From a virus, in the IMG/VR virus record IMGVR_UViG_3300027861_000020: a DNA stretch of 64,000 nucleotides, one strand, 5' to 3'. Numbering within the stretch: the first letter of the stretch is position 1; each line of letters begins with the position of its first letter. Both the position numbers and the translations under genes were made by a program. This document shows positions 1 through 64,000 of the stretch, piece after piece. The notes under the pieces were generated by a model. That model saw only the letters and a list, made by a program, of their open reading frames with translations, did no database searches and had not been told where the DNA came from.

Positions 1-2
1 CT

Positions 3-146
3 AATCCTTATAATGCTACAAGAGCCAATGAAAGAGTGATTGAAGCTCAAAGAGTTTATGATGAATGGAAAGAAGTTAAAGATTTTGCAGTTGATACTTT
101 TTTAGATATGATAGATAAAGAGGAAAAAAATGAAGAAACTACTTAA
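3..146 (+). CDS. hypothetical protein, C-terminal fragment (5' end outside window)
   Basis: open frame from window edge to TAA 144-146. Confidence 0.35.
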   Translation, partial: NPYNATRANERVIEAQRVYDEWKEVKDFAVDTFLDMIDKEEKNEETT

Positions 147-264
147 AATTTTGGCTATGATTTTATATATTCCAGTTATGGTCATATTAATTCCAATCGT
201 AATTTTGTATTTACTTATATCTGTACCTTTGGTATGGATATTAAATACTCTTGATAATTAAAAT
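130..264 (+). CDS. small hydrophobic membrane peptide (44 aa); paralog of 11357 and 14574 products
   Basis: ATG after GAGGAAAAAA; motif ILxIPVMVILIPI shared with two other ORFs. Confidence 0.4.
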
Positions 265-290
265 ATTTTTTAAAGAAAGGAAATGAAAAA

Positions 291-707
291 ATGATACCAT
301 TACCAATAGTTATTGTATTAAGCTTAGTATTGATAGTAATAGGAGCTATCCTTACATCAGAATTTTCAGAAAAAATTGGAAGTTTTTTGATGATACTAGG
401 ACTTTCAATAGGTCTATATATATTTTTTGATAAACCTATAGTAGAAAATTCTATAGAGGGGTATTACAACATAAATACCGTAACAAATAAAGAAGTAACG
501 ACTCAAATTTGCGTTGTAAATGATAAGATTATGAATATAACAGATATTTCTGGTAGCATATTTCCAGAAGGAACAATAGCTCAAAGAAATCAGAAATCTT
601 ATAAAGTAAAACGCATAATAGATTGGTGCAAAAATGATGAATATTCTTATGAATACGTTTTATCGTCTGATAAAAAATATAATGAAATTTTAAAAGAAAG
701 GAATTAA
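291..707 (+). CDS. membrane-anchored hypothetical protein, tandem family A copy 1
   Basis: 138 aa ORF, SD AAAGGAAATG, N-term TM helix; paralog of next two ORFs (GYYNINTVTN...KKYNEILKE). Confidence 0.7.
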   Translation: MIPLPIVIVLSLVLIVIGAILTSEFSEKIGSFLMILGLSIGLYIFFDKPIVENSIEGYYNINTVTNKEVTTQICVVNDKIMNITDISGSIFPEGTIAQRNQKSYKVKRIIDWCKNDEYSYEYVLSSDKKYNEILKERN

Positions 708-711
708 AAAA

Positions 712-1128
712 ATGATACCATTTATTTTCTTTATCCTATTGGGTATATTACTTATTATTGCTGGCGTTGCTATCATGTCAGAATTCTCTGTCAAGGTAGG
801 ATTAACTATGCTACTTATTGGGATAATGTCATTGGTTACGTTGATAATAGATAAGCCTCAAAAGATTTTGGAAGTAGAGGGTTATTACAATATAAATACT
901 GTAACAAATAATGGAGTAATTGCCCAAGTCTGTATTATCGATGATGGAAGTTTAAATATTACAAGTTTATTCGGCAAGATTTTTCCGGAAGGGACAATAA
1001 TGGAGAAAACCATAAAATCTTATAAAAATGGACCCATAGTAGATTGGTTACTATCGTCCGAAGATGGTTATGAATGTATCTTACCAACTGATAAAAAATA
1101 TAATGAAATTTTAAAAGAAAAGGATTAA
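712..1128 (+). CDS. membrane-anchored hypothetical protein, family A copy 2
   Basis: 138 aa, SD AAAGGAATTAAAAAATG, ~55% identical to 291-707. Confidence 0.7.
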   Translation: MIPFIFFILLGILLIIAGVAIMSEFSVKVGLTMLLIGIMSLVTLIIDKPQKILEVEGYYNINTVTNNGVIAQVCIIDDGSLNITSLFGKIFPEGTIMEKTIKSYKNGPIVDWLLSSEDGYECILPTDKKYNEILKEKD

Positions 1129-1132
1129 AAAA

Positions 1133-1570
1133 ATGGGAATTTTAACAATAATTGCAATAGCATCGATATTAGTTATGTTGGTTCTAGGATTAGCTTTAGC
1201 AATGAGTGATGATGCTTGCGGTATCGTCTGTTTTATATTGATAGGACTTGTTATGTGGGGCATGGTGAAAGGCTCTAAAACAGAATGGAAAAAGGAACCT
1301 TTTAAATATTATCCTATAAAAGTACAAAAGCTAGAAGATGGGGCAGAGAGGCAGATATGTTTCATAGATAACAAGATAGAGAATCTAACACAAACATTTA
1401 ATAAAGTTTTGCCATCAGATGCTATCGTTGTCAAGAATAAAAATATACCTACTGAGGTAGGGGCGTTCAAATGGGGAATTGGCGAGAAGTATTTTTATTC
1501 TTATATTTTGCCAGAATCAAAAAATTATCAAAATGCTAAAGAGAATTTAGAGACACTAAATGTGGAGTAA
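1133..1570 (+). CDS. membrane-anchored hypothetical protein, family A copy 3 (divergent)
   Basis: 145 aa, SD AAAAGGATTAAAAAAATG, same architecture. Confidence 0.65.
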   Translation: MGILTIIAIASILVMLVLGLALAMSDDACGIVCFILIGLVMWGMVKGSKTEWKKEPFKYYPIKVQKLEDGAERQICFIDNKIENLTQTFNKVLPSDAIVVKNKNIPTEVGAFKWGIGEKYFYSYILPESKNYQNAKENLETLNVE

Positions 1571-1572
1571 TT

Positions 1573-1956
1573 ATGAATCTAGAAAATTTTAGAAAAGATG
1601 TTGATGAATTTAAAACATTATTTTTTACATCTGTTAATATCCTTAGGGCAAAGTATTATCCAGATTCATATGAGTGTACTTCTTATGAATTAGATTTAGA
1701 TTATTACAATCAAACTTATAAAAATATAATAGATGTTAATTTTTCTATCCACGAAGATGATGGAGGGAATTTATGGGTGTCTTTTCCTGATACGATTATC
1801 ACAGAAGAAGGATTAAATAAATATATAGAAGATAGAGATAATGAAATCCTTGAGGCAAAAAAGAAAAAAGAATTAAAAGAACAAGAAAGTGTTCTTTTCA
1901 AGCTTAGGGAAAGACTCAAAAAAGAAGAAAAAATCTATATTAAAATGAAGGGATAG
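1573..1956 (+). CDS. hypothetical protein
   Basis: 127 aa ORF, start 3 nt after previous stop, SD GTGGAG. Confidence 0.65.
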   Translation: MNLENFRKDVDEFKTLFFTSVNILRAKYYPDSYECTSYELDLDYYNQTYKNIIDVNFSIHEDDGGNLWVSFPDTIITEEGLNKYIEDRDNEILEAKKKKELKEQESVLFKLRERLKKEEKIYIKMKG

Positions 1957-1959
1957 TAA

Positions 1960-2547
1960 ATGGCTAAGAAATACGGAAAATTCACTTATATAGATATAGA
2001 AGATGATTTTACAGTTCTTTGGGGAAGAGAGGAATGCGGATGGGGAGAATTTACTTTCTTCCCCAAAGAAGGTGAGATACATTGCGATAATGAATGTATG
2101 TCTAAAGAATTTCTAAAAGAGACACTCTGCGAATTAGTAGATAGGTCAGAATTTAGATGGGACGAGAAAAAAGAGTTTAAAGATAAAGATGAATCGCTTA
2201 GTCATGTTGTTAAGGTCGTAAAAACTTATGAGTTTTATGATATTCCTCGTCTTTTTATAGGCAGAGATATAATGGGGAATTATTATATGGTTCTGAGTAT
2301 AGAAGAGACTAAAGATGAACTAACTTGGTTATATTCTAAATTAGATCTTTGGGTTTTATTTAAACTAGAAGGGAGCGTTATAGAGAAACCTACTCTTGAA
2401 CTTTATACATTCTTTAAGGAAAATGAAAATAGTTTTATCGTCAGGCAAAATCAAGAAGATGAAATTTCTATTAAAAGGATAACAGACATACCGGATAAAT
2501 GGTTGCCTGAAAAGGGAGTATTCTTGAAAAATAATAAAGAGGAATAA
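1960..2547 (+). CDS. hypothetical protein
   Basis: 195 aa ORF, SD GGGATAG, ends in TAA fused to TTTTCCAGCA cassette. Confidence 0.65.
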   Translation: MAKKYGKFTYIDIEDDFTVLWGREECGWGEFTFFPKEGEIHCDNECMSKEFLKETLCELVDRSEFRWDEKKEFKDKDESLSHVVKVVKTYEFYDIPRLFIGRDIMGNYYMVLSIEETKDELTWLYSKLDLWVLFKLEGSVIEKPTLELYTFFKENENSFIVRQNQEDEISIKRITDIPDKWLPEKGVFLKNNKEE

Positions 2548-2583
2548 TTTTCCAGCAAAATAATTTTTAATTTTAGGATAGTT
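2548..2583 (+). promoter_or_regulatory. short-form TTTTCCAGCA cassette (motif, A/T-rich TATAAT-like box, SD) upstream of 2584
   Basis: TTTTCCAGCAAAATAATTTTTAATTTTAGGATAG; motif fused to TAA of upstream gene. Confidence 0.55.
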
Positions 2584-2982
2584 ATGGATGATAAATATAT
2601 AACATTAGATGATGATATAATAAGTCAACTTAGTGCTTTTCCTAATTTAGTTGAAGATGGAGAAGTATCTAAAAAAGTATTAGATAGTATAGAGTACATA
2701 TTAGATGCTAATTATTTTATCAAAGATAAATCTCCTATAAATACCTTTAAAGGGCTGTTTGTAAAAAAAACATGTCATTATGCAGGAGTTGGGTTTAGGA
2801 CAGAAATAGGTTTAATATATCAAGATTATTATTCATCAGACGGTGAGACTCATTATGTTGATTATATTATAGTAGATGAAGAAACTAATCAATATATTGG
2901 TAATGCTGACAATTATGGCTTAAATCCGTATGGTCAATGGACTCTTTCCGCTGACATAGGGAATTTAGGATATTTAGGATAA
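2584..2982 (+). CDS. hypothetical protein
   Basis: 132 aa ORF, short-form cassette at 2548 then SD TAGGATAG. Confidence 0.65.
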   Translation: MDDKYITLDDDIISQLSAFPNLVEDGEVSKKVLDSIEYILDANYFIKDKSPINTFKGLFVKKTCHYAGVGFRTEIGLIYQDYYSSDGETHYVDYIIVDEETNQYIGNADNYGLNPYGQWTLSADIGNLGYLG

Positions 2983-2984
2983 TT

Positions 2985-3254
2985 ATGAATAAAAAACAAA
3001 ATAAAGAGAAATGGATTTGGCAACAGGAAAACTTAGCATTGCAAGTTGAATTGCATATTGACAAATTAATGTTACAAAGATTAGTGACTCCGACAGATCT
3101 ATCTATTAGATTAGGGAAAAAAAGAAATTATATTAGTAAATTAGATTATGGTAAATTAACCCTAAGACAAATATCTGATATATTTACTGCCTTAGATTCT
3201 ACCTTAACTGTTGATACTATTGATGGAACAGTTTTCCATACAAATATAAAATAA
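2985..3254 (+). CDS. hypothetical protein
   Basis: 89 aa ORF 3 nt after previous stop. Confidence 0.6.
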   Translation: MNKKQNKEKWIWQQENLALQVELHIDKLMLQRLVTPTDLSIRLGKKRNYISKLDYGKLTLRQISDIFTALDSTLTVDTIDGTVFHTNIK

Positions 3255-3274
3255 TTTTAATAAAGGAAATAATT

Positions 3275-3394
3275 ATGTACGAAGGTTTGCTAGATGGGAT
3301 AGGGGCGTTAATCAAATTTATGTTTATACTTCTTTTGGTAACAGTACCTCTTGGAATATGGAAGCTTGTTGATATCATTAGATGGATTTTTTAA
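3275..3394 (+). CDS. small membrane peptide (39 aa)
   Basis: SD AAAGGAAATAATTATG; one TM helix. Confidence 0.35.
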   Translation: MYEGLLDGIGALIKFMFILLLVTVPLGIWKLVDIIRWIF

Positions 3395-3639
3395 GAAAAG
3401 AAATAATTATGGAACAAAAAGAAACTATAAAAGTTTTAAAAAAAGCTTTAAACAATATCAGATTGGTAGCAAAAGTAAGTTCGACAGATAATCTTTTTCT
3501 AGATGGAACGATAGAAGACTTAAGAAAGAGTAGAATTGCTTTGTTTCATAATATGGAAGATATTGAAAAGTATTCTAAAGAAATTCTTGATGAATTAGAG
3601 GGTTGTAATTGTAATAATTGTACTTGCGGAAAGGATTAA
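3382..3639 (+). CDS. hypothetical protein
   Basis: 85 aa ORF, C-terminal Cys cluster CNCNNCTC. Confidence 0.55.
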   Translation: MDFLRKEIIMEQKETIKVLKKALNNIRLVAKVSSTDNLFLDGTIEDLRKSRIALFHNMEDIEKYSKEILDELEGCNCNNCTCGKD

Positions 3640-3828
3640 AATGGTATCTTTTATAGTGGCAATGGGTGTGATGATTTTTTGGGCTCTTGCAGTATGTTGT
3701 ATGTTAAAATATCTTAATGAATAAAATTAAAGCCTTATTGATAACAAGTAATAGGGTTTTTTTATTTTCCAGCAAAATAACATTATTTAACAGTATAAAT
3801 GTTAATAAATTAAATTAGAAAGATAATT

Positions 3829-4032
3829 ATGAATTCATTGAAAATAGATATTAAAGAAGGAACTAAAGTAGTTATGGAGGGGCCAGGACCTGAATCGGAA
3901 AGAGTTGTTACAGTTGTCGGAGGATTCGGTTCCTATGCAGATACAATGGGAACTGCTTTGTTTGTTAATTACAAAGGTGATGCTATCAGATTTGATTCTA
4001 TGGAGATAGAGAAACTTCATGAAGATAAATAA
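3829..4032 (+). CDS. hypothetical protein
   Basis: 67 aa ORF, cassette at 3767, SD AAAGATAATTATG. Confidence 0.55.
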   Translation: MNSLKIDIKEGTKVVMEGPGPESERVVTVVGGFGSYADTMGTALFVNYKGDAIRFDSMEIEKLHEDK

Positions 4033-4043
4033 CAGGAGTAATT

Positions 4044-4241
4044 ATGCCAAAAAAACATAAAAAATATAAAAAATGCAGAGAATGTAGATACCACTCTATT
4101 TTTTGTTATTGTAATCATGGTTATCTTTGTAAAGCTACAGAAACAACTCTCGATAGAATGAGGCTTTGCGAAGATTTAAATAAAAATGGTGATTGCGAAT
4201 TATATAAAACTGCATGGCTCCATAAAATTTTTAATTGGTAA
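4044..4241 (+). CDS. Cys/His-rich small protein
   Basis: 65 aa ORF, SD ACAGGAG; CRECRYHSIFCYCNHGYLC. Confidence 0.5.
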   Translation: MPKKHKKYKKCRECRYHSIFCYCNHGYLCKATETTLDRMRLCEDLNKNGDCELYKTAWLHKIFNW

Positions 4242-4316
4242 GGAATATGCAAAGATATCTTATTCAATGCAAAAATGATAGTATTGCCTATTTAGACGAA
4301 AGGAAGGGCAAATAAT

Positions 4317-4664
4317 ATGAATGGTACGGAAATATTATTGATAATCTTTTTAATATATATAGTTTCTATTATAGTAAATTATAAAATAACTATGGCTTGC
4401 CTTATGAATACGGATAATGAGACAGGCATAGAAGACAGTAAGGCGTATAGATCTTCCTTTTTTGCATTTTCAGCTATACCTGTATTTGGGTCTTTGATGA
4501 CTTGCGTTATATTAATTGTTACACTAAGAGATAAATGGGAATTATCAAAGAAAATAAAATCATTTAGTAATCTACTTCTTTTTATCCCTAAAAAGATACT
4601 TGAATTCGTTTTGTTTATAATCGAAATAATACCGCCTAACACAAGAATAAAAGAAAGGAAATAA
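4317..4664 (+). CDS. membrane protein, tandem family B copy 1
   Basis: 115 aa, SD AAGGAAGGG; 2 TM + conserved tail F.PKKI..F....I..IPPN. Confidence 0.6.
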   Translation: MNGTEILLIIFLIYIVSIIVNYKITMACLMNTDNETGIEDSKAYRSSFFAFSAIPVFGSLMTCVILIVTLRDKWELSKKIKSFSNLLLFIPKKILEFVLFIIEIIPPNTRIKERK

Positions 4665-4666
4665 AT

Positions 4667-4978
4667 ATGCTATTTTGGATAATCCTGTTGAGCTATATTT
4701 TATCTACTCTTATAATCTATAAATTAATGTCGATTCTTATGAAAGATGAAGTATATAGTAATTCTGATAAATATCTTATATTAGGGTTCGCGTCTTTGCC
4801 TATTGTTTCCTTATTACTTTTAATAGTTTTCGCAATAATGGCTATAAAAGATAAATGTAATTTAGTTTTTAAAAAAATAGGAAGTTTTACTATTTTTCTG
4901 CCTAAAAAAATAATATCATTTATTATGCATCTAATTGATGTTATACCTCCCAATACTAAATATAAAGAAAAGGAGTAA
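4667..4978 (+). CDS. membrane protein, family B copy 2
   Basis: 103 aa, SD AAAGGAAATAAATATG, paralog of 4317. Confidence 0.6.
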   Translation: MLFWIILLSYILSTLIIYKLMSILMKDEVYSNSDKYLILGFASLPIVSLLLLIVFAIMAIKDKCNLVFKKIGSFTIFLPKKIISFIMHLIDVIPPNTKYKEKE

Positions 4979-4980
4979 TT

Positions 4981-5310
4981 ATGCTATTTTGGATTTCAAT
5001 GTATATTTTACATGTTTTAATTAGTTATAAGTTATTTTGTATATCTTGGGCTTTAAGTTTTGACATAAAAGATAAAGATAGAATCTTTTTCCTAATTATT
5101 TCACTTATGCCTGTTATCGGAATTTCAGTTGGTCTTATTTTTCTAATTTTTGGTCTACTCGAAAATGATGAAACTAGAGGTAAAATAGGGAAATCCTTTA
5201 AGAAGCTTTTTTATTTTCCAGCAAAAATGATTAAATTTCTTTGGTCTATTGTAAGAGAGTTCTTAAAAGTAATTGAAAATATACCACCAAACCCAAATAA
5301 CGATATTTAA
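4981..5310 (+). CDS. membrane protein, family B copy 3
   Basis: 109 aa, SD AAAGGAGTAATTATG, paralog of 4317. Confidence 0.6.
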   Translation: MLFWISMYILHVLISYKLFCISWALSFDIKDKDRIFFLIISLMPVIGISVGLIFLIFGLLENDETRGKIGKSFKKLFYFPAKMIKFLWSIVREFLKVIENIPPNPNNDI

Positions 5311-5324
5311 AAGAAAGAAAAATT

Positions 5325-5762
5325 ATGTGCACATTAATAGATAATCTCAAATTGAGAAAACCCAAAACTAAAAAATTTATCGCATATAAAGTTTTTGATG
5401 GATGGGGCAATGAACCATATAGCTTTTGTGGGGATGTTAAGTTCGAATTCGGAACAACTGTATGGGATGAGGAAATAGCAAAACGAGATATTAATGATCA
5501 ATCTGGTTTCCAAATGTTTGCGTATAAAAAAGACGCAATGAAATACGCCGCATGTAGAGATTATGTATGTAAAGTAGAAGTTTTGACTAAAGATATTGCT
5601 AAAGTAGGATATGCTGGAATCTTCATGGGAAGTGCTGAAATCTTCATACGCATAAACGGTGAATTTAAATACGCTAAAGCATATGAAGTAAAAAAGTTTA
5701 AACTATTTAAAAAGAATTGGAACAAAAAAATAACAAAAATACAATTTTCGCGGAAAAAATAA
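5325..5762 (+). CDS. MC-family protein (N-terminal Met-Cys), paralog 1 of 5
   Basis: 145 aa, SD AAAGAAAGAAAAATTATG; motifs MCTL, AYKVF, GFQMF shared with 7768, 9535, 10975, 11936. Confidence 0.7.
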   Translation: MCTLIDNLKLRKPKTKKFIAYKVFDGWGNEPYSFCGDVKFEFGTTVWDEEIAKRDINDQSGFQMFAYKKDAMKYAACRDYVCKVEVLTKDIAKVGYAGIFMGSAEIFIRINGEFKYAKAYEVKKFKLFKKNWNKKITKIQFSRKK

Positions 5763-5763
5763 T

Positions 5764-5943
5764 ATGGATACAGAAAAAGAAATTATAAGATGTGTTGATA
5801 GCATAATAGAATCAAAAGATAATATTATTAAACAGTTAGAAGCTAAAATTTATCTACTAGAAGTAGAATTAATTCGTAAAGATGAAAAAATTGATCTTAC
5901 AAAATTAGCTTTAATTGATGCCTTGAAAGAGAGTAAAAAATGA
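5764..5943 (+). CDS. small coiled-coil protein (59 aa)
   Basis: ATG 2 nt after previous stop; ATGA overlap with next gene. Confidence 0.45.
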   Translation: MDTEKEIIRCVDSIIESKDNIIKQLEAKIYLLEVELIRKDEKIDLTKLALIDALKESKK

Positions 5944-6230
5944 TTAAAAGATTTAGAAAATATAGACCGTATGCATTATTCGATATAGATGATAAACTAT
6001 ATGTATTACTGCAAATAGGTATAGGATCTTGGGTTCTCGTAAATATTGATAAAAGATTGCTCAATAATGGAATGAATACGACTACTATTAATTATATAAA
6101 ATATAAAGATCTTATAAAATTAACAGAAACTGACAATTTTAAGTTTTTGGGTTATCTTGAATATTCCGTACCTGTAAACGAAATCCAGCAATATATATTT
6201 AAAATGCTTATTGAAAAGAGTAAAAAATGA
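5940..6230 (+). CDS. hypothetical protein
   Basis: 96 aa ORF, ATGA-coupled. Confidence 0.6.
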   Translation: MIKRFRKYRPYALFDIDDKLYVLLQIGIGSWVLVNIDKRLLNNGMNTTTINYIKYKDLIKLTETDNFKFLGYLEYSVPVNEIQQYIFKMLIEKSKK

Positions 6231-6622
6231 AAGATATAAATATAACAATTTCAGGACAAGTAGGAGCAGGAAAAACTCTTATTTGTCAAGTAATAGAAAA
6301 AGCATTAAAAAAACATAAGTTTAGTAATGTATCTATAAAAGGAGAAGAAGAAAACAACCTTGTAGAGGTAGAAAGACATTTTAAAGATAAAGTTAAAGAA
6401 AATAAAGATAAGATTAATGTCTCTATGACAACTCAAAATACAATAAAAGAAGTTGTTAAGAAATCTTGCCTTTATCATGAATCTTTTGTAGAATATCCAT
6501 TCCAAAAGAAAAGACCCGAACAAAGAGTAGAAGATTTTGTAGATGATATAGGGATAGATAATGTTATATCTATTTCAGAAATAGAACATAGAATTACAGT
6601 TTGGTATAGGAGGATGATATGA
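6227..6622 (+). CDS. small P-loop NTPase-like protein
   Basis: 131 aa; Walker A GQVGAGKT near N-terminus. Confidence 0.6.
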   Translation: MKDINITISGQVGAGKTLICQVIEKALKKHKFSNVSIKGEEENNLVEVERHFKDKVKENKDKINVSMTTQNTIKEVVKKSCLYHESFVEYPFQKKRPEQRVEDFVDDIGIDNVISISEIEHRITVWYRRMI

Positions 6623-6786
6623 TTTGGATAATGTTAATCGTAATTTACATACTGTCAGTTTCAATTTGTTCTCTTAATACTGATATGCTATTTGAAGGGA
6701 ATAAAATCTTAAAAGCCATAAGTTATGTTCCTGTCTTAAATACTATCTATGCTCTACTATTATCTTTACTAATCTATGCATGTTAA
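6619..6786 (+). CDS. small membrane protein (55 aa)
   Basis: ATGA-coupled to previous; 2 TM. Confidence 0.4.
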   Translation: MIWIMLIVIYILSVSICSLNTDMLFEGNKILKAISYVPVLNTIYALLLSLLIYAC

Positions 6787-6822
6787 TTTTCCAGCAATAT
6801 AATTTTAAATAATAGGTGAAAT
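6787..6822 (+). promoter_or_regulatory. short-form cassette (CCAGCA immediately followed by ATATAAT)
   Basis: TTTTCCAGCAATATAATTTTAAATAATAGGTGAAAT. Confidence 0.55.
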
Positions 6823-7044
6823 ATGAAAGCAAGAATAATAAAAAGAACATTCGTAGATGGCAGAGTAATATATGTCATTCAACAAAAACATTCTTTATTT
6901 AGATGGTGGTGGGTGGATGCTTGGATAAATAGTTGGGACGGAGCATATTGCGAAGATTCATTCTCAACTCTAGAAGAGGCTGAAAAGAACCTATGCTACT
7001 TCGATGGAACAAAATGTAAAGAAGAAGTTATTAAAAATTATTAA
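6823..7044 (+). CDS. hypothetical protein
   Basis: 73 aa; cassette at 6787, SD AGGTGAAATATG. Confidence 0.6.
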   Translation: MKARIIKRTFVDGRVIYVIQQKHSLFRWWWVDAWINSWDGAYCEDSFSTLEEAEKNLCYFDGTKCKEEVIKNY

Positions 7045-7062
7045 TTTTATCGAAAGAATAAA

Positions 7063-7380
7063 ATGACTCCAGATGAAGCAAAAAAAATAGCAAAAAAAAA
7101 CCTGTCTATTAATATCAGTAGAATAATTGATGAACTTATTATAAAAATAGATGAAATATTAGTAAGAGAAATAGATGGACTTCTTGAAGGAGGTTTTCAG
7201 AGCTTTAAAATGGACGATTTCTCCAAATATCATCTTACAAATAATGATTTAAATATGTATAGGAACAACAGAATGAGAGTAATAGAAGGAATTATAAGGA
7301 TTTATAATAACCAAGGATGGAAAGCTAGAAAATTAACAGATGTATGGACTATCGCTATAACAATAAGAAAGGCTGAATAA
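7063..7380 (+). CDS. hypothetical protein
   Basis: 105 aa ORF, SD GAAAGAATAAAATG. Confidence 0.6.
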   Translation: MTPDEAKKIAKKNLSINISRIIDELIIKIDEILVREIDGLLEGGFQSFKMDDFSKYHLTNNDLNMYRNNRMRVIEGIIRIYNNQGWKARKLTDVWTIAITIRKAE

Positions 7381-7766
7381 TGAGTAAATCTAAAGAAATG
7401 ATGGATTTAATAAAAGAGATTTCAAAAGAATATCTTGATGATATGAGACGGGCAGCAGATGGAAAAGAAAAAACTTTTGATGAATTGATAGATGAAATAA
7501 TTAAAATTGATACAGCAAAACTTAAACTGGATTTTATCTTTATGAATTCTATGGATGATTACCTATGTCTTACCTCTATGGCTTATTATCATAATATTAG
7601 AGGGGTATTAAATGATACCGGAAAAAATCTAACGGACTCGATACCTCTATTTCAAGAAACAGAAGGTTTCGATGCGATAAAAGGTCTTGAATCGGCTATG
7701 AGAATAATCGACAACACCAGATTAACTATGGAAAATCTATTAGAATCAGATAACAGAAAGGTTTAA
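7380..7766 (+). CDS. hypothetical protein
   Basis: 128 aa, TAATG overlap coupling. Confidence 0.6.
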   Translation: MSKSKEMMDLIKEISKEYLDDMRRAADGKEKTFDELIDEIIKIDTAKLKLDFIFMNSMDDYLCLTSMAYYHNIRGVLNDTGKNLTDSIPLFQETEGFDAIKGLESAMRIIDNTRLTMENLLESDNRKV

Positions 7767-7767
7767 A

Positions 7768-8265
7768 ATGTGTATAGAAAAACTAAACACCCCAAAAAAA
7801 CATCAAGAATTAGTAGGAAAATTGACTTTCCCTGTCACTATGTATAAAGTAGTATCTCTTAGGAATAATCATGTAGGACCGGCATACGGAAGAATAGGAG
7901 AGACGGAACTTAGTGAGCAAAAAAAGTTTAATATGTGTATCGGTAAAAATCATGCTATAGAAAATACGATTTATGTTGGGAGAAAGAAATCATATACCTC
8001 TGGATTTCATATTTTTAAGAGAAAAATAGATGCAGAAAGATTACTTGAACTTTTTAATAAAATTGAGAATAGTGGAAAACAGTCAGTTATGCCTGTAATA
8101 GTGGAAAAACCAGAACATTTGACTTGTTCGGGAATGGAAACTCCTAGGGTTTCTGTGTATTTTAGAGAAGCTACAGGAGATACCAAAAAAACAGTTTATG
8201 TAGCATCGGAAATTGAAATTGATAAAGAAGACTATAAAAAGGCTTTGAATAATGAAAACTCTTGA
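7768..8265 (+). CDS. MC-family protein, paralog 2 (divergent, 165 aa)
   Basis: starts MCIEK; YKVV and SGFHIF motifs as in other MC ORFs. Confidence 0.65.
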   Translation: MCIEKLNTPKKHQELVGKLTFPVTMYKVVSLRNNHVGPAYGRIGETELSEQKKFNMCIGKNHAIENTIYVGRKKSYTSGFHIFKRKIDAERLLELFNKIENSGKQSVMPVIVEKPEHLTCSGMETPRVSVYFREATGDTKKTVYVASEIEIDKEDYKKALNNENS

Positions 8266-8539
8266 TAATGAAAATGTAGAAATAGGAATGGATATTTTTA
8301 GTATCTATACCCCTTTTAAGGCTCTTAAAGTAGAGGGGATTAAAGATTCCTTAAAATACGTCACCGTAGGAGGATTAAAAACAAGCTTAACAGTAGATCT
8401 ACCTCCTGAAATATTCTGCAAATGTCAAAAAAATGCTATTAAAAATTCTCCGAATCTATTTAAGAAAAATATAGATGAAATAAAAAAACAATTGGAAGAA
8501 ATAGATAATAAAATGAAAATAATATTGGAACTTATCTAA
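8252..8539 (+). CDS. hypothetical protein
   Basis: 95 aa ORF overlapping previous by 14 nt. Confidence 0.55.
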   Translation: MKTLDNENVEIGMDIFSIYTPFKALKVEGIKDSLKYVTVGGLKTSLTVDLPPEIFCKCQKNAIKNSPNLFKKNIDEIKKQLEEIDNKMKIILELI

Positions 8540-8542
8540 GTT

Positions 8543-8582
8543 AAATAGATATCTAACATTTTAAAAAGTTAGATATCTATTT
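8543..8582. repeat. perfect 15-bp inverted repeat (hairpin / operator-like)
   Basis: AAATAGATATCTAAC-attttaaaaa-GTTAGATATCTATTT. Confidence 0.8.
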
Positions 8583-8733
8583 GATAAGATATTTCTGAAA
8601 AAACCTTATAAAGAAAGGTTATGAGTTTCTAATATTCTAAAAAATTTCAATAAATATTGGGTTCTAAAGGAAATAAACGGGATTTTAGGTTATAATCCTC
8701 ATTTTAATAAATATAAGGATTATAAGGCTGATT

Positions 8734-8979
8734 ATGATTAAATATGATAAATTTAAATACGAAGCTCTCGACTCTAAAGGGAATACAATAGAAGGAACAA
8801 TAGAAGCCCCTAACCAAAAAGATGCCATTTGTCAGATAAGAAATAAGGGACTATTCCCTACTAAAGTAAAAGGCATTTTGACCGTTTGTAGTAACCTTAA
8901 AATAGATAAACTTAAAAAACCTCTTATAAACTATATAGCTGATATATTCTTTGCTATAGGAAATTCAATTAAAAAGTAA
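8734..8979 (+). CDS. GspF/PilC N-terminal-domain-like fragment protein
   Basis: 81 aa; residues 7-45 FKYEALDSKGNTIEGTIEAPNQKDAICQIRNKGLFPTKV match the conserved N-terminus of T2SS GspF / T4P PilC (F.Y.A.D..G....G.IEA....A...LR..GL.P); no cassette upstream. Confidence 0.6.
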   Translation: MIKYDKFKYEALDSKGNTIEGTIEAPNQKDAICQIRNKGLFPTKVKGILTVCSNLKIDKLKKPLINYIADIFFAIGNSIKK

Positions 8980-9048
8980 TTTTCCAGCATTATATCATTA
9001 TTTTATGTGATAATTGTTAATAATAATGATTAGAAAGGGAATAACAAA

Positions 9049-9522
9049 ATGTGGATATATTACTATGCAACTCACGGACCAGGGCATCAATCAACGACAG
9101 CAGATTTTATGGAATTTTCAGATGATTATACAAGAGAAGGTATAAAAGATTATCTGTTCGATTATACTCTATCTGATCTATATAATATCTCTCTTAGATT
9201 CTGGAAAGTAGAAAGACCATCCAAGACTTTTCTTGATGATAAGATAAAATATATAAGAGAAGACATAGATAGACTTACAAAGCGACTTGAAACTCTAGAA
9301 CAACAAGGTGGCTTTCGTAAAATACAAACAGAAGATGCCGATGAAGATATAAAAAATGCATTAAAGAAAAGGCATAATGAGGATATCTTGTATTTGTTGC
9401 ATAAAGAAGGTTTTATGTACTCCCATGAAGATATCAAGAATTGGTATTGGGGAAAGAAAAGTCCTTCCAAAGACGATAGAAAAGAAGTATTAAAAATCAT
9501 AAAAAAAGTTAAATCTTACTAG
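9049..9522 (+). CDS. hypothetical protein
   Basis: 157 aa; cassette at 8980, SD AAAGGGAATAACAAAATG. Confidence 0.6.
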   Translation: MWIYYYATHGPGHQSTTADFMEFSDDYTREGIKDYLFDYTLSDLYNISLRFWKVERPSKTFLDDKIKYIREDIDRLTKRLETLEQQGGFRKIQTEDADEDIKNALKKRHNEDILYLLHKEGFMYSHEDIKNWYWGKKSPSKDDRKEVLKIIKKVKSY

Positions 9523-9534
9523 AAAGGATATAAG

Positions 9535-9954
9535 ATGTGTACATTTAGACATGACCAAAATATTAAGTTACCAGAAGAAAAAAAAGTAATTGCTTACAAG
9601 GTATTCAGCGAATACTTTGACGATCCTACACCTTTTTCTGATATTAACAAAAATACCCCTTTTAAATTTGGAAAAAATATATGGGATGAAAAAACAGGAA
9701 AAGGATTACATGATGATCAAGAAGGATTTCAAGTATTTGTCACAAAAGAACATGCTATTAAATGGATAACACAAGATGGGAAATGTGAAAATATTAGACA
9801 TATATTCCCTCTTTGCCCTGTGACCATATATACTAAAGATATAGTAAAAGTTACTGATGATTTTAATGATGCTTGGCTTGGACCTTATGAAGCTTATGAA
9901 GTAAAAAGCTTCTCTATCTATAAAAAAGACTGGAAAAATAGGCTTAAAAATTAA
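9535..9954 (+). CDS. MC-family protein, paralog 3
   Basis: 139 aa, MCTF..AYKVF..EGFQVF; SD AAAGGATATAAGATG. Confidence 0.7.
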   Translation: MCTFRHDQNIKLPEEKKVIAYKVFSEYFDDPTPFSDINKNTPFKFGKNIWDEKTGKGLHDDQEGFQVFVTKEHAIKWITQDGKCENIRHIFPLCPVTIYTKDIVKVTDDFNDAWLGPYEAYEVKSFSIYKKDWKNRLKN

Positions 9955-10020
9955 TTTTCCAGCAAAATAAAAGTTAATTAGGATAATAGTATAAAATGCC
10001 CATCATGTAAAAATGGAATA

Positions 10021-10197
10021 ATGAAAGAAGTAGTGATAGAAGACTACCAAGCAAGATTAAAAGGAATTACTTTTCCTGTAAAAAATGCAGAGTATAGAGA
10101 ATGCGATACTTGCGGAGAGAAATCTTATCATTGTAAAGAAATTAGAAGATGGGAACAACTATTAAAAAAATACCTAAAGGATAAAAATGAAAAATGA
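10021..10197 (+). CDS. zinc-ribbon protein; start uncertain (frame open from 9982 without ATG)
   Basis: frame encodes KCPSCKNG...CDTCGEK; first in-frame ATG at 10021 removes the first CxxC. Confidence 0.35.
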   Translation: MKEVVIEDYQARLKGITFPVKNAEYRECDTCGEKSYHCKEIRRWEQLLKKYLKDKNEK

Positions 10198-10417
10198 TAA
10201 AAAAAGAATCACCGAAATAAAAAAAGAGATATTTGAACTTGAATACGAACAAGAACAAATATTAGATAAACATCTTGGAAAAAACGAGGGACAATGGCAT
10301 AGAGTAGGAGAATGGGAATGCGAAAACTCTCCTGTAGGATTTTGCGTATATAACCCCTTTAAAGATAGAGCATTGGATAATTGTATCTTTTGCCACGAAC
10401 CACACGAAAGGAAGTAA
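10187..10417 (+). CDS. Cys/His-rich small protein
   Basis: 76 aa ORF, SD AAAGGATAAAAATG. Confidence 0.55.
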   Translation: MKNDKKRITEIKKEIFELEYEQEQILDKHLGKNEGQWHRVGEWECENSPVGFCVYNPFKDRALDNCIFCHEPHERK

Positions 10418-10418
10418 T

Positions 10419-10613
10419 ATGATAGCTTATAGTATATTTTGGATAATTTGGGGTTTTTGTTTTGGAATCTTTGAAATAACCTGTATAATGAATGGGCGTA
10501 ATTTGCCTTTACATATATCCGCACTTATTATTCATTGCATATGTCTTACAGGATGGAGTATTGCATTGAAAGGTCGCATTAAAAAGGGGAAAAATGACCA
10601 ATTTACCAGATGA
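10419..10613 (+). CDS. small membrane protein
   Basis: 64 aa, 2 TM, SD AAAGGAAGTAATATG. Confidence 0.5.
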   Translation: MIAYSIFWIIWGFCFGIFEITCIMNGRNLPLHISALIIHCICLTGWSIALKGRIKKGKNDQFTR

Positions 10614-10923
10614 AGAACTTGAAAAAACATTAACAGCTATGCAAATAGAAGATCTTGCAAAAGACTTTCTTAAAGAAGGAATGACCTTTGAAGACTTTAA
10701 AAAGTATATAAAAGAATCTCTAGATGGAGAAAAATGCTCTTATAATTTTCCAAATATAGAAAATGGAAATACCCACTCAGATGTTTCTCTTGCTAATGAA
10801 CTTATAAAAGAAATAAGAGAATGTAAGGGAGAAAAACATTTTAATAAACATCTAGAATTTCTAATAAAGACAGGTCTTAAACTATATAAAAAATACTATG
10901 ATAATCTACCCGATGAATTCTAA
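10594..10923 (+). CDS. hypothetical protein
   Basis: 109 aa ORF, SD AAAAAGGGGAAAAATG. Confidence 0.6.
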   Translation: MTNLPDEELEKTLTAMQIEDLAKDFLKEGMTFEDFKKYIKESLDGEKCSYNFPNIENGNTHSDVSLANELIKEIRECKGEKHFNKHLEFLIKTGLKLYKKYYDNLPDEF

Positions 10924-10974
10924 TTTTCCAGCAATATAATTCTTAATTATAATATAAATGAAAGGATAAAAATT
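10924..10974 (+). promoter_or_regulatory. short-form cassette
   Basis: TTTTCCAGCAATATAATTC...AAAGGATAAAAATT. Confidence 0.55.
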
Positions 10975-11367
10975 ATGTGTACTTTAAGAAATTCTAAAAA
11001 TGTCAAAATGCCCAAAACTAAGACTTTTACTGCTTATAAAGTCTTTAATAGAGAATATAGATCTATCCCCCACTGTTTTATGGGAACAACCAGTTTTAAG
11101 ATTGGGACTAACATATGGAATGTAAAAGAGGGGAGAGGGGAAAGGGGGGATCAAGATGGTTTTCAGGTCTTTGTGAATAAAAAAGATGCTAAAAGATATG
11201 CTTTCCAAGGGGATTTCTTATGCCCTGTTAAAATAGAGACAAAAAATGTCGTAAAAGCAGGACTTGCAGAAAATGGAGATCAAGCTTATGAAGTAAAAAA
11301 GTTTGTTTTAAGTAAAAAAACTTGGGAGAATAAAAAACAATCAAAAAAGGATAACTATGACTATTAA
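10975..11367 (+). CDS. MC-family protein, paralog 4
   Basis: 130 aa, MCTL..AYKVF..DGFQVF; cassette at 10924. Confidence 0.7.
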   Translation: MCTLRNSKNVKMPKTKTFTAYKVFNREYRSIPHCFMGTTSFKIGTNIWNVKEGRGERGDQDGFQVFVNKKDAKRYAFQGDFLCPVKIETKNVVKAGLAENGDQAYEVKKFVLSKKTWENKKQSKKDNYDY

Positions 11368-11557
11368 AAATATAATAAGACTAATACTATGGATATGCCT
11401 TTTACCAATTATTGTACCATTTATTCTGTTTATGCTTTCTATCCTAATAATTACAGATTCAATAGCTACAGTATTTAATTTTATGGTAGATAACGAGGAA
11501 ATTCCATTTAAACTAACTAGAGAATTATTTAAAGACCTAAAAAATACTAAAGGATAA
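11357..11557 (+). CDS. small hydrophobic membrane protein
   Basis: 66 aa; IIRLILWICLLPIIVPFILF, paralog of 14574 and 130 ORFs. Confidence 0.5.
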   Translation: MTIKNIIRLILWICLLPIIVPFILFMLSILIITDSIATVFNFMVDNEEIPFKLTRELFKDLKNTKG

Positions 11558-11559
11558 TT

Positions 11560-11727
11560 ATGACTACAAGAGAAATTAAAAATCAGACAGATGAAATATA
11601 TAATCATCTATACTCTAAAATAACAGTAACAAGCAATGATTATAGAGTAGAATGTATCAAAGCAACTGCCGAAATTATGAAAGCATTAATTATAGCGAAT
11701 ACAATAGAAAAAATCAAAGGAATATAA
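11560..11727 (+). CDS. small hypothetical protein (55 aa)
   Basis: SD AAAGGATAATTATG, ends TAA fused to TTTTCGCGAAAAA motif. Confidence 0.45.
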   Translation: MTTREIKNQTDEIYNHLYSKITVTSNDYRVECIKATAEIMKALIIANTIEKIKGI

Positions 11728-11751
11728 TTTTCGCGAAAAAATAAGGAATAA

Positions 11752-11934
11752 ATGGATAACCCACTAAGATACAAAACAATAACAACCGAAAAATGCGAAA
11801 AAACTCATAGAAAAAAAATTGATGAAGCTAAATTAGATACTACTATACAAATAGAAGAAATAAGAACTCTATATGATGTAGTAGATAATGGAATAGTATG
11901 GAAAAGTAGAATACTATATAGAATAAAGGATTAA
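11752..11934 (+). CDS. hypothetical protein
   Basis: 60 aa ORF, SD AAGGAATAAATG. Confidence 0.5.
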   Translation: MDNPLRYKTITTEKCEKTHRKKIDEAKLDTTIQIEEIRTLYDVVDNGIVWKSRILYRIKD

Positions 11935-11935
11935 T

Positions 11936-12358
11936 ATGTGCTTAAACACCAAATACGGCCTTAATAGAAAAAGAAAATTTATAGATGAAATACCAGAAGA
12001 AGGTATTAAAGTATATAAAGTAGTGAACAAATTGGGGAATGGGACTTATAGATCAATATTTCATTGTTCAGATTATCACGATGGACTTAATATCGCATAT
12101 AAAGAGGTGATAACAACTGATAGTTACTGGGGAATACCTAAAGAATATCTGTCAGGTTTCCATTTCTTCAAATCTAAAAGAACTGCTAACAAATATATCA
12201 GTTTCGCAAGTGGGAGATTAACATTTGGAATAGCAGTTGTTGTAGAAGCTATCGTTAAAAAAGGATGGGTTAATGAAGTCGGAGAAGATGGGCAACACTA
12301 CAAAAGTAGAAACCTAACAGTAGTAGCTAGTAAAGCAATTTTCAATCTAAAAGGCTAA
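11936..12358 (+). CDS. MC-family protein, paralog 5 (divergent)
   Basis: 140 aa, MCLN..VYKVV..SGFHFF. Confidence 0.65.
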   Translation: MCLNTKYGLNRKRKFIDEIPEEGIKVYKVVNKLGNGTYRSIFHCSDYHDGLNIAYKEVITTDSYWGIPKEYLSGFHFFKSKRTANKYISFASGRLTFGIAVVVEAIVKKGWVNEVGEDGQHYKSRNLTVVASKAIFNLKG

Positions 12359-12360
12359 TT

Positions 12361-12696
12361 ATGAAAAAACCAAACAATATAACTGATATAGTAGAAAAAA
12401 ATAAACTAGAAATAATAGAAGCATTAAAACCTATTATTGATAACTATCTAGAACGATATGCGGTAGAATTATCAGAGGAAGAAGAAGTGCATCTAAATCT
12501 AAATAATGCTATTTCATGTAATTTTAATATGTCAGATGAAAATCAAATATTTTATATCTACTCCAGAATGAGAACTAGTAAAATGGATATAGCAAATAGA
12601 TTAGCTGAAATATATGCTAAAAATGGTTGGACAACATCAACAAGAAATAAAGATAAATTAAACGAACCTTCTATAGTATTTTCTATTAAAACATAA
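12361..12696 (+). CDS. hypothetical protein
   Basis: 111 aa ORF 2 nt after previous stop. Confidence 0.6.
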   Translation: MKKPNNITDIVEKNKLEIIEALKPIIDNYLERYAVELSEEEEVHLNLNNAISCNFNMSDENQIFYIYSRMRTSKMDIANRLAEIYAKNGWTTSTRNKDKLNEPSIVFSIKT

Positions 12697-12784
12697 TTTT
12701 CCAGCAAATTAATCTTAATTTAGAAAGATAATATAATTGTAAATGCGTTTGAAATAATTAGCCGAAAAGCTTAGAAAGATTGAC

Positions 12785-13171
12785 ATGGATAAAAAAGATA
12801 TCAAAGAACTATATAAATCATGGGAAAATTGCCTAAAAATGTGGAAATGGGTAGCGGAAAATTACGAAAGAGGTATGAAGATTGAAGATATCCATGTACT
12901 TAAAAGACGATGGATAAATAAAAATCATACAGGAAAAAAACCAAAATTCGACTGTTTCTTCTGCGAATATGCTGATAATAAATTTGGGATGCTTATAAAT
13001 CATCCCAAAAAATTCAATGAGAGATATTGTCCTAAATGCCCCGGATATCTAGTATCAAAAGGGTTTAGTTGCGAAGATTACAAATCCTATTCATGGCACA
13101 TTAAACCAAAACAATTCTATAAAAAATTACTTAAACTACATAAAAAATACCAAGAATCTAAAACTAATTAA
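12785..13171 (+). CDS. Cys-rich zinc-finger-like protein
   Basis: 128 aa; CFFC...CPKCPGY...SCEDY. Confidence 0.6.
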   Translation: MDKKDIKELYKSWENCLKMWKWVAENYERGMKIEDIHVLKRRWINKNHTGKKPKFDCFFCEYADNKFGMLINHPKKFNERYCPKCPGYLVSKGFSCEDYKSYSWHIKPKQFYKKLLKLHKKYQESKTN

Positions 13172-13182
13172 TTTTTGAGGGA

Positions 13183-13584
13183 ATGATAATGAAACATAAT
13201 ACCTGTCAAGAACATAAAACTTCTGAACAAATTGAAGCAGAAGATCATCGCTCAATAGAAGAAAAAAGACTATTCTTCAAAATAGGAAATAAAATCAAAG
13301 CAAATGATGAATATAGAAGAATTATATCGAAAGAACCAGAATTTGAAGGCGGAATTATTATAGAATTTAAAGACCCATATGATTTTGATGAAAAAACAGC
13401 TAATTCAATAGCTAATGTAGAAATGCCTTGCGGTTGTACACATGTAATTAATACAGGATGGCTTGTTAAATTCTCAACTAATAACTGCAGCCAAGAAAAA
13501 CTCGACAGTCATAAATACATCCTAGAAAAACTAGACAGTGCAGACAAGCATCTTGAAAACGTAGAAAAGATAATAAGGAGTTGA
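13183..13584 (+). CDS. hypothetical protein
   Basis: 133 aa ORF, SD GAGGGAATGATAATG. Confidence 0.6.
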   Translation: MIMKHNTCQEHKTSEQIEAEDHRSIEEKRLFFKIGNKIKANDEYRRIISKEPEFEGGIIIEFKDPYDFDEKTANSIANVEMPCGCTHVINTGWLVKFSTNNCSQEKLDSHKYILEKLDSADKHLENVEKIIRS

Positions 13585-13585
13585 A

Positions 13586-13714
13586 ATGAATGTATTTGAA
13601 CTAATAGGAGCGTCTTTTGCTATATTTATAGGAGTTATAGTGTTAATTAATATAGTATTAATAGTTTCGGCAATTATATATGATAAATTAGGATATAAAG
13701 GGGAAAAACCATGA
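13586..13714 (+). CDS. small membrane peptide (42 aa)
   Basis: SD AAGGAGTTGAAATG; ATGA overlap with next. Confidence 0.35.
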   Translation: MNVFELIGASFAIFIGVIVLINIVLIVSAIIYDKLGYKGEKP

Positions 13715-14040
13715 TATCAGTAGAAAAAGCAAAAGAATCAGTAAAAGGAAGAATTATAAATGTAGCAGTTGTGATGAACTCTCACATAGATCAAGCATTA
13801 CAAGATAACATAACAAATCTAAACGATGGACTCCACCTAACTGTTTTTATAAGATCAATATTGGACAAAGAACTATCCGAGAACGGTAATACCTTTTCAA
13901 GACAAAATGAAAAAGAAATAGCAGAAGAAATAAAAAGAGAATACGAAAAAGGAGGATGGGAAATAAAACTCGCAGAAGTTAATCAGGAATTTAAGGGAGA
14001 AGGGATAGAATATTCTCTTATATTCTCACTACCAAAATAA
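13711..14040 (+). CDS. hypothetical protein
   Basis: 109 aa ORF, SD AAAGGGGAAAAACCATG. Confidence 0.6.
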   Translation: MISVEKAKESVKGRIINVAVVMNSHIDQALQDNITNLNDGLHLTVFIRSILDKELSENGNTFSRQNEKEIAEEIKREYEKGGWEIKLAEVNQEFKGEGIEYSLIFSLPK

Positions 14041-14209
14041 TTAATTTTCCAGCAATATAACTATTATTATCTTTATAATTGTTAATATTGTTCAATAAGG
14101 AATAAAAAATAAAGGCAACAGATCCTATTGGATATGACTTCGAAGATTATCCTTTCTGGATCAAAAAAATAGATATACTAGAAAATATTTAAAAAGAAAG
14201 AAATATGAT

Positions 14210-14572
14210 ATGAAAGCGTATAAAATTACAGTTAATGTCAAATTCGATGGTTGCGAGTATATAGTATCAAAAATCGGCTCACCTAAAATAGATAAAAGGA
14301 ATTGGGATATATGTCACCTTTGTAGAGAAACATATGAAGAAGTAATAGGAAAAGAAGTAGTAGGAGAAGTTACATTTATACTACGAAAAATCAAAGGAAA
14401 AGCAACAGATTATATTAATCCATTCCGTTTTTCAACAAATTCATTGCAAATACATGACGGAGAAGAATGGGATTATGCTAAAACTAGAGAAATATTATCA
14501 TTAGCTATAGATATGAAGAAACTAAGTAAATGGGCTAAAAAAGAAATGTTCTCTATAGAAACGGAATATTAA
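14210..14572 (+). CDS. hypothetical protein, family E paralog 1
   Basis: 120 aa; EVVGEVTFILRKIKGKATDY..PFRF...MFSIETEY closely parallels 29148 product. Confidence 0.65.
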   Translation: MKAYKITVNVKFDGCEYIVSKIGSPKIDKRNWDICHLCRETYEEVIGKEVVGEVTFILRKIKGKATDYINPFRFSTNSLQIHDGEEWDYAKTREILSLAIDMKKLSKWAKKEMFSIETEY

Positions 14573-14573
14573 T

Positions 14574-14783
14574 ATGAATATAATAAGAATAATAGTATGG
14601 ATAATGTTACTGCCAATAGCAATACCATTATTGATATTTGCCTTATCTTTCGCAGCGATAATAGATATAATGATATTATCTATGCAATTCTTATTTAAAG
14701 ACTGCTATGGACAACCACCATTCTTCTTTACAGTAGAAATAATAGAAAGTATAAGTGATTTCGTAACAGATCTATTTAATTAA
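14574..14783 (+). CDS. small hydrophobic membrane protein
   Basis: 69 aa; IIRIIVWIMLLPIAIPLLIF. Confidence 0.5.
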   Translation: MNIIRIIVWIMLLPIAIPLLIFALSFAAIIDIMILSMQFLFKDCYGQPPFFFTVEIIESISDFVTDLFN

Positions 14784-14805
14784 TTTTTTCGAGAAAATAA
14801 TTAAT

Positions 14806-14961
14806 ATGACATGTAAAAACAACTCAATGTATAATAAAGAAGAATGTTTCTGCGATAAATGTAATAAACAAAGAAACAATGATAACTTTATAGATGATTT
14901 ATCCCTATTATTCTATGGAATTATAATAATAACAATGGCTGTAATAGCTATTATAATCTAA
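14806..14961 (+). CDS. small Cys-rich membrane-anchored peptide (51 aa)
   Basis: preceded by TTTTTTCGAGAAAATAATTAAT; CFCDKC then TM. Confidence 0.4.
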   Translation: MTCKNNSMYNKEECFCDKCNKQRNNDNFIDDLSLLFYGIIIITMAVIAIII

Positions 14962-14977
14962 AAAGAAAGATAATATA

Positions 14978-15106
14978 ATGAAACAGATAACAACATATTG
15001 GTGGATATTCTGTGCATCAGCACTAGCATGGATAGGAAATCCAGAAGAAGGAATAATAATGGCAATAGGAGCAGTAGCTCTTGCAATTAATAATATAAAA
15101 GAATAA
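14978..15106 (+). CDS. small membrane peptide (42 aa)
   Basis: SD AAAGAAAGATAATATAATG. Confidence 0.4.
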   Translation: MKQITTYWWIFCASALAWIGNPEEGIIMAIGAVALAINNIKE

Positions 15107-15108
15107 TA

Positions 15109-15237
15109 ATGGGCTTTAAAAATGTTAAAAGATATGGACAATATTCTCCTTATAACTACTATGCTAAGACTAAATCAACTAAAAAAGAAAAATCCAGCAT
15201 TATAAAAAGATTTATGAGTATATTTAAGAAAGGGTAA
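15109..15237 (+). CDS. small basic peptide (42 aa)
   Basis: TAATAATG coupling; no strong SD. Confidence 0.35.
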   Translation: MGFKNVKRYGQYSPYNYYAKTKSTKKEKSSIIKRFMSIFKKG

Positions 15238-15238
15238 T

Positions 15239-15430
15239 ATGATAGGAACTATAATATGGATTAATGAAGAAAAAGAATTTGGATTTATAACTCCAGTATC
15301 AAATAATAATGATATTTTCTTCCAAAAATCAGGAATTATAGATTGTCAACTAAAAAAAGGACAAAAAGTAAATTTTGAAATTAGCAAAAATAAAGCTATT
15401 AATATAAGGAATAATGATGGAAAAAACTAA
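15239..15430 (+). CDS. cold-shock-domain (CspA-like) nucleic-acid-binding protein
   Basis: 63 aa; GTIIWINEEKEFGFITP...DIFF......KGQKVNFEI matches CSD RNP motifs (KGFGFI, VFVHF). Confidence 0.7.
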   Translation: MIGTIIWINEEKEFGFITPVSNNNDIFFQKSGIIDCQLKKGQKVNFEISKNKAINIRNNDGKN

Positions 15431-15644
15431 TAAATATATATATGTAGTACAATATACAGCAGATAATATAGTTCATAAAACAGCTTTCACTTCTGTTGAT
15501 AATATAATAGAAATGGCTGAAAAAAACTGGAAAGGATATTATACCAAAATTATCCTTAATTCAGGAAAAGAAGGAGCTATTGTAGGAAAAATGGACAATA
15601 GAGAAATGACACTGGGAATTATATATAAATTAAATATTATTTAA
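15414..15644 (+). CDS. hypothetical protein
   Basis: 76 aa ORF overlapping previous by 17 nt. Confidence 0.55.
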   Translation: MMEKTNKYIYVVQYTADNIVHKTAFTSVDNIIEMAEKNWKGYYTKIILNSGKEGAIVGKMDNREMTLGIIYKLNII

Positions 15645-15760
15645 TTTTTTCGCGAAAATAATTAAAACTCTTAAAATGTATATGTAGAAAAGAGAAAGGA
15701 CAATAAATAATGAATAGAGGACCACAAGGAACAAATCCAGATACAAAATGGGTGAGAAGA

Positions 15761-15922
15761 TGAAAGCACTAATAATAGAAGAAAAAGATATAAAAGTACT
15801 AGAAGAAAGATTAGAACTACAAAAACTTAAAATAAAAGAACAGGGACAAACTCCTTTAGAGCAAATACATAGACAGTTTAATTATATAATAAAAACATGG
15901 TTCGAAGAACAAGGAAGATAAA
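15761..15922 (+). CDS. small hypothetical protein (53 aa)
   Basis: follows TTTTTTCGCGAAAA motif and a 17-aa leader ORF MNRGPQG... Confidence 0.45.
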
Positions 15923-15925
15923 ATA

Positions 15926-16162
15926 ATGAAACAATTAACAGAAAAAGAGGCAATAGAATTTGCCAATAGTAAAAAATGGAAATCAATGACTTATCTAGAA
16001 AAAGCTTCTTTTCAAATAAATCAAGAATGTTTATGTATGCCTTTTGGAGTCTTTCAGGAAGCAGTAGAAAAAACACTTGATAGATCTGTATGGACTCATG
16101 AATTAGGAAACAAAGATAGTGTCGAGCTAATGAAAAAACAAATTGCTGAAATTAAAAATTAA
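15926..16162 (+). CDS. hypothetical protein
   Basis: 78 aa ORF, SD AAGGAAGATAAAATAATG. Confidence 0.6.
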   Translation: MKQLTEKEAIEFANSKKWKSMTYLEKASFQINQECLCMPFGVFQEAVEKTLDRSVWTHELGNKDSVELMKKQIAEIKN

Positions 16163-16540
16163 TTAATTTTTCGCGGAAAAAATGAAAACTCTTAAAATAA
16201 ATAGAGAGAAAGAAGATAATAATGAATAGAGGACCAACAGGATCACAAATAGATATAACCATAAAAAAACCTAGATATTAAGAATTATCTAATTATATAT
16301 AAGAAAGATAATAAAATGAAATATAAATGGATGAATCTGTTTAAACAGGATAATAGTAAATGGACTAATATTAAAGACAATTATTATACGTAACACCAAA
16401 TCAACTTACATTTTTAATCATAACACTAAATTCTTTATCATACTAACCAAATGATAATGACGTAGAATTTAGTTTATATAAATAGCCCATTAAAGAATTT
16501 TAAAGAGTATTTGCCCTTTTTAATACACTAAATGGGCTTT

Positions 16541-16600
16541 TTGTTATTCTAACAAGCTTTTTGTTATTCTAACAAGCTTTTTGTTATTCTAACAAGCTTT
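16541..16600. repeat. 3 x 20-bp perfect tandem direct repeat
   Basis: TTGTTATTCTAACAAGCTTT x3, inside 780-bp gene-poor region. Confidence 0.85.
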
Positions 16601-16949
16601 TTAAAATTATACAACACCAAATTAAAGAACCAGTATTTAAAGGGTTTTTAGGGACTATCGATGGATCTTTATACATAAGACATCTTTTGTCCTCAAATAT
16701 TTTTAAATAATCCATTTTCTCCCACTTTACACCACTTTCTGCCCTTTTCTTAAAAACAGGTTAAATTCTATGAATTAATTAATGTTTTATTAAATAGGGC
16801 AAATAATAAAATCGGTCTTTTTAGTCTAAAAATGAATTAAAAGTCACTTTGTCACGGGGCGAAAAGAGTTTAATTTTCCAGCAATATATAATTAAATAGC
16901 TGTATCACTGAATCGACTATAACACTAAATAACAGAAAGGAATTTAAAA

Positions 16950-17444
16950 ATGAATGAGATTATTTTAACATTAGGGATTATTGGCTTTATATTTATCTGG
17001 TTTTATTATGGATATAAAGGGGCTAATTTAGAGAAAGACAGCACTAAATACCTTTATTCTCTTGTATTACAAGAAAATGCTTGGAAGAAATCAGATCAAG
17101 TATTTTATTATTTTTGTATTATTTCAGGCTTAATATCTTATTTTTGTATTAGGTTATTGGGGGATGTAGATATATTAAAAGTCTATCTTGATAAGAAGTT
17201 TTATATAGGTATTGCTAAAGAATATGCAGATATGGCATCAAAATATAATGATAATAGTTATCTTAAGATCTCTAAAAGATATTTAGAAAGGATTGAGAAA
17301 TTTGAGCAAGAGATTGAGGCTCCTTATATGAAGAAATACAAGATAGATCCTTGTTCTTATTGTTCAAAAATTAAAGAATGTTGTTTCGAACATTATGACT
17401 TTAAGTTATGCAATGAGTTTAGGCATATTAGGGCACTGTATTAG
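16950..17444 (+). CDS. membrane protein with Cys-rich C-terminus, family F paralog 1
   Basis: 164 aa; cassette at 16874; tail IEAPYMKKYKIDPCSYC..C..HYDFKLC. Confidence 0.65.
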   Translation: MNEIILTLGIIGFIFIWFYYGYKGANLEKDSTKYLYSLVLQENAWKKSDQVFYYFCIISGLISYFCIRLLGDVDILKVYLDKKFYIGIAKEYADMASKYNDNSYLKISKRYLERIEKFEQEIEAPYMKKYKIDPCSYCSKIKECCFEHYDFKLCNEFRHIRALY

Positions 17445-17737
17445 ATTCTAGAGGTATTCAGTCTTAAAAGGCAAGATTTATCGATAAGAAGTAGTTTTTA
17501 TACTGATGGGCTAGCTGTGTTTTAGTATAGACGAATAATCTTTAATAGAGTATTCATCTGATGTTTTTCCTAGAATTAAAATTTCGTTATAGAATTTCCA
17601 TTCTATGAAAGATAGGTAATATCTTTTATTAATTTTCCAGCAAAAATAAATAAAAAAATAGGATATTTAGGAAAGTAAGTTAAAATTAATTATAGTAATT
17701 AGAGTTAAAACGTCTTAAAATAGGAAAGGAAGTAAAG

Positions 17738-18178
17738 ATGGTTTCATTTTTAATAACATTGGGTATCTTGGTAGTTTGGGGAATTTTTGGTCGTTTGGCT
17801 CATACTAGAGAGAGAGATTATTGTTTGTGGAAGTTTTATTTGTCTCTTGGTCCTTATTCTGCATGGGAAGAGGATAAATATATGTTAATTTTTATTCTGT
17901 ATATTCTTGGTCCAATGGGTTTTTTAATGGTGTATTCTTTAAATAGGACTAGTCCAGAAAAGATATTTGATATTTTAAACACTAAGAGTTTTACTAGTTA
18001 TGATTTAAAGTTTTATGAAGAGCATATTGAGAGACCTTATTATAAGAAATATAAGATAAATCCTTGTGATTATTGTGGTAAAAAGGATTGTAGAATAGAT
18101 GTTTATGATTTTTATGCTCCTTGTAAGATATTTGAAGAGGATCAGACAAGTCCTGTAGTAGGAAAAAGAAGATTTTAA
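17738..18178 (+). CDS. membrane protein with Cys-rich C-terminus, family F paralog 2
   Basis: 146 aa; tail ERPYYKKYKINPCDYCGKKDC..VYDFYAPC. Confidence 0.65.
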   Translation: MVSFLITLGILVVWGIFGRLAHTRERDYCLWKFYLSLGPYSAWEEDKYMLIFILYILGPMGFLMVYSLNRTSPEKIFDILNTKSFTSYDLKFYEEHIERPYYKKYKINPCDYCGKKDCRIDVYDFYAPCKIFEEDQTSPVVGKRRF

Positions 18179-18259
18179 TAATTATTAATTAATAATTATT
18201 AATTCAGTTATTAAATAAGTTAATCCTTTATTATAATTGATAAATTTTTAAGAAATGAT

Positions 18260-18360
18260 ATTGCTGGAATAAAATTTTTAATAAATAAAACCAGCAATAA
18301 TAGTTTTATTAATGAATTATTTTGCTGGAATAAAAATAACGTTTATAAATTCCAGCAAAA
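18260..18360. repeat. cluster of four CCAGCA motifs arranged as two inverted-repeat pairs
   Basis: ATTGCTGG...CCAGCAAT (8-bp arms) and TTTTGCTGGAAT-17nt-ATTCCAGCAAAA (12-bp arms). Confidence 0.75.
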
Positions 18361-18399
18361 AGTAAAGTTAACATAGGTTAAATAGAAAGGTTAGAAAAG

Positions 18400-18630
18400 A
18401 TGATTTATTGGATTTTAGGAGTAGTAATATGGTTTTTAACGGGTTATGTTGGTAGAATTATATTTAAAAGATATGTAATATCTAGATTTGGTTCTGAACT
18501 TTTTGATTTTAAGACTAATTTAATAAGTTGGTTTTGGGTTATTTATGGTCCTATGTCTTTAATTGTGATAATAGTTGCATTAATAATAGCAGATGCAACA
18601 TATATGAAGGAGTATAAAGATGAAAAATAA
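18400..18630 (+). CDS. small membrane protein
   Basis: 76 aa, 2 TM, SD AGAAAGGTTAGAAAAGATG. Confidence 0.55.
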   Translation: MIYWILGVVIWFLTGYVGRIIFKRYVISRFGSELFDFKTNLISWFWVIYGPMSLIVIIVALIIADATYMKEYKDEK

Positions 18631-19015
18631 TATATTTATAGAGTATAAAAGTCGTAGAACAGGTGGGGATCCATTATCAGATGAAAGATGGAGTTCTAGA
18701 GAAGATGAGCATACAGAAGTATCTTGGAAGTTGGCACACCGTGAACATCCAGGGGGTTTTCCAGAAACAGTAGAGGTTGATTTTGATCTTTCGGATTTAG
18801 AAGTAGTATTTTGGGTTGTCGTAAGGTATACTACTGGTGATACTTTTGGAACTAGTTATGGCAATTGGGAGAAGATAGGTTGTTATAAGAGTTTAAAAGA
18901 AGCTAGAGAAGTTAAGCAGTCTATAGAAGATGGGAGTTATAAAGGGTATAAATGTTGGGATGGATATTTTGAAGCATTAGAAGATATTGAGATTAACATA
19001 TTAGAATTGGAATAA
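18620..19015 (+). CDS. hypothetical protein
   Basis: 131 aa ORF, SD AAGGAGTATAAAGATG, GC-richer than surroundings. Confidence 0.6.
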   Translation: MKNNIFIEYKSRRTGGDPLSDERWSSREDEHTEVSWKLAHREHPGGFPETVEVDFDLSDLEVVFWVVVRYTTGDTFGTSYGNWEKIGCYKSLKEAREVKQSIEDGSYKGYKCWDGYFEALEDIEINILELE

Positions 19016-19148
19016 TTTATTAATAATTATTAATTAATAATTATTAATTCTATGAAAGATAGGTAATATCCTTTATTAATTTTCCAGCAAAAACAAATAA
19101 AAAAATGAATAAATTGTTAATATAGTTTATTTAGGAAAGGTATTTAAA

Positions 19149-19337
19149 ATGGAAGAGTCAAGTAATTATCATGTAAGATTAGTAGTTGAGCAGATTAATG
19201 AAGAAGGGTCCTATGAAGAAGTTTCGGATCACATTCTTAGAGAATTTCCTAATGATGTAGTTGATGATATGGAAGGTTTCAAGTCTGATACTTATTTTAA
19301 TAATGTAATTCGTCAATGTCAAAGGATATCTTATTAA
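19149..19337 (+). CDS. hypothetical acidic protein
   Basis: 62 aa; cassette at 19080, SD AGGAAAGGTATTTAAAATG. Confidence 0.5.
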   Translation: MEESSNYHVRLVVEQINEEGSYEEVSDHILREFPNDVVDDMEGFKSDTYFNNVIRQCQRISY

Positions 19338-19912
19338 GAAAGGTTTTTTCGAAAATGGGAGAGATTAATAAAGATTTTAGATTTCAGATATTTCGTCCGC
19401 GAAAAAATAAATATATTAAAATTCCCAAAGGCACTAAATGGGATTGTGGGTGTGAATGTTATTATTTTGACACCGAAAAGGGTGGATTGAAATTATATAA
19501 GGCTAGAAAAGAAGCTAAAAATGCTTTAAGAAGACAAAAGATAGCTAATAAAAAAGGTCTAGCACCGGATCTTCTTTCAGATGATATAATTATTATTAAT
19601 TTAAAAGAAGATCTCTCTGGTAATTTTTATGATAATAAACAATATAAAGAGCTTTTTTTTAAGAGAAGGACTGGTAAAAGACTTTATGGTTATTATACTG
19701 AGAAGGTCCAGATTTATCTTAGTATAAAATACTACGAAAGACCTAGAATCGATATAGAAAAATTAAGGCATTCATTGTCTAAACTTTATGGTAGGAATCA
19801 GTTTAGGGATTTAAGACCTTGTAATATTGGAGTTAAGAACGGAAATCCAATTGCTACTGATTTCGGAGAATGTTCATTTGAGAAAAAAGTAGCTGGATAT
19901 GAGGAACAATGA
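19316..19912 (+). CDS. hypothetical protein (start may be downstream ATG 19355)
   Basis: 198 aa ORF; CGCEC motif. Confidence 0.55.
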   Translation: MSKDILLRKVFSKMGEINKDFRFQIFRPRKNKYIKIPKGTKWDCGCECYYFDTEKGGLKLYKARKEAKNALRRQKIANKKGLAPDLLSDDIIIINLKEDLSGNFYDNKQYKELFFKRRTGKRLYGYYTEKVQIYLSIKYYERPRIDIEKLRHSLSKLYGRNQFRDLRPCNIGVKNGNPIATDFGECSFEKKVAGYEEQ

Positions 19913-20244
19913 AAAAGATAACAAATACAGACTTAACACCGAGTAAGGATTTAGTACCTAATGGGGTGGTATTATCCTTGGTATATTCTATTTTATTTAT
20001 GGATCTTGAAGGATATGAAGATGTTTATATGGTTGAAGTAGAATTAGAAAATGCGGAAGATAAAATGATATCAGGCGACTTTATATGTCATGTTGCACGT
20101 CATCAATTAAAATCAGTAGCTGAGCATTTATATGATGAAAAATGGATAGTCTTACATAAGAAAGATCCGATTTTCCATCAAATTAATAAGTTTAAAGTTG
20201 AAGAATTGTTAAGACAGTTAATTAAAGAAAAAGAAATAAATTAG
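19909..20244 (+). CDS. hypothetical protein
   Basis: 111 aa, ATGA-coupled. Confidence 0.6.
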   Translation: MKKITNTDLTPSKDLVPNGVVLSLVYSILFMDLEGYEDVYMVEVELENAEDKMISGDFICHVARHQLKSVAEHLYDEKWIVLHKKDPIFHQINKFKVEELLRQLIKEKEIN

Positions 20245-20257
20245 AAAGGATAGTTAA

Positions 20258-20404
20258 ATGAGTAAATTTGGTTCGATGATCGTGGCAAGTTTTATTAACG
20301 GTATGTTTTGGGGGTTTACGCTTCCCCTATTAGGATGTTCTGCATATGTAACTCTTCTGGTTGCTGTTGTTACTGGTTTCATGATAGGTGCGATTTTTTC
20401 ATAA
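20258..20404 (+). CDS. small membrane peptide (48 aa)
   Basis: SD AGAAAGGATAGTTAAATG; 2 TM. Confidence 0.4.
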   Translation: MSKFGSMIVASFINGMFWGFTLPLLGCSAYVTLLVAVVTGFMIGAIFS

Positions 20405-20434
20405 TTTTTAAATAATTTTAATGGAGATTAAAAA

Positions 20435-20764
20435 ATGTCAAATATCGATGCGATGATTAAACAGAGTTCAGAAGAAGATATTGTGGTAGAGAAGAAGCAT
20501 GAAAAGGGTAATCCAGATATTTTGGATTATTTGGAGAAAGAATATCCTGCTAAGAAGTATAATGCTGATTTCTGTAAATATATTTATAAATGGGGTAATC
20601 TTTATGGTATTAATTTTTGGGAAAAAGTTTATAAAGATGGTTGTAATAATCCTAGTAATAGGATTTTTAGGCGTATGATTTTGAAAGTTATTGAAACACC
20701 GGATGGGCCTTCTGTAGAAGTAGATACAGATGAAGGTGAATTCAAAGGATTTCCAGCAAATTAA
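20435..20764 (+). CDS. hypothetical protein
   Basis: 109 aa ORF, SD AATGGAGATTAAAAAATG; ends FPAN* with embedded CCAGCA motif. Confidence 0.6.
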   Translation: MSNIDAMIKQSSEEDIVVEKKHEKGNPDILDYLEKEYPAKKYNADFCKYIYKWGNLYGINFWEKVYKDGCNNPSNRIFRRMILKVIETPDGPSVEVDTDEGEFKGFPAN

Positions 20765-20784
20765 AATTTTAAAATAGGTAAGAT

Positions 20785-21000
20785 ATGGAAAATAAAGAAG
20801 AAAAAATATATTTTCAAATTGAGCAAAAAACATATGAAGAGATGATTAGTAACCAAGCGGTCCTATCTACTCTTGTAAGATTAATTGCTGATGAACAAGA
20901 TAAAAATAAACATCTATCAGCCCAAGATACTTATTATAAGATAATTCCTCTTTTAAGGAAATTAATTATAGAAGAAGAAAGGATTAGAAATGAGTACTAG
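20785..21000 (+). CDS. hypothetical protein
   Basis: 71 aa ORF, SD TAGGTAAGATATG. Confidence 0.55.
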   Translation: MENKEEKIYFQIEQKTYEEMISNQAVLSTLVRLIADEQDKNKHLSAQDTYYKIIPLLRKLIIEEERIRNEY

Positions 21001-21553
21001 ATGTCAAGTCCAAGTAATAGAAGATTATGCTAATGGTGATCAAGAAAAGGCAACATTATATCATCATTGTGATGGTTATCCGAGTAATATGTTAAGATTA
21101 TTTTGGGAATCATGGCAGGCCATGCATAATTATACCTATAAAATGTATAAAAAGATGGGGTATAAAAATGAAGATTGTAAAAGATATCAAGAATATAGCG
21201 GATATCAATTAGATCGATGTGGTTATGTTTCTTCTTTTTTATGTTTTGTTGATCCTACTGGTTATGGTCCTTTGGGTTATCATGATTTGCATGGAGATAT
21301 TGAATACTATTATAGGCTTTATACTGCTCCTGCTGTACAAGATAAAAGTATCTGGGAAGTAGAAGTTTATACATCCCACGGCAATAAGAGTTATTACGAA
21401 GATAAATGTACTAAAATGGAAAGTATGACTTTACTGATTCCTAGAACTCCTTTAGATGTTTTTATTACTAAAAGAACAGGAAAAGTTAACAAGAACTTTT
21501 TGAAGAAGCTAAAAAAGATGGAAGAGTTGATTAATTTCCAGCAAAATAGATAG
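20990..21553 (+). CDS. hypothetical protein, paralog of 21901 product
   Basis: 187 aa; TRCQVQVIEDY....LYHHCDGYP resembles TRGFIGVKIDG....YNHFDSYP. Confidence 0.6.
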   Translation: MSTRCQVQVIEDYANGDQEKATLYHHCDGYPSNMLRLFWESWQAMHNYTYKMYKKMGYKNEDCKRYQEYSGYQLDRCGYVSSFLCFVDPTGYGPLGYHDLHGDIEYYYRLYTAPAVQDKSIWEVEVYTSHGNKSYYEDKCTKMESMTLLIPRTPLDVFITKRTGKVNKNFLKKLKKMEELINFQQNR

Positions 21554-21590
21554 CAATTAGAAAATAGGTATAATTGTTAATTTATTTAAA

Positions 21591-21884
21591 ATGGAAAGGA
21601 CAGGAAACATGGAAAAGTTATTTGCGGCTAATTTACACATAAGGACGGGGGAAATGGAATTTGATTATCCCTTGGCTATAGAAGCTGAAAATTATGAAGA
21701 AGCAGATAAAAAAGCTCAAGAATATGCTAAAACTTTTTATGGAGAAAGTGAAAAAGACTCTCTAATAGGCGAAGGTTATTACGAGTTTGATTGTGGATGT
21801 ATAATAACAAATATTAGTTTTCTCCAAGAAGTTGCGGATCAAGGACAATGGTTGTCTAGATTCTGGACAAGGTTTAAAGTTTAA
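21591..21884 (+). CDS. hypothetical protein
   Basis: 97 aa ORF, SD AATGGAAAGGACAGGAAACATG. Confidence 0.55.
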   Translation: MERTGNMEKLFAANLHIRTGEMEFDYPLAIEAENYEEADKKAQEYAKTFYGESEKDSLIGEGYYEFDCGCIITNISFLQEVADQGQWLSRFWTRFKV

Positions 21885-21900
21885 AGAAAGGTTTATTAAG

Positions 21901-22470
21901 ATGGGTACAAGAGGTTTTATTGGCGTAAAAATTGACGGGAAAATCAAAGGGTCTTATAATCATTTTGATTCTTATCCAGACGGATTAGGTCAGGATGTAG
22001 TTGATTTTTGTAATAAAGTTAAAAAGGATAAAAAATGGTCGGATTTCAAAGAAGCCGTTAAAAAAGTAGAATTGGTAGACGAAAATTCTCATCCTAATTC
22101 TGAACAGATTAACAGATATAAGGGATATTCGGATTGTGGCGTAGGTTCTCAAAGTCTGGAAGATTGGTATTGTCTTTTGCGGGATGTTCAGGGTATTGCT
22201 ATGTTTGAAGAAACATTGAATTCAGTTTTGAGACATTGGATTGATGGCATTAATTTTCTTAAAGATAGTTTATTTTGTGAATATGCATATATTGTCAATG
22301 TAGATGATATGACTCTTGAATTTTATGAGGGTTTCAATCAGAAACCTGATAAAAATAGTCCTTTGCCTTTTGAGCAGGTTTGTAGTAGAGAATATTATCC
22401 TGTTTTGTTTAAAGGTTCTTGTCCTTTAAATAAGATTCCTGAGAATTTTGAAAAAGAATTTTACGGTTGA
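21901..22470 (+). CDS. hypothetical protein (track ORF 21832 trimmed to ATG with SD AAAGAAAGG)
   Basis: 189 aa; paralog of 20990 product. Confidence 0.6.
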   Translation: MGTRGFIGVKIDGKIKGSYNHFDSYPDGLGQDVVDFCNKVKKDKKWSDFKEAVKKVELVDENSHPNSEQINRYKGYSDCGVGSQSLEDWYCLLRDVQGIAMFEETLNSVLRHWIDGINFLKDSLFCEYAYIVNVDDMTLEFYEGFNQKPDKNSPLPFEQVCSREYYPVLFKGSCPLNKIPENFEKEFYG

Positions 22471-22495
22471 AAAGTGTTTAATTTTTTGGTATGAT
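22467..22495 (+). promoter_or_regulatory. canonical sigma70-type promoter (TTGAAA-17-TGgTATGAT) driving a ~65-nt hairpin RNA
   Basis: -35 TTGAAA 22467-72, 17-nt spacer, extended -10 TGGTATGAT 22487-95; differs from the cassette grammar used elsewhere. Confidence 0.45.
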
Positions 22496-22531
22496 AGCAT
22501 TACCCCGATGAGGACATAGGTGCCTCATCCG

Positions 22532-22566
22532 CCTGTCATTTTTCGGAATGGCAGGTATTTTTTTTA
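22532..22566 (+). terminator. intrinsic terminator
   Basis: CCTGTCATT-TTTCGG-AATGGCAGG then TATTTTTTTT. Confidence 0.6.
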
Positions 22567-22640
22567 TTTTCCAGCAAATTAAAATTTAATAAGATGGGTA
22601 ATATAAATAAGAAATATAATTTAGATAAGAAGGGAAGAAA

Positions 22641-22904
22641 ATGAAGAGTAGGATATTTATTACATTTTTATTGTTGCTAATTTTAGGAGTTATAGGATTT
22701 TTGTTTAATCAGTATTGGGCACCGGAGGTAAGCACTGACTTGGCTATCGCTCAGGTAACAGAAGACGCTTCTGGAGTAGCTGTTAGAGGAAGTTATGGAG
22801 TTATCAATACTGTTAACACCGCTTTGGTCTTTATAGGAGCATTCGGAGTTTCTGGTATTTGGTTTAAATCTATAAAGAAAGCACTAGTTGCATATTTTGA
22901 TTAA
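22641..22904 (+). CDS. small membrane protein upstream of SPFH gene (possible NfeD-like partner)
   Basis: 87 aa, 2 TM, cassette at 22567, SD AAGAAGGGAAGAAAATG. Confidence 0.6.
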   Translation: MKSRIFITFLLLLILGVIGFLFNQYWAPEVSTDLAIAQVTEDASGVAVRGSYGVINTVNTALVFIGAFGVSGIWFKSIKKALVAYFD

Positions 22905-22963
22905 TTAAAGAGTCTTAAATCGTTTAAGACTGAAAGTACAATGTTTTTATGAAAGGATGTAAA

Positions 22964-24019
22964 ATGAAGAAGAGTTTGATGTTGGTTTTGATGTTGGGTC
23001 TAGTAGCAGTTATGTTGGGTGGATGTCGTAAACCTCCTATGCTAGAGAAATTTAAAGAAGTTAAGAATAATGAGACTGCTTTTGTTCTCTCTCTTGAAGG
23101 CGATATGTCTAATCAGGGAAAGATGAAGTCTTTGGAACAACTGCAAAAGGCAAAAGTTGCAGTTAAAAGGATTAACATTCCTCTAAGGTATCAGAAAACT
23201 GGTCGATGGTGGTATCAGGCAAAATTGATTCCTACAGTTATGATTATCACAGTTGACCGAACACCAATGACTAGAGAATGGATCGCCGCTGAAGATAAGG
23301 GTTCTAATCGTAAAGATGATGCAATTTGGATTGAAAGTTCAGATTCTGTTACCTTTAGCACTGGCTTTACAGTTACAGCAATGATTGAGGAAGAAAATTC
23401 AGCACTGTTTTTGTATAAGTATACGAATAGTTCTCTAGCTAATGTAATGGACAAAGAAATACGAGCTAGGATTCAGGCACGTTCTGCGGAAGTCGCAACT
23501 AAGTATAATATGGACGAATTGCGAGAAAAGAAGATGGAAATTATCGAAGCTGTTAAAGCTGATATTATTCCTTATTTTGCGGACCGCGGGGTAACGATTA
23601 CTACTCTTGGAATGTTTGGCGGATTTAACTACGAGAATCCAGATATTCAGCAATCTATTGATAAGGTTTTCATTACTCAACAGGAAAAAGAAAATGCTAA
23701 GGCTATGCTTGAGGCTCAGACCGATAAGAATGCAAGGATTAAACTAGAAGCTACAGCTTTTGCAGATGCAGAAATTGAAAAGGCTAAGGGTAAAGCTCAG
23801 GCTATTGAGATCGAAGCTAAGGCAGAAGCAGGAGCGATTACAGCAGTAGCAGAAGCCGCGGAAAAAGCCAAATCTAATCCTGTATTCGTAACATTGAAAA
23901 ATATTGCAGTCGAAGAACAGCGAATTGAAAAATGGAATGGTCAGTATCCTAACTGGTATATGAGTTCAGGAATGGGCGAAAATGATATAGATATTCTAGT
24001 TAGTCCTCCACAGAATTAA
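22964..24019 (+). CDS. SPFH/band-7 (stomatin/prohibitin/HflK-like) lipoprotein
   Basis: 351 aa from ATG after SD AAAGGA; lipobox LGGC; SPFH core followed by Ala/Glu/Lys-rich coiled coil; GC-richer than genome. Confidence 0.8.
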   Translation: MKKSLMLVLMLGLVAVMLGGCRKPPMLEKFKEVKNNETAFVLSLEGDMSNQGKMKSLEQLQKAKVAVKRINIPLRYQKTGRWWYQAKLIPTVMIITVDRTPMTREWIAAEDKGSNRKDDAIWIESSDSVTFSTGFTVTAMIEEENSALFLYKYTNSSLANVMDKEIRARIQARSAEVATKYNMDELREKKMEIIEAVKADIIPYFADRGVTITTLGMFGGFNYENPDIQQSIDKVFITQQEKENAKAMLEAQTDKNARIKLEATAFADAEIEKAKGKAQAIEIEAKAEAGAITAVAEAAEKAKSNPVFVTLKNIAVEEQRIEKWNGQYPNWYMSSGMGENDIDILVSPPQN

Positions 24020-24047
24020 AAAGTCTTGTACTTTCATTTTAATAAAA

Positions 24048-24079
24048 GCCTCTTATCTTAACGGTAAGGGGCTTTTTTT
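24048..24079 (+). terminator. intrinsic terminator, conserved hairpin family (ATCTTAA loop)
   Basis: GCCTCTTATCTTAACGGTAAGGGGC + TTTTTTT. Confidence 0.6.
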
Positions 24080-24082
24080 CGT

Positions 24083-24148
24083 GTTTCCAGCAAAATAAAA
24101 ATAAATAAAGATATAATTGTTAATACTTTTTTAAAAAGGAAAATAAAA
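24083..24148 (+). promoter_or_regulatory. long-form cassette (CCAGCA ... TATAATTGTTAAT ... SD)
   Basis: GTTTCCAGCAAAATAAAAATAAATAAAGATATAATTGTTAATACTTTTTTAAAAAGGAAAATAAAA. Confidence 0.55.
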
Positions 24149-24877
24149 ATGACTGATAAATATAAAGATTGGACTCCAGTAGATCATGAGGTTAAATGGA
24201 TGTTAATGAACTATCCTTTTCTTTATTCTTCTAGAAATGATTGTAGACTTCATATGTTTTGTTCAGGTGGCACTGGATATGATTGGAATCTTGAAACAGG
24301 AGAATTTGAATGTGAACATTGGGAAGGTGATAAAACTTCTCCTGATTTTGAAGAAATAAAAGAAGATGATTGTGAATTTATTAGGATGAGAAAAGAAAGA
24401 ATAAATCTTTTAAGACAATTCGACTGGGATAATGTTGATTTGATGGTAAAAGATTTTTACGGAGATTGTTATAGTTCTTATAATTCTAAAACTGTACGTA
24501 GTATTCATAGTCTAAAATGGTATGAGGATAAAGATGAATATGAGGAATGGCTTTGGAGTCCTATACAGTATGCTTGTAAGTATAAAGATAAAATAGCAGA
24601 TCATTGGAGACATGAGATCAGGGATTTTTGTAAATGGGTTATAAAAGATATTAGAAGAATTTTTTATTGTCCTTCTATGAAAGATCCTCTAACTGATGAA
24701 GAGATAATAAAGAAGTTAGAGAAGATGGAATACCGTAAAGGTCGGGAATTAAAGGATGCTTATATAGCTGCGTTGAAAGGTTATAATGGTATTTTGACAG
24801 ATGAAGAGAAAAAAAAAGAAGAGAAGCACCGATTAAGAATGGTAAAAATGTTTGATGATATATTGAAGAAAGATTAA
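24149..24877 (+). CDS. hypothetical protein
   Basis: 242 aa; long-form cassette at 24083. Confidence 0.65.
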   Translation: MTDKYKDWTPVDHEVKWMLMNYPFLYSSRNDCRLHMFCSGGTGYDWNLETGEFECEHWEGDKTSPDFEEIKEDDCEFIRMRKERINLLRQFDWDNVDLMVKDFYGDCYSSYNSKTVRSIHSLKWYEDKDEYEEWLWSPIQYACKYKDKIADHWRHEIRDFCKWVIKDIRRIFYCPSMKDPLTDEEIIKKLEKMEYRKGRELKDAYIAALKGYNGILTDEEKKKEEKHRLRMVKMFDDILKKD

Positions 24878-24913
24878 TTTTCCAGCAAATTAAAAATTTA
24901 AAGGGATAGTATT

Positions 24914-25123
24914 ATGGCTAAAAACATAAATAAATACGTTACTTCTTTATCTAATATGTTATCAGTAAAAGAAGAAGATGTTAAAGAATGGATTATGAAT
25001 AATAACTATGAGAAATGGCAATTAAAAGTAATTTATAGGCAAGTATGGAATGATGATATTGAGATTCCTACTTTAAGAAAATCTATTATAGATAACACTA
25101 ATTATGAAATTTCATTATATTAA
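24914..25123 (+). CDS. hypothetical protein
   Basis: 69 aa, cassette at 24880, SD AAAGGGATAGTATTATG. Confidence 0.55.
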   Translation: MAKNINKYVTSLSNMLSVKEEDVKEWIMNNNYEKWQLKVIYRQVWNDDIEIPTLRKSIIDNTNYEISLY

Positions 25124-25138
25124 GAAAGGGGTTTTAAA

Positions 25139-25321
25139 ATGAATATGAGTTATTGTAGATTCCAAAACACCGATGCTGATTTGGATGATTGTTGGGATCA
25201 TTTTGATGATAATGATTTGTCAGATGATGAAAAAGAAGCTAGAGAAAGTCTCATTAACAGATGTATTGACATTGCTGTCGAATATGGTTACAAAGTTGAT
25301 AGAGAGGTAGAGGAATGTTAA
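25139..25321 (+). CDS. acidic small protein
   Basis: 60 aa, SD AAAGGGGTTTTAAAATG. Confidence 0.5.
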   Translation: MNMSYCRFQNTDADLDDCWDHFDDNDLSDDEKEARESLINRCIDIAVEYGYKVDREVEEC

Positions 25322-25527
25322 TATTAATTTATACATGTTTATCAGTACTTATGGGGGGCTTAGGTAGTATGTTGCTCCTAACAGACTATGAGACTAATAT
25401 TAATTTAGAATTGATAGGTATTTTATTTATATTTAGCTCTATTGGACATATTATTTCTTTAGGTAGAGAGTTAGACAGAGAAGAAGATATGTATAGGCAA
25501 AAAATAAAGGATAATAATAATGAATAG
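25315..25527 (+). CDS. small membrane protein
   Basis: 70 aa, 2 TM, overlaps previous by 7 nt. Confidence 0.5.
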   Translation: MLILIYTCLSVLMGGLGSMLLLTDYETNINLELIGILFIFSSIGHIISLGRELDREEDMYRQKIKDNNNE

Positions 25528-25750
25528 AATTAGATTATTTTTACATGCTTTTTTTTCTGTTAGATGTTCCAGATATATAGTTAAATTAAATAAAAAATAT
25601 TCTGATAAGAGTATTAAATTAGATACTTGGGGTAAAAAAGATTGTTCTTATTGGTTTAAATTTTGTTCTTATTGGGAATTTAAGTTAAGAGACAAAAGAT
25701 ATAGAACAACTATTACAGATATCAAAATTACTCGTCAAGAAAAAAGCTAA
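25520..25750 (+). CDS. basic small protein
   Basis: 76 aa ORF, ATGA overlap. Confidence 0.45.
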   Translation: MNRIRLFLHAFFSVRCSRYIVKLNKKYSDKSIKLDTWGKKDCSYWFKFCSYWEFKLRDKRYRTTITDIKITRQEKS

Positions 25751-25761
25751 GGATAATAATT

Positions 25762-25905
25762 ATGAATAAAGAACAAATTATAACTGAAAAACATCTAAAA
25801 AATAAAGATGCTGGATGGTATAACATACTTGACATTTACACTGACGGTTTTATGATTGTATGGGGCAGAGGTAATAGGACGTACACTAAATTCCTGAAGT
25901 ACTAG
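25762..25905 (+). CDS. small hypothetical protein (47 aa)
   Basis: SD AAGGATAATAATTATG. Confidence 0.4.
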   Translation: MNKEQIITEKHLKNKDAGWYNILDIYTDGFMIVWGRGNRTYTKFLKY

Positions 25906-26006
25906 CTCCATTAATCCTTTTTTGTTTTTAAAATTTAAATTTTCCAGCAAAATACAATTCTAATAGTTAAAAGTGTTAATACTATTTTTTAAAAAGGGAA
26001 ATAAAA

Positions 26007-26810
26007 ATGAGCAAACCACTTGGAATTATCGTCTATAAAGGTAAAAGCATGCTTGATGGAAAGCCTATTGTCGCTATTGCCACCGGAATAGATAAAAAAA
26101 CAGCTAATGAGAAAATAGGCGATATGATACCTATTTGGATTATGCGAGCCGATGAAAATCCTGTTAGGGCTCAAAAAATGGGGGACGATATTTCTGTTTG
26201 TCCTGATGATTGCAAACACAAACATTTCGGGTCTTGTTATGTAAATTTACATCATGGTCCTGGTAATGTTTATAGAGCATTCCATAATGATCGTTACGAA
26301 ATGCTTAATGATGAAAATATTAAGAAGTTTGAAGGTCGTAATATCCGTTTAGGAGCTTACGGTGACCCTACGGCAGTACCTTTGGATGTTTGGGATAGTA
26401 TTTGTTCTCTTTCTTCTGGTTATACTGCTTATACTCATAACTGGCGTAAAAAGCAATTTAATAGTTATAAGAAGTATTGTATGGCTTCTGTAGAAACGGA
26501 TAAAGAATCTCTACAAGCTACTTCTAAGGGTTTTAGGACTTTTAGAGCTAGAACTGCGGATGAAAAAGTTTCTAAAAAAGAGTTTGTATGTCCTGCTTCT
26601 AAAGAAGGAAAACAAGTTACAACATGTTCTAAATGTAAAGCTTGTTCAGGTACTGCAAGTAAAGGTAAATGTCCCACAATTATTGTCCATGGGGGCGGAG
26701 CTAATGGCTTTAGAGCTAAGAGGTTTATTGAAGGGATGAAAAAGGTACGGAATAAACAGAGATATAAAATCAATTATGCTGAAAGGCTAGAATTGATAAA
26801 TAGTCTTTAG
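26007..26810 (+). CDS. conserved hypothetical Cys-rich protein
   Basis: 267 aa; cassette at 25940; VCPDDCKHKHFGSCY...CSKCKACSG; GC-richer. Confidence 0.7.
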   Translation: MSKPLGIIVYKGKSMLDGKPIVAIATGIDKKTANEKIGDMIPIWIMRADENPVRAQKMGDDISVCPDDCKHKHFGSCYVNLHHGPGNVYRAFHNDRYEMLNDENIKKFEGRNIRLGAYGDPTAVPLDVWDSICSLSSGYTAYTHNWRKKQFNSYKKYCMASVETDKESLQATSKGFRTFRARTADEKVSKKEFVCPASKEGKQVTTCSKCKACSGTASKGKCPTIIVHGGGANGFRAKRFIEGMKKVRNKQRYKINYAERLELINSL

Positions 26811-26863
26811 TTTTCCAGCAAAATATAAATAATAGAAGTTTAATATGGTAAAAGGAATAAGAG

Positions 26864-27571
26864 TTATAGATGGGTATCTCTGGCTCTTATTTTTTTACTC
26901 CATAAAATCATTTTATCTCTTTTTTCAAAATTATCTTTTTCCCATAGAGGTTGAAGGTTATTTAAAGACCAACAATATTTGAATTCCACATCATCAGTAG
27001 AATTATACTCAAAAAATGATTGAGGTATTATATGGTCCATTACCCATCCATTTTTACCATAGTTATCCCAATTCATTCCATCAGTAAATAGAGATTCTAA
27101 ATGTCCTTTTAATTCTTGAATAGTATATCCAACTAAGTCCTCCCAGTGTCTACCATTTTTAGATAAATTTTGAGATTTTAAAGATCGCCCAATCCCTCCT
27201 GTGATACTATTTTTCATTTTTATTATTGGATTTTTATTTATTTTTCTTTGGTATTCTCTATTATTTATTTTTTTTCTTTTTTTTACTTCTGGTCTTTTTC
27301 TATACTCTATTTCTCTATTCTTTATTTTATCTTTATTTTTTTCTAGATATTCTCTGCCATACTTTTTCATTTTTTCTTTATTTTTTAAATAATAATTTTT
27401 TATTCTTGTCTTTTTTTCTTCTTTTGTAACTCTTCTTCTTTTTATACCACTGCATCGTCTACATAAACTATTATTTTTGATAGACCTATTAAGGATATAC
27501 TTACTGTTGTATACTATTGTTTCGTTACATTCTGGACATTCTTTTGTATATTCCATATTAATTTTCTCCAT
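26864..27571 (-). CDS. HNH homing-endonuclease-like protein with Lys-rich KEYxEKNKxKI repeats
   Basis: 235 aa on minus strand; C-terminal DHIIPQ...NLQPLWEKDN His-Me finger; N-terminal Cys4 (CPECNE...CRRC); 60% identical C-terminus to 37311-37955. Confidence 0.75.
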   Translation of the reverse strand: MEKINMEYTKECPECNETIVYNSKYILNRSIKNNSLCRRCSGIKRRRVTKEEKKTRIKNYYLKNKEKMKKYGREYLEKNKDKIKNREIEYRKRPEVKKRKKINNREYQRKINKNPIIKMKNSITGGIGRSLKSQNLSKNGRHWEDLVGYTIQELKGHLESLFTDGMNWDNYGKNGWVMDHIIPQSFFEYNSTDDVEFKYCWSLNNLQPLWEKDNFEKRDKMILWSKKIRARDTHL

Positions 27572-27810
27572 AAAAAAAGAGTAAATTCAATTACGGTAAC
27601 GACTCCGTAAAAGAAGATACTCTTTATACTATATATATCGACTTAACACCTTGAAAGTCGTTAGCAGATGTTAATACTATTATATACTGTAAAAGAATTT
27701 AATATCCTTTTTTATTTTAATAAATTCATTTTCCAGCAATATAAAAGTAATTAACTGACTAATTAATTAATAAGTCTTATTATTTATATGTTATTAAAAA
27801 GGGATTAAGA

Positions 27811-28122
27811 ATGCCAAAATTTTATATTTACAGTGGGGACTTGCAAGAAGTTGTTCAAGCTGATGATTACAAACAGGCTTTAATAAAAACTTTTTCAGTA
27901 AAGCCAGATGATAATATGATGTTATCTTCTTGTGTTTTTGTTAGTGAAAAAGGTTTTATGTTTGATAATAGTTTGGGTGGGACAGAAGATGATATAAATA
28001 GGCATAGAAAAAATGCCTGTAAGATGATAGAATTTTCTGATGATTTTATTTTACCACACGATAGTGATTTATTGTTAAAAACAGAATTGATTTTAGATAT
28101 TGTAAAGAAAGGGATGGAATGA
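27811..28122 (+). CDS. hypothetical protein
   Basis: 103 aa; cassette at 27727, SD AAAAGGGATTAAGAATG. Confidence 0.6.
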   Translation: MPKFYIYSGDLQEVVQADDYKQALIKTFSVKPDDNMMLSSCVFVSEKGFMFDNSLGGTEDDINRHRKNACKMIEFSDDFILPHDSDLLLKTELILDIVKKGME

Positions 28123-29081
28123 GTCATTTTACAGTTTTAGTAATTGGGGCGAAAAATGCAAAAGAAATAGATGAAAAACTCTATAAATTTTGGGAATTGG
28201 ATTTAAGTAGAGAAGAACTATTACTAGACCCAAGAGCAGAATTTAATTTTGAATATTCTCTAGAAGAAGCTATGGAAATGTATGCTAAATTTGTATATAC
28301 TGCACCGACTAAAGAGCAAATTGAATATGCTCATAAAAATCTTTTGAAGAATGTCAAGGGAGATTACAGCACTACTATTGAGGCCATTAACGAGGAAAGA
28401 TATCAAGAATGGATTAAGGCTGAAAATCTTTCTGAATCTGCTGTTAGGTATAAATGGGCTAAAGATAAGTATGAATCTTTTACCGACTATATGGAAGGTT
28501 ATCATGGATATTCTTATAGCATGGACGATGAAGGTTTTGGTTATCATAGTAATCCTAATGCTAAATGGGATTGGTTTCAGATTGGTGGGCGATGGTCTGG
28601 TTATTGGAAGCTTAAAGACAATAAAGATGGTCTGATGGGAGAAAAGAGTTGGGCTTGTGGGGATAAAGAAATTCCAGAAAACAGATGTGATATTGCTCGA
28701 ATTGGGGATATTGATTTTGAAGGAATGTTTCTTGATAAAAGGATTAAAGCCGAGAATAATTGGGTAGAATGTTGGGAAAAGTATCCTATTAAGATGAACG
28801 ATGATAGTAAAGATGAAAATGCTAGTCATAGATATTGGAATTATAATATCCGACAAGACGATGATACTCCAGAAAATAAAGAAAAGTATATTGATGGATT
28901 TTGTTCTTGTTCTACCTTTGCCGTATTAAAAGATGAAGAATGGTTTGAAAAAGGCAGTATGGGTTGGTGGGCTATGGTTGCTGATGAAAAAGGTCAGGAT
29001 AAATGGGACACTGAATTCAATGAGTTGATTAAGAATTTAGACCCTGATACGTATGTGGCTATTGTAGATTGTCATATTTAA
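28119..29081 (+). CDS. conserved hypothetical protein
   Basis: 320 aa, ATGA-coupled; DWFQIGGRWSGYW motif. Confidence 0.7.
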   Translation: MSHFTVLVIGAKNAKEIDEKLYKFWELDLSREELLLDPRAEFNFEYSLEEAMEMYAKFVYTAPTKEQIEYAHKNLLKNVKGDYSTTIEAINEERYQEWIKAENLSESAVRYKWAKDKYESFTDYMEGYHGYSYSMDDEGFGYHSNPNAKWDWFQIGGRWSGYWKLKDNKDGLMGEKSWACGDKEIPENRCDIARIGDIDFEGMFLDKRIKAENNWVECWEKYPIKMNDDSKDENASHRYWNYNIRQDDDTPENKEKYIDGFCSCSTFAVLKDEEWFEKGSMGWWAMVADEKGQDKWDTEFNELIKNLDPDTYVAIVDCHI

Positions 29082-29147
29082 TTTTCCAGCAAAAAATAAA
29101 GCAATAAGATTATAATTGTTAATAATATTTTAATAAAAGGGAATAAA
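29082..29147 (+). promoter_or_regulatory. long-form cassette
   Basis: TTTTCCAGCAAAAAATAAAGCAATAAGATTATAATTGTTAATAATATTTTAATAAAAGGGAATAAA. Confidence 0.55.
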
Positions 29148-29537
29148 ATGAAAAAAACAGATAAGAAAGAAATTACTGTAAATGTTAGAAAAGATAGATA
29201 CAGAGGTAGTTATAGGATATCTGGTCTTAAAACTCCGAATAGATACTGTTATCTTTGTCCGAGTATGTATGAAAAAATAATTGGGGCAGAAGTAGTAGGT
29301 AAAGTTAAATTTATTCTACGAAAAATAAAGGGAAAAGCTTCAAATTACGTTTTTCCTTTCCGCTTTGATGGAGGGGCATTAGAATCTTACTATATAGAGG
29401 AAGGAGAATTATCATATGCATGGAATTATCTAAAGTACGATGAGTTGCTTGGGGAGGCTATCAATATTAGATTATTGAAAAGATGGGCGGGAAAAAGTAT
29501 GTTTTCTATTGAGATGGAATATGAGGTAGAGATTTAA
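29148..29537 (+). CDS. hypothetical protein, family E paralog 2
   Basis: 129 aa; long-form cassette at 29082; paralog of 14210. Confidence 0.65.
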   Translation: MKKTDKKEITVNVRKDRYRGSYRISGLKTPNRYCYLCPSMYEKIIGAEVVGKVKFILRKIKGKASNYVFPFRFDGGALESYYIEEGELSYAWNYLKYDELLGEAINIRLLKRWAGKSMFSIEMEYEVEI

Positions 29538-29558
29538 AAGATTTTTATTTTCTTAAAA

Positions 29559-29592
29559 GGGTAGAATATTAAGTTATTCTGCCCTTTTTTTA
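29559..29592 (+). terminator. intrinsic terminator
   Basis: GGGTAGAAT-ATTAAGTT-ATTCTGCCC + TTTTTTT. Confidence 0.55.
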
Positions 29593-29681
29593 TTTTCCAT
29601 TTTAATATGAAATGATATTTCCAGCAATTTTATTTTTATTTTCTTTTTAATTGTTAATAACTTTATTTAAGGGATAAGATT

Positions 29682-30119
29682 ATGTTTGGACAGGGAATAA
29701 CAGGCAGTAATAAGAATGTACCGGAGTGGATCAGGGAGTTGGTATCTGAAATTGAAACTGATTATGGTTTTATGTTAAGGGATGTTTATTTTAAAGAGCC
29801 TACTAGGAATAAGAGTTATTATGGAGCTTGTTATTCTTCATATAGGAATAATATACAATTATATTTTTCCCGCGAAAAAAATGATATTAGAAAATGGATA
29901 GTATTACATGAATTAGGACACGCTATTCAGCATAAATGTTATCCTGAATCTTTGACTATAACTCCTCTTGGTAAAAATAATGTTAATCATAATAATGCTT
30001 TTTGGGATATAGTAGGGGAATTATTTGCTAAGTATAATGTATTAGATACTGCTATTGAAAGAGAATATAAAAAAGGAAGAAAGTATATTAAGAAGAATTT
30101 CCAGCAAGTAATAGTTTAA
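29682..30119 (+). CDS. SprT-like HExxH zinc metallopeptidase-like protein
   Basis: 145 aa; WIVLHELGHAIQH motif preceded by YYGACYSS..IQLYFS. Confidence 0.65.
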   Translation: MFGQGITGSNKNVPEWIRELVSEIETDYGFMLRDVYFKEPTRNKSYYGACYSSYRNNIQLYFSREKNDIRKWIVLHELGHAIQHKCYPESLTITPLGKNNVNHNNAFWDIVGELFAKYNVLDTAIEREYKKGRKYIKKNFQQVIV

Positions 30120-30132
30120 TAAGAATAATATT

Positions 30133-30261
30133 ATGAGTAATAAAAAGAAAAAAATTAGATTTGAAAAAATGCTTGGTAAAATGTTTAAATCTTATAGTTG
30201 TAAACGAGCGGTAAAAGATATAGAGAATAATAGAAAGCATAAACCGAAAGGGCAAAGATAA
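30133..30261 (+). CDS. small basic protein (42 aa)
   Basis: follows cassette fragment at 30096; weak SD. Confidence 0.4.
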   Translation: MSNKKKKIRFEKMLGKMFKSYSCKRAVKDIENNRKHKPKGQR

Positions 30262-30512
30262 TGAATACTGAAGATGTAACACCTACAATGGAAAGAATAG
30301 GAAGTCTGAAAGTAGGAGATTGTTTTTGGAAGAAAAGAGATAGATCTTTATATACGATAATGAAACAAAATTGTTACGAATGTAAGATTAGAGAAGATGG
30401 AAAAATAACAGTATATAATTTGTCTTTAAATCTAATAAGTCATATTGATGCCAACGAATGGGTTATCTTGGCTTATCACGTAAAAATAGAAACTCAAACA
30501 AGAAAAGGATAA
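30261..30512 (+). CDS. hypothetical protein
   Basis: 83 aa ORF, TAATG coupling. Confidence 0.55.
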   Translation: MNTEDVTPTMERIGSLKVGDCFWKKRDRSLYTIMKQNCYECKIREDGKITVYNLSLNLISHIDANEWVILAYHVKIETQTRKG

Positions 30513-30516
30513 GATA

Positions 30517-30951
30517 ATGTTAGATAGAATAGAAATATCAGAAGATATAAATTTTGGTAGTTTGTTGACAACTGTTGAAATTCCTTATCATAAAATTCTT
30601 CAGATGTTGGGAGAACCAAACGGGGAAACTGATGGTTATAAAACAGATGTAGAATGGCAATTTAAATTTGATGGAATTGAATTTTATCTTTATAATTATA
30701 AAGATGGAATCAATTATTGTGGTTCATCTGGACTTCCTGATGTTTGTCTTGCTGATTGGCATATTGGAGGAGAGGATAATGAGAAGGCTATTGAATTGGC
30801 TAATTATCTTTTGGACAATGAGCCTAATCCAGAGATAGATTTTCCAAAAGTAGAGAATCAAGATATTGAAGATATGATTCATAAAATAAGAAAATTGGGT
30901 TATGTTGAGTATATTCAAGTAAAGAATTTTCTAGAAGAGATTGGAGCTTAA
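30517..30951 (+). CDS. hypothetical protein
   Basis: 144 aa ORF, SD AAAAGGATAAGATAATG. Confidence 0.6.
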   Translation: MLDRIEISEDINFGSLLTTVEIPYHKILQMLGEPNGETDGYKTDVEWQFKFDGIEFYLYNYKDGINYCGSSGLPDVCLADWHIGGEDNEKAIELANYLLDNEPNPEIDFPKVENQDIEDMIHKIRKLGYVEYIQVKNFLEEIGA

Positions 30952-30953
30952 TA

Positions 30954-31169
30954 ATGGATAAAAAAGCAAAATTAGTTGAATTTAGTATTATGACAAGAGT
31001 TTTAGTTGATGATAAGGTTGATGGTCAAGCTCTTGAACTTCAGGCTTTTCATCTAGCTAAGAATAAGATATTAGATGATCCTAGGAGTTTCTTATACATA
31101 GAGAATATGATAGAGATTGAAGATGATGAAGAATGTCCTTATGATCCTGAATTTGATAAAGATTTGTAA
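30954..31169 (+). CDS. hypothetical acidic protein
   Basis: 71 aa ORF 2 nt after previous stop. Confidence 0.55.
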   Translation: MDKKAKLVEFSIMTRVLVDDKVDGQALELQAFHLAKNKILDDPRSFLYIENMIEIEDDEECPYDPEFDKDL

Positions 31170-31205
31170 AATTCCAGCAAATAAAAATTTAATAAGGAGT
31201 AAAAT

Positions 31206-31352
31206 ATGGATAACACAGAAATTAAATTTTTAAATCATTATTATTGTCCTGATTGCAATATAGAATGGGACGATGAATGGGACTCTACTTGCGATGATGA
31301 ATGTCCTGAATGTAGAAAAGAGTATTCACCTTATAAATCAGAGGATATATAA
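31206..31352 (+). CDS. zinc-ribbon small protein (48 aa)
   Basis: SD AAGGAGTAAAATATG; CPDC...CPEC. Confidence 0.5.
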   Translation: MDNTEIKFLNHYYCPDCNIEWDDEWDSTCDDECPECRKEYSPYKSEDI

Positions 31353-31774
31353 TGGATAATAAATATTTAATCAAATTGTTAAGAATGAATAATGAAAAAT
31401 TATACGCTATTGGCGATGGGGCTACATATATTGTTAAGGCAAATAACGAAATGATAGCAAAATTAACAGATGAAATTACAGATGTTATTACTGCTGAAAT
31501 AGTTATTGAAGGCGAAGATACTATAATTAAAGAATATCCAGAGATGGATTCTAATTCCGATTTTGAAGTTTTAGCATCTGATATTTGGGATAATATATTT
31601 GAAAAAGTTGATGATTATGAAAATAAAGATTTGTATATTACTTTTATGAACAAAAATAAGAATCTTTGGGGTTTCAATAACGGAAGTATAGATTTTTATC
31701 CTTGCGAATGCGGTAGAGGAATGATTTATGGAGGGGCTCATATGTGTTCTTGTTGTTGGGATGAAATGTCTTAA
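31352..31774 (+). CDS. hypothetical protein
   Basis: 140 aa, TAATG overlap; C-terminal CECGRG..CSCCWDE. Confidence 0.6.
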   Translation: MDNKYLIKLLRMNNEKLYAIGDGATYIVKANNEMIAKLTDEITDVITAEIVIEGEDTIIKEYPEMDSNSDFEVLASDIWDNIFEKVDDYENKDLYITFMNKNKNLWGFNNGSIDFYPCECGRGMIYGGAHMCSCCWDEMS

Positions 31775-31841
31775 TTTTCCAGCAAATTAAATTTTTTTAA
31801 GTAATAAAATGTTAATGATATTTCATAGAAAAGGATTAAAA

Positions 31842-32141
31842 ATGGGAGCTTGTTTTGATAGTGATTTTATTAAAGACCCTGAATTAAAAATGACTGATAA
31901 AGAACTTGTGATGAAAGCAAGGGATATCTTTGAAGAATCTGCTTACATGAATGGTCATGGCGGTTATTCTGGGACTTTAGCTGAAAAGAATAGTATTCAT
32001 ATTCATAGGCATAAGGTTTGTAAGAATCCCGCAGAGGCTTGGGATTATATGGATGAACTGGATAGCGACAAATGGGGGCCAGCGGATTGCGTACCTGTTA
32101 AAGGTGAAGGTTGGGCTATTGGCGGATATTGTTCAAGTTAA
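31842..32141 (+). CDS. hypothetical protein (track ORF 31809 trimmed to SD-supported ATG)
   Basis: 99 aa; SD AAAAGGATTAAAAATG. Confidence 0.6.
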   Translation: MGACFDSDFIKDPELKMTDKELVMKARDIFEESAYMNGHGGYSGTLAEKNSIHIHRHKVCKNPAEAWDYMDELDSDKWGPADCVPVKGEGWAIGGYCSS

Positions 32142-32257
32142 AGGAGAACAAGAATGAGTAAAAAAGATATTATATTTGTAGTTTTTTGGTTTGTTCTTTT
32201 TTCGTTAGTTTTTATGGGTTATTGTTTTAGTTGGTGTAATTAAAAAGGGAAAATAAT

Positions 32258-32542
32258 ATGTTTGATGATGACAATATAAATCAGCAGGACGTTGATAGGT
32301 CTATAACTACGCAGAAAGCCCAGCACTACTCTACTTATCATTTTGCCTATAAGAACATTGAAAGGCTTAATAATGATAGATTAAGAGGTAGTGGAGCAAT
32401 TATAACCATTACCCATTTAAATGGGAAGGCTTGCGTTGAACCTGTTATGATTAAGGACGGTTTAAGCGATGAAACTATAAAAGCGATACAGGCTGATTTA
32501 AAAAGAAGTCAGCAAAGTATGGATGTTTTTAAAATTAAATAA
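32258..32542 (+). CDS. hypothetical protein
   Basis: 94 aa ORF, SD AAAAGGGAAAATAATATG. Confidence 0.55.
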   Translation: MFDDDNINQQDVDRSITTQKAQHYSTYHFAYKNIERLNNDRLRGSGAIITITHLNGKACVEPVMIKDGLSDETIKAIQADLKRSQQSMDVFKIK

Positions 32543-32581
32543 AGAATTTCCAGCAATTTAAAAAATAAAAGGGATAAAGAT

Positions 32582-32725
32582 ATGGAAAAAGAAAAAATTG
32601 ATAAGATGGTTGATGAAATAAAAGACATGTTGACAGAAGTAGGATATGATGCTAAGTTTGCTGATGATAAACTTAAGAAACATTCTGCTAAAACAATAGA
32701 TTCTATTTATAAAATCTTAACTTAG
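32582..32725 (+). CDS. small hypothetical protein (47 aa)
   Basis: cassette at 32546, SD AAAGGGATAAAGATATG. Confidence 0.45.
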   Translation: MEKEKIDKMVDEIKDMLTEVGYDAKFADDKLKKHSAKTIDSIYKILT

Positions 32726-32737
32726 AAGGGAAATAAA

Positions 32738-33253
32738 ATGGTTTTTATAATATTATCAATAATTTTAATAACAGTTATAGTCTGGGGCGTAGATAAGAGC
32801 GAAAAAATTCCAGCATTTTTGGGGATGTCATTTTTATGTACAATTGTCAGTCTGATGTTGATGATGCTATTTAGTATTCCTCATCAAGTATCAGATGGGA
32901 CTTTATCAGTTGATATAGTTCAACTCAAATCTGATGTTCAAGGAGAGGCAAGGGGAGCGGGTTGTTTTCTTGGATGGAGTGTTTCTGGGGGAAAACAACA
33001 ATATGTAGTTATGGAAAGAAAAAATGAGATAATGAGAAGAGTTTTTCTTAATCAAGACTCAACTTATATTGTAGAATCAGATTCTAGTCCTAGAGTTGAA
33101 TATCAAGCTTATAAAGACAAATTATATAAATTTCAAACATGGTTTTGTTTTCCTACTTCAGAACAGGAATCTAAACAATATTATTATACTAAAGAAGCAA
33201 TTATATATGTTCCTAAAGGTACTGTAGTTCAAGATTATCAACAAATTAAATAA
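32738..33253 (+). CDS. membrane-anchored hypothetical protein
   Basis: 171 aa, SD GAAGGGAAATAAAATG, N-terminal TM pair. Confidence 0.6.
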   Translation: MVFIILSIILITVIVWGVDKSEKIPAFLGMSFLCTIVSLMLMMLFSIPHQVSDGTLSVDIVQLKSDVQGEARGAGCFLGWSVSGGKQQYVVMERKNEIMRRVFLNQDSTYIVESDSSPRVEYQAYKDKLYKFQTWFCFPTSEQESKQYYYTKEAIIYVPKGTVVQDYQQIK

Positions 33254-33264
33254 GAGGAAATAAG

Positions 33265-33774
33265 ATGCAAGGATATGAAGGAATTTTAAGAGTTGTAAAG
33301 GGTGATGTTACTAATCCTCAAAGAGCAAAAGATAATGAAATAGTTATTATCCCTCATTGTTGCAATAATAAAAAAATATGGGGTGGAGGTTTTGTAATTG
33401 CTTTATCTAAGAAATGGAAAGAGCCGGAAAAAATATATAGAGACTTCTTTAATCAACAATATCCTACATTAGGTCACGTTTGCTATGCAGAAGTAAATAA
33501 AAGACTTATAGTTGCTAATATGATCGGGCAAGATGGTATTATGGCAGACACAAACCCTAAACCCATTAAATACAGGGATTTAGCGAATGCTATGTATAAT
33601 GTCTTTGAATATGTAGAGATGGTAAAATCTAGAACTTCTGACCCCGTAGCAATACACGCCCCCAAATTTGGAAGTTTAAGGGCAGGAGGGAACTGGAATT
33701 TTCTATTAGATTTGATAGCTGAAATATGGATTCAGAACGGGATAGACGTAACAATTTATGAATTTGAAGAATAA
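33265..33774 (+). CDS. macro-domain (ADP-ribose-binding / ADP-ribosyl hydrolase family) protein
   Basis: 169 aa; VKGDVT..(17)..EIVIIPHCCNNKKIWGGGFVIAL matches macro motif GDIT...AIVNAAN..L.GGGV..AI; distal IHAPKFGSLRAGGNW ~ IAFP.IGTG.YG. Confidence 0.75.
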   Translation: MQGYEGILRVVKGDVTNPQRAKDNEIVIIPHCCNNKKIWGGGFVIALSKKWKEPEKIYRDFFNQQYPTLGHVCYAEVNKRLIVANMIGQDGIMADTNPKPIKYRDLANAMYNVFEYVEMVKSRTSDPVAIHAPKFGSLRAGGNWNFLLDLIAEIWIQNGIDVTIYEFEE

Positions 33775-33983
33775 ATAAACTATCAACTAATCATTTCAAA
33801 AAACGAAGTGATAAAAGAAAAAATAATTTTCCATCAAATAAAAATTTAATAAGAATAAGATTAGTAGTTTAAGTGCTAAAATGATGATTGAAGCTCTGTC
33901 CAAAATTTGAAGTTTGTATCTTCTCTAACAAGATGGGGAATCGAAACCCCCTAATTTTATTCTTTTTTATTGAAAGTAAAATA

Positions 33984-34364
33984 ATGAAACAAGAAAATAA
34001 AATACATATTAAATATTCTCCACAAGGTCTTGCTTTAGCTGATGCAAGAGCAGAATTTCTTGTTATTGATCTTATTGAGTTTTATAAGATGGATGGTTTT
34101 TCTTATGCTCATGTGAGTACTGAAAATGTTATTCAATTTATGTTAACTCATATTATTGAAGATAATTTGGGTGAGATTGTCATATTTGAGTATGATGGAG
34201 ATATTTTAATTCCTAATTCTTATGGGGCTTTGCATGATTGGCCTAAAGGTTTTTGTGATTATACTCATAAAGCTATGACTAAAAGATTAAGAATGGCTGT
34301 TAAAAGGGCAAAAGCAGAAAGGAAAGAAAAAGAGAATGGAAAAGAAGAAACTAGAATTATATGA
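33984..34364 (+). CDS. hypothetical protein (track ORF 33888 trimmed; start uncertain)
   Basis: 126 aa from ATG after GAAAGTAAAATA; upstream part of the track ORF looks non-coding. Confidence 0.5.
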   Translation: MKQENKIHIKYSPQGLALADARAEFLVIDLIEFYKMDGFSYAHVSTENVIQFMLTHIIEDNLGEIVIFEYDGDILIPNSYGALHDWPKGFCDYTHKAMTKRLRMAVKRAKAERKEKENGKEETRII

Positions 34365-34590
34365 GGGTGATAAAGTATTCGACCATTTTAGATTTTGGTT
34401 AGGATATGATTTATCATGGATTGCTATTAGTTCTTTAATATTATTTTTTAATATTTGTGAAACTACAAAGATGACTCGAATAAATTGGGCAAATATTATC
34501 GTTTTTGGTTTCTTATTTTTACTGTTTTTTAGTGATCTGATATGGGGTTTTATAAGAATAATTTCCAGCAAATTTAAAAATAATAACTGA
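34336..34590 (+). CDS. small membrane protein
   Basis: 84 aa, 2 TM, SD AAAGGAAAGAAAAAGAGAATG; ends in CCAGCA motif. Confidence 0.45.
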   Translation: MEKKKLELYEGDKVFDHFRFWLGYDLSWIAISSLILFFNICETTKMTRINWANIIVFGFLFLLFFSDLIWGFIRIISSKFKNNN

Positions 34591-34622
34591 TAAAATGTTA
34601 ATATCATTTTAAGGGTTTTATA

Positions 34623-34964
34623 ATGGATAGTATTTTAAGAGTTGAACATAAGGATAGTAAATTAGGCCCATACAGAGGGTCTTATAATATGGAAAAAACT
34701 AGATCAGTAACTGATATACATTGTTTCCGTTCTAGTTCGTATGATTATCCTGCTCCTTGCGATGATATTGGCATTGAAAGAAAACCGCATGATTATGAAT
34801 TTTGTGGATTTAAAGATATTCATCAGTTAAAAAAATGGTTTAATTCAAAAGAACTAGCTACTATGGAGGAAGATGGTTTTGTCGTCAAAAGATTATCTTT
34901 AGAAGATGTTGAAGTTACGGATATTGGCGAAAGACAATTATTGTTTTGTTATAGACCAAAATAA
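34623..34964 (+). CDS. hypothetical protein
   Basis: 113 aa; cassette at 34561, SD TAAGGGTTTTATAATG. Confidence 0.6.
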   Translation: MDSILRVEHKDSKLGPYRGSYNMEKTRSVTDIHCFRSSSYDYPAPCDDIGIERKPHDYEFCGFKDIHQLKKWFNSKELATMEEDGFVVKRLSLEDVEVTDIGERQLLFCYRPK

Positions 34965-35030
34965 TTTCCAGCAAATTTAAGAACAATAACTGATAGATTG
35001 TTAATATTATTTTAAAAAAGAAAGACAAAA

Positions 35031-35384
35031 ATGACACAACTTAAACAAGATTTGTTTGAACTTCTCGTATCTATTATTATAGTTGCTATTATTATAGTTG
35101 CTGCATCTGTAGGATTTATAAAGCTTTATGGTATGCATGATGAATTTATGGAAAAAAAACAGATTAAAGATGACGCAAGAGAAGTTTATAATGCAAGATT
35201 TCCAAAAGTTGGAGATAGAATAGAACTTGACGGGAAAGAAATAGTTATAATGAAAGAATATGCTTGGTGCAAGAACAGGACTTTCAGGGTTCGACTTCCT
35301 AATGGAGAACTGACAGATATTCTTAGGGGGGAAACGATTGACATTAAACCTATAAAGAAGGATTTCCAGCAAAACAAAATTTAA
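35031..35384 (+). CDS. membrane-anchored hypothetical protein
   Basis: 117 aa, cassette at 34964; one TM. Confidence 0.6.
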   Translation: MTQLKQDLFELLVSIIIVAIIIVAASVGFIKLYGMHDEFMEKKQIKDDAREVYNARFPKVGDRIELDGKEIVIMKEYAWCKNRTFRVRLPNGELTDILRGETIDIKPIKKDFQQNKI

Positions 35385-35425
35385 TAACTGTATAATTGTT
35401 AATATTATTTTTCAGAGGTATTGTA

Positions 35426-35650
35426 ATGTTGATTGGTAAAGTTTTTAGGATAAAATATAAGACAGTAGATAATCGCCCATGGACTAAGAGAGTTAAAGTA
35501 TTTACTCAAGCATTGAAATTTGCTAAAAAGAAATGTAAAAATGAGAGAGTAGCTTTTATAGAAGAAATTCTTATTTATTCCGAAGACAAAGAAAGAGTTA
35601 ATACTAAATGGGTAGTAACTGATAAAAGTCATTTTATAATTATAATTTAA
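35426..35650 (+). CDS. hypothetical protein (track ORF 35396 begins at TTG inside cassette; trimmed to ATG)
   Basis: 74 aa, SD GAGGTATTGTAATG. Confidence 0.5.
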   Translation: MLIGKVFRIKYKTVDNRPWTKRVKVFTQALKFAKKKCKNERVAFIEEILIYSEDKERVNTKWVVTDKSHFIIII

Positions 35651-35783
35651 ATGGGTATTCAAAGAAGGTAAATGTTTCGAGAAAGAAGCAAACATAAGTT
35701 TTGACTAATTTTTAAGATTTCCAGCAAATTAAAAGGAAATAACTGATAAAATGTCAATATTATTTAATAGAAAGGAAATAAAA

Positions 35784-36095
35784 ATGTCAGAATCAATAAC
35801 AAAAGAGAAACAAGAAGAAATTCAAAAAAATAATGATGAGTTCTTTAATCTAATGTATGATGTTGTTGAACATATAGATAAAAGAATAATATCAGAAGAA
35901 TTAACTAAAGGCAGTTATGCAAATGACATAGTAAGAGAACTGTCAAAAAATAAAACAGATGATAAAGATATTCAAAAATTAATGATTAGATACAAAGAGT
36001 GTGAAGCAAAAATAATTACATATAAAAATAATAGAGAAATGTTAATAGATACAATGCATCGTAATAAAAATTTATTGATCGTTGTATCTAATTAA
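35784..36095 (+). CDS. hypothetical protein
   Basis: 103 aa, SD AAAGGAAATAAAAATG (track 35751 start is cassette TTG artifact). Confidence 0.6.
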   Translation: MSESITKEKQEEIQKNNDEFFNLMYDVVEHIDKRIISEELTKGSYANDIVRELSKNKTDDKDIQKLMIRYKECEAKIITYKNNREMLIDTMHRNKNLLIVVSN

Positions 36096-36199
36096 TTTTC
36101 CAGCAAAATAGAATTTAATAATATGTTAGATATAATTGTTAATTAAAAAATAAATATTGTCTCCTTTTGTTTGTTAAGGTTGTTGTTTGCATATTATAG

Positions 36200-36232
36200 G
36201 GAAATCGGAGTTTTGGTTTCCCTATTTTTTTA
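36200..36232 (+). terminator. intrinsic terminator inside a 260-nt leader
   Basis: GGGAAATCGGAGTTTTGGTTTCCC + TATTTTTTT. Confidence 0.5.
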
Positions 36233-36363
36233 TACTTTAATTCTGGAGATAACAGCTAGTTAAAATAGGTAAAATAAAAAGAATAAATAATTAAGGAAAG
36301 ATAGGCAAGGATGTTTATCTTTATAATTTTAATGGATTTTAATTTAGTAGAAAGGATAGTAAA

Positions 36364-36603
36364 ATGAAGAATGTAATTAGTTTGGTAGTATTGGTTATGG
36401 TAGTTGTTTCTGTTTGTGGGTGTAACGCTGTGGATGGCATCCTACAAGACACGGCAGGTATGGCAAACGCCGCAAGGCAGATTACAACTCCTATGGCTGA
36501 CAAGGCACAGGCTCGTGATGCAAGTTATTCAGGAGCTAGATTGTCTCGTTATCATGCTGAACAGGCAGGTCGTTTTGCCTCGTTTAACAATAAGGAACAA
36601 TAA
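36364..36603 (+). CDS. small lipoprotein, weakly entericidin-like
   Basis: 79 aa; signal peptide + VCGC lipobox; mature part GC-rich (Ala/Gln-rich); SD AGAAAGGATAGTAAAATG. Confidence 0.65.
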   Translation: MKNVISLVVLVMVVVSVCGCNAVDGILQDTAGMANAARQITTPMADKAQARDASYSGARLSRYHAEQAGRFASFNNKEQ

Positions 36604-36604
36604 G

Positions 36605-36862
36605 ATGAATAGGATAGTCATTATTTTAATATTATTGGGTAGCTTATTCTGTTTAAGTGGCTGTATAGAAATAAGTTATAAAACAGAAGCTAAAATATCT
36701 TTTGGTGGGAAAAAGACACCACCAAGACCAAGAATAATTGATAATGGCTATCCTTATTCACCTAAAACTATTCCTGCTATATATGCAGAATCTGTATCTA
36801 TTTCAAAGGTAGAAACAAAAAAACGTAGAGGTTTTAAGAAATTTACTAAAAAGGAGATTTAA
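36605..36862 (+). CDS. small lipoprotein
   Basis: 85 aa from ATG 2 nt after previous stop; signal peptide + LSGC lipobox (track shows fused 36404 frame). Confidence 0.6.
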   Translation: MNRIVIILILLGSLFCLSGCIEISYKTEAKISFGGKKTPPRPRIIDNGYPYSPKTIPAIYAESVSISKVETKKRRGFKKFTKKEI

Positions 36863-36864
36863 TT

Positions 36865-37029
36865 ATGTTTACTTTAATAAATGGTGGTTTTAATCTAACA
36901 ATAAATGAATTGGTAACATTGGATTTTTCATGGCTTTTTATGTTTTGTTCGGTAGTTACTATGAATATTCTATTAATAATCAGAAAGATTGTTAATTGGG
37001 GTAATAAAGATACAAAAAATAAGAAATAG
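36865..37029 (+). CDS. small membrane protein (54 aa), holin-like topology
   Basis: SD AAAGGAGATTTAATTATG; one TM + basic C-tail. Confidence 0.45.
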   Translation: MFTLINGGFNLTINELVTLDFSWLFMFCSVVTMNILLIIRKIVNWGNKDTKNKK

Positions 37030-37098
37030 CATTTTCCAGCAAATTAAAAATTTTTAATAGATAAGATGTTAATACTATTAAAAAAAGGATAAATAAAA

Positions 37099-37314
37099 AT
37101 GGAATCTAAACCTAGACAGATAGACGATCATCTAAAATCTTTAAGTAAAGATGATATTAAAAGGTTGATAGTAGAAGCTTGTTTTAATCAGCTTGGGAAA
37201 AATAGAGAAGAAGAAATGAGTGATACTTCTCCAGAATCTGCGGTTATGTTTGCTATGTTCTGGAATGACCCAGAAGAAGCTCTTAAATATATGTTAGATA
37301 ATGCGAAAGGTTAA
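37099..37314 (+). CDS. hypothetical protein
   Basis: 71 aa; cassette at 37032, SD AAAAGGATAAATAAAAATG. Confidence 0.55.
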   Translation: MESKPRQIDDHLKSLSKDDIKRLIVEACFNQLGKNREEEMSDTSPESAVMFAMFWNDPEEALKYMLDNAKG

Positions 37315-37955
37315 AAAATATTTCTAGCATTAACTTCTTTACCCCATAAAATAATTTTGTCTTTTTTAGAATTATTGTCTTTTTCCCATAAAGGTTGAAG
37401 ATTATTTAAAGACCAACAATATAAAAATTCAACATCATTAGTGGAATTGTATTTAAAGAATGTTTGAGGGATAATATGATCTATCACCCAATCTCCATAA
37501 TTGTCCCAATTCATTCTTTTGGTAAATAGAGATTCTAAATGATCTATTAGCTCTTGAAGAGTATATCCGATAATATCTTCCCAACGTTTTTTATTTTTAG
37601 ATAATTTATTAGATTTTAAAGAATTTCTTATATTTGTAGAAAAATTATGAGAAATCCTTACCATTGAATCTTTTCTGTATTCTTTTAAATATTTTCTTCT
37701 TTTTTCTTTATTTTCAAGTTGATTAGCATATTCTTTTATATATGCTTTTTTTCTTTCTTTAACTTCTGGTTTATTATCATATTCTTTTCTTTTTTTTCGA
37801 AATTCTGGGTCCTTAAGATCTTCTTTGTATTTTTTCTTTTGTCTCTCACTTATCTTTTTTTTATTTTTTTCAGCATATATTTTTCTTTGTTTTAATATCT
37901 TATCTTTATTTTTTAAATAATATTCTTTTTTATTTTCTTTTTCGTTGTAGCTCAT
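37311..37955 (-). CDS. HNH homing-endonuclease-like protein with Lys-rich repeats (paralog of 26864-27571)
   Basis: 214 aa on minus strand; DHIIPQT...NLQPLWEKDN; convergent with 37099 gene. Confidence 0.75.
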   Translation of the reverse strand: MSYNEKENKKEYYLKNKDKILKQRKIYAEKNKKKISERQKKKYKEDLKDPEFRKKRKEYDNKPEVKERKKAYIKEYANQLENKEKRRKYLKEYRKDSMVRISHNFSTNIRNSLKSNKLSKNKKRWEDIIGYTLQELIDHLESLFTKRMNWDNYGDWVIDHIIPQTFFKYNSTNDVEFLYCWSLNNLQPLWEKDNNSKKDKIILWGKEVNARNIF

Positions 37956-38190
37956 ATTAATTTACTCCATTAAAAAAGGCTCATAAGCAAACGGAGACAG
38001 CCGTTTAGCCTACAAACCTTATATTTTAAGTATATTATAGATCCTGTCTAATCTATAACTATATATTACAGATTACTTAATCGATACCCTTTTTATTATA
38101 TCGAAATTTTTTAAGTTTTTCCAGCAAAATAAAATTTTTAAACTAATAAAATGTTAATAAATAATAATACTTTTTTGAAAGGAATGTAAA

Positions 38191-38976
38191 ATGGAAGGTC
38201 TATGTACGAAAAATAGAGTAAGTATTGAACAAGTTAAAGCCGTTCCCGTTCCAGAAGGAACACGGACATGGAAACCTATTAGTCACTTTGATTTGATTCA
38301 AGAAGCTAAGAAATCTGCTGAAAAAATGGGATTGATTATTGGTAACGAAAGTTACGGTCTAAGCAAAGAAAATAATCAAGTATTTGGGGTTATTGAAGTT
38401 CTTAATCATGATCACTTCGATAATGAGGTACGTCTTATGATGGGAATCAGGAATAGCATTGACAAGAGCCTATCAGCAGGAGTTTGTTTTGGCTCTAAGG
38501 TTTTTGTTTGCGACAACCTATGCTGGTCTGCTCAAGACACAGAGCTTGGAGAATCATTCTTGACTTCTCGTAAACATACTCGTTTTATCGAGGAAGATTT
38601 GCCACAACGTCTTGATCATGGCATGAGCCGTTTTGCTTTTGCAAAGCGTTATCAGGAAAAGCTTTATGGAGGTCTTAAAGGGTCTGCATTGAGCCTGATG
38701 CATGTTCACGATATTCTTGTTAAAGCTTCTCTTGCAGGGGCAATTCCTAATAAGGATATTCCGAAAGTAAGAGATGAGTATCTTTTCCATCTTCATACTC
38801 CTGAAACAGAAGAGCAGGCGAATAAATGGCAAGAGAGTTTTTCCGAGCCTACCGCTTGGAGTTTGTTTAATGCTTTCACAGAAAATAGCAAGGTCTATCA
38901 GGCTAAGAATAGTCTTGTTTCTTCTGACAGGATGATTAAGCTTACTAAACTATTCCAACAGGAATTTATAAGTTAA
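38191..38976 (+). CDS. conserved phage/plasmid-type hypothetical protein (possibly DUF932-like)
   Basis: 261 aa; cassette at 38117; GC-richer; family assignment from memory only. Confidence 0.65.
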   Translation: MEGLCTKNRVSIEQVKAVPVPEGTRTWKPISHFDLIQEAKKSAEKMGLIIGNESYGLSKENNQVFGVIEVLNHDHFDNEVRLMMGIRNSIDKSLSAGVCFGSKVFVCDNLCWSAQDTELGESFLTSRKHTRFIEEDLPQRLDHGMSRFAFAKRYQEKLYGGLKGSALSLMHVHDILVKASLAGAIPNKDIPKVRDEYLFHLHTPETEEQANKWQESFSEPTAWSLFNAFTENSKVYQAKNSLVSSDRMIKLTKLFQQEFIS

Positions 38977-38987
38977 TTAGTCTTTAT

Positions 38988-39019
38988 AGGGCAGGGTATT
39001 TAATACTCTGCCCTATTTT
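38988..39019 (+). terminator. intrinsic terminator
   Basis: AGGGCAGGGTATTTAATACTCTGCCCT + ATTTT. Confidence 0.55.
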
Positions 39020-39078
39020 CCAGCAAATTAAAAATTTTTAAGTAATAAGATGTTAATACTATTTAAAAAGGAATTAAG

Positions 39079-39369
39079 ATGAAACGTACAATAACTTTAG
39101 AAGATGATTATGCCGTTTATGGGAATAGAAAAATAGGTTATCTTGTATCTAATATTAGATTATGTTTTGGGCTAAAAAATAATAGAAAATATAAAATAAT
39201 TATTGTAGAGGGGACTGAATTTTCTATCTGTAAAGATAGCAGAGACTATACTATTTGGGATAAAAACCAATATTTAGGCATGATTTGTCGAAAAAAGTTT
39301 GAAAAATTGTTTTTCACTTTTGATGTAAATAAAAAATATGATATTATTGTCGAAGAAATAGAGGAATAA
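39079..39369 (+). CDS. hypothetical protein
   Basis: 96 aa; cassette at 39016 after terminator, SD AAAAAGGAATTAAGATG. Confidence 0.55.
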   Translation: MKRTITLEDDYAVYGNRKIGYLVSNIRLCFGLKNNRKYKIIIVEGTEFSICKDSRDYTIWDKNQYLGMICRKKFEKLFFTFDVNKKYDIIVEEIEE

Positions 39370-39373
39370 AATT

Positions 39374-39790
39374 ATGGGAATGGAAACATCTGCTTGCCAT
39401 GCTGATATTGTAGACGAAAGTTTTGTAAAAGAAATAAGTCCAAAAGCTTTTAAAAGGCTTAAAGAACTTGTAGATAATGCTGATTATGAAGGATTTTCTA
39501 TAGAATTACTATCTATTCAGACTAATTATGAAGGAGATATTGAAAACGAACTAGCTATGGATTTAGGCGATGAAGATGCTTGTCTTATTTCTAATGCTTA
39601 TCAATTTCTTTGTATGGATTTTCAAAATAAATCAGGTCTTAGTCTTGATTTAAAATATCATGCAAAAGAAGATAGAGGTGATGAAGTTGACGGATATTTC
39701 TGGGCGGTTGGCGGGGTTTATGAATTGTCTGCCGCAGGCAAGAAATATAAAAATAAAATCGAACGTAAATTTTGGACAGTTTGGGGTTAA
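39374..39790 (+). CDS. hypothetical acidic protein
   Basis: 138 aa ORF, SD GAGGAATAAAATTATG. Confidence 0.6.
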   Translation: MGMETSACHADIVDESFVKEISPKAFKRLKELVDNADYEGFSIELLSIQTNYEGDIENELAMDLGDEDACLISNAYQFLCMDFQNKSGLSLDLKYHAKEDRGDEVDGYFWAVGGVYELSAAGKKYKNKIERKFWTVWG

Positions 39791-39794
39791 TATT

Positions 39795-39896
39795 ATGGGT
39801 TGGATAATTGCAGGTATAATTTGTTGGAATATAGGGCATGGTTTTTTTGGGACTATTTTTATAATGATTGGGGCTGTTCAGATAATCTCTGATTAA
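39795..39896 (+). CDS. small hydrophobic peptide (33 aa), pinholin/holin candidate
   Basis: SD TTGGGGTTAATATTATG; MGWIIAGIICWNIGHGFFGTIFIMIGAVQIISD; ~90 nt upstream of endolysin gene. Confidence 0.4.
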   Translation: MGWIIAGIICWNIGHGFFGTIFIMIGAVQIISD

Positions 39897-39988
39897 AATT
39901 TCCATCTTGATATGAAATAGAATATTTCCAGCAAATAAATTTTTATTTTCTATAAAATTGTTAATAATAATTTTAGAAAGGATTTAAA

Positions 39989-40678
39989 ATGAATAATAAA
40001 AAGAATGAATTTTGGAAAGCTTTAATTTGTATCATTATAGTTTGTATAGGTTTTTATTGTCTATTAAAACCTAGACATGTAGCTATACCACTAAATCAAT
40101 ATGACAGTGCTTTTGTAGTCAATATAGAGCCTCGATCTATTGAGCAGTACAAAGCTGATAAAAGGGTAATAGCTAAGAATCAGGGGTTTGGAGATATAAT
40201 TTCTATACCATCAAAAAGGATTAAAGATTCTCTTAGAGAGCATGAGGGATATAGGCATACTGCTTATTATGACACAAGAGGAAACCCTACTATTGGAATT
40301 GGTTTTAATCTGATGAAAAACGGAGCAAAGCCTAGAATTGAATCTTTGGGTTTGAATTATAAAGATGTTCTTAATAAAGAAGTATCTTTAACGGACGAAC
40401 AGATAAATACTTTATTTGAATATGATTTACTGATAGCGACAAGTGATGCAATCTCTTTCTTGCCGAACCTTGTAGAACAACCTGATGAAGTTAAGATTGT
40501 TATAATTGATATGGTTTTTAATATGGGCTTAACAAGATTGAATAAGTTTAAAAGATTCAGACAAGCTTTATTTGACGAGAAATACGGAACAGCAGTTATT
40601 GAAATGAAAGATTCAAAATGGTATCACCAAGTCGGGAATAGGTCGAAAAATTTAGTCAAGATTATGGAAAGCATTTAA
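39989..40678 (+). CDS. T4-type (GH24) lysozyme/endolysin with N-terminal transmembrane anchor
   Basis: 229 aa; catalytic-region REHEGYRHTAYYDTRGNPTIGIGFNL (Glu, Asp, Thr triad as in T4 E) plus C-lobe WYHQVGNRSKNLVKIM; N-term FWKALICIIIVCIGFYCLL. Confidence 0.85.
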   Translation: MNNKKNEFWKALICIIIVCIGFYCLLKPRHVAIPLNQYDSAFVVNIEPRSIEQYKADKRVIAKNQGFGDIISIPSKRIKDSLREHEGYRHTAYYDTRGNPTIGIGFNLMKNGAKPRIESLGLNYKDVLNKEVSLTDEQINTLFEYDLLIATSDAISFLPNLVEQPDEVKIVIIDMVFNMGLTRLNKFKRFRQALFDEKYGTAVIEMKDSKWYHQVGNRSKNLVKIMESI

Positions 40679-40774
40679 AAAAATACCAATGAAGAAAAAG
40701 TTACGGATAGATTTACCCTTTATCTTGTAGCTTTTTCTTTTTCCAGCAAATTAAAATTTTTAAGGGATAATAAT

Positions 40775-40957
40775 ATGAATAATGGTATATGTCCTAAATG
40801 CGGAAATAAAGAACCCGATTCTTGGGAAGACGAAGAGACTTTCCGTTATCGTAATGTGGAAGTAGGAGATAATGAGGTAAAAAGAACCATGAAATGTCTT
40901 AAATGTAATTCTGAATTAGAAGAAACTTATACTTTCCAGCAAATTAAAAAAATTTAA
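40775..40957 (+). CDS. zinc-ribbon small protein
   Basis: 60 aa; CPKC...CLKC; cassette at 40739. Confidence 0.5.
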   Translation: MNNGICPKCGNKEPDSWEDEETFRYRNVEVGDNEVKRTMKCLKCNSELEETYTFQQIKKI

Positions 40958-40996
40958 GTAATAGGATGTAAATGCTATTTAAAAAGAAAGATAAAA

Positions 40997-41314
40997 ATGA
41001 CTATTGAAGAAGTAATGACAATTACAGAAACAGAACTTAAAATTAAGTGGAATGAAGGTCTGGAGATATTTCAAGTTTCTTTGCGAGACTATGTTGGAGT
41101 AGGTCATGGATACGGAATAGAAACAATTGAGAATAAAGGTTCTGGAATATTGACAGGAACTTGGGGTGGCGGTAAGACTAAAAAACAGGCTATATTGAAT
41201 TATTGTAGTCGAATTGAAGGTCTTATTCTTGTTAAAGATGGTATGGATAGGTATAAAAGACGAGAATATCCTATGCCCGATAGAATTACTTGTCCGAAAA
41301 TTCCAGCAAATTAA
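40997..41314 (+). CDS. hypothetical protein
   Basis: 105 aa ORF, SD AAAAGAAAGATAAAAATG. Confidence 0.55.
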   Translation: MTIEEVMTITETELKIKWNEGLEIFQVSLRDYVGVGHGYGIETIENKGSGILTGTWGGGKTKKQAILNYCSRIEGLILVKDGMDRYKRREYPMPDRITCPKIPAN

Positions 41315-41403
41315 AATTATATGAGTGATAAATCAAGAGAATATAAAAGAAAACGAAATATCAAACTAGCTAAAAGACATGAGTTTTTTGGAAGGATAAA
41401 GAA

Positions 41404-41823
41404 ATGGATATTACAGCTGCTCAAATAAGAATTGACAAATTCAATAAGAAAGTTGAAGATTTTAAGAAACTTTTTAATAAAATAAATGAATTTTTTAAAA
41501 CTAATTTAAAATTGGATGAAGAAGATTTGAGTTATAAAAATGATCTTCAAAAAGAATTTATTCCTTATGGTGAAGAAGTTGGTTTTTCTATTATGGATTT
41601 CGGACATGGAATATTTATTAATGTTTTTAATATTAAGTATTATCCTGCTACAAGAGAAGAACCAGAAGATTGTGAATATTATGATGAATGTTCAATAGAT
41701 GGGGATGATATGCTTGAAGCATTGATAGAGTTTCACAAGAGACGTATCACTTTTAATATAAATAATATCTCAGAAGAGATGGCATATTTTGAATTAGAAG
41801 AAAGTATATTAGATGATAATTGA
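41404..41823 (+). CDS. hypothetical acidic protein
   Basis: 139 aa ORF, SD GGAAGGATAAAGAAATG. Confidence 0.6.
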   Translation: MDITAAQIRIDKFNKKVEDFKKLFNKINEFFKTNLKLDEEDLSYKNDLQKEFIPYGEEVGFSIMDFGHGIFINVFNIKYYPATREEPEDCEYYDECSIDGDDMLEALIEFHKRRITFNINNISEEMAYFELEESILDDN

Positions 41824-41902
41824 TTTTTATTTTCCAGCAATATTTATTTTATTTCTTTGTTTAATAAAGAAATATAGTTAATAAAATTTAAGGAATAAAA
41901 AA

Positions 41903-42076
41903 ATGAAGATTAGAAGAACTAAATTGAGAACTCTCCGAGAAGAAATTGTTGATGAAAAAGTTATTGAACATTACCAAGAACAGGGGTTTTTTGCCGTTGA
42001 TAATGCTCTTGAATGGATTAAAGATGGAGAAGTTATTTATTCTGATTTTAGTAAATTTGAATTAGTAAAGGAATAA
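41903..42076 (+). CDS. small hypothetical protein (57 aa)
   Basis: cassette at 41830, SD TTAAGGAATAAAAAAATG. Confidence 0.45.
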   Translation: MKIRRTKLRTLREEIVDEKVIEHYQEQGFFAVDNALEWIKDGEVIYSDFSKFELVKE

Positions 42077-42078
42077 TT

Positions 42079-42369
42079 ATGAGTACAAATTATTATATAA
42101 AAGGTTACGATACTCCTGAAATAAATGAAAATAGTCCTAAATGGCATTTGGGAAAAAGATATTCTGCTGGCAATGGTAAATTAGGCTTTATCTGGGCTAT
42201 AGATATGACGGTAGTTGAGTTTGCTGAAAGAATTGAAGAACTAGAGCTTTTTGCTGATAGTTGTATTGTTAATGAATATGGAGAAGAATTCTCTGTTTTA
42301 GAATTTATGAATTTAGCTTTGGGTTGCGACGTTCAAGATACAGATTCTATCGGAAAGGAATTTTGTTAA
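42079..42369 (+). CDS. hypothetical protein
   Basis: 96 aa ORF, ATGA-type coupling. Confidence 0.55.
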   Translation: MSTNYYIKGYDTPEINENSPKWHLGKRYSAGNGKLGFIWAIDMTVVEFAERIEELELFADSCIVNEYGEEFSVLEFMNLALGCDVQDTDSIGKEFC

Positions 42370-42405
42370 TTTTCCAGCAAATTAATTTTTTTTAAGGAAT
42401 AAAAT

Positions 42406-42825
42406 ATGAATACTTATCAATTTACAGTAATGGCTTATGACAAAAATGAAGATAAAGATATTCGAATCATTCTTGGAGAAGCTGATGGCATAGATAAAGA
42501 AGATGCCTTTAAGAATCTTATCGCTGAAAAGGAAATAGATTCTAAGACGATAGATGATGAATATTACAAGATGAATACAGTTAAATCTTCTATTGTATCT
42601 TTTGAAACTAAAGAAATGGAAGATAAAGATATTGATTATGAATTTCTAGCAAAAGAATCTGAAATAGAGATTTTAAAAAATGATAGCAATTTCTACGATT
42701 GGCTATTGGAAAAAGCTCAGGAAGAAATAAGTTGTTGGGATGTTGAGGGGCTTTTTGATTTTGTAAAAGATTCTTTAAATACTGATGATGATGGCATAGT
42801 TGATGACTATAGGATGCAATACTAA
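42406..42825 (+). CDS. hypothetical acidic protein
   Basis: 139 aa; cassette at 42370. Confidence 0.6.
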   Translation: MNTYQFTVMAYDKNEDKDIRIILGEADGIDKEDAFKNLIAEKEIDSKTIDDEYYKMNTVKSSIVSFETKEMEDKDIDYEFLAKESEIEILKNDSNFYDWLLEKAQEEISCWDVEGLFDFVKDSLNTDDDGIVDDYRMQY

Positions 42826-43154
42826 TGATAAATCTATATGTAGATGACGAAAGAACCCCACCGAATGATAATATATATAATTGGGTTGTTGTTAGAAATT
42901 ATCTAGATGCTATTAAAATTCTGGAAGAAGAAGAAGGTAACATTGAAAGGTTATCTTTAGACCATGATTTAGGTAATATTGGGGCAACTGGATATGACAT
43001 AAGCGTTTGGATAGAGGAACAAGTTAGTAAAAGGCAGTATAAAGCTCCTAAGCGTTTATACTGCCATTCGCAGAACCCTGTTGGAAAATCTAAAATCAAA
43101 GCATGTTATCAATCTATAAAAAGGATAGAAAGAGAAAGAGAAACTAATCTCTAG
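42825..43154 (+). CDS. receiver(CheY)-like fold small protein (tentative)
   Basis: 109 aa; LYVDDER ... AIKILEE ... IERLSLDHDLG ... GYDISVWI mirrors beta1/acid pocket, beta3 phospho-Asp and beta4-alpha4 of REC domains. Confidence 0.5.
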   Translation: MINLYVDDERTPPNDNIYNWVVVRNYLDAIKILEEEEGNIERLSLDHDLGNIGATGYDISVWIEEQVSKRQYKAPKRLYCHSQNPVGKSKIKACYQSIKRIERERETNL

Positions 43155-43223
43155 CTCTTACTTCTTTCCCCCATAAAATTATTTTATCGCTTTTTTTATT
43201 ATTATCATTTTCCCATAAGGTCG
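43149..43223 (-). pseudogene. decayed 3' remnant of HNH endonuclease gene (third copy)
   Basis: reverse strand translates PTLWENDNNKKSDKIILWGKEVRAR, matching the C-terminus QPLWEKDNNSKKDKIILWGKEVNAR of 37311-37955; no upstream ORF. Confidence 0.6.
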
Positions 43224-43370
43224 GAATTTTTTACGGCATTAAGTTTTACTGGAATTATAATATCTATTTTTGTTATATTTTCTAATATGTTAGTTTAGTT
43301 TTTCCAGCAAATAAAAGTTTAATTGCTTTTTAATTGTTAATAATAATTTAATTTAATAAAGGATAGAAAA

Positions 43371-43505
43371 ATGAGTGAAGTATTAGGAATTGCGAATATC
43401 GGTCTGGGCATCTTAAATCTTGTCCTATGGAATTACAATAAATCAGGTTTCAATTTGGCGGCGGGTCTGTTTGCCCTATCTGTCGGAATTATACTTTCAG
43501 TTTAA
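43371..43505 (+). CDS. small membrane peptide (44 aa)
   Basis: cassette at 43310, SD AAAGGATAGAAAAATG. Confidence 0.4.
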   Translation: MSEVLGIANIGLGILNLVLWNYNKSGFNLAAGLFALSVGIILSV

Positions 43506-43512
43506 TAAGGAT

Positions 43513-43656
43513 ATGATTATGATTATGTATATTTTAGCAACACTAAATTTTATTTTGGTCTTTGCAAATCTTAAATGGTGGTTTGAAGATAATTCTATAT
43601 TAAATTTAGTAGTAAGCGGAATGTGTTTAGCAACAGGAATACGTTTATTAGTTTAA
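43513..43656 (+). CDS. small membrane peptide (47 aa)
   Basis: SD AAGGATATGATTATG; track ORF 43420 is an out-of-frame extension. Confidence 0.4.
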   Translation: MIMIMYILATLNFILVFANLKWWFEDNSILNLVVSGMCLATGIRLLV

Positions 43657-43692
43657 ATTTTCCAGCAAATTTTAATTAATAAGGATATAAAA

Positions 43693-43992
43693 ATGAGTAA
43701 TAGAGCATATATAGAAACATTATCGATCACAAAGACTTACGATAAGGATAGAAGTTATTTCGCTATCAATGTCTTTGATGATTATAATGATGTTTATATC
43801 GAAGTCGATGAAATTCCTGATAACGATATTGATATTTTTAGACTACTGATTGAAGAACAAGAAGAAAATCATAATGAGTCGGTATATTGGATTTTGTATA
43901 ATATGCAAGAATATAAAAGAGGTATAACTATCAATAGAAATTATCTTGAGTCTCATGAAACTAATAGAATCATAAAAGAATATGAGGACTAA
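43693..43992 (+). CDS. hypothetical acidic protein
   Basis: 99 aa; cassette at 43658, SD AAGGATATAAAAATG. Confidence 0.55.
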   Translation: MSNRAYIETLSITKTYDKDRSYFAINVFDDYNDVYIEVDEIPDNDIDIFRLLIEEQEENHNESVYWILYNMQEYKRGITINRNYLESHETNRIIKEYED

Positions 43993-43993
43993 A

Positions 43994-44287
43994 ATGAATA
44001 CAATGCAAAAGATAGAAAAAGCAGTCAAAGCTAAATTTTTAGAGCAGAAGTTGAACAAAGAAGAATTTAGTCAAAATATTACTTCTTTCGATTGTGTAGC
44101 TCAAAGGGCTATGGTTATTTTTGATGATTGTAGACTTGAAAGAACTTATATTCTTGTCGGGTTGTGTGTTAATGCTAATAAAGATTGGGAAGTTATTTAC
44201 TTTAAAAATAGTGCAGAAACAATCGGGGCAGGACATTTCGATGGTATTGATGCTATGTCTGATGCTGATACTTTTTTAAATTATTAA
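43994..44287 (+). CDS. hypothetical protein
   Basis: 97 aa from ATG after GAGGA. Confidence 0.55.
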   Translation: MNTMQKIEKAVKAKFLEQKLNKEEFSQNITSFDCVAQRAMVIFDDCRLERTYILVGLCVNANKDWEVIYFKNSAETIGAGHFDGIDAMSDADTFLNY

Positions 44288-44533
44288 AAGGAGAATATTA
44301 TGTTCTTATTTTTTTATTTTTGAATATATGTCTTTTTGGGGCAAATATGGTTATTTCTATAACGTATGCTTTAAAAGATGAATGGGATTGGGCAGTATTT
44401 CATATATTCTGTATGTGTTGTTCTTCTCTCGGAATTGTTCTTATGTTGGATTGTATAATAAACTAATTTTCCAGCATTTTAATTATTATTTCTTTTTATA
44501 ATATAAGAAATAATAATTAAAAAAGGAAACAAT

Positions 44534-44839
44534 ATGAATATGTTAGTTAAAGATAAGCCTCATTATGAGAATCATTGCGAACATTCTAAAGACGAATTTG
44601 TTGGTTCTATACTATCGGTAGTAGGGAAAGATATAAAATCAATTGATGTTTATATCTTTAAGCATGAAGGTTTTAAAACTCAAGATGTTTGCATAAGGTT
44701 TGGGGAGAAACCAGAAGATTATTATTCAGCCGGAGAACTTTTTGATTTTATTCTTAGAGCTAATAATAGTCCAAAATGTTATCAAGATGCCGTTTATGTC
44801 ATTTCTCAAATGGGAAATATAGAATTTTCCAGCAAATAA
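44534..44839 (+). CDS. hypothetical protein
   Basis: 101 aa; cassette at 44467, SD AAAAAGGAAACAATATG. Confidence 0.55.
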   Translation: MNMLVKDKPHYENHCEHSKDEFVGSILSVVGKDIKSIDVYIFKHEGFKTQDVCIRFGEKPEDYYSAGELFDFILRANNSPKCYQDAVYVISQMGNIEFSSK

Positions 44840-44860
44840 AAATTTTTTAAGGCATAAAGT

Positions 44861-45106
44861 ATGGGATTATATAAAGAAAAATATAAAGGTTATGCAATCT
44901 GGCAAGATACTAAATCCAAAGATTGTAGAAACAAAATATCAGGTCATGAATGGACGGAAGATACTCCTATTAACAAATACTATATAGTAGGATTAGGGGT
45001 ATCTTGTTTAAAACAGTTTGGTACTATTAAAGGATGTAAAAAACATATAGATTTTCTTATTAGAAATAATTTAAATATTGACTATTATAATTCAAAGGTG
45101 AAATAA
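44861..45106 (+). CDS. hypothetical protein
   Basis: 81 aa; cassette at 44825. Confidence 0.55.
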   Translation: MGLYKEKYKGYAIWQDTKSKDCRNKISGHEWTEDTPINKYYIVGLGVSCLKQFGTIKGCKKHIDFLIRNNLNIDYYNSKVK

Positions 45107-45267
45107 TGGAATTATCTGGAGAAGAAAAATGTTTAATATTAGATGCTTTATCCTTATTGAAAATTAAAAGTAATGAATGTTTAAGATTTTCAGTAGTTAA
45201 TGATGCGGAAAAGAAAGTATTAGAAGATACAGTAATAAAAGTAGATAAATTGTTTGAAAGATTTTGA
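45106..45267 (+). CDS. small hypothetical protein (53 aa)
   Basis: TAATG coupling with SD AAAGGTGAAATAATG. Confidence 0.45.
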   Translation: MELSGEEKCLILDALSLLKIKSNECLRFSVVNDAEKKVLEDTVIKVDKLFERF

Positions 45268-45318
45268 AATTAGGAATAATTTAAATATAGATTATTATAA
45301 TATTAAAAAGGTTTAATT

Positions 45319-45507
45319 ATGAATAAAGATAAAGAATTTGAAGCATGGAAAAAAGAGAAATTAGATTATATAGATGGACTATGTAATCCTAAAGTTGGGG
45401 ATCTAGTAGAAGTTATGATAGATTATGCTTATACAGCAGGTGCCAATAAAGGCGTTAAAGATTCTGTAAAAAATATGAAAAAGCTATTGGAGGAATATAA
45501 TGGCTGA
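45319..45507 (+). CDS. hypothetical protein
   Basis: 62 aa, SD AAAAGGTTTAATTATG. Confidence 0.5.
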   Translation: MNKDKEFEAWKKEKLDYIDGLCNPKVGDLVEVMIDYAYTAGANKGVKDSVKNMKKLLEEYNG

Positions 45508-45736
45508 TAGAAAAAAACAAATAAGAATATTTAATAACACCTTTTCAATTACTTCTAAACCTTTAATGAGGGATGGTAAACAATTAGGATGGGAAATAAC
45601 TATTATTCTATATAAAGATAATGAGAAAATAAAAGAAACTTATCAGGACTTTGCTAAAGATGTTGTTTATGCAGAAGAGGCAAGTTTTGGATATTTTCTT
45701 GGAACTCATTGCGAAGGGGGTATATTTTGGAATTAG
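45500..45736 (+). CDS. hypothetical protein
   Basis: 78 aa ORF overlapping previous by 8 nt. Confidence 0.5.
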   Translation: MADRKKQIRIFNNTFSITSKPLMRDGKQLGWEITIILYKDNEKIKETYQDFAKDVVYAEEASFGYFLGTHCEGGIFWN

Positions 45737-45993
45737 AATTTGAATGTCCTAAATGTTCTGGAACAGAACTGATACAAAAATGCAAAACCTATAAGTATAT
45801 TCCTGTTTCTCAAATAATAGATGATGGAAGTAAATTTGGAGATGTAGAATTTGATTATGCTAATATGACAGAAGATGATCTTGAACCTATAGTTTTTTGT
45901 TGCGGTTGTTGTGGACATGAATTAGTAGATGCGATAGGCGAAGAAATATGGGATATATCGGATATACCTAATTGGGTTAAAGAGAATTGTTAA
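45727..45993 (+). CDS. zinc-ribbon protein (probable TTG start)
   Basis: CPKCSG...CCGCCGHE; SD GAAGGGGG 8 nt before TTG. Confidence 0.45.
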   Translation: MELEFECPKCSGTELIQKCKTYKYIPVSQIIDDGSKFGDVEFDYANMTEDDLEPIVFCCGCCGHELVDAIGEEIWDISDIPNWVKENC

Positions 45994-46057
45994 TTTTCCA
46001 GCATTTTAAATCTTATTCATTGTAAAATTGTTAATAATAATTTTGAAAGGAATAACA

Positions 46058-46771
46058 ATGAATGATAGACTAAAATTTTATGTAGAATTCCCAATAGCTC
46101 AAACATGGGAAGAGGCTGTTAAATGTATCATAGATGGCGGTTCTTGTCATCAAGAAGATTCTAACGATTGGCCTAACTGCGGAGGCTTTGATGATTTGAT
46201 AGTTTTTCTTGAAAATTTCCCAGAAGAAGAAAAAGATGAATTTGATTTCTCTCTTTTTGATGTTCATATGGTTCCAAAAGGGGAAGAAGATGCTATCGCA
46301 GAGCCTTTTAAGGTCGGAGAAATGGTATGGTCATCTAAGGACATTGAAAGAGTTGCTTTGGATAATCCTGTTTACGCAGGGACGGGACTTAAAATCGAAA
46401 GAATATGTATCGATGGAACTCTGATTTTTGAAAAATCTTTCAAGTCAAATGGAAAAGACATTAAACTTGGTTTTAATCCTCAAAATTTTATCAGGGATGG
46501 AAAAGAAGAAAAAGAAGATAAGAAAGTCTATATTCTAGTTGATACATCAGAAGGTAATCTGGATATGGATTCTACTTTTACTTCTATGACTTCTCTTAAG
46601 AACTTTGTAGATGATAATAAGATTCTTTGGTCTGATGAAGATGATTTTGAAGAGATTTTGGATTCATTAGGTATTTTAAATGATTATTCTGGAACTAATT
46701 GGGATTATGAAGGAGTCCATAAGGTTACTGGAGAAGTTGTTTATGCAGTCCAAATATCTTTTCTAAAGTAA
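46058..46771 (+). CDS. hypothetical acidic protein
   Basis: 237 aa; cassette at 45994, SD GAAAGGAATAACAATG. Confidence 0.65.
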   Translation: MNDRLKFYVEFPIAQTWEEAVKCIIDGGSCHQEDSNDWPNCGGFDDLIVFLENFPEEEKDEFDFSLFDVHMVPKGEEDAIAEPFKVGEMVWSSKDIERVALDNPVYAGTGLKIERICIDGTLIFEKSFKSNGKDIKLGFNPQNFIRDGKEEKEDKKVYILVDTSEGNLDMDSTFTSMTSLKNFVDDNKILWSDEDDFEEILDSLGILNDYSGTNWDYEGVHKVTGEVVYAVQISFLK

Positions 46772-46838
46772 TTTTCCAGCATTTTAATTATTATTATCAT
46801 TATAATTGTTAATAATAAACTTTTTAAGGGTAATAAAA

Positions 46839-47024
46839 ATGAATAATAAAGAAAAAGCTCAAAAATTATGGGCTGAACTTGAAAATATTCCAATAAATGA
46901 ATATGAAGAAATAGATATAGATTGGAATAATTTCGATAAAGGAACTCATATTCAAGATATATGGCATTGGTTTGAAGAAAAATTCGATATATCAGTTGCT
47001 AAAGATTTAATGAAAATTATTTAA
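46839..47024 (+). CDS. hypothetical protein
   Basis: 61 aa; cassette at 46772. Confidence 0.5.
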   Translation: MNNKEKAQKLWAELENIPINEYEEIDIDWNNFDKGTHIQDIWHWFEEKFDISVAKDLMKII

Positions 47025-47186
47025 TAATAAAGGATATTTTTCTTGATTCGTATAATATATAATTATTAGATACTTGAATCCGATAATTAAGTATCAGTAA
47101 TTTATATATTATAGAGTAATTTTCTTTCCTTTAGTCGGATTCAGGATTGATTTTTGCTCTTTTTTTTCGCGAATAAGGAGAATACA

Positions 47187-48014
47187 ATGAAAAAAGAGAA
47201 TCCGACTATTAAATGTGCTTGTGGATGTGGAGAAGAGTTTAAACTTTATAGTAAATGGGGGAAAAAAAGAAAATATGTAAGTGGGCATAATAGAAGATTA
47301 AATAAGAAACAATCGATTATTAAATGCGATTGTGGATGTGGAGAAGAACTAGAACTTTACGATATAGAGGGAAGAAAACGTAGATATATAAATGGGCATA
47401 ATAATAGAAAATACGATGATCCTAACCAACATAAAAGAGAATGGAATAAAAGAAATAAGAAAAAAAGATATGAAACAAAAAATAATAGATTATTTAGAAT
47501 TAAGTCAGAGTTAATAACTAAAAAAGGAGGATGTTGTTTAGAATGTAAAATTAAATATAATGGAGTTAATTCTAATATATTTGATTTTCATCATGTTAAT
47601 CCTGAAGAAAAACTTTTTAATATAATGCAGGGTCTTAATTGTAAAAGACTAGAAGATGTGTATAAAGAAATAAAAAAATGTATATTATTATGTTCAAATT
47701 GCCATAGGATAAAGCATCATAAATTTATTTTTGATGGTAAAATATACAAAGAAGTTCATATAATAAGAGAAAATTTAATCTTAGAAGCAGGAGATTGCTG
47801 TTCTAAGTGCAAAATTAAACGTAATGAATATAATTCAAGTATATTTGATTTCCATCATACCACCCCCGAAAACAAAAAATTTCAATTAAGTAAAAGCGGT
47901 ATTGCATACAAAAGCATAAAAGATATTAATTTAGAATTTAAAAAATGTATATTATTATGCTCAAATTGTCATCGGATAATAAAACATTCAGAAATCCAGC
48001 AAAAATCAAAATAA
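47187..48014 (+). CDS. tandem-HNH endonuclease-like protein
   Basis: 275 aa; N-terminal CACGCG/CDCGCG zinc knuckles then two repeats FDFHH..NP(E)..N...CILLCSNCHRIKHH (HNH signature); SD AAGGAGAATACAATG. Confidence 0.75.
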   Translation: MKKENPTIKCACGCGEEFKLYSKWGKKRKYVSGHNRRLNKKQSIIKCDCGCGEELELYDIEGRKRRYINGHNNRKYDDPNQHKREWNKRNKKKRYETKNNRLFRIKSELITKKGGCCLECKIKYNGVNSNIFDFHHVNPEEKLFNIMQGLNCKRLEDVYKEIKKCILLCSNCHRIKHHKFIFDGKIYKEVHIIRENLILEAGDCCSKCKIKRNEYNSSIFDFHHTTPENKKFQLSKSGIAYKSIKDINLEFKKCILLCSNCHRIIKHSEIQQKSK

Positions 48015-48055
48015 TAATTAAGTTATTATAATAATAATTTTAATCAGGAGAATTT

Positions 48056-49303
48056 ATGATATACTTTGTAAACAATGAAAATAAAAAGCCTATTAAGTCT
48101 TGGTGCGAGCATGTAGAGCCTGAGGCTATGGCACAAGCCAGTAATCTTGCTAACCTACCATTTCTATATAAATGGGTCGTGCTAGAGCCGGATTGCCACC
48201 TAGGATACGGAATGCCTATAGGAGGAGTTATAGCGTTAGAAAATGCAGTAATTCCTAACGCGGTTGGCGTGGATATTGGATGTGGGATGTCCTGTTTCAA
48301 AACTTCTATAAAATCTAATAATATTTCTAAGCAACAACTAAGAAGTATTATAGAAGAAGTTAAGAAACAAATTCCTCTAGGAATGAGCCACCATTCTCAT
48401 AGTTCTAAGCAATTCAAAGAAAATTTTAAGTATTTTGAAAGAATTGAAGAGAGAATTACGCAGAAACAGTATGCGAGATTTTTTAATATTTTTGGAAAAG
48501 GAAAAACCAAAAAGGAATTGAACAAATATTTTTCTGAAAGTCTTGGTACACTGGGTGGCGGAAATCATTTTATTGAGGTACAAACAGATGAAGAAGATAA
48601 TATTTGGCTAATGATACATTCTGGATCTAGAAATGTTGGTTATAAAGTAGCTAATTATTATCATAAAAAGGCTTTGGAATTAAATAAGAAATGGCACTCA
48701 AATATTTCTAATGATGATTTAGCTTTTTTACCATCAGATTCAGAAGAAGGCATACATTATATTAAAGATATGAATTTTGCTTTGAAATATGCGGAAGAAA
48801 ATAGACGTTTAATAATGGAATCTTTTAAATCTTCTATTACTAAAGTTTTAGGAGATGTAGAGTTTAAAGATGAGATAAATATACATCATAATTTTGCGGC
48901 ATTAGAGAATCATTATGGTAAGAATGTATGGGTACACCGAAAAGGAGCTACATCAGCTAAAAAAGGTCAATTAGGTATTATTCCTGGTTCTATGGGAACT
49001 GCATCTTATATTGTTAAAGGTCTTGGAAATCCAGAATCATTTATGAGTTGTTCTCATGGAGCAGGTCGTATAATGGGTAGAAAACAGGCATCTATATCTT
49101 TAGGCAAGCAAGAATGCGAAAACTCTATGCAGGGTATTGTTTATGATGGTTTTCAAATGATTAAAGATAGAAAAGGTAAAGAGATGTTAGACTTGGGCGA
49201 AGCTCCAATGGCGTATAAGAATATCGATAATGTCATTAAATCAGAATCAGACTTAATAGAGCCTGTTGTTAGGTTAAGACCTTTAGCAGTTATTAAAGGA
49301 TAA
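48056..49303 (+). CDS. rtcB: RtcB-family RNA 3'-phosphate/2',3'-cyclic-phosphate ligase
   Basis: 415 aa; all RtcB signature motifs: GVDIGCGM, GGGNHFIE, HSGSRNVG, NIHHNF, SCSHGAGR; SD AGGAGAATTTATG. Confidence 0.9.
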   Translation: MIYFVNNENKKPIKSWCEHVEPEAMAQASNLANLPFLYKWVVLEPDCHLGYGMPIGGVIALENAVIPNAVGVDIGCGMSCFKTSIKSNNISKQQLRSIIEEVKKQIPLGMSHHSHSSKQFKENFKYFERIEERITQKQYARFFNIFGKGKTKKELNKYFSESLGTLGGGNHFIEVQTDEEDNIWLMIHSGSRNVGYKVANYYHKKALELNKKWHSNISNDDLAFLPSDSEEGIHYIKDMNFALKYAEENRRLIMESFKSSITKVLGDVEFKDEINIHHNFAALENHYGKNVWVHRKGATSAKKGQLGIIPGSMGTASYIVKGLGNPESFMSCSHGAGRIMGRKQASISLGKQECENSMQGIVYDGFQMIKDRKGKEMLDLGEAPMAYKNIDNVIKSESDLIEPVVRLRPLAVIKG

Positions 49304-49369
49304 TTTTCCAGCAATAAATAAATTATTTTCTTTATAATTGTTAATGATAATTATAGAAAGGTTATAAAA

Positions 49370-49642
49370 ATGGAAATAATGATAATGGTTCTTTTGGGTA
49401 TTTTTTGGACATGTTTTTTGGTCTTTGTTTGTTTTTGGGATGGATATGAACCTAAACAAAAACAAATAAAAGAAAAACAATATTATTGTGAACGATGTGG
49501 AGCTAAATCAACTTTTAGACCTAATTTAGTAGATAAAGATATAATTCTTTTTTCTATCTGTACTCGTTGTGAAGAAGAGATTGAAGATAGAGTAAGAGAA
49601 GAAGTAAGGCAAGAGATTATTGATAGTATTTCCAGCAAGTAA
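49370..49642 (+). CDS. membrane-anchored zinc-ribbon protein
   Basis: 90 aa; cassette at 49304; TM then CERCG...CTRCE. Confidence 0.55.
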   Translation: MEIMIMVLLGIFWTCFLVFVCFWDGYEPKQKQIKEKQYYCERCGAKSTFRPNLVDKDIILFSICTRCEEEIEDRVREEVRQEIIDSISSK

Positions 49643-49692
49643 AATTTTATTTATTGTATGATTGTTAATAATAATTATTTAAGGAATAGAAA

Positions 49693-50031
49693 ATGAATAC
49701 GACAATAATACTTAATAGAGAAGATGTTAATAATCCTCTTCATCCTAATCTTTGGGAAGACTTTATGGATACTTTGGGTCTGGATCATGAAACAACAGAA
49801 GTTTGTCTTGAAAAATCTAAACATGATGATAATAAAGTAATTAAAACTAAAAAGTTTAAAGTTGGGGATTGTGTTACCCTTTCAAATAATACAACCCTTG
49901 TCTGCGGGACAATTACAGCAATTGATTTTAATGGAGAACAAAATACTTATTATGTTGAATGGGATGATGTTCTTCATTATGGAGGAAGCATCACCGAAAA
50001 CTGGTATGATGAAGATGATTTAAAAATATAA
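49693..50031 (+). CDS. hypothetical protein
   Basis: 112 aa ORF, SD TTAAGGAATAGAAAATG. Confidence 0.55.
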   Translation: MNTTIILNREDVNNPLHPNLWEDFMDTLGLDHETTEVCLEKSKHDDNKVIKTKKFKVGDCVTLSNNTTLVCGTITAIDFNGEQNTYYVEWDDVLHYGGSITENWYDEDDLKI

Positions 50032-50060
50032 TGCTTGCTTGCTTTTTTTTGTTGCGGATA

Positions 50061-50088
50061 GCCCTTATCTTAATTGATAGGGGCTTTT
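50061..50088 (+). terminator. intrinsic terminator, conserved hairpin family
   Basis: GCCCTTATCTTAATTGATAGGGGC + TTTT. Confidence 0.55.
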
Positions 50089-50144
50089 CCAGCATTTTAT
50101 TCTTTAATTTCTTTATAATTGTTAATAAATTAAGGGATATAAAA

Positions 50145-50327
50145 ATGGCTAAAAGTAAAAAACAAAAAAAAATAGAAAAGACAATGAAGAAAAGGGCTGA
50201 AAGACCTGATATTATGAATATTAGGAAGTCTATGCCCTGTCCCACCGGAACTAAAGTTATTAAAGATAAGAAAAAAGAACAAAATAAAAAACAATGTCGA
50301 AATAAGGATATTAAGAATGAAGAATAG
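50145..50327 (+). CDS. basic small protein
   Basis: 60 aa from SD-supported ATG (track 50031 ORF is an upstream read-through of terminator+cassette). Confidence 0.5.
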   Translation: MAKSKKQKKIEKTMKKRAERPDIMNIRKSMPCPTGTKVIKDKKKEQNKKQCRNKDIKNEE

Positions 50328-50427
50328 AAAAGGTTTTCCAGATAAAAAAATACCTGAATAATTTTCCAGCAAATAGTATTTTATTATCATTATAATTGTT
50401 GATAATAAAGTTTTAAGGAATAAAAAG

Positions 50428-50622
50428 ATGGCAAAAAAGAAAAGTAAAAGAAGAAGAATTAGTAAAGATATTTTAGATTTAAGAAAACAATTTGAAATGG
50501 ATAATACAGATTCTGTTTTTGTATCACCAAAAGCATTAAAAGAAAAAGTACCTAATAGAAAAGAAAGAAAAGATTATTTAAGAGCAATAGTAAATGAATT
50601 TGATAGAATGTTAGCTGTTTAA
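50428..50622 (+). CDS. basic small protein
   Basis: 64 aa; cassette at 50362, SD TTAAGGAATAAAAAGATG. Confidence 0.5.
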   Translation: MAKKKSKRRRISKDILDLRKQFEMDNTDSVFVSPKALKEKVPNRKERKDYLRAIVNEFDRMLAV

Positions 50623-50629
50623 TTGATAT

Positions 50630-50765
50630 ATGGGTATAGCTCAGTCAGGTTAGAGCGTTCGTTTGACATCCTTAACGTATTTACTAGTAATACGGGAAGC
50701 GTACCATTTAGGATCCTTTGGTACGAGTTGGCGAAAGGTCGCAAGTTCGAATCTTGCTACTCATT
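50630..50765 (+). tRNA. tRNA gene (anticodon region GAC, Val?) carrying a 61-nt insertion in the anticodon loop
   Basis: hand fold: acceptor ATGGGTA/TACTCAT, U8A9, D-arm GCTC-AGTCAGGTTA-GAGC, anticodon stem TTCGT/GCGAA split by 50669-50729, variable AGGTC, T-arm GCAAG-TTCGAAT-CTTGC, discriminator T. Confidence 0.6.
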
Positions 50766-50942
50766 GCTTTTATTGTAGATACTAAATGTATTGAATAACG
50801 AGGCATCATAGTCGTAAGGACTAAAATCTATCCACGCCTACAATCCGAAAGGAAGAGAATAAAAGGGGTAGTTATATTAAGATTTTCCAGCAAATAAGAT
50901 TTTATTATCTTTATAATTGTTAATAATTTAAGGAATAAAAAA

Positions 50943-51068
50943 ATGATAGTTAATTGGGAAAATAGATGTCTTATATGTGATTATATATGGGATTCTGAAT
51001 CATGCACCGAATCATGTCCAGAATGTGGAGAAACAGATGATATTTATTCAGAAGAGGTAGAAGAATAA
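50943..51068 (+). CDS. zinc-ribbon peptide (41 aa)
   Basis: cassette at 50883; CLIC...CPEC. Confidence 0.45.
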   Translation: MIVNWENRCLICDYIWDSESCTESCPECGETDDIYSEEVEE

Positions 51069-51151
51069 TTTTCCAGCAAGTAAGAAAATAATTCGATAAG
51101 TAATATAAGTAAGTAATTTAATTAAGTTAATATTTTTTAAGGAAGAAAAGA

Positions 51152-51301
51152 ATGACCAGAGTATGTCCAGTATGTAAAAGACCTTGTAATGATTATAATG
51201 CAGATTATTGCCTTTGTGGGGCTGATTTGCCTGACCCTAAGTTTGCTTCAAGAGATAATAGCAATTTTAGGTCTAGGGATGATAATTATGATGATTATTG
51301 A
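51152..51301 (+). CDS. Cys-rich small protein (49 aa)
   Basis: SD TTAAGGAAGAAAAGAATG; CPVCKRPC...CLCG. Confidence 0.45.
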   Translation: MTRVCPVCKRPCNDYNADYCLCGADLPDPKFASRDNSNFRSRDDNYDDY

Positions 51302-51345
51302 CTATGTCCTATTTATTAAGGGTTAAATAGAGTATAATAGATGAA

Positions 51346-51390
51346 TTTAATAAAGGAGGAAATACGACCTATAATGGCTATTTCCTCCGC
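51346..51390 (+). terminator. intrinsic terminator
   Basis: GGAGGAAATACGACCTATAATGGCTATTTCCTCC...CCCTTTTTT. Confidence 0.55.
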
Positions 51391-51410
51391 CCTTTTTTAA
51401 GGATAATAAA

Positions 51411-51620
51411 ATGGCTTGTCAAAATTGTGAAGTTTGCGAGTATAAAAATCTTGAAACAGGAGATAAAGAAGAAGGCTTTTGTTATATGTTTAAAGATAAA
51501 CCAGATGGAAAATGTGGACAATTCTCACCGATAGCTCCACCACTTCCTATTGCAATGGCTCCACCACCGAATCAAAAAAAAATTCAAGCAATAATATTGA
51601 ATCTGTTAAGAAGGCGATAA
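51411..51620 (+). CDS. Cys-rich small protein
   Basis: 69 aa, follows terminator at 51346; SD TAAGGATAATAAAATG. Confidence 0.5.
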   Translation: MACQNCEVCEYKNLETGDKEEGFCYMFKDKPDGKCGQFSPIAPPLPIAMAPPPNQKKIQAIILNLLRRR

Positions 51621-51684
51621 TTTTCCAGCAAATAAATTTTTATTTTCTTTATAATTGTTAATAAATTTTTTAAGGAATAATAAA

Positions 51685-52008
51685 ATGAGTTTTGATCTAA
51701 TGGAAACAGTAAAAATCCCTAGCGATATGTCTAAAAGAGAATTTTTTGTCACCGATACATGTATGTTTGTTCTTATAACAGGACTAAATGAACGTAATCA
51801 GATTTGCGTATTTGATGATGATTTAACAGACAAAGCTAGAGAGTATGCAGATGAAAATACTCCAGAATTAAATGTTTCATATTCAAACAGGGATAAGTTT
51901 GGTTTTGTAAACAAAGAGAGAATAGAATACTGGAGTAAATTATTCCACTTCTTTATCTGGGAATGGCTAGAAAAGAATAATACAATTTGTTTTATGAAAA
52001 GTCCATAA
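51685..52008 (+). CDS. hypothetical protein
   Basis: 107 aa; long-form cassette at 51621. Confidence 0.6.
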   Translation: MSFDLMETVKIPSDMSKREFFVTDTCMFVLITGLNERNQICVFDDDLTDKAREYADENTPELNVSYSNRDKFGFVNKERIEYWSKLFHFFIWEWLEKNNTICFMKSP

Positions 52009-52026
52009 TCTTTTTAAGGGGAAATA

Positions 52027-52245
52027 ATGATATTAGATAAAATAATAACTAAAATAATAACTATAATAATGGCTATTGTATGGACTTTTGGGGCTGTTTT
52101 TTATATAGGGGCAGGGATTGTAGTTGCTAAAACAGCTAGTACAAGTTGTTTATTCATAATCTTCGGGGGATTCTGTATATTAGGGGGAGTTCTTATCTTG
52201 TTTATGACAGTAGCAATGTTAATAGAGAATTTTTCCAGCAAATAA
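52027..52245 (+). CDS. small membrane protein
   Basis: 72 aa, 2 TM, SD TAAGGGGAAATAATG. Confidence 0.5.
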   Translation: MILDKIITKIITIIMAIVWTFGAVFYIGAGIVVAKTASTSCLFIIFGGFCILGGVLILFMTVAMLIENFSSK

Positions 52246-52296
52246 ACTTTTATTTTCTTCATAATTGTTAATAATAAACTTTTTAAGGAATAAAAA
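52231..52296 (+). promoter_or_regulatory. long-form cassette (near-identical ~66-bp block)
   Basis: TTTTCCAGCAAATAAACTTTTATTTTCTTCATAATTGTTAATAATAAACTTTTTAAGGAATAAAAA. Confidence 0.6.
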
Positions 52297-52656
52297 ATGT
52301 TGACAATTAAAAAGAATAATCCAAAAACATTAAGAGAAAAACTAGAAAGTTTTAATATGTCGTTTGTTAGTATGACGACCATTGAAGAATGCGTAAATGC
52401 TTTTGATAAATATGAAAAACTTCCGCAAGCAACAAAAGATTCGGTTCAAGTAATTGCCGATATGTATAATCTTTTCTTTACTTTCGCACAAAAGCGAAAC
52501 AAGATGATGCTTGTCGGAATAGGCCAACCATATATAAGGGACGTTTATCTTTTTCCAGATGAAAAACTTGACAATTCTCAAAAATTCTTAAAGAATGCTC
52601 CCCAGTATATCTTGAATCCATTCGCTAGAAATAAGCTAGAGAAAATAGAGGACTAA
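52297..52656 (+). CDS. hypothetical protein
   Basis: 119 aa; long-form cassette at 52231. Confidence 0.6.
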   Translation: MLTIKKNNPKTLREKLESFNMSFVSMTTIEECVNAFDKYEKLPQATKDSVQVIADMYNLFFTFAQKRNKMMLVGIGQPYIRDVYLFPDEKLDNSQKFLKNAPQYILNPFARNKLEKIED

Positions 52657-52720
52657 TTTTCCAGCATTATAAGCTTTATTCTCTTTATAATTGTTAATAA
52701 TAAACTTTAAGGAATAAAAA

Positions 52721-53011
52721 ATGAGTTTAGATGTAAACAACGAAAAGCAATGGAAAGCTATAAATATAGATAATTCTGATTATGTTGGTATTATCGAAAT
52801 AAATGATTCTGTTTTTGAGATTGTCAAAACAGATAAACATCTGGTTTTTGGTTCGTCTACAAATATCGGATTATTGCAGTCTGGTTATATGGAAATAGAT
52901 GATTATTTCAGTATAGATGAAAATTTGCAAGCCCTTATTGAAAATATAGAAGTTTTTTATAGTTCCGGTTCATTATATGCGGTAGATATTGTATGCAATG
53001 AACGTATGTAG
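52721..53011 (+). CDS. hypothetical protein
   Basis: 96 aa; cassette at 52657. Confidence 0.55.
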   Translation: MSLDVNNEKQWKAINIDNSDYVGIIEINDSVFEIVKTDKHLVFGSSTNIGLLQSGYMEIDDYFSIDENLQALIENIEVFYSSGSLYAVDIVCNERM

Positions 53012-53080
53012 AATTTTCCAGCAAAGTAAGTCTAATTTTCTTTATAATTGTTAATAATAATAACTTTTAAGGAATTAAAA

Positions 53081-53761
53081 ATGCAGACAAAAACAGCAAC
53101 AACAAAAACAGTCAAGACAACAAAAACAGTTAAGCCAGTAGTTATTACAGACCAGAATGCTTTGCTTGCTATGCTGTTAAGGACTAACGGGGCTACTTTT
53201 GTCCAGTTAGAAACCGTAACAGAGCCAAAAATGAACAAAAGAGGTAATCCTTATCTTGATAACATCGAAATCGTTGCTAATAGCAATGTAATGATTGGAA
53301 TGTCTTACGAGAATGTCGTCAATAACGCAAGAGTTAGGGATGCAATCGCAGAAGCTGAACAAGAGGGAATTGATAAAGAAACTCTTAATTCTGTAATGGC
53401 TTTTCTGGGAACATCAGTTGCCGACTATGTAGAGGATTTTACTCCTAAAGAACATCGTTGGGCTGACCATGCAAAAACTGAGGACGGTAATATAAGCCGT
53501 ATTATCATGGAAAAAAGGTCGGATAGGTCTTGTAAGTATGTTCAGGTTTGGGTATTGAATACTAAGGATTATACTTATCGTTTTAAAGATTCTAAAAAAG
53601 AATTGAATGAGCAAGAAATCGAAATTATGAAAGATTTTATGCCTAAAAAGTCCAGTAATAAGGCTCATCAGGGCTTGAAAAAAGAAGTTAAAATCAGGGA
53701 TTATTCGATAGATAGCATTAAGGTTATTACTATGAATAAAACCCAGTATTTCATCAGGTAA
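53081..53761 (+). CDS. hypothetical protein
   Basis: 226 aa; cassette at 53014; Thr/Lys-rich N-terminus; GC-richer; terminator follows. Confidence 0.65.
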   Translation: MQTKTATTKTVKTTKTVKPVVITDQNALLAMLLRTNGATFVQLETVTEPKMNKRGNPYLDNIEIVANSNVMIGMSYENVVNNARVRDAIAEAEQEGIDKETLNSVMAFLGTSVADYVEDFTPKEHRWADHAKTEDGNISRIIMEKRSDRSCKYVQVWVLNTKDYTYRFKDSKKELNEQEIEIMKDFMPKKSSNKAHQGLKKEVKIRDYSIDSIKVITMNKTQYFIR

Positions 53762-53776
53762 TAAAAGATATTTAAA

Positions 53777-53806
53777 GCCCTTATCTTAATCGGTAAGGGC
53801 TTTTTT
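53777..53806 (+). terminator. intrinsic terminator, conserved hairpin family
   Basis: GCCCTTATCTTAATCGGTAAGGGC + TTTTTT. Confidence 0.6.
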
Positions 53807-53875
53807 ATTTTCCAGCGTTATAAACTTTATTCTCTTTATAATTGTTAATAGCAATAACTTTTAAGGAATAAAAAA

Positions 53876-54223
53876 ATGTCAAATATAAATGAAATGACAA
53901 TGAAGTTGTTAAGGCAGTATAAACTACAAGATGAATTCCTAATAACAGCTATGGCTGACCAGATGTTTGAAGAGCTTATATTACTTGTCGAGGGGCAAGA
54001 GGAAAAAGAGCTAAGAAATCTTTTTTATCATGGAGTCAGAGAAGACGTTAGCGAGTATTTTGACCTTGTTAATAGGTATGCCGTAATGGAATTGGGATAT
54101 GAATTATCTCAAGAGGAAGTAGATGCAATTGTATCTATATGCGATGGATATGATAAAGGTAATTGGGGGGAAGAACATCTACAAGTAGCCTTGTCTGATT
54201 ATAAACAGACTCTTAAAATGTAA
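53876..54223 (+). CDS. hypothetical acidic protein
   Basis: 115 aa; cassette at 53808. Confidence 0.6.
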   Translation: MSNINEMTMKLLRQYKLQDEFLITAMADQMFEELILLVEGQEEKELRNLFYHGVREDVSEYFDLVNRYAVMELGYELSQEEVDAIVSICDGYDKGNWGEEHLQVALSDYKQTLKM

Positions 54224-54430
54224 AAGGAATAATTTTCCAGCATTTTAAAGTTAATTAACAGTATAAGAGTAACGGACGTAAAACAGTTTCCTATTTATTA
54301 GGTTGCCGTACCATCGGGGCAGACCCGTACCGAGTATGACGGGATAGCCCGATATCGGGGCAATGAAGTTAAGCCCAAAATGGCTGTTTTTGTAGATAAT
54401 ATGTATCTAACAGCTAAACCCTATTAGGGA

Positions 54431-54471
54431 GGGAAAGTCATTGACTATATGATATGGCTTTCCCTATTTTT
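54431..54471 (+). terminator. intrinsic terminator ending a GC-rich structured non-coding segment
   Basis: GGGAAAGTCATTGACTATATGATATGGCTTTCCC + TATTTTT. Confidence 0.5.
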
Positions 54472-54519
54472 CCAGCGTTATAAACTTTATTTACTGAATA
54501 ATTGTAAGGAATAAATAAA

Positions 54520-54789
54520 ATGGATTATGGTAAATATATAATTGTAGAGTCGAATTGTTCTCAAGCTATTCTTTTTGATAATACAATGTCCCATGATGAC
54601 TTTCTGGCTATGTTTAATAAAGATATAATTAAATCGGCAGGATTTTTTATCGTATCGGGAACAGGGTCTGAACATGACCAAGAAGATATAGAAGTAACTG
54701 TATTCGGAAAAAGTATTACTCTTGGATTAAAATCAGATGAAAAAGATGCATATTATATTAAAAGAATATTAAGAAAATCTCAATATTAA
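54520..54789 (+). CDS. hypothetical protein
   Basis: 89 aa; cassette at 54468 (short variant). Confidence 0.55.
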   Translation: MDYGKYIIVESNCSQAILFDNTMSHDDFLAMFNKDIIKSAGFFIVSGTGSEHDQEDIEVTVFGKSITLGLKSDEKDAYYIKRILRKSQY

Positions 54790-54858
54790 ATTTTCCAGCG
54801 TTATAAACTTTATTCTCTTTATAATTGTTAATAGCAATAACTTTTAAGGAATAAAAAA

Positions 54859-55551
54859 ATGTCAGTAATAGAAAAAGCAACTGAATTAAATAGACTTAGA
54901 AGAATTAAATTCCCTAAAACAGATGAACAAGGGGGAATGACGATTGATAAAGTCGTTAATGAATATAAGAAAAATATTTCTATTATTCTGGATGTCGTTC
55001 TATGGAAAATATGGGGAATCCAAGGGAAAGAAGTTATTGGATATAAGGGAAATGAAATATTTATAGACCCAATAAGACTAGAAAATTCTATTGATAAATC
55101 TATTGAGTTCTATGAAGAGGAATTAGGTCTTGAAAATATCAGAGAATGTGCTATTTGCGGTACATTAAGTCGTATATATTATCTTTGCGACCATTGCGAT
55201 ACCGCTGAAACAGGTCCAGTTTGTGCTGATTGCGTAGATTGGGAACGATTCGATGATTCTTATTTTTGCAAGGCTTGTCCAGATAGAAGCGATGTAAAAT
55301 GGGCTAAAAAGACTATAGACGGGCTATCTGCATCTAATGGGTATCTTTGCAATAGAAAAGTTGTAAAGTTGATTATGGACGAATATGGAGGCTCTATCGT
55401 CAAATGGGGAACAAAGTATTGGATTCAATTCGAACCAGCGTATAGGGCTTATTCAGACTTTGTTTATAAAGAGAAAAACTGTACCAGAGATGATTATAGA
55501 GTTTGGATAAATCAAGCCTCTATGTATAAGAAATGTCGAGAATGGAAGTAA
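54859..55551 (+). CDS. Cys-rich (multi zinc-finger-like) protein
   Basis: 230 aa; CAICG..CDHCD..CADC..CKAC; cassette at 54791. Confidence 0.65.
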   Translation: MSVIEKATELNRLRRIKFPKTDEQGGMTIDKVVNEYKKNISIILDVVLWKIWGIQGKEVIGYKGNEIFIDPIRLENSIDKSIEFYEEELGLENIRECAICGTLSRIYYLCDHCDTAETGPVCADCVDWERFDDSYFCKACPDRSDVKWAKKTIDGLSASNGYLCNRKVVKLIMDEYGGSIVKWGTKYWIQFEPAYRAYSDFVYKEKNCTRDDYRVWINQASMYKKCREWK

Positions 55552-55618
55552 TTTTCCAGCGTTATAATTTTTATTCTCTATATAATTGTAAGGAATAACT
55601 TATTTAAGGAATAAGAAA

Positions 55619-56140
55619 ATGACTGATAATGAGATAAAACATAGACTTTGGGATGTCTATACAGAGCTTAAAAAAGAACATGATTTTGCTCTTGGGGCTT
55701 TATTTATCAAAGTATCAAAAAGACTAAGGAGTTCGGCAGGTAAATGTTTGTCTTATCCGAAACAAGACGTACATACGATTACAATGTCAAAGCCTTTACT
55801 GGACGAATTCGGTTGGGAAAGATTTGAAAAGAATTTCCGTCATGAATTGGCTCATGCTTATTGCTCAAAGAAATATGGAAAATGCAATCATAACCATATA
55901 TTTAAGAGAACTTGTGTCGCTTTTGGAGGTTCAATGAATCCTTCAATGGCAGGTTATGCATATAAAGAGGCCGCAACTACGGAATACGTAAAGACTATTA
56001 AAAAATATAAATATACTTGCCTTTGCGGAATAAGTATGGAATATGCTAAAAGAATGTCCGTAAAGATTAGAAATAGTCAGCGTCATACTTGTAGAAAATG
56101 TAAAACTCCAGTTGCTAAATGGAAAGAGGAAATGATTTAA
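55619..56140 (+). CDS. SprT-like zinc metallopeptidase-domain protein
   Basis: 173 aa; SSAGKCLSYPKQDVHTITMS...FRHELAHAY (SprT-like core with HExxH) plus C-terminal Cys/His zinc ribbon. Confidence 0.7.
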   Translation: MTDNEIKHRLWDVYTELKKEHDFALGALFIKVSKRLRSSAGKCLSYPKQDVHTITMSKPLLDEFGWERFEKNFRHELAHAYCSKKYGKCNHNHIFKRTCVAFGGSMNPSMAGYAYKEAATTEYVKTIKKYKYTCLCGISMEYAKRMSVKIRNSQRHTCRKCKTPVAKWKEEMI

Positions 56141-56207
56141 TTTTCCAGCAAATAGACTTTTATTTTTATTATAAATGTTAATAATAATAACTTTTAAGGA
56201 ATTAAAA

Positions 56208-56543
56208 ATGGGTCAATTATTGAATGAAATTTTTGAAGGACTAAAAGAGATTGTACTCTTTTCTGAAGATGTTGAAGCTCAGGAAAAGGCTCTTAAGATG
56301 TTGCTTAAGGTTCATCTAGAAACAAGCGGAATTATTGAAATTGACAATTTCCGTATTCCTAAAGCTGTTTATCAGGATGCCATTGCTCATATGAAAAATG
56401 GAGAAAAGATATCATGTATCAAGGTTCTCCGAAATGGTATTTTGAGAAACAATGAAGTCCTTGGTCTTAAAGAGGCTAAGCTATTGTCGGAAAGAATATC
56501 CATTATAGAGAAAATTCCTATGTCAAAAGGATATGAAGTATAA
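56208..56543 (+). CDS. hypothetical protein
   Basis: 111 aa; cassette at 56141. Confidence 0.6.
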   Translation: MGQLLNEIFEGLKEIVLFSEDVEAQEKALKMLLKVHLETSGIIEIDNFRIPKAVYQDAIAHMKNGEKISCIKVLRNGILRNNEVLGLKEAKLLSERISIIEKIPMSKGYEV

Positions 56544-56554
56544 AGACCTTTAAA

Positions 56555-56584
56555 GCCCTTATCTTAATTGATAGGGGCTTTTTT
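56555..56584 (+). terminator. intrinsic terminator, conserved hairpin family
   Basis: GCCCTTATCTTAATTGATAGGGGC + TTTTTT. Confidence 0.6.
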
Positions 56585-56647
56585 CCAGCATTTTAAATTT
56601 TATTTTCTTTATAATTGTTAATAATAATAACTTTTAAGGAATTGAAA
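56581..56647 (+). promoter_or_regulatory. long-form cassette
   Basis: TTTTCCAGCATTTTAAATTTTATTTTCTTTATAATTGTTAATAATAATAACTTTTAAGGAATTGAAA. Confidence 0.6.
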
Positions 56648-57079
56648 ATGCCAAAGAATATAATCAGCCATTGCCTTAAACCTCTTAATCGCAAAGCCGA
56701 AAATATCTTTTTTAAGATTATTGAAGGCGTAAAATGGGATGCCGCTAAATATATTGGCGAAAAAGGCAAAGCGTTTATGCAGGTTGTTGTCAAAAGAATA
56801 CCACACGATGCCATTTATGGTAAAGTATATGCAGTAGGTCATTATTATACACAAATGGGCGATAGAATGTCCGACCCTGAAATGACTTTCCTTGTTAATA
56901 CAGTTGATGGTAGAGTTTATCCTCTTTCTTTTGAACAACATGGGACGTTTGCAACTTACGAAACATCAGCGGTTTTTAAAGACGGAGAATATGTAGGCAA
57001 GTATAAAAAGATGAACAATGACCACAAAAACTTCGCTAATGGTTGGATGGAAAACATTAAACATCAGCAAAGTCTATAA
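56648..57079 (+). CDS. hypothetical protein
   Basis: 143 aa; cassette at 56581; terminator follows. Confidence 0.6.
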   Translation: MPKNIISHCLKPLNRKAENIFFKIIEGVKWDAAKYIGEKGKAFMQVVVKRIPHDAIYGKVYAVGHYYTQMGDRMSDPEMTFLVNTVDGRVYPLSFEQHGTFATYETSAVFKDGEYVGKYKKMNNDHKNFANGWMENIKHQQSL

Positions 57080-57093
57080 TAAACATTTCAAAA

Positions 57094-57144
57094 AGGAGGA
57101 AATCGTTTCCCTTATTCCTTAGCGGTTTCCTCCTCTTCTTTTTT
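57094..57144 (+). terminator. intrinsic terminator
   Basis: AGGAGGAAATCG...GGTTTCCTCCT + CTTCTTTTTT. Confidence 0.55.
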
Positions 57145-57210
57145 CCAGCATTTTAAGTTTTATTTTCATTATAATTGTTAGTAATAATAATAACTTTAAG
57201 GAATAAAAAA
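57141..57210 (+). promoter_or_regulatory. long-form cassette
   Basis: CCAGCA 57145-50, TATAAT 57170-75, SD AAGGAATAAAAAAATG. Confidence 0.6.
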
Positions 57211-57465
57211 ATGGATAATGATAATCTTCTCATATTACGGGTTCAAAGCAATTTTGGGATATTTCATATTTACCCAGTATGTCAAAAATCAAGAGCCTTT
57301 GCTCATATCGCAAACAAGAAAACTTTATCACCAAATGATTTAAAAGATATCGCTTTTATCGGCTTTCGTATTGCGTTTAATAATCTCCCAACGGAGAAAA
57401 CAGAACCTTATAACCAGAATGGATATAAAGGGTTTCAAAAGTTTTTAGATAATTGGAATGGTTAA
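57211..57465 (+). CDS. hypothetical protein
   Basis: 84 aa; cassette at 57141. Confidence 0.55.
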   Translation: MDNDNLLILRVQSNFGIFHIYPVCQKSRAFAHIANKKTLSPNDLKDIAFIGFRIAFNNLPTEKTEPYNQNGYKGFQKFLDNWNG

Positions 57466-57538
57466 AAAACATTTTCCAGCGTTGTTAGTTTTATTTTCTT
57501 TATAATTGTTAATAATAATAACTTTAAGGAATAATAAA

Positions 57539-57742
57539 ATGGAAGATAATCAGGTAAAAGTAGTTGCTCAAGTAAATAGAAAAGAAGGTACTTATAATCA
57601 TACCAGACAAATTCCTACATTTTTTGTCAATGCTTATTGTTTTGTCACCGCAAAGAGTATTGTAAAAGATATATTTAAAGGACAAAATATGTCTGGTCAA
57701 ATGGAAGATTCTAAAGGATATATGAAGAATTTTAACTTTTAA
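57539..57742 (+). CDS. hypothetical protein
   Basis: 67 aa; cassette at 57472. Confidence 0.5.
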   Translation: MEDNQVKVVAQVNRKEGTYNHTRQIPTFFVNAYCFVTAKSIVKDIFKGQNMSGQMEDSKGYMKNFNF

Positions 57743-57753
57743 GGAATAAAAAA

Positions 57754-58056
57754 ATGGGAAAAACAAACATTCCTGTAAAATGCGGTTGCGGTTGCGATGA
57801 ATATTTGGTAGACGATATTTCAGAAGAATTTCCAACGGCTGTAAAAGCAGAACAAAAGGGTAAGAATATCCTTATTCTTAGAAATATCAATCCCATAAAA
57901 CGGCTTGATGGAAAAATGGCTACTTATTCTCTTGAACATTGTTGGTTAAGAGATATTAAAGATACAACATCGGTATTAGGTAATGATTATTCCTATTGGC
58001 AGAAAAAAGAGCTAAACTGGAAAGAAAGTTTATTCGATCAAGTAAATCTTTTTTAA
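57754..58056 (+). CDS. hypothetical protein
   Basis: 100 aa, SD TTAAGGAATAAAAAAATG; CGCGC motif. Confidence 0.55.
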   Translation: MGKTNIPVKCGCGCDEYLVDDISEEFPTAVKAEQKGKNILILRNINPIKRLDGKMATYSLEHCWLRDIKDTTSVLGNDYSYWQKKELNWKESLFDQVNLF

Positions 58057-58126
58057 GATTTTCCAGCAAATAAACTCTTATTTTCTTTATAATTGTTAAT
58101 AATAATAACTTTTAAGGAATAAAAAA

Positions 58127-58354
58127 ATGGCAGACAAAGAAGTTTCAAAAGCAATAATAATTGATACGGAAGAAGGAATTAAGGGTTACAGAATTTTAGC
58201 TTTAAGGTCGGCTCTGAAACTTGAAGTTTTGGGAATGAAAAGACGGGGGCAATCGGTTTATTCTATCGTCAAACAAGAATTCGGTTTCAAGGGAAATAAA
58301 AAGAAAGTTCTGGATCAATTAAATAAGTATATTGAAGATAATTATAATCTTTAA
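58127..58354 (+). CDS. hypothetical protein
   Basis: 75 aa; cassette at 58059. Confidence 0.55.
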   Translation: MADKEVSKAIIIDTEEGIKGYRILALRSALKLEVLGMKRRGQSVYSIVKQEFGFKGNKKKVLDQLNKYIEDNYNL

Positions 58355-58553
58355 TACTAATAGAAGGGAAAGTCTGTTCCGGATAGGCTTTCTCTTCTTC
58401 TATTTTCCAGCATTTTATCTTTTAATTCCTTTATAATTGTTAATAGTAATAACTTTTAAGGAGTTAGAAATGAATGGTATGGATTTTTATACAGCAAGTT
58501 TTATATGTTTGTTTTTATGGGGTTTTTGGAAAATAACAGCTTAGGGGAAAATA

Positions 58554-58709
58554 ATGGATATAAATTTTGACGAAGCTCAAGAAATAATAAATCTAATGAA
58601 ACAAGACCCAGAAGCTTATCAAGAATTCATAGAGGATTTGGCTCTTAAAAGATTAGCAGTAAATGAAGGAGTAAGAAAATCATGGCAATTATGGTTTAAA
58701 ATACAATAA
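58554..58709 (+). CDS. small hypothetical protein (51 aa)
   Basis: SD TTAGGGGAAAATAATG; preceded by 24-aa membrane peptide ORF 58470-58544. Confidence 0.45.
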   Translation: MDINFDEAQEIINLMKQDPEAYQEFIEDLALKRLAVNEGVRKSWQLWFKIQ

Positions 58710-58801
58710 TTTTCCATCTTGATATGAAATGGAATTTCCAGCGTTGTAAGTTTTATTTTCTTTATAATTGTTAATAATAATAACTTTTAAGGAATAAAAA
58801 A

Positions 58802-59281
58802 ATGAATAAAGCTCTCCTTATTATAGATATGCAAACGGGATTTAAAACAGCCCATGATGAAAAAACAATCGAAAATGTCCTTAAGCAAATAGATGAAGCC
58901 TATGAGAATGATTTGCCAATATTTATTTTAGAACATACAATAGATAGATTCGGATATACTTTGGAAATAATACGAGAATATTTAGACGATTATGATAATA
59001 AATATTACATAGAAAAATTTGAAGATGATGGAGGGGATGAACTAATTGAATATATTACAGAGGAAGATTATTCTATTGATGAATTTATTACTTGCGGAGT
59101 TAATATATCTTATTGCGTAGGAAAGACAATAAACAGCTTGGTAAAAGAATACAAAAAGATGATAACGCTTATATATGACGCTTGTAACTGTACTAATAAC
59201 AAAGATGACGCTTTCGATGGCTGTTATTGCGGTTATTTTTATAGCGATATATTTGAATCAGATAAAGTTTTAATACAATAA
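58802..59281 (+). CDS. hypothetical acidic protein
   Basis: 159 aa; cassette at 58734. Confidence 0.6.
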   Translation: MNKALLIIDMQTGFKTAHDEKTIENVLKQIDEAYENDLPIFILEHTIDRFGYTLEIIREYLDDYDNKYYIEKFEDDGGDELIEYITEEDYSIDEFITCGVNISYCVGKTINSLVKEYKKMITLIYDACNCTNNKDDAFDGCYCGYFYSDIFESDKVLIQ

Positions 59282-59372
59282 TTTTCCATCTTGATATGAA
59301 AAGAATTTTCCAGCATTTTAATTTTTATTTTCATTATAATTGTTAATAATAATAACTTTTAAGGAATTGAAA

Positions 59373-59564
59373 ATGACGACTAAAAAAATGATTGATGGCA
59401 AGGTTTACGAAATTGATGTTGACGAATTTGATATTGAAGCTGAAAAAGCAAGCAAGGCAATCAGGACTATGGCAGGCTTTGGTACTATCAAAAAGACTAT
59501 TAAAAAACGTCCTCCACAATGTTTCGCTATTACGGAATCGGCAATCAATAGATATTCAAAGTAA
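59373..59564 (+). CDS. hypothetical protein
   Basis: 63 aa; cassette at 59306. Confidence 0.5.
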   Translation: MTTKKMIDGKVYEIDVDEFDIEAEKASKAIRTMAGFGTIKKTIKKRPPQCFAITESAINRYSK

Positions 59565-59664
59565 TTAAAGGGGGCGAAAGTCCCCATTTTTATTTAATTT
59601 TCCAGCGTTATAAGTTTTATTTTCTTTATAATTGTTAATGATAATAACTTTTAAGGAATGAAAA

Positions 59665-59847
59665 ATGTCAAGAAAAATGCAAAGTTTCATCAAAGAAAAC
59701 AGAAAAGAAATTACAAAAAGAATCATTGAACTACATCCTGATACAGAAGCTCTTAAATCTATCAATGATGACGAACGCAGGGTAATGATTCTGAATGAGC
59801 CTGAATTGACAAAATGGGCAAGAAGTCAAGGAGTTGTAATCGACTAA
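59665..59847 (+). CDS. hypothetical protein
   Basis: 60 aa; cassette at 59598. Confidence 0.5.
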   Translation: MSRKMQSFIKENRKEITKRIIELHPDTEALKSINDDERRVMILNEPELTKWARSQGVVID

Positions 59848-59906
59848 ATAGTCAGGGAAAGTCCTTTATCAGGGGCTTTCTCTTTTTTCTTTTTAAGGAA
59901 ATAATA

Positions 59907-60089
59907 ATGTCAGAAAGAGAAGAAAACGATAAAGAAGGTATAATTGACTGTCATTACTTTGCAGATGGTTCTGGAATTATCTGTATGGTTACTCAAGTTA
60001 TTGATAGAGAATTTCCAAGCGACAATTTACTTTGTAGAGGGTATGGAAATACCTATAAAGAAGCTCGACAAAGTGCCTTAGAAGACTAA
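59907..60089 (+). CDS. hypothetical protein
   Basis: 60 aa after terminator; SD TTAAGGAAATAATAATG. Confidence 0.5.
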   Translation: MSEREENDKEGIIDCHYFADGSGIICMVTQVIDREFPSDNLLCRGYGNTYKEARQSALED

Positions 60090-60157
60090 TTTTCCAGCAT
60101 TTTAAACTTTATTTTCTTTATAATTGTTAATGATAATAACTTTTAAGGAATAAAAAG
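60090..60157 (+). promoter_or_regulatory. long-form cassette
   Basis: TTTTCCAGCATTTTAAACTTTATTTTCTTTATAATTGTTAATGATAATAACTTTTAAGGAATAAAAAG. Confidence 0.6.
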
Positions 60158-60325
60158 ATGGATATGAGTCTAAGAAATGCTTTAATTGCAAGCCAAGACC
60201 TAAACGAAATTGAAGCTAATGCTCTTATTGAAGAAATGAGAGAGAGAATTATTGAAGGAGAAAATCCTGAAGAGGTTTTATACAGCGAAGGTCTTGAACC
60301 TGATTATATTTTTGATTTAATTTAA
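60158..60325 (+). CDS. small acidic protein, family G paralog 1
   Basis: 55 aa; EEVLYSEGLEPDYIFDL shared with 60996 product. Confidence 0.5.
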   Translation: MDMSLRNALIASQDLNEIEANALIEEMRERIIEGENPEEVLYSEGLEPDYIFDLI

Positions 60326-60465
60326 TCCTTATTCAATAAACGGATAAGAACCATACAATCTCTATCTACTAAACGGATAGGGATTGTATTTTATTATTTT
60401 CCAGCGTTTTATCTTTTATTTACTTTATAATTGTTAATGATGATAAACTTTTAAGGAATAAAAAA

Positions 60466-60600
60466 ATGAATTTGCTAATAACTAACGAAAAAGATAACGA
60501 ATCATATGAAAAACAATTCAATTCATATACAGATGCAAGGAATTGGATCATAAATCATCTGGACTTGTCGAAAAAATGGTCATGTACTGATATGGGATAG
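60466..60600 (+). CDS. small hypothetical protein (44 aa)
   Basis: cassette at 60397. Confidence 0.4.
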   Translation: MNLLITNEKDNESYEKQFNSYTDARNWIINHLDLSKKWSCTDMG

Positions 60601-60693
60601 TTTTCCAGCATTTTACAGTTTATTTTCTTTATAATTGTTAATGATAATAACTTTTAAGTAAATCAGAGATTTAATTTAAAAAGGAATTGAAAA

Positions 60694-60942
60694 ATGTTTA
60701 TAATAGAGAGAATCACAAATAAAAGAGAATTTTTAAGGACTAGCTTAGGAACTGTAATAAACTTTGCAACCAAAAAAGAAGCCATAGAATGTCTTGAAAG
60801 ACAACCTAATCATGAAGCCTTCCATGTTAGAAGACCTATAAAATCCGATTTTAAAGTTCGGAGTTTTAGAATGACTTTCAAAAAAGGATTTTATAGGTTG
60901 TATCTAAAGAATTCAATTAGCAATATTTCTCCAGCAATTTAA
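60694..60942 (+). CDS. hypothetical basic protein
   Basis: 82 aa; cassette at 60601 plus extra leader, SD AAAAAGGAATTGAAAAATG. Confidence 0.5.
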   Translation: MFIIERITNKREFLRTSLGTVINFATKKEAIECLERQPNHEAFHVRRPIKSDFKVRSFRMTFKKGFYRLYLKNSISNISPAI

Positions 60943-60995
60943 AGTTTATTCTCTTTATAATTGTTAATGATAATAACTTGTTTAAGGAATAAAAA

Positions 60996-61169
60996 ATGTC
61001 TGAATTGAAAAAAGCTTTAATGAGTAGTCAAGGTATTACTGGATCAGAAGCTGATGAAATTATTGAAGAGATGAAAAATAGAGTTCTTGACGAGGGGCAA
61101 GATCCAGAAGAAGTTCTGTACGAAGAAGGTCTTGAACCTGATTATGTTTTTGATCTTCTTGATTTTTAG
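60996..61169 (+). CDS. small acidic protein, family G paralog 2
   Basis: 57 aa; EEVLYEEGLEPDYVFDLL. Confidence 0.5.
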   Translation: MSELKKALMSSQGITGSEADEIIEEMKNRVLDEGQDPEEVLYEEGLEPDYVFDLLDF

Positions 61170-61188
61170 TTTTCTTTTGTCATATTTA

Positions 61189-61229
61189 GGAGGGAGTAAT
61201 GCTTTAATTATTCCCTCCGCCTTTCTTTT
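61189..61229 (+). terminator. intrinsic terminator
   Basis: GGAGGGAGTAATGCTTTAATTATTCCCTCC + GCCTTTCTTTT. Confidence 0.55.
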
Positions 61230-61295
61230 CCAGCAATTTAAAGTTTATTCTCTTTATAATTGTTAATGATAATAACTTGTTTAAGGAATAAAAAA

Positions 61296-61472
61296 ATGAA
61301 TATTTATGATGATGATTTTGATGATGTAGATAACTTTGAAGAGACTGATGATTATTATGATGACGAAAATGAATCGTCTCTTGAAGAACTTTATGAAAAT
61401 GAGGATTTTGCTCAAGATGGAGATTTTCATAATATGGAATATGACTCCGAAATGGGATGTTGGGGGTCTTGA
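61296..61472 (+). CDS. highly acidic small protein
   Basis: 58 aa, Asp/Glu-rich; cassette at 61226. Confidence 0.5.
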   Translation: MNIYDDDFDDVDNFEETDDYYDDENESSLEELYENEDFAQDGDFHNMEYDSEMGCWGS

Positions 61473-61498
61473 TTAAAATACATGTTTTTACTTTTCAG

Positions 61499-61534
61499 GG
61501 GGAAGTAAGCTACGCGATTACTTCCCCCATTTTC
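61499..61534 (+). terminator. intrinsic terminator
   Basis: GGGGGAAGTAAGCTACGCGATTACTTCCCCC + ATTTT. Confidence 0.6.
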
Positions 61535-61596
61535 CAGCATTTTAAACTTTATTTTCTTTATAATTGTTAATGATAATAACTTTTAAGGAATAAAAA
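61530..61596 (+). promoter_or_regulatory. long-form cassette
   Basis: identical over ~60 bp to the 60090 copy. Confidence 0.6.
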
Positions 61597-61839
61597 ATGA
61601 GAGCCGATTTTATCAAAGTAGAATACAAAACTTATCTTTTTAATGGCGAAAAATTTACTGTCCGAAAAGACTTTTGGGATTATTTTGATGCCTGTCCTGA
61701 TTGCTCTGTCATAACAAAAACGCCTATTAGCTTTGGGGTTGGTAGAGATGACTTTACCCAAAATGAGAGCAATCTGGGCGTTGTATGGGCTGATGGCGAT
61801 AAAGATATGATGTTAATCTCAAGACCTCGTATGTATTAA
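61597..61839 (+). CDS. hypothetical protein
   Basis: 80 aa; cassette at 61530. Confidence 0.55.
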   Translation: MRADFIKVEYKTYLFNGEKFTVRKDFWDYFDACPDCSVITKTPISFGVGRDDFTQNESNLGVVWADGDKDMMLISRPRMY

Positions 61840-61961
61840 GAGCCCAAGGGTCTTGAACCCCTAACAACCTCCTTATTCTGAAAAGAGTAAGGGGGTTTTC
61901 CAGCATTTTGATTCTTATTCCCTTTATAATTGTTAATAATAAACTTTTTAAGGAAAATAAA

Positions 61962-62171
61962 ATGTTTAATAAAAATAAATTCCCCAAAGCCCCAAAACTT
62001 GATGGTTGTTTTCCGGTTTTCCCGAAAAAGAAAAGACAATTTAAATTGTTTAAAAAAATGCTTTGTCTAATTGGTATTCATGATAGAGAAACTATTGAAT
62101 ATTGGGAAGACGAAAGTAGTTCAGATAATTTCGATCAATGTAAACATTGTAAAAAATTATTGCCATGGTAA
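61962..62171 (+). CDS. hypothetical protein
   Basis: 69 aa; cassette at 61896; C-terminal CKHCKK. Confidence 0.5.
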   Translation: MFNKNKFPKAPKLDGCFPVFPKKKRQFKLFKKMLCLIGIHDRETIEYWEDESSSDNFDQCKHCKKLLPW

Positions 62172-62240
62172 TTTTCCAGCGTTTTAAACTTTATTCTCTT
62201 TATAATTGTTAATGATGATAAACTTTTAAGGAATAAAAAA
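62172..62240 (+). promoter_or_regulatory. long-form cassette (CCAGCG variant)
   Basis: TTTTCCAGCGTTTTAAACTTTATTCTCTTTATAATTGTTAATGATGATAAACTTTTAAGGAATAAAAAA. Confidence 0.6.
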
Positions 62241-62570
62241 ATGGCTAAAAGAATAAAAGTAAAAAATTCATTGTTTGATGTTAATTCAGCTCAAAACTTA
62301 GTAGACCGCCTAAGGTCAGAACTCGATTTTTCTTTTATATCAGCGAGTATGAGTATGCTAGGCGGAAAAGATAATATAACAATCATGCTAGCGGTATCAA
62401 TAGAAGCAAAAGAGAATTGGCCAGGAGATATTTTTGAGAACTCAAATTACAGGCGTTTCTCTATCTTTAATGATGGGACTGTCGAAAACTTTACGACTTC
62501 TGGACTCTCGAAAGTCAGAAAGTTTACAGCAAAATCAGTTGATGACTTAATAGCTCGATTAAATAAATAA
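62241..62570 (+). CDS. hypothetical protein
   Basis: 109 aa; cassette at 62172. Confidence 0.55.
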   Translation: MAKRIKVKNSLFDVNSAQNLVDRLRSELDFSFISASMSMLGGKDNITIMLAVSIEAKENWPGDIFENSNYRRFSIFNDGTVENFTTSGLSKVRKFTAKSVDDLIARLNK

Positions 62571-62655
62571 TAACTTTTCCAGCGTTTTCACTTTTAATTG
62601 CTTATATATTATAAGGGTTATCTAATTTTACTTCTGTTTTACGAAAGGTTTTACT

Positions 62656-62754
62656 ATGAAAAGAATCATGAATAACGATCCAACTATCGAACTTGAAGCA
62701 AGCAATCTCGACAATTATGATCAAAAAGAAGTAAGGAGTATTTTCGGAGATTAG
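62656..62754 (+). CDS. small peptide (32 aa), doubtful
   Basis: SD ACGAAAGG; followed by terminator hairpin 62765-62793. Confidence 0.3.
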   Translation: MKRIMNNDPTIELEASNLDNYDQKEVRSIFGD

Positions 62755-62764
62755 AAGTCGTAAA

Positions 62765-62793
62765 ACCCTTCGGGTCAAACCGAGGGGTTTTAT
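62765..62793 (+). terminator. intrinsic terminator
   Basis: CCCTTCGGGTCAAACCGAGGGG + TTTTATCTTTTT. Confidence 0.55.
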
Positions 62794-63150
62794 CTTTTTA
62801 TATTAAATTAAAATTCCAGCAAATTGAATGTTAATTATATATAATTATAAGAAGTAATTAAATCGAAAGGAGAATTAAACCAATCAATTAAAATACTTAA
62901 TAAAATATATATGACATAGACTATATAGAGAATTAAAAATACAAAAAATAGGAAGGGTTTAAAAATGAAGTAATTTATTTGATTGTGTAATAGAAGAGTA
63001 TATAATAATAAATAGTTGACTATAAAGCAACTGTTAATAGAGAAGAGAAAGTAGATGAGTTATGTTCTAATTGAATACTATCTACTTTCCTTTTCTATCT
63101 TTTATATCTTGAATGAATTTCCAGCATGTTAAATCTTATTTAGGTATATA

Positions 63151-63220
63151 GGGTAAGGGTAGAACATAGGGTAGGGGGCTCAGGGGAAACATTGATTAGT
63201 ACACCCCCCCAGCCTACCCA
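63151..63220. repeat. G-run/C-run GC-rich element (G-quadruplex-type motif plus imperfect inverted repeat)
   Basis: GGGTAAGGGTAGAACATAGGGTAGGGGG ... ACACCCCCCCAGCCTACCC; GGGTAGG/CCTACCC arms. Confidence 0.6.
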
Positions 63221-63422
63221 GTGCGTGTGAACACCTTTTAACTCAGAAAGGAGTCTCTAAAAAGCTCTTTTCCACACACACATTTTTTTGCTAAAATATT
63301 TTTTAGTTTTTCAAGTTATTAGAGAATATTAAAAGAAATTGAAAAGTGTAATGTTTTATGTCATAATTGCCATTCGAAATTGCATAATAAATTAATTTTT
63401 AATTAGAAAGGAAATAAATTAA

Positions 63423-63824
63423 ATGAGTTATAACTCAACACCTATTGTATTGTACGGAATAGAAATATCTCTTATAGATTTTTACAGCTATGTAAAAAAT
63501 GTCTCAGATGTTAAATCTTCTTATAAATGGGTTTCCGAAGAAGGTATTCAGACAGAACAGGAAGATATTCTCGAAGAAGTTTTTTTTGGAGAAATAGGCC
63601 CTTATGAAACTTTTGATGAATTTAAAAGAGAATTAGAGATAGTAAGTCATGTATACTGTTGTGGAGATCGAGATAGTCGTAGACTGTGGATCGGAGAAGA
63701 TTATAAATGCATGAGAGAAGATGAAACGAAATCTCAATTTCAAAAAACGATTGAAGATTTAATTCTTAAAATTTTTGGGGAAGAATACAAATGCTCAAAA
63801 ATAGAAGAGTGTATAGAGGTTTAA
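63423..63824 (+). CDS. hypothetical acidic protein
   Basis: 133 aa, SD AGAAAGGAAATAAATTAAATG, follows 660-bp non-coding region. Confidence 0.55.
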   Translation: MSYNSTPIVLYGIEISLIDFYSYVKNVSDVKSSYKWVSEEGIQTEQEDILEEVFFGEIGPYETFDEFKRELEIVSHVYCCGDRDSRRLWIGEDYKCMREDETKSQFQKTIEDLILKIFGEEYKCSKIEECIEV

Positions 63825-63838
63825 AAAGGAATATTTAA

Positions 63839-64000
63839 ATGACTGAATCTTGGTATAAAGAATGGTGTCCTCATTGTGATGCTCATAATTGGGTTTGTAA
63901 TGGAGATGAAAATGATCTATCACAAATAGATATAGAAGGAATAAAATGCAGAAAATGCAAAAAGATATTTCCTCTTGGCGAAATGCCATATGATGTAGAA
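63839..64000 (+). CDS. zinc-ribbon protein, N-terminal part (runs off window)
   Basis: SD AAAAAGGAATATTTAAATG; CPHCDAH...CRKCKK. Confidence 0.5.
   Translation, partial: MTESWYKEWCPHCDAHNWVCNGDENDLSQIDIEGIKCRKCKKIFPLGEMPYDVE

What the first reader, a model, noticed from the sequence alone, without database searches (positions are those of the whole stretch)
2548..63130. About 80 same-strand copies of a TTTTCCAGCA promoter-like motif, one per gene
Distribution:
- TTTTCC(A)GCA(A/T/G) occurs upstream of nearly every + strand gene. Examples: 2552, 6791, 8984, 9959, 10928, 12701, 14049, 16878, 17637, 19084, 21538, 22571, 24087, 24882, 25944, 26815, 27731, 29086, 29621, 31174, 31779, 32550, 34968, 35721, 36100, 37036, 38121, 39020, 39928, 40743, 41303, 41834, 42374, 43314, 43662, 44471, 44829, 45998, 46776, 49308, 50089, 50366, 50887, 51074, 51625, 52235, 52661, 53018, 53812, 54237, 54472, 54795, 55556, 56145, 56585, 57145, 57476, 58063, 58407, 58738, 59310, 59602, 60094, 60401, 60605, 61230, 61534, 61900, 62176, 62579, 62816, 63121.
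- It is always in one orientation, except for a cluster at 18.3 kb.
- It often abuts or overlaps the upstream stop codon (TAA-TTTTCCAGCA). It is sometimes inside the last codons, so proteins end FQQ or FPAN.

Two forms:
- In the first 24 kb the motif is followed directly by an A/T-rich TATAAT-like box and an SD 26-30 nt before the ATG.
- Later it lies ~19 nt upstream of a conserved TATAATTGTTAAT. That spacing puts it at about -37 to -32.

A sigma70 -35 hexamer is absent.

What it could be:
- A phage-specific -35-position element read by an appropriated sigma (T4 MotA/AsiA style) or a phage sigma.
- The promoter of a phage-encoded RNA polymerase (T7/N4-like logic of a conserved ~20-bp block before each gene).
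- A combined stop/start processing signal.

The density (~1.2 per kb) and the apparent absence of operons are unusual.
Basis: seen in the sequence. Interest (0 to 1): 0.8.

Follow-up and report, generated by a model that had tools for sequence, protein, structure and literature searches.

The report
Repeated phage promoter cassette with unusual upstream box
An uncultured large phage carries about 80 same-strand copies of a portable promoter-like cassette (TTTTCCAGCA at a fixed distance from a TATAAT/TGTTAAT box) in front of its small accessory genes; it resembles known phage promoter cassettes, but its upstream box matches no known promoter consensus and its reader is unidentified.

Summary
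TTTTCCAGCA occurs 53 times exactly (0.25 expected), and the core TTCCAGC occurs 82 times on + versus 3 on -. Almost all copies lie at gene junctions.

It is the 5' edge of a two-part cassette. Across the window and about 36 related metagenomic contigs, 129 of 135 exact TGTTAAT boxes lie exactly 25 nt after the motif. A TAnnnT hexamer (usually TATAAT) sits 19-20 nt after it. Spacer sequences vary, and the distance from the box to the ATG varies.

Other supporting facts:
- 18 copies follow strong hairpins, and 35 abut a stop codon.
- A few copies precede ORF-free structured stretches.
- There is no consensus RNA structure and no excess of sigma70-type promoters.
- Homology blocks between relatives end inside cassettes, and gene order differs.

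Best reading: a lineage-specific promoter cassette, analogous to the PeSL cassettes of T4-type phages. TTTCCAGCA stands where a -35 element would be.

"One per gene, no operons" holds only for about 48-63 kb. A 12-copy class with motif-N26-ATG does not fit sigma70 geometry, so the start site and the reading factor (phage sigma, activator or RNA polymerase, or an unusual host sigma) remain open. Verdict: new variant of a known kind, moderate interest.

The parts
2548..63126 (+). Array of 82 copies of (T/A)TTTCCAGC(A/G), each the 5' edge of an intergenic cassette
   Evidence: Motif starts: 2548, 3765, 5214, 6787, 8980, 9955, 10924, 12697, 14045, 16874, 17633, 18348, 19080, 20749, 21534, 22567, 24083, 24878, 25940, 26811, 27729, 29082, 29617, 30097, 31170, 31775, 32546, 32806, 34561, 34964, 35362, 35717, 36096, 37032, 38117, 39016, 39924, 40739, 40932, 41299, 41830, 42370, 43300, 43658, 44467, 44825, 45994, 46772, 49304, 49628, 50085, 50362, 50883, 51069, 51621, 52231, 52657, 53014, 53808, 54233, 54468, 54791, 55552, 56141, 56581, 57141, 57472, 58059, 58403, 58734, 59306, 59598, 60090, 60397, 60601, 61226, 61530, 61896, 62172, 62575, 62812, 63117. 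A variant TTCTCCAGCA at 60927 also carries the box. Classes by an approximate scripted rule: 47 B, 4 B with displaced box, 12 A, 10 C-like, 9 other.
60090..60160 (+). Typical long (class B) cassette: motif 60090-60099, 19-nt T-rich spacer, TATAAT 60119-60124, TGTTAAT 60125-60131, AAGGA 60145-60149, ATG 60158
   Evidence: The stop codon of the upstream gene (TAA, 60087-60089) abuts the motif.
39016..39081 (+). Class B variant: motif, then TAAGAT 20 nt downstream, overlapping TGTTAAT at N25; preceded by a -19.7 kcal/mol hairpin
42370..42408 (+). Typical short (class A) cassette: motif 42370-42379, AAGGA 42394-42398, TAAAAT 42400-42405, ATG 42406 (N26)
   Evidence: This class has 12 copies in the window by the scripted rule (26811 is doubtful). 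The same arrangement occurs 3 times in L004 and once in L154.
53774..53817 (+). Intrinsic-terminator-like hairpin (53774-53803) whose T-run merges into the TTTT of motif 53808-53817
   Evidence: 18 of 82 copies have a hairpin of -10 kcal/mol or stronger within the 45 nt upstream, against 3.4% of random positions.
54233..54467 (+). Class C cassette (motif-N19-TATAAGAGTAACGG) followed by an ORF-free structured stretch that ends in a terminator hairpin directly before the next motif (54468)
   Evidence: MFE -61.2 kcal/mol, z -2.5; no Rfam family.
63117..63300 (+). Last cassette of the array (motif-N19-ATATAGGGTAAGGG) followed by a G-rich ORF-free stretch ending in a T-run
   Evidence: the fold is not significant: z -1.5. 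Partly conserved in L162. Beyond it, 10 kb of packed genes hold a single copy.
49304..63126 (+). Densest zone: about one cassette per gene, with nearly identical ~70-nt cassettes between unrelated ORFan genes
   Evidence: Only 9 paralogous pairs exist among 148 proteins.
18262..18332 (-). Two minus-strand near-copies (TATTCCAGCA at 18262-18271 and 18323-18332) in a 220-nt AT-palindrome-rich gap
17590..19102 (+). About 65-nt direct repeats, each including the motif (17590-17655 and 19037-19102), flanking a two-gene segment

Best explanation
The motif is the upstream half of a two-part promoter cassette specific to this phage lineage.

Core layout: (T/A)TTTCCAGC(A/G), then 19-20 nt of T-rich spacer, then a -10-like hexamer TAnnnT (usually TATAAT), which is followed directly by TGTTAAT. 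About 25 nt further on come AAGGA and the ATG.

Inferred mechanism:
- A multisubunit RNA polymerase holoenzyme contacts both boxes.
- CCAGC then lies near -35, where a sigma70 -35 box would be, but with a different sequence and a spacer 2-3 bp too long.
- It is therefore probably read by a phage-encoded or phage-remodelled specificity factor (sigma, or a MotA-like activator), or less likely by an uncharacterised host sigma.
- Initiation would fall about 7 nt after the hexamer, inside or just after TGTTAAT. That gives the mRNAs a common leader of about 25 nt.

Many cassettes sit directly behind a hairpin plus T-run terminator or a stop codon, so genes are expressed as short units. The cassettes are repeated about 80 times between unrelated ORFan genes. 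They also act as homology patches at which gene modules are exchanged, as in PeSL cassettes of T4-type phages.

Shown: the enrichment, strand bias, junction position, fixed spacing, conservation in relatives, upstream hairpins and breakpoint coincidence.
For: Enrichment and orientation:
- 53 exact copies against 0.25 expected; 82 on + against 3 on -.
- Conservation starts abruptly at the motif and runs only downstream.

Fixed geometry:
- Across the window and relatives there are 208 motif sites. Of 135 exact TGTTAAT boxes within 8-50 nt, 129 lie at exactly N25.
- This holds across 112 different spacers with mean pairwise identity 0.59 (0.44 expected at random).
- By contrast, the box-to-ATG distance ranges from 18 to 29 nt.
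- TAnnnT is found at offset 19 or 20 in 51 of 82 window sites and 89 of 127 relative sites.

Conservation in relatives:
- The same motif, orientation and spacings occur in L004, which is 72-79% identical in nucleotide sequence.
- They also occur in 35 metagenomic contigs that are 65-85% identical.

Context:
- Strong hairpins precede 18 of 82 copies, against 3.4% of random positions. Eight of the 9 terminator-like sites in 44-64 kb are on the + strand.
- Cassettes precede ORF-free stretches that end in a terminator hairpin or a T-run.
- There is no consensus RNA structure: 0 predicted pairs.
- Canonical sigma70 promoters are not enriched: 111 against 110.
- Flanking genes are unrelated: 9 paralogous pairs among 148 proteins.

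Shuffling: 76 of 125 internal homology-block ends fall inside cassettes, against 15% at random, and gene order differs between relatives.

Precedents:
- PeSL cassettes (PMC2839356).
- Huge phages that encode their own sigma70 and AsiA-like proteins (PMC7162821).
Against: - There are no transcript data, so promoter activity and the start site are inferred.
No sigma, RNA polymerase, MotA or AsiA family was found in 148 window proteins.
- The geometry is off for sigma70. The spacer is 19-20 nt after GCA, or 22 nt after the -35-like TTTCCA.
- In class A the hexamer abuts the ATG: TAnnnT fills positions -6 to -1 in 4 of 11 class A genes against 0 of 132 other genes. A sigma70-type start would therefore fall 5-7 nt inside the ORF. 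At 54468 it would fall inside the Shine-Dalgarno sequence. Those copies then cannot express the adjacent gene from their own start.
- The near-invariant TGTTAAT downstream of the hexamer is not explained by sigma70-type recognition. In L004 it is better conserved than TATAAT.
- TAnnnT also peaks at offsets 3 and 10 after the motif. The true melting element could therefore lie closer to the motif.
Confidence: 0.55

Rival explanations
1. The conserved block TTTTCCAGCA(A/T)(A/T)TTAAA(N)T is a self-contained promoter for a phage-encoded RNA polymerase, in the style of T7, N4 or phiKZ. The block has an AT-rich part, a specific core and an AT-rich melting part. Initiation would lie about 15-26 nt after the motif start. 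The TATAAT/TGTTAAT box would then lie in the 5' leader or form a second promoter.
For: - The block has a sharp 5' edge and about 20-24 nt of conservation.
- TAnnnT peaks 3 nt after the motif in 34 of 82 window sites and 64 of 127 relative sites.
- This is the only geometry in which class A copies (motif-N26-ATG; 12 in the window by the scripted rule, 4 in relatives) and the 54468 copy give an mRNA that keeps the Shine-Dalgarno sequence and ATG of the adjacent gene.
- Class A copies usually head runs of 2-6 genes.
- T at offset 25 and a purine at offset 26 are nearly invariant: 75 and 78 of 82.
Against: - It does not explain why the box is held at exactly N25 across 112 different spacers.
- It does not explain why a TAnnnT hexamer is kept at N19-20 even in class A.
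- No RNA polymerase family was detected in the window.
- The sequence matches neither the AR9 early consensus (AAATATATATTAT-N6-G) nor the AR9 late consensus (AACA-N6-TA/G), nor the phiKZ late TATG.
Confidence: 0.2
2. These are ordinary early promoters read by the unmodified primary sigma of an uncharacterised host whose -35 specificity differs from TTGACA. No phage factor would be involved.
For: - Dense promoter arrays in front of small ORFan genes are typical of early genes, which must be read on entry (PeSL precedent).
- The -10 hexamer is a perfect TATAAT.
- The host is unknown. The contigs come only from metagenomes.
Against: - An exact scan of 185,579 species genomes found no instance of the full cassette. 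That scan asked for the whole 21-base cassette, so it is a weak test.
- No known bacterial -35 consensus resembles TTCCAGCA (my own knowledge).
- More distant relatives at 40% and 32% G+C lack the motif.
Confidence: 0.12
3. The motif acts in RNA as a processing site, a stop/start signal or a translational element between cistrons.
For: - It abuts or overlaps stop codons in 45 of 82 copies.
- It lies at a fixed 26 nt from the ATG in class A.
Against: - It keeps a fixed distance to a DNA-type -10 hexamer and to the box, while its distance to the Shine-Dalgarno sequence and ATG varies in class B.
- 18 copies lie downstream of terminator hairpins.
- Copies precede ORF-free stretches.
- No conserved RNA structure exists.
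- The register to the stop codon differs between the window and L004 (TAA|TTTTCC against TAA|TTTCC).
Confidence: 0.05
4. The motif is a purely DNA-level site, for example a recombination, Chi-like or nicking site (reverse complement TGCTGGAA), whose intergenic position is secondary.
For: - The strand bias is extreme.
- Homology-block ends coincide with cassettes, and gene order differs among relatives.
- GCTGG is the start of the E. coli Chi sequence (my own knowledge).
Against: - Its position is tied to the -10-like hexamer, the box and start codons at single-nucleotide precision.
- Only two copies (5214, 32806) lie well inside an ORF; ten overlap only the last codons of a gene.
- General homologous recombination between 70-nt repeats suffices to explain the shuffling, as proposed for PeSLs.
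Confidence: 0.05

Closest known systems
PeSL (promoter-early stem-loop) cassettes of T4-type phages RB49 and phi1 (Arbiol et al. 2010, PMC2839356)
   Same: - Repeated intergenic cassettes, about 50 per genome in PeSL phages and 82 per 61 kb here.
- They combine a promoter with, in part, a stem-loop terminator.
- They are concentrated in a region of small ORFan genes on one strand.
- Conservation runs from upstream of the promoter to the ATG.
- Cassettes mark the boundaries of gene insertion, deletion and reordering between relatives.
   Different: - PeSL promoters are canonical sigma70 -35/-10 promoters. Here the -35 box is replaced by TTTCCAGCA, 19-20 nt from the hexamer, and an invariant TGTTAAT follows the hexamer.
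- A strong hairpin accompanies only about 22% of copies.
- No T4-type core gene was identified. The lineage appears related to a 481-kb phage contig.
- Mini-circles were not tested.
T4 middle promoters (MotA box plus sigma70 -10; sigma appropriation by AsiA and MotA)
   Same: - A host-type -10 hexamer is combined with a phage-specific upstream box that replaces the -35 element.
- The promoters precede many small genes on one strand.
   Different: - The MotA box is (a/t)(a/t)(a/t)TGCTT(t/c)A, centred at -30 and 11-13 bp from the -10 (my own knowledge). Here the sequence differs, the centre is about -36 and the gap is 19-20 bp.
- No MotA or AsiA family was found among the window proteins.
Promoters of phage-encoded sigma factors (for example SPO1 gp28 and gp33/34; the sigma70 genes reported in huge phages, PMC7162821)
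   Same: A two-part -35/-10-type promoter with a phage-specific -35 sequence.
   Different: No sigma gene could be linked to this lineage. The spacer is longer than the usual 16-18 bp.
Promoters of phage RNA polymerases: AR9 and phiKZ virion and non-virion enzymes (PMC5312081); T7-like enzymes
   Same: A strongly conserved, lineage-specific block in front of many genes. The start site could lie close to the block.
   Different: - AR9 early is AAATATATATTAT-N6-G, AR9 late is AACA-N6-TA/G, and phiKZ late is TATG. All are single short blocks. None has a second box at a fixed 25-nt distance.
- No sequence resemblance was found.

Membership tests
PeSL-type mobile regulatory cassette | Repeated intergenic cassette upstream of ORFan genes in a plastic genome region | tested here: met
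   82 copies at gene junctions. Of 148 proteins, only 19 Pfam families were hit and only 9 pairs are paralogous.
PeSL-type mobile regulatory cassette | Canonical sigma70-like -35 and -10 boxes | tested here: not met
   The -10-like TATAAT is present. There is no TTGACA-like box at 16-18 nt, and the sigma70 scan gives 111 sites against 110 in shuffles.
PeSL-type mobile regulatory cassette | Associated stem-loop acting as a terminator | tested here: inconclusive
   18 of 82 copies have a hairpin of -10 kcal/mol or stronger just upstream, a 6.5-fold enrichment. Most copies abut a stop codon instead.
PeSL-type mobile regulatory cassette | Cassettes are the sites of gene-module exchange between relatives | tested here: met
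   76 of 125 internal homology-block ends lie inside cassettes (15% expected). Block order differs in L134, L150, L158, L159 and L162. Mini-circles were not tested.
T4 middle promoter (MotA/AsiA) | sigma70-type -10 hexamer | tested here: met
   TAnnnT at offset 19 or 20 in 51 of 82 window sites and 89 of 127 relative sites.
T4 middle promoter (MotA/AsiA) | MotA box TGCTT centred near -30, 11-13 bp from the -10 | tested here: not met
   The upstream box is TTTCCAGCA and ends 19-20 bp before the hexamer. The MotA box consensus is taken from my own knowledge.
T4 middle promoter (MotA/AsiA) | motA and asiA genes in the genome | not testable with these tools
   None was found among 148 window proteins. 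Only about 80 kb of a probably much larger genome could be read.
Canonical sigma70 promoter | TTGACA-like box 17 +/- 1 bp upstream of TATAAT | tested here: not met
   At 17 bp the hexamer is AGCA(A/T)(A/T). TTTCCA (4 of 6 matches) lies 22 bp away.
AR9/phiKZ-type phage RNA polymerase promoter | Consensus AAATATATATTAT-N6-G (early), AACA-N6-TA/G or TATG (late) | tested here: not met
   The cassette consensus was compared with the published consensus sequences.
Promoter (any kind) | Primary transcript 5' ends at a fixed distance downstream | not testable with these tools
   No transcript data could be reached.

The most novel reading that the evidence does not exclude
The cassette defines the recognition sequence of an undescribed transcription specificity system of a huge-phage lineage: a sigma, an activator or a phage RNA polymerase whose contacts are 25-32 bp apart. 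Initiation would be at the invariant T-purine 25-26 nt after the motif. Class A genes would then be made as leaderless mRNAs from their own cassette, and as leadered mRNAs by read-through. The same cassette would serve as an integron-like portable expression and recombination module that drives turnover of ORFan genes.
Probability: 0.25. Interest if true: 0.65.

Novelty: new variant of a known kind. Interest (0 to 1): 0.45.

Why it matters
Transcription programmes of uncultured large phages are essentially unknown. If the cassette is a promoter, it has three uses:
- It gives a ready-made, sequence-defined regulon: about 80 units in 60 kb, recognisable in several metagenomes. This can be used to annotate gene starts and temporal classes.
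- It can be used to fish for the cognate sigma, activator or RNA polymerase.
- It allows a test of whether repeated promoter cassettes drive ORFan shuffling outside T4-type phages.

The overlap of promoter and ribosome-binding site in the short form, and the invariant TGTTAAT, are concrete features that current sigma70-based models do not explain.

Tried and rejected
Searches that found nothing useful:
- INPHARED nucleotide search, and a protein search with the DUF932-like gene: no match.
- IMG/VR scan with the full cassette: none.
- L021 looked enriched (12 minus-strand near-matches), but the copies share no context and are probably coding. L009 was not significant.
- GTDB genome scan: none.
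- Literature string searches for the motif returned only primers and unrelated hits.

Relatives without the motif: more distant relatives L127, L163, L164 and L165 lack it, so no co-variation of motif and reader could be studied.

The protein at 291-707 was not on record.

Ideas considered and dropped:
- Bacteroidetes -33/-7 promoter (TTTG ... TAnnTTTG). TATAATTG matches 5 of the 6 specified positions, but there is no TTTG upstream, the variants do not fit, and strong Shine-Dalgarno sites argue against such a host.
- An extended -10 reading, TGnTAATAn. The position equivalent to T-7 is not conserved.
- A leader mini-ORF starting at the (A/T/G)TG of the box. Its frame and stop are not conserved.
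- Pairing of UUCC in the motif with the GGAA of the Shine-Dalgarno sequence. Only 4 bp could form, and the alignment fold gives 0 pairs.
- sigma54-type -24/-12 geometry. It does not fit.
- Tandem gene duplication as the source of the repeats. Only 9 paralogous pairs exist.

Full report
**What the window is**

- It has 29% G+C and positive GC skew throughout.
- It holds about 150 small ORFs, almost all on the + strand.
- Of 148 predicted proteins, only 19 Pfam families are hit. They include RtcB, a cyclic-phosphate receiver domain, a lysozyme, a cold-shock domain, SprT and Band_7. There is no sigma factor, RNA polymerase, MotA or AsiA.
- It matches no isolate phage at the DNA level.
- Identical pieces occur in ENA and Logan assemblies.
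- A lineage-specific protein just beyond the window (L005:19404-19988) has a 58%-identical relative on a 481-kb contig. That relative lies beside major-head and tail genes.
- The window is therefore most likely the accessory, "hyperplastic" part of a large or huge phage genome.

**The observation**

- TTTTCCAGCA occurs 53 times exactly, always on +, against 0.25 expected.
- With one mismatch there are 87 copies against 8 expected.
- The core TTCCAGC occurs 82 times on + and 3 times on -.
- Two copies (5214, 32806) lie well inside an ORF, and ten overlap only the last codons of a gene. The rest are intergenic.
- The claim of one copy per gene holds only near the 3' end. The count rises from 4 motifs for 21 genes in the first 8 kb to 19 for 22 in the last 8 kb.
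- The array stops at 63.1 kb. The next 10 kb of tightly packed genes (NADAR, NUDIX, RNase H, phosphoribosyltransferase) hold a single copy.

**Anatomy**

- Sequence conservation begins abruptly at the motif and extends only downstream.
- In the main class (47 copies, plus 4 with a displaced box) the layout is: motif, a 19-nt T-rich spacer, TATAAT, TGTTAAT, 18-29 nt, AAGGA, ATG.
- Every exact TATAATTGTTAAT in the window has the motif upstream.
- Pooling the window with relatives gives 208 motif sites. Of 135 exact TGTTAAT boxes nearby, 129 lie at exactly 25 nt.
- This holds across 112 distinct spacers with mean pairwise identity 0.59 (0.44 expected for random sequence of that composition). The distance from the box to the ATG is free to vary.
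- A TAnnnT hexamer sits 19 or 20 nt after the motif in 51 of 82 window sites and 89 of 127 relative sites.
- Indel-prone AT-rich spacers of constant length indicate selection on the distance. The two boxes are therefore most likely read together on DNA.

**Context**

- 23 copies abut a stop codon exactly, and 35 lie within 9 nt of one.
- 18 copies lie just after a hairpin of -10 kcal/mol or stronger, whose T-run merges with the TTTT of the motif. Only 3.4% of random positions have such a hairpin.
- About ten copies carry a different downstream box (TATA..TAAG). Some of these are followed by no ORF but by G+C-richer stretches: 54243-54467, which is structured and ends in a terminator hairpin, and 63127-63300, which ends in a T-run. 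No Rfam family matches them.
- An alignment fold of 20 diverse cassettes gives no base pair at all.
- Canonical sigma70 -35/-10 pairs are not enriched: 111 against 110.

**Relatives**

- L004 is syntenic with 22.5-36 kb and 72-79% identical in nucleotide sequence. It carries the same motif on the same strand at gene junctions, with both spacing classes.
- A metagenome scan found 35 short contigs from at least seven samples. They are 65-85% identical to 24-63 kb of the window and are full of the same cassettes.
- IMG/VR, 185,579 species genomes and INPHARED contain none.
- More distant relatives at 32-40% G+C lack the motif.

**Shuffling**

- Genes flanked by cassettes are unrelated to one another.
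- 76 of 125 internal ends of homology blocks between relatives and the window fall inside a cassette, against 15% expected.
- Block order differs. In L159, for example, the blocks run 53.0 kb, 57.8 kb, 55.5 kb. L134, L150, L158 and L162 also differ.
- Caveat: gene boundaries are natural ends of homology. The reordering is the stronger evidence.
- This is the behaviour described for PeSL cassettes of RB49 and phi1.

**Mechanism**

The best-supported reading is a lineage-specific two-part promoter. If the hexamer at 19-20 nt is a -10 element, CCAGC is centred near -35 and the start site falls in or just after TGTTAAT. The upstream box matches no -35 consensus I know, and its spacing is 2-3 bp longer than sigma70 allows. 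A phage-encoded or phage-remodelled specificity factor is the natural candidate. Huge phages are known to carry their own sigma70 and AsiA-like genes. A host sigma of unknown specificity cannot be excluded.

**What does not fit**

- Twelve copies in the window (by the scripted rule; 26811 is doubtful), three in L004 and one in L154 have the ATG 26 nt after the motif. AAGG lies inside the spacer.
- A TAnnnT hexamer fills the six nucleotides before the ATG in 4 of 11 such genes (the 11 scored), against 0 of 132 other genes (p = 2e-5). T at -1 occurs in 9 of 11 against 30 of 132.
- A sigma70-type start would then lie 5-7 nt inside the ORF.
- There are two possible explanations:
  1. These are maximally compacted internal promoters. 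The hexamer occupies the spacer between the Shine-Dalgarno sequence and the ATG. The first gene is translated from read-through RNA, which fits with most of these copies abutting the upstream gene and heading runs of 2-6 genes.
  2. Initiation is not sigma70-like. It could be at the invariant T-purine 25-26 nt after the motif, giving leaderless class A mRNAs. Or it could be closer to the motif, where TAnnnT also peaks at offsets 3 and 10, as expected for a phage RNA polymerase promoter block.
- The near-invariant TGTTAAT is likewise unexplained by sigma70 rules.
- The published AR9 and phiKZ promoter consensus sequences do not match.

**Verdict**

The promoter interpretation is well supported but indirect. 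The thing is a new variant of a known kind, the repeated phage promoter cassette. Its distinctive features are a non-canonical upstream box, a strict two-box geometry and a promoter that overlaps the ribosome-binding site. The reading factor and the start site need transcript mapping and a complete genome.

Noticed in passing
window 50630-50765 (+); RtcB at 48056-49303; cREC_REC protein at 42825-43154: A tRNA gene with a 63-nt insertion in the anticodon loop, probably an intron (Rfam 52.3 bits; ARAGORN missed it). It lies 1.3 kb downstream of an RtcB RNA ligase gene. A cyclic-phosphate receiver-domain protein is also in the window, which suggests an RNA repair or splicing module.
   Followed up: partly
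window 54243-54467, 62822-63116, 63127-63300 (+): ORF-free stretches, richer in G+C than the surroundings. Each follows a variant cassette (motif-N19-TATA..TAAG). The first ends in a terminator hairpin and the last in a T-run. Fold energies are -61 kcal/mol (z -2.5) for the first and -42 kcal/mol (z -1.5) for the last. No Rfam family matches. They are candidate small RNAs.
   Followed up: partly
window 29594-29612, 39899-39917, 58711-58729, 59283-59301 (+): A 19-nt imperfect palindrome, TTTCCATYTTNATATGAAA, occurs four times (0.15 expected). Each copy ends 4-5 nt before a motif copy. Similar ..ATATGAAA.. sequences precede motifs in relatives. It could be an operator for a regulator or a weak hairpin.
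   Followed up: partly
window 17590-19102: About 65-nt direct repeats that include the motif flank a two-gene segment. AT-rich palindromes (TAATAATTATTAATTAATAATTATTAAT) lie at 18177-18203 and 19019-19048. The only two minus-strand near-copies of the motif lie between them. They may drive antisense transcription, or they may be a rearrangement scar.
   Followed up: no
window 26864-27571 (-), 37311-37955 (-), 47154-48014 (+): Two paralogous HNH endonuclease genes (51% identity) are the only clear minus-strand genes, and they have no motif. A third gene, with two HNH domains, is on the + strand. In L004 the site of the first one holds a different gene, as expected for mobile homing endonucleases.
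   Followed up: partly
window about 24045-24082, 50060-50084, 53774-53807, 56555-56580: One terminator hairpin sequence (AAAGCCCTTATCTTAAT.GRTAAGGGGCTTT) recurs before four different cassettes. The terminators, too, are a repeat family.
   Followed up: no
L005 10400-20402 (continuation beyond window end); L163: - Beyond the array the genome switches to tightly packed genes without cassettes: NADAR, NUDIX, RNase HI, phosphoribosyltransferase.
- In a 481-kb relative, the homologous neighbourhood adjoins major head and tail genes.
- The best phage-database hit of the RNase H is a 642-kb uncultured phage.
   Followed up: partly
L145 (LWDU01008076.1) 1181-1222: One full-length cassette match lies in a 36% G+C contig that has no other similarity to the window and no ribosome-binding site or ATG downstream. 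It is either a chance match or a cassette in an unrelated context.
   Followed up: no

Follow-up and report, generated by a model that had tools for sequence, protein, structure and literature searches.

Does this viral DNA encode a genuine macrodomain enzyme, and if it does, whose ADP-ribosylation would that enzyme reverse? The question is raised by a gene in a 64-kb stretch of DNA (hereafter, the window, meaning the whole stretch that was analyzed), which a first-pass annotation had put forward as a macrodomain protein with a candidate role against host defense. The window has about 29% GC and is made up almost wholly of small ORFs on the plus strand, for which databases gave few matches. 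Standard stops are in use, and there was no evidence that stop-codon recoding accounts for the small ORFs or hides genes among them. The features that could be named are collected in Table 1.

Table 1. Positions of features in the window discussed in the text
Feature	Position	Strand	Remarks
Interval between syntenic anchors	26811..33264		Contains a PARP gene in all close relatives, none here
Upstream co-oriented ORF	32738..33253	+	171 aa; N-terminal hydrophobic helices; phrog_8077 (match at 2.2e-10)
Shine-Dalgarno-like GAGGA	33254..33258	+	6 nt 5' of the ATG, directly after the upstream TAA (33251-33253); read from sequence
Macrodomain gene, SCO6735/BT1257 subclass of the ALC1/TARG1-like class (by sequence)	33265..33774	+	169 aa plus stop codon; ATG starts at 33265, TAA ends at 33774
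Codons of G13-D14	33301..33306	+	G in 71/73 and D in 72/73 homologues
Loop 1, substrate binding: H31-C-C-N34 ... W39-G40-G41-G42	33355..33390	+	H31, N34, and G42 in 73/73
A-N-M-I-G-Q89 strand end	33514..33531	+	N85 and Q89 in 73/73
Extended mobile loop D90-K102, subclass hallmark	33532..33570	+	No gap relative to SCO6735/BT1257
Loop 2, phosphate binding: H131-A-P-K-F-G136-S-L138-R-A-G-G142-N-W144	33655..33696	+	G136 and G142 invariant
Hairpin GGGG-AATCGAAA-CCCC, then T-rich tract	33935..33969	+	In structured 209-nt intergenic region
Phage lysozyme	39989-40678
cREC_REC domain protein	42825-43154		1.5e-21
HNH endonuclease	47154-48014
RtcB ligase	48056-49303		PF01139, 8.9e-116
SprT-like protein	55619-56140
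Isochorismatase-like protein	58802-59281
DUF932 protein; DUF6908 protein			In the window
Two paralogous HNH-like ORFs		-	In the window

We asked where relatives of this gene are found. A megablast search of GenBank phages returned no close relative. In IMG/VR, relatives of the macrodomain protein are encoded at 287 loci, and several of the best are on contigs of 300 to 550 kb. Approximately 185,000 representative cellular genomes, searched with a profile from a narrower alignment, yielded only five distant homologues with no more than 35% identity. We therefore read the window as an accessory, early-like region of a phage that is large and probably "huge." As a whole, the protein family comprises 1,567 clusters at 50% identity (E ≤ 1e-10).

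The start, stop, and length of the gene were exactly as first annotated (Table 1). The same annotation described it as standing alone with its own cassette, which does not hold. The macrodomain ORF begins only 11 nt past the stop of a co-oriented ORF, which is itself tightly packed against two further ORFs. The two genes are probably cotranscribed, and the pair also occurs in one relative (L001). The upstream ORF is not a conserved partner, because the gene at that position differs among the other relatives. The ORFs that overlap the macrodomain gene on the minus strand are short and without support, and promoter-like matches were at background (25 found versus 23.4 expected). Downstream of the gene, a 209-nt intergenic region folds better than shuffled controls (z = -2.85) and matches no Rfam family. 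It contains a hairpin of the form GGGG-N8-CCCC, which with the T-rich tract after it is a probable weak intrinsic terminator; a terminator scan flagged it on the minus strand only. The hairpin itself (33935-33951) is T-arm-like, and a tRNA or att remnant was considered. There was no tRNA or Rfam match there, so we treated it as terminator-like.

Standard domain models did not recognize the protein. Pfam-A and NCBIfam scans returned nothing even at E ≤ 10, and PF01661 (Macro) gave no match at that level either. The first-pass annotation had proposed that the lack of a macro HMM hit should count against its assignment. Formally that is what we found, but a control showed the test to be invalid for this subclass of macrodomains. 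BT1257 and SCO6735 have solved macrodomain structures. Against PF01661 they score only 18.0 and 12.5 bits, respectively, both below the 22-bit gathering threshold; TARG1 passes with 27.2 bits, and a close relative of the window protein is also without a match. Therefore, the failure of PF01661 is uninformative, since the model undercovers this subclass, and we dropped the absent Pfam and NCBIfam matches as evidence against a macro fold. Searching the sequences of the PDB with the window protein found BT1257 of Bacteroides thetaiotaomicron (2FG1/2AFC; 8e-27), SCO6735 of Streptomyces coelicolor (5E3B; 1e-21), and, by phmmer, the human ALC1/CHD1L macrodomain (4e-8). The protein also conforms to the three-layer alpha/beta/alpha macro fold. 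The macrodomain assignment is borne out by fold and sequence evidence, and we consider it secure.

To ask which residues are conserved, the window protein was aligned with 72 database homologues. H31, N34, G42, N85, Q89, P100, Y103, G136, and G142 are invariant in all 73 sequences, and G13, D14, G40, H131, P133, and F135 are conserved in at least 90% of them. The two sequence blocks that had been singled out at first reading are the best-conserved parts of the family. The ADP-ribose-binding loops and the adenine-contacting Asp are represented by D14, N34, G40, G42, G136, and G142, which are invariant or nearly so and align with the matching motifs of solved macrodomains. By analogy with other macrodomains, D14 would contact the adenine of ADP-ribose. 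A fold without ADP-ribose pocket residues was also to have counted against the assignment. However, those residues are present, and the equivalents of SCO6735 H24, N27, and Q85 are kept as H31, N34, and Q89. Q89 stands where DarG and TARG1 have their catalytic lysines (K80 and K84, respectively). (Residues of SCO6735 carry that protein's own numbering, from which the 5E3B chain is offset by +20 because of its His tag; the TARG1 sequence used is identical to PDB 2LGR.)

We then compared the family with macrodomains of known structure. The family profile matched BT1257 (3.7e-55) and SCO6735 (4.8e-49) far better than ALC1 (7e-19), TARG1 (7e-12), Poa1p (7e-10), Thermus DarG (7e-7), or Mycobacterium tuberculosis DarG (6e-5). 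Pairwise identity of the window protein itself is 38% with BT1257 and 32% with SCO6735 (BLASTP 1e-29 for SCO6735). Two hallmarks of this branch have been described. SCO6735 has Gln85 in place of the catalytic lysine of DarG and TARG1, and its mobile loop exceeds theirs by five residues (PMC9411070). Activity is abolished in Q85A and Q85E mutants, and His24 and Asn27 are also important (PMC9411070). Both hallmarks are present in the window protein, which has Gln rather than Lys at the catalytic position, together with the His and the Asn, and a mobile loop that aligns without a gap to those of SCO6735 and BT1257 and exceeds that of TARG1 by about six residues in a MAFFT alignment. Its sequence thus places the window protein in the SCO6735/BT1257 branch of the ALC1/TARG1-like class. 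It differs from human TARG1 (OARD1) not only in the loop but also in the catalytic dyad, where K84/D125 of TARG1 is replaced by Q89/A140.

The likeness to SCO6735 extends to shared H-x-C-N, ANMIGQ, and HxP[KR][FI]G..AGGxW motifs, and both are single-domain proteins without an adjacent toxin. There are also differences. SCO6735 is cellular and induced by DNA damage, whereas the window protein is viral. The window protein has a three-residue N-terminal insert and a six- to seven-residue insert past the long helix. Three residues of SCO6735 associated with DNA de-ADP-ribosylation are not kept: where SCO6735 has K34 and K89, lysines that position the DNA, the window protein has G41 and M93, and L138 stands in place of the loop glycine G128. 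These positions vary across the family (A/G/S/K/R at the K34 position, V/K/I at the K89 position, and D/G/L at the G128 position), and position 138 is D in 27, G in 20, and L in 17 of the 73 homologues. Single SCO6735 mutants at K34, K89, or G128 have lowered activity, but it is not abolished (PMC9411070). The window protein is also neutral (pI 6.8), whereas SCO6735 is strongly basic (+6). The replacement of the three residues and the neutral charge are both observations that speak against a counterdefense role. We had considered using net charge to gauge DNA binding, but it does not discriminate, because an AdfM-like phage macrodomain is slightly acidic too. BT1257 is a cellular structural-genomics protein whose own function is unreported.

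Among phage macrodomains, only AdfM (PhiKZ gp104 and its chimallivirus homologues) has been reported to counteract DarTG2 (PMC13309987). As far as sequence comparison can place it, the window protein is a member of neither the DarG nor the AdfM family. The PADLOC DarG model did not match it at E ≤ 1; that model does match an Asteriusvirus macro protein (1.2e-10) and a homologue from a Streptomyces phage (1.4e-5). BLASTP against AdfM was not significant (E = 0.075). When the family profile was compared with PhiKZ gp104 by hhalign, the probability was 92.6% (E = 4.5e-7), so that homology is seen at the profile level only. The blank DarG result and the BLASTP value for AdfM are further observations against a counterdefense role. 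The catalytic lysine (DarG K80, AdfM K78) is missing, with Gln89 in its place, and no scanned ORF of the window has a DarT or ART domain that could be an adjacent partner. DarG, the antitoxin of DarTG2, has a C-terminal DarT-binding domain, whereas the window protein is a single domain of 169 aa. AdfM is more like it in form, as it too is a phage macrodomain that stands alone (about 160 aa) and falls in the same broad ALC1/TARG1/DarG-like class, and the role proposed for both is to erase DarT2 marks from DNA. However, AdfM belongs to another macrodomain family and is imported into the phage nucleus, and we saw no sign of such import for the window protein.

What might the window protein do? 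The conserved H/N/Q active site and the conserved binding loops argue for an active hydrolase like SCO6735. SCO6735 removes ADP-ribose from thymine in single-stranded DNA (ssDNA) faster than DarG or TARG1 does, and it rescues E. coli and S. coelicolor from DarT (PMC9411070). It also removes Glu/Asp-linked mono-ADP-ribose from PARP1 E988Q (PMC9411070). In addition, it reverses ADP-ribosylation of uracil in RNA and is inactive on 2'-OH RNA ADP-ribosylation. Orphan, antitoxin-like erasers are known in phages against both DarTG1 (NADAR type) and DarTG2 (AdfM). An eraser that stands alone, lacks a writer in the window, and is situated among other candidate counterdefense or repair genes fits that orphan pattern best. 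Our leading explanation, to which we give a little under an even chance, is that the window protein is a catalytically competent single-domain hydrolase that serves as an orphan, antitoxin-like counterdefense enzyme. Reversal of DarT-type DNA ADP-ribosylation would then be its most plausible function.

By analogy with SCO6735, the ADP-ribose on a modified macromolecule would be bound between loop 1 (H31...N34...G40-G42) and loop 2 (G136...G142). Gln89, held by Asn34, would position the distal ribose and its linkage, and water would hydrolyze the C1'' bond without a catalytic lysine, so that ADP-ribose is set free and the target is left unmodified. The enzyme would most likely share the substrates of SCO6735, namely ADP-ribose linked to thymine on ssDNA or to uracil on RNA and mono-ADP-ribose linked to Glu/Asp on proteins. 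In the infected cell, the enzyme might strip ADP-ribose that host DarT2-like or other ADP-ribosyltransferase defenses had put on phage nucleic acids. This role would be functionally analogous to that of chimallivirus AdfM but carried out by a different macrodomain family.

The main rival to counterdefense comes from the genes near the macrodomain gene in related phages. PARP presence was judged in every close relative with sufficient flanking sequence. All seven closest relatives, with at least 45% identity, have a PARP gene 3 to 7 kb upstream of the macrodomain gene on the same strand (L002, L003/L004, and L005 at 59 to 65% identity and L007 to L010 at 45 to 56%). Several of these PARP-linked relatives are on contigs of about 300 to 550 kb. 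Their PARP is a WGR-HD-ART protein of about 430 aa, with matches to PF00644 (2.2e-24), PF02877 (8e-8), and PF05406 (2.4e-5). It has WGR, PARP regulatory, and PARP catalytic domains, and its H-Y-E triad is intact. The location of the seven closest relatives downstream of a phage PARP is an observation against counterdefense and suggests a possible phage-internal role.

The window lacks this PARP. It shares three syntenic anchors with the relatives, which are a gene at 26007-26810, the macrodomain gene, and, farther on, the DUF932 gene. In Pfam scans, the interval between the first two contained a minus-strand HNH-like ORF (26864-27571) and unrelated small ORFs. A tblastn search of the whole 64-kb window with three of the PARPs found none (best E = 0.54). 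Two coupled ORFs, 27811-28122 and 28119-29081 (103 and 320 aa), come near PARP length, and we considered them as a divergent PARP. This was ruled out by the absence of any Pfam match, BLAST similarity, or H-Y-E motifs. The plus-strand ORFs of at least 84 aa in the window also include no other ART and no sirtuin, DarT, NADAR, or Nudix protein.

We extended the analysis to PARP and macrodomain loci in other phages. A scan in the reverse direction, with an alignment as the query, found a member of this macrodomain superfamily within 10 kb at only 7 of 78 phage PARP loci, and four of those seven are on the same contigs as the macrodomain relatives. Conversely, 76 of 80 macrodomain loci, the more distant ones, have no PARP nearby. 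Together with the six to nine unrelated genes that separate PARP from the macrodomain gene in the relatives, the low count among PARP loci rules out a general, conserved PARP-macrodomain operon. Clustering of the neighbors around the 80 viral macrodomain loci found protease, actin-like, AAA+, and glycosyltransferase genes, which reflect lineage synteny only, and no recurrent NAD or ART partner. With 7 of 78 PARP loci and none of the 76 distant macrodomain loci linked, the proximity is specific to one lineage. It is a trait of that phage lineage and a lead, not proof of functional coupling.

These data bear directly on the possibility that the enzyme erases the work of the phage's own writer, reversing ADP-ribosylation by the WGR-HD-ART PARP or another phage ART. 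It might trim Glu/Asp-linked modification, including automodification, as TARG1 does for the PARPs of eukaryotes, and so tune a reversible ADP-ribosylation run by the phage. The intact triad of the linked PARP is consistent with this, as is the activity of SCO6735 on Glu/Asp-linked mono-ADP-ribose of PARP1 E988Q (PMC9411070). L002 also has an isochorismatase-like gene, 1 kb downstream of its macrodomain gene, which points the same way. Further support comes from Streptomyces phages, whose macrodomain proteins are the closest homologues from cultured phages (28 to 35% identity; e.g., Karp gp158/gp159; "Moab," Iyer et al. 2022). They are also of the SCO6735 type (HVCN, NMVAQ), and their genes directly follow a SIR2 gene (PF02146, 1.2e-36) in a writer-eraser pair; a sirtuin-macrodomain system has been described (PMC9503650). 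However, the window gene has no such partner. There is no PARP in the syntenic slot or elsewhere in the 64 kb and no other ART or sirtuin, yet the gene retains every invariant residue. Even where both genes are present, the intervening genes argue against an operon pair, and the linkage is confined to the one lineage. We therefore regard an eraser of the phage's own writer as unlikely, although it is the strongest competitor of counterdefense.

A more specific form of this idea seems less probable still. In the clade of AT-rich huge phages, the macrodomain could be the dedicated eraser of a signaling module built on the phage's eukaryote-like PARP, with the phage of the window as a writerless variant. 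A replacement associated with a homing endonuclease would have taken out the PARP while the eraser was retained. If so, there would be a viral reversible ADP-ribosylation system of the PARP/TARG1 kind, and its eraser would also act on host-made ADP-ribosylation, possibly that of an undescribed base- or RNA-directed defense.

Of about the same low probability is a role in processing small molecules, in which the enzyme would hydrolyze ADP-ribose-1''-phosphate, O-acetyl-ADP-ribose, or immune signals derived from ADP-ribose. This would tie it to RNA repair, NAD+ metabolism, or the quenching of host signaling. Such a role is favored by a PHROG annotation as "phosphatase," by the resemblance to Poa1p, and by the arguments that Iyer et al. 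put forward (PMC9503650). However, the profile E values for SCO6735 and BT1257 are better than that for Poa1p by over 40 orders of magnitude. We found neither KptA/Tpt1 nor a 2H phosphoesterase, the makers of Appr1p, in the window, and ligation by RtcB yields no Appr1p. The RtcB, cREC, and isochorismatase genes are 9 to 25 kb away rather than adjacent.

Least probable is a noncatalytic, ALC1-like reader that binds ADP-ribose or poly(ADP-ribose) on targets or sequesters ADP-ribose-type molecules without hydrolysis. The ALC1/CHD1L macrodomain is a significant relative both by phmmer and by the family profile, and sponge-type anti-defense proteins exist. We give this reading very little credence, because the equivalents of the SCO6735 catalytic residues are strictly invariant in the family, as expected of an enzyme, and SCO6735, the nearest characterized homologue, is a very efficient hydrolase (PMC9411070).

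Much of this setting is already known. Macrodomains have been reported for 56% of jumbo phages, and ARTs of the PARP type rank among the commonest ART families in viruses (PMC9503650, PMC7824862). A related macrodomain family, to which T4 Tk.4 belongs, is present in more than 2,100 genomes of cultured phages. Phage macrodomains are therefore very common, phage PARPs have been catalogued, and an anti-DarT role has been shown for a phage macrodomain. Against this background, counterdefense is a plausible but unsurprising function, which extends known biology and overturns none of it. Two points are new. One is that a Gln-type, SCO6735-like family is widespread in uncultured large phages. The other is that in one lineage this SCO6735-like macrodomain gene is syntenic with a PARP gene that is absent from the window.

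The phage genomes with and without PARP are a natural set for asking whether phage PARPs and macrodomains cooperate. If its proposed activity is real, the window protein would also be a compact enzyme for asking how SCO6735-type hydrolases manage without the lysines and the glycine presumed to be of importance in SCO6735. In that case this family, which uses Gln in place of a catalytic lysine and is represented at 287 viral loci, would be a second and mechanistically distinct macrodomain family, beside AdfM, with a candidate role in countering defenses that ADP-ribosylate DNA or RNA.

Contigs from IMG/VR with the closest relatives of the macrodomain gene also encode a PARP (a WGR-HD-ART ADP-ribosyltransferase). 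These relatives' PARPs are about 430 aa long and have a PARP2/3-like order of WGR, helical regulatory, and ART domains, with a complete H-Y-E triad. Four of the PARP-bearing related phage contigs measure about 300 to 550 kb, and IMG/VR holds 78 loci for a PARP of this type. No PARP gene was found in the window at the syntenic slot, between the gene at 26007-26810 and the macrodomain gene. An HNH-motif ORF (26864-27571) occupies the exact position of the relatives' PARP gene. This suggests that a gene replacement tied to a homing endonuclease occurred at this slot. The ORF and its paralog are minus-strand exceptions within an otherwise all-plus-strand array, and one of the relatives has a homolog of them with 57% identity (L005:1253-1831).

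Features of the window and of related phage loci
Feature	Location	Strand	Remarks
Multi-copy paralog, ~130-165 aa	window 5325-5762	+
Multi-copy paralog, ~130-165 aa	window 7768-8265	+
Multi-copy paralog, ~130-165 aa	window 9535-9954	+
Multi-copy paralog, ~130-165 aa	window 10975-11367	+
Multi-copy paralog, ~130-165 aa	window 11936-12358	+
HNH-motif ORF	window 26864-27571	-	paralog of 37311-37955
HNH-motif ORF	window 37311-37955	-	paralog of 26864-27571
cREC_REC "cyclic-phosphate processing receiver" protein, 109 aa	window 42825-43154	+	PF20274, 1.5e-21
tRNA with insertion	window 50630-50765	+	Rfam RF00005, 52.3 bits, E 2e-8
Isochorismatase-family protein	window 58802-59281	+	PF00857, 1.6e-8, above gathering score
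PARP gene	L002:5838-7121
PARP gene	L003:102-1391
PARP gene	L005:6062-7369
PARP gene	L007:5394-6698
PARP gene	L008:5334-6620
PARP gene	L009:2660-3964
PARP gene	L010:4918-6216
SIR2-macro pair, Streptomyces phage Karp gp158-gp159	L088:2335-3495

The tRNA spans 136 nt, with a GAC (Val) anticodon when read by eye and a 63-nt insertion within or right behind the anticodon loop. The insert is too short to be a group I intron; it folds into two hairpins that lengthen the anticodon stem. ARAGORN called no tRNA in the window, including at this site. A gene for an RtcB tRNA-splicing-type ligase lies 1.3 kb upstream. Compared with shuffled controls, the intergenic region 33775-33983 behind the macrodomain gene has a significantly better fold (z -2.85). 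Here a long-range, AT-rich stem, which pairs approximately 33851-33864 and 33950-33963, surrounds a GGGG-N8-CCCC hairpin. On the minus strand this hairpin is tRNA T-arm-like (GGTTTCGATTCC). Searches of this region for tRNAs and Rfam families gave no match.

Translations of the five paralogs begin "MC(T/I/L)..." and share "AYKVF" and either "GFQ(V/M)F" or "GFH(I/F)F", and small membrane proteins stand in tandem, three at 291-1570 and three at 4317-5310. Neither these paralogs nor the membrane proteins had a Pfam match.

In cultured phages, the closest homologs of the macrodomain gene are directly 3' of a SIR2-family gene (PF02146, 1.2e-36), with a gap of 0 to 1 nt. The arrangement in phage Karp agrees with the sirtuin-macro pair known from Streptomyces phage Moab (PMC9503650). 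Iyer et al. associate the cREC_REC domain family with jumbo-phage genes for RNA repair and for the processing of NAD+/ADP-ribose. In the isochorismatase-family protein, D9 and the Cys of "NISYCVGK" could, judging by sequence, be members of a nicotinamidase-type D-K-C triad. In the related contig L002, its homolog (11480-11962) is only 1 kb downstream of the macrodomain gene, and the PARP gene is 4.4 kb away from this homolog. Therefore, these three L002 genes are a possible NAD+/ADP-ribose gene cluster.

What the first reader, a model, noticed from the sequence alone, without database searches (positions are those of the whole stretch)
47025..49303. RtcB RNA ligase with a tandem-HNH endonuclease gene, a likely tRNA-repair/counter-defence block
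- 48056-49303 has every RtcB signature motif: GVDIGCGM, GGGNHF, HSGSRNVG, NIHHNF, SCSHGAGR. It is a complete 415-aa enzyme.
- 47187-48014 directly upstream encodes CxCGCG knuckles plus two HNH repeats (FDFHH..NP..N..CILLCSNCHRIKHH).
- Unlike neighbouring genes, this pair lacks the CCAGCA cassette. It is preceded by the palindromic variant TTTTTTTTCGCGAA and by inverted repeats in the 47025-47186 leader (CTTGAATCCGA / TCGGATTCAGG). That suggests a separately acquired module.
- In phages RtcB is generally taken to reseal tRNAs cut by host anticodon nucleases (PrrC, RloC or colicin-type). Here it sits 1.3 kb from the interrupted tRNA.
Basis: partly seen in the sequence, partly recalled or inferred. 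Interest (0 to 1): 0.6.

Follow-up and report, generated by a model that had tools for sequence, protein, structure and literature searches.

The report
RtcB ligase beside its own homing endonuclease
A phage carries a complete RtcB RNA ligase gene, and the nuclease gene just upstream is most likely not a repair partner but a selfish homing endonuclease from a lineage that specialises in invading rtcB genes.

Summary
Both genes are real. The gene at 48056-49303 is a full-length RtcB (Pfam 393 bits) with every catalytic residue present. The gene at 47187-48014 encodes two CxCGCG zinc knuckles followed by two intact HNH nuclease domains.

The "tRNA-repair/counter-defence block" reading holds only for RtcB.
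- The three closest rtcB relatives (71% aa) come from phages with the same promoter-like cassette. They have no HNH gene upstream.
- Eight of the closest HNH homologues in a 5.8-billion-protein database were checked for context. Seven sit inside rtcB, splitting it at one codon boundary (GV|DIGCGM, the metal-binding motif). The eighth sits directly upstream of rtcB.
- The same split occurs in four further viral contigs and in the cultured Bacillus phages CM1 and Goe27. Partial group I intron signatures flank the nuclease gene in seven of the loci.

The window's HNH is therefore best read as a free-standing homing endonuclease that targets rtcB, arranged like T4 MobE beside nrdB or cyanophage F-CphI beside psbA. 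Its two-knuckle, two-HNH build is unique among the 120 closest relatives.

RtcB itself is ordinary (708 phage records). The nearby tRNA-Val with a 61-nt anticodon-loop insert is real but unexplained.

The parts
46774..46782 (+). Last canonical cassette (TTCCAGCAT, followed by TATAATTGTTAAT) before the HNH gene. It precedes the 61-aa gene at 46839-47024 and is the likely source of read-through transcription into the HNH gene.
47025..47186 (+). Cassette-less, highly structured leader of the HNH gene. It holds a 25-nt imperfect palindrome (47051-47075 / 47089-47113) and a 9-nt perfect inverted repeat. In the minimum-free-energy fold the ribosome-binding site (47175-47180) is paired with 47035-47050.
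   Evidence: z = -4.65. Sequestration of the ribosome-binding site is predicted only.
47187..48014 (+). Free-standing HNH homing-endonuclease gene (275 aa).
47214..47291 (+). Extra N-terminal CxCGCG...GHN zinc knuckle (residues 10-35).
47325..47402 (+). Canonical CxCGCG...GHN knuckle (residues 47-72), followed by the family linker RKYDDPNQHKREWNKRN.
47526..47720 (+). HNH domain 1 (residues 114-178). Family-invariant C117, C120, H135, H136, E161, K164, C169, N171, C172 and H173 are all present.
47790..47987 (+). HNH domain 2 (residues 202-267), an internal duplicate 54% identical to domain 1. The CxxC pairs, FDFHH and CSNCH are kept. The last His is shifted by one residue.
47994..48002 (+). Degenerate cassette core ATCCAGCAA inside the 3' end of the HNH gene, 53 nt upstream of rtcB. 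A TATAAT follows 26 nt later, against 18 nt in canonical copies.
48056..49303 (+). rtcB, a complete uninterrupted 3'-phosphate/5'-hydroxyl RNA ligase gene (415 aa). Its ribosome-binding site AGGAG is at 48046-48050.
48266..48289 (+). Codons for GVDIGCGM. The V72|D73 boundary (48271|48272) corresponds to where rtcB is split by HNH-bearing introns in other phages, so it is the presumed homing site.
50630..50765 (+). tRNA-Val(GAC) gene with a 61-nt insert (50670-50730) in the anticodon loop. It is the only tRNA in the window. Context only: no link to RtcB has been shown.
42825..43154 (+). cRec (cyclic-phosphate-processing receiver domain) gene, 4.9 kb upstream. It is the only other recognisable RNA-end-processing candidate in the window.
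   Evidence: PF20274, 83.5 bits; predicted function from PMC7824862 and PMC9503650

Best explanation
Two independent things lie side by side.

(a) rtcB is a resident, functional gene of this AT-rich phage lineage. It encodes a GTP/Mn-dependent ligase that joins 2',3'-cyclic-phosphate or 3'-phosphate RNA ends to 5'-OH ends. In a phage its most likely use is resealing tRNAs or other RNAs cut by metal-independent host ribonucleases. This role is inferred.

(b) The upstream gene is a free-standing homing endonuclease from a lineage specialised on rtcB. In most relatives the same nuclease is encoded inside a group I-type intron that interrupts rtcB exactly between the Val and Asp codons of the metal-binding GVDIGCGM motif. 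Here it sits promoter-less in front of an intact rtcB.

The proposed mechanism is inferred by analogy with T4 MobE/nrdB and F-CphI/psbA. During mixed infection the enzyme nicks or cuts the rtcB region of a related phage that lacks it. Recombinational repair from the carrier genome then copies the nuclease gene and flanking rtcB sequence into the victim.

The structured leader and the missing cassette probably keep expression low and dependent on read-through transcription. The duplicated HNH domain may let one polypeptide cut both strands. That last point is speculative.
For: RtcB
- PF01139 at 393 bits over the whole model and phrog_1075 at E = 1.6e-123.
- Alignment to Pyrococcus horikoshii RtcB conserves the motifs holding the residues I recall as catalytic: D95/C98 to D73/C76, N202/H203 to N170/H171, H234 to H188, H329 to H278, nucleophile H404 to H334. 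The Pyrococcus residue roles are from my own knowledge.
- The nearest relatives are a 100% copy on the source contig, then 71% relatives in cassette-bearing phage contigs, then about 57% bacterial RtcBs.

The HNH gene is present in some relatives and absent in others
- L013/L014 and L015 carry the same TTCCAGCAA cassette and homologues of the flanking window genes 46058-46771 and 49370-49642. They have no HNH next to rtcB.
- No fetched relative matches window 46867-48037.

The HNH lineage targets rtcB
- Of the eight close homologues checked (P0122-P0128 and P0133), seven lie between an rtcB N-terminal fragment ending at window residue 72/73 and a C-terminal fragment starting at residue 73. These are P0122-P0128, in L017/L018, L142/L143, L102, L100/L101, L144, L145 and L104. 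In L100/L101 the N-terminal fragment rests on a weak Pfam hit only.
- P0133 (L103) lies directly upstream of rtcB, in the divergent orientation.
- The same split occurs in IMG/VR loci L019 and L021/L022. L027 has the free-standing arrangement plus a leftover rtcB fragment (residues 9-66) upstream of the HNH gene.
- Bacillus phages CM1 and Goe27 show the same split.
- Partial group I intron hits flank the HNH ORF in L017, L021, L100, L104, L105 and L106 (21.7-34.1 bits, all below the cut-off of 50). Goe27 has a second rtcB intron above threshold at 67.4 bits.
- Only 708 of 50,697 phage records encode an RtcB relative, so this adjacency is not chance.

The nuclease looks intact
- All family-invariant residues are present in domain 1 and are mirrored in domain 2.
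- The AlphaFold2 model has pLDDT 86.7 and pTM 0.73.

The arrangement has precedent
[quoted passage not shown] From my own knowledge, it lies between nrdA and nrdB.
- F-CphI is a free-standing homing endonuclease of cyanophage S-PM2 (PMC6083498). From my own knowledge, it lies next to psbA and cuts at the intron insertion site.
Against: - No cleavage, homing or ligation has been shown.
- The cleavage site of any member of this HNH family is unknown.
- Some family members are free-standing at loci with no rtcB within 4 kb (L020, L023), so specificity for rtcB is not universal.
- No co-conversion mosaic is visible in the window's rtcB. It is about 72% identical to both relatives along its whole length.
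- Pfam's HNH model does not reach its cut-off. Foldseek hits to solved structures are not significant (best E = 0.24).
- Most group I hits are below Rfam's gathering score, and 3' splice sites were not defined.
Confidence: 0.72

Rival explanations
1. HNH and RtcB form a co-acquired functional counter-defence module, in which the nuclease acts together with the ligase. For example, it might attack host or competitor nucleic acid while RtcB repairs phage-needed RNA.
For: The two genes are adjacent, on the same strand and only 41 nt apart. Rnl2 RNA ligases fused to N-terminal HNH domains have been noted in jumbo phages and read this way (PMC7824862).
Against: The closest rtcB relatives lack the HNH gene. 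In most relatives the HNH gene interrupts rtcB inside an intron-like element rather than being co-expressed with it. In one case it lies antisense to rtcB (L145), and in another it is divergent (L103). No other repair gene is adjacent.
Confidence: 0.08
2. RtcB's main job in this phage is splicing, not repair. It would join the exons of the phage's own tRNA-Val(GAC) after a protein endonuclease removes the 61-nt anticodon-loop insert.
For: The only tRNA in 64 kb carries a 61-nt insert, placed after position 37 or 38 (the sequence cannot tell which). That is at or next to the position of archaeal and eukaryal introns, which are ligated by RtcB. The insert is far too short for a self-splicing group I intron. 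It lies 1.3 kb from rtcB. The exons still score 52 bits as a tRNA.
Against: No splicing-endonuclease family (EndA) was found among the 20 Pfam families hit by 147 window proteins. No bulge-helix-bulge motif forms: the 3' junction lies in or next to a helix in the best and near-best folds. No known ribozyme family matches. No homologous interrupted tRNA was found. rtcB relatives on L013-L015 show no tRNA nearby, though those contigs are short.
Confidence: 0.1
3. The HNH gene is a decaying or domesticated relic that no longer homes. It may be inactive, or kept only as a weapon that excludes competing phages.
For: It sits outside any intron. It has an unusual duplicated architecture. A clearly degraded HNH C-terminal remnant exists elsewhere in the window at 63323-63403, which shows that such genes decay in this genome.
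Against: The ORF is intact with a good ribosome-binding site. All invariant catalytic and zinc-binding residues are kept in both domains. The model is confident. Exclusion of competitors is mechanistically the same activity as intron-less homing, so this rival is only partly distinct.
Confidence: 0.1

Closest known systems
Phage T4 MobE, a free-standing HNH endonuclease acting on nrdB, near the nrdB intron that encodes I-TevIII
   Same: Both are free-standing HNH genes placed directly upstream of the target gene and dependent on upstream transcription, with no promoter of their own. In both cases the neighbouring gene is a known intron host (PMC2790892). The location of mobE between nrdA and nrdB is from my own knowledge.
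   Different: The target here is rtcB, not nrdB. The DNA-binding modules are CxCGCG knuckles. There are two HNH domains in one chain, whereas MobE has one and makes a strand-specific nick. No activity data exist here.
Cyanophage S-PM2 F-CphI, a free-standing endonuclease associated with psbA (collaborative homing)
   Same: A free-standing endonuclease is associated with an intron insertion site in the neighbouring gene. Both illustrate traffic between free-standing and intron-encoded states (PMC6083498). The detail that F-CphI cuts at the psbA intron insertion site is from my own knowledge of Zeng, Bonocora and Shub 2009.
   Different: F-CphI uses an Endo VII-type DHHRN motif. In the rtcB system it is the close homologues of the same nuclease family that sit inside the intron.
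Intron-encoded HNH endonucleases of SPO1-like Bacillus phages (I-HmuI, I-BasI, I-TwoI)
   Same: These are HNH nucleases encoded in group I introns within conserved phage genes. Bacillus phages CM1 and Goe27 carry members of the present family inside rtcB.
   Different: No detectable sequence match to any solved structure, which would include I-HmuI. The target gene differs. The window copy is not inside an intron. The comparison with the I-HmuI family otherwise rests on my own knowledge.
Escherichia coli and Pyrococcus horikoshii RtcB
   Same: Full-length PF01139 match with all metal-binding residues and the nucleophile His conserved. At 415 aa it is the short bacterial form.
   Different: It is encoded by a phage, without RtcA, RtcR, Archease, Rsr/Y-RNA or Band-7 partners next to it. 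Its substrates are unknown.
T4 Pnkp/Rnl1 repair of PrrC-cleaved tRNA-Lys
   Same: This is the model for the inferred role: a phage ligase undoing host anticodon-nuclease damage. The comparison is from my own knowledge.
   Different: RtcB seals 3'-P/2',3'>p to 5'-OH directly, so it needs no kinase or phosphatase. No phage RtcB has been tied to a specific host nuclease in the papers searched.

Membership tests
RtcB RNA ligase (PF01139) | Full-length profile match above the curated threshold | tested here: met
   393 bits against a cut-off of 27, profile positions 1-426 of 426
RtcB RNA ligase (PF01139) | Metal ligands (Asp/Cys/His) and the guanylylated His nucleophile | tested here: met
   D73, C76, H171, H188, H278 and H334 align with Pyrococcus RtcB D95, C98, H203, H234, H329 and H404. 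The residue roles are from my own knowledge.
RtcB RNA ligase (PF01139) | GTP/Mn-dependent joining of 3'-P or 2',3'>p ends to 5'-OH RNA | not testable with these tools
   Needs a biochemical assay
HNH (beta-beta-alpha-metal) nuclease | Pfam HNH (PF01844) above its gathering score | tested here: not met
   14.6 bits against 21.4. PHROG HNH families match at E = 2.4e-32, 6.5e-29 and 3.5e-19.
HNH (beta-beta-alpha-metal) nuclease | Catalytic His and two CxxC zinc-binding pairs in each repeat | tested here: met
   Domain 1 has C117, C120, H135/H136, C169, C172 and H173, all invariant across 41 aligned sequences. Domain 2 has C205, C208, H223/H224, C258, C261 and H262.
HNH (beta-beta-alpha-metal) nuclease | HNH fold | tested here: inconclusive
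Homing endonuclease gene (free-standing) | Presence/absence polymorphism among closely related genomes at the same locus | tested here: met
   L013/L014 and L015 have rtcB (71% aa) without the HNH gene
Homing endonuclease gene (free-standing) | Close homologues encoded in introns or inteins at a conserved site of the adjacent gene | tested here: met
   Seven of the eight close homologues checked (P0122-P0128), the IMG/VR loci L019 and L021/L022, and phages CM1 and Goe27 split rtcB at residue 72|73
Homing endonuclease gene (free-standing) | Site-specific cleavage of the allele lacking the gene, and preferential inheritance | not testable with these tools
   Needs enzyme assays and mixed infections
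Group I intron in the window's rtcB | Interrupted reading frame plus ribozyme core | tested here: not met
   rtcB is one uninterrupted ORF. There is no Intron_gpI hit in the window even at E <= 0.1.
Cellular RtcB repair operons (RtcBA-RtcR, Rsr/Y-RNA, Band-7 with b7a-tRNA) | Adjacent RtcA, RtcR, Archease, Ro60 or Band-7 partner gene | tested here: not met
   None was found among 147 window proteins. The only Band_7 hit (22.7 bits, below its cut-off) is 24 kb away at 22949-24019. The flanking ORFs that were scanned individually have no family.
Archaeal/eukaryal protein-dependent tRNA splicing (EndA + RtcB) | Bulge-helix-bulge motif at the intron boundaries and a splicing endonuclease gene | tested here: not met
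   No bulge-helix-bulge motif in the best or near-best folds. No EndA family hit.

The most novel reading that the evidence does not exclude
The phage's single tRNA gene, tRNA-Val(GAC) at 50630-50765, carries a 61-nt insert that is neither a group I intron nor a bulge-helix-bulge intron. It would be removed by an unrecognised phage or host endonuclease, with the exons joined by the neighbouring RtcB. That would be protein-dependent tRNA splicing in a bacteriophage. It would also give phage RtcB a housekeeping substrate, and perhaps a tRNA that stays immune to anticodon nucleases until it is spliced.
Probability: 0.1. Interest if true: 0.85.

Novelty: new member of a known kind. Interest (0 to 1): 0.4.

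Why it matters
This corrects an appealing but wrong functional inference. Adjacency of a nuclease and an RNA ligase here reflects a parasite sitting beside its target, not a pathway.

It also identifies rtcB as a recurrent homing target in unrelated phages, including two cultured Bacillus phages whose split rtcB genes are annotated as separate ORFs. Three kinds of insertion fall on RtcB catalytic motifs:
- introns carrying this HNH family at the metal-binding GV|DIGCGM motif;
- a second intron at about residues 160-171, near the GGGNHF motif, in Goe27;
- an intein-sized insertion at GVDIGCGM in Pseudomonas phage PS119XW.

The family occurs both inside introns and free-standing. That makes it a natural series for studying how homing endonucleases move between those two states. 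The repeated invasion also implies that rtcB is conserved and widely shared among co-infecting phages.

The single-chain double-HNH architecture suggests a testable route from a nicking enzyme to one that cuts both strands.

Tried and rejected
1. Nucleotide search of 46000-51000 against 50,697 phage records found nothing.

2. I looked for an rtcB exon-1 remnant or intron remnant around the window's HNH gene.
- tblastn of RtcB against the window finds only the gene itself.
- The leader has no similarity to the intron loci.
- There are no group I hits.

3. I looked for a co-conversion mosaic in rtcB against L013 and L015. Identity is uniformly about 72%, so there is no signal.

4. I tested several explanations for the tRNA insert. 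All were rejected or left unsupported.
- Bulge-helix-bulge intron: not formed.
- Known ribozyme: no Rfam hit.
- Repeated mobile element: the insert is a single copy.
- Homologues elsewhere: an exon pattern with a gap found nothing in IMG/VR, and 35 related metagenome contigs do not cover the region.

5. ARAGORN intron mode on all fetched loci gave apparent short-intron tRNAs. In the loci rechecked with Rfam these were adjacent tRNAs in arrays, plus one classical group I intron in L076.

6. The region downstream of the tRNA (50766-50882) showed no significant structure (z = -1.3).

7. The cassette pattern found nothing in IMG/VR.

8. Pfam scans of 30 further window proteins looked for kinase, phosphatase or RtcA partners. 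None was found near rtcB.

9. A sequence search of the HNH protein against solved structures gave no significant hit.

10. The Burroughs and Aravind 2016 RNA-repair paper could not be retrieved. Its b7a-tRNA idea is cited second-hand from bioRxiv 10.1101/312249.

11. I tried to define the 3' splice sites of the rtcB introns. Exon 1 ends in T in every intron-bearing allele where it was read. The 3' boundary could not be placed consistently after a G.
Full report
**The sequence**

The window is 29% G+C and almost entirely coded on the + strand. It is packed with small genes.
- About 70 of these genes are preceded by a conserved cassette, TTCCAGCA[A/T]. The cassette is often followed 18 nt later by TATAATTGTTAAT and then a ribosome-binding site.
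- The 9-mer with up to one mismatch occurs 96 times, against 16.7 expected by chance.
- The region 46000-51000 has no close nucleotide match among 50,697 phage records.
- The same RtcB protein is on record on a 69.9-kb metagenome contig.

**RtcB**

ORF 48056-49303 (415 aa, ribosome-binding site AGGAG at 48046-48050) is a full-length RtcB.
- It matches PF01139 at 393 bits over the whole profile and phrog_1075 at E = 1.6e-123.
- Aligned to Pyrococcus horikoshii RtcB, every motif that I recall as holding active-site residues is conserved. These are PDCH (45-48), GVDIGCGM (D73, C76), GGGNHF (N170, H171), HSGSR (H188), IHHNF (H278), SCSHGAGR (H334, the nucleophile) and the C-terminal K414.
- The closest relatives are two metagenomic proteins at 71% identity. 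Bacterial RtcBs follow at 53-58%. Known phage RtcBs are at most about 40% identical.
- RtcB is common in phages: 708 records hold a relative.

As a gene, this is an ordinary, intact RtcB.

**The HNH gene**

ORF 47187-48014 (275 aa) has a modular, duplicated build.
- An extra CxCGCG...GHN knuckle occupies residues 10-35.
- A canonical knuckle plus linker occupies residues 47-90.
- HNH domain 1 occupies residues 114-178.
- HNH domain 2 occupies residues 202-267.
- The two HNH domains are 54% identical to each other. They share a nearly identical 45-nt block encoding KKCILLCSNCHRI.

The evidence that this is an HNH nuclease is mixed but consistent.
- Pfam's HNH model is below threshold (14.6 against 21.4 bits).
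- PHROG HNH families match at E = 2.4e-32.
- All residues invariant across 41 aligned sequences are present.
- An AlphaFold2 model is confident (pLDDT 86.7, pTM 0.73).

Among the 120 best database relatives, the architectures break down as follows:

| Architecture | Number of proteins |
|---|---|
| One knuckle, one HNH (about 160 aa) | 88 |
| Two knuckles, one HNH | 4 |
| No CxCGCG knuckle, two HNH | 11 |
| Two knuckles, two HNH | 1 (the window protein) |

**Is the pair a unit?**

No. The three contigs carrying the 71% RtcB relatives (L013/L014 and L015) belong to the same phage group.
- L013 and L015 carry the cassette.
- L015 also encodes homologues of window genes 46058-46771 and 49370-49642.
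- Small unrelated genes (53-56 aa), not an HNH, lie directly upstream of rtcB in L014 and L015. L013 begins only 76 nt upstream of rtcB, with the same upstream sequence as L014.
- Their rtcB genes have no cassette of their own. The missing canonical cassette at the window's rtcB is therefore probably ancestral.
- A search with the cassette pattern retrieved 35 more short metagenome contigs of this group. None contains an HNH relative, and none matches window 46867-48037.
- Homology with L013 resumes at 48038, 23 nt after the HNH stop codon.

**What the HNH family does elsewhere**

The closest homologue, P0122 (54% identity), lies inside a split rtcB on a 181-kb contig.
- The layout is an RtcB N-terminal fragment, then the HNH gene, then an RtcB C-terminal fragment.
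- Exon 1 ends ...PSAVGV and exon 2 begins DIGCGM.... A partial group I intron match lies between exon 1 and the HNH ORF.

I then checked every close homologue I could. The contexts fall into three groups:

| Context | Loci |
|---|---|
| Inside rtcB, split at window residue 72\|73 | P0122 (L017/L018), P0123 (L142/L143), P0124 (L102), P0125 (L100/L101), P0126 (L144), P0127 (L145, HNH antisense to rtcB), P0128 (L104), L019, L021/L022, Bacillus phages CM1 and Goe27 |
| Free-standing, directly upstream of intact rtcB | the window, L027 (with a leftover rtcB fragment, residues 9-66, upstream of the HNH gene), P0133 (L103, divergent orientation) |
| Free-standing, no rtcB within 4 kb | L020, L023, L024/L025 |

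- In L100/L101 the N-terminal rtcB fragment rests only on a weak precomputed Pfam hit.
- In L103 rtcB is cut off by the contig end, so only its 5' part is visible.
- CM1 and Goe27 annotate the rtcB pieces as separate ORFs.
- Sub-threshold group I hits flank the HNH ORF in L017, L021, L100, L104, L105 and L106 (21.7-34.1 bits).
- Goe27 has a second rtcB intron above threshold (67.4 bits), at about residues 160-171, near the GGGNHF motif.
- Exon 1 ends in T in every intron-bearing allele where it was read. Several introns start with the same AACTAATCGGC.
- Pseudomonas phage PS119XW has a 734-aa RtcB with an intein-sized insertion at the same motif.

The metal-binding motif of rtcB is therefore a hot spot for selfish elements, and this HNH lineage is one of its specialists.

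**Interpretation of the window**

The window's HNH gene is a free-standing member of an rtcB-homing lineage, parked directly upstream of an intact target gene.
- It has no cassette.
- Its 162-nt leader is strongly structured (z = -4.65). In the predicted fold the ribosome-binding site is paired with upstream sequence.
- From my own knowledge, mobE lies between nrdA and nrdB. Also from my own knowledge, F-CphI lies next to psbA and cuts at the intron insertion site (family described in PMC6083498).

The mechanism is inferred, not shown. It would involve cleavage of an rtcB region that lacks the HNH gene during co-infection, followed by repair that copies the gene across. The second HNH domain could supply the second-strand cut that single-domain HNH homing enzymes usually lack. 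That is speculation.

**What RtcB does for the phage**

The family's chemistry is direct sealing of 2',3'>p or 3'-P ends to 5'-OH ends. The usual proposal for phages is repair of tRNAs cut by metal-independent host nucleases (PMC7824862).
- Local support is thin. No RtcA, Archease, kinase or phosphatase gene was found in the flanking genes that were scanned.
- A cRec gene, predicted to process cyclic phosphates, lies 4.9 kb upstream at 42825-43154 (PF20274, 83.5 bits).
- In other phages this rtcB/HNH locus sits among tRNA arrays and a peptidyl-tRNA hydrolase gene (L017).
- Repeated invasion at catalytic-motif codons suggests that the gene is conserved and under selection.

**The interrupted tRNA**

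Positions 50630-50765 hold the only tRNA in the window. It is tRNA-Val(GAC) with a 61-nt insert (50670-50730), placed after position 37 or 38.
- The insert folds into two hairpins. Its 3' end pairs with the anticodon.
- It is too short for a group I intron.
- It forms no bulge-helix-bulge motif and matches no ribozyme family.
- It is not repeated elsewhere in the window.
- No homologue was found, and no EndA-type endonuclease is encoded.

Whether it is spliced, with RtcB as the ligase, or is a pseudogene or a tRNA-like RNA, remains open. A precedent for the last possibility is the predicted band-7-associated tRNA found next to RtcB in bacteria (bioRxiv 10.1101/312249). I give the splicing reading about 10%.

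**Verdict**

The "repair block" idea is wrong for the HNH gene.
- What is there is an ordinary phage RtcB with a homing endonuclease from an rtcB-specific lineage beside it.
- I found no description of that lineage in the searchable literature.
- It is a new member of a well-known kind of element, with an unusual tandem architecture.
- The neighbouring interrupted tRNA deserves separate follow-up.

Noticed in passing
whole window, e.g. 49306-49375, 52233-52296, 61532-61596: About 70 copies of a gene-preceding cassette: TTCCAGCA[A/T], 18 nt, TATAATTGTTAAT, about 20 nt, AAGGAAT, then ATG. A short form runs straight from TTCCAGCAA into the ribosome-binding site and ATG. The 9-mer with up to one mismatch occurs 96 times against 16.7 expected. 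The pattern retrieved 35 short JGI/ENA metagenome contigs and none from IMG/VR. Its nature is unknown; it could be a phage-specific promoter or an RNA-processing signal.
   Followed up: partly
window 50630-50765: The only tRNA in the window is tRNA-Val(GAC), with a 61-nt anticodon-loop insert (50670-50730). The insert is neither a group I intron nor a bulge-helix-bulge intron, and no homologue was found. No CCA is encoded.
   Followed up: partly
window 63323-63403, with the G+C-rich stretch 63140-63260 upstream: A degraded C-terminal remnant of another HNH endonuclease (RILKEIEKCNVLCHNCHSKLHNKLIFN*), preceded by stop codons. Just upstream lies an unusually G+C-rich, possibly structured non-coding stretch. 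A similar G+C-rich stretch occurs in L015 at about 1115-1200.
   Followed up: no
window 42825-43154: A cRec gene (PF20274, 83.5 bits), a domain predicted but never shown to open 2',3'-cyclic phosphates. It is the only other candidate for RNA-end processing in the window.
   Followed up: partly
window 22949-24019: A 356-aa protein with a sub-threshold SPFH/Band-7 match (22.7 against 23.6 bits). Band-7 proteins are linked to RtcB and a tRNA-like RNA in some bacteria, but this gene is 24 kb from rtcB.
   Followed up: no
window 16162-16950, 36098-36430, 54235-54520: Long stretches without a called gene in an otherwise tightly packed genome. The stretch at 54235 starts with a cassette and then runs into relatively G+C-rich sequence. 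No Rfam hit at E <= 0.1.
   Followed up: no
L105 (Bacillus phage Goe27, OM728304.1 118074-121240) and L106 (Bacillus phage CM1, LC785692.1 101938-103950): rtcB in these cultured phages is split and annotated as separate ORFs. CM1 has one HNH-bearing insertion at GV|DIGCGM. Goe27 has that insertion plus a second group I intron (67.4 bits), carrying its own ORF, near the GGGNHF motif.
   Followed up: partly
L027 3305-6188: One rtcB locus holds several selfish elements. There is a second HNH gene upstream (3305-3676) and an rtcB N-terminal fragment (3735-3923), followed by the family HNH gene and a full rtcB. An ORF with a motif resembling LAGLIDADG endonucleases (judged by eye) at 5592-6188 ends in a duplicated RtcB C-terminus (...KPLLNIKG).
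   Followed up: no
L099 (Pseudomonas phage PS119XW, NC_070882.1 239559-241763): RtcB is annotated as a single 734-aa CDS. The match to the window protein breaks at residues 69-76, which suggests an intein at the same metal-binding motif.
   Followed up: no
L103 1104-4841; L023 2479-3837; L099 3732-5181: In several phages rtcB or this HNH family lies next to NAD+ salvage genes (NAD synthase, NAPRTase/NAMPT, isochorismatase-type nicotinamidase, Nudix, PRPP synthetase). The window also encodes an isochorismatase-family protein, whose position was not determined.
   Followed up: no
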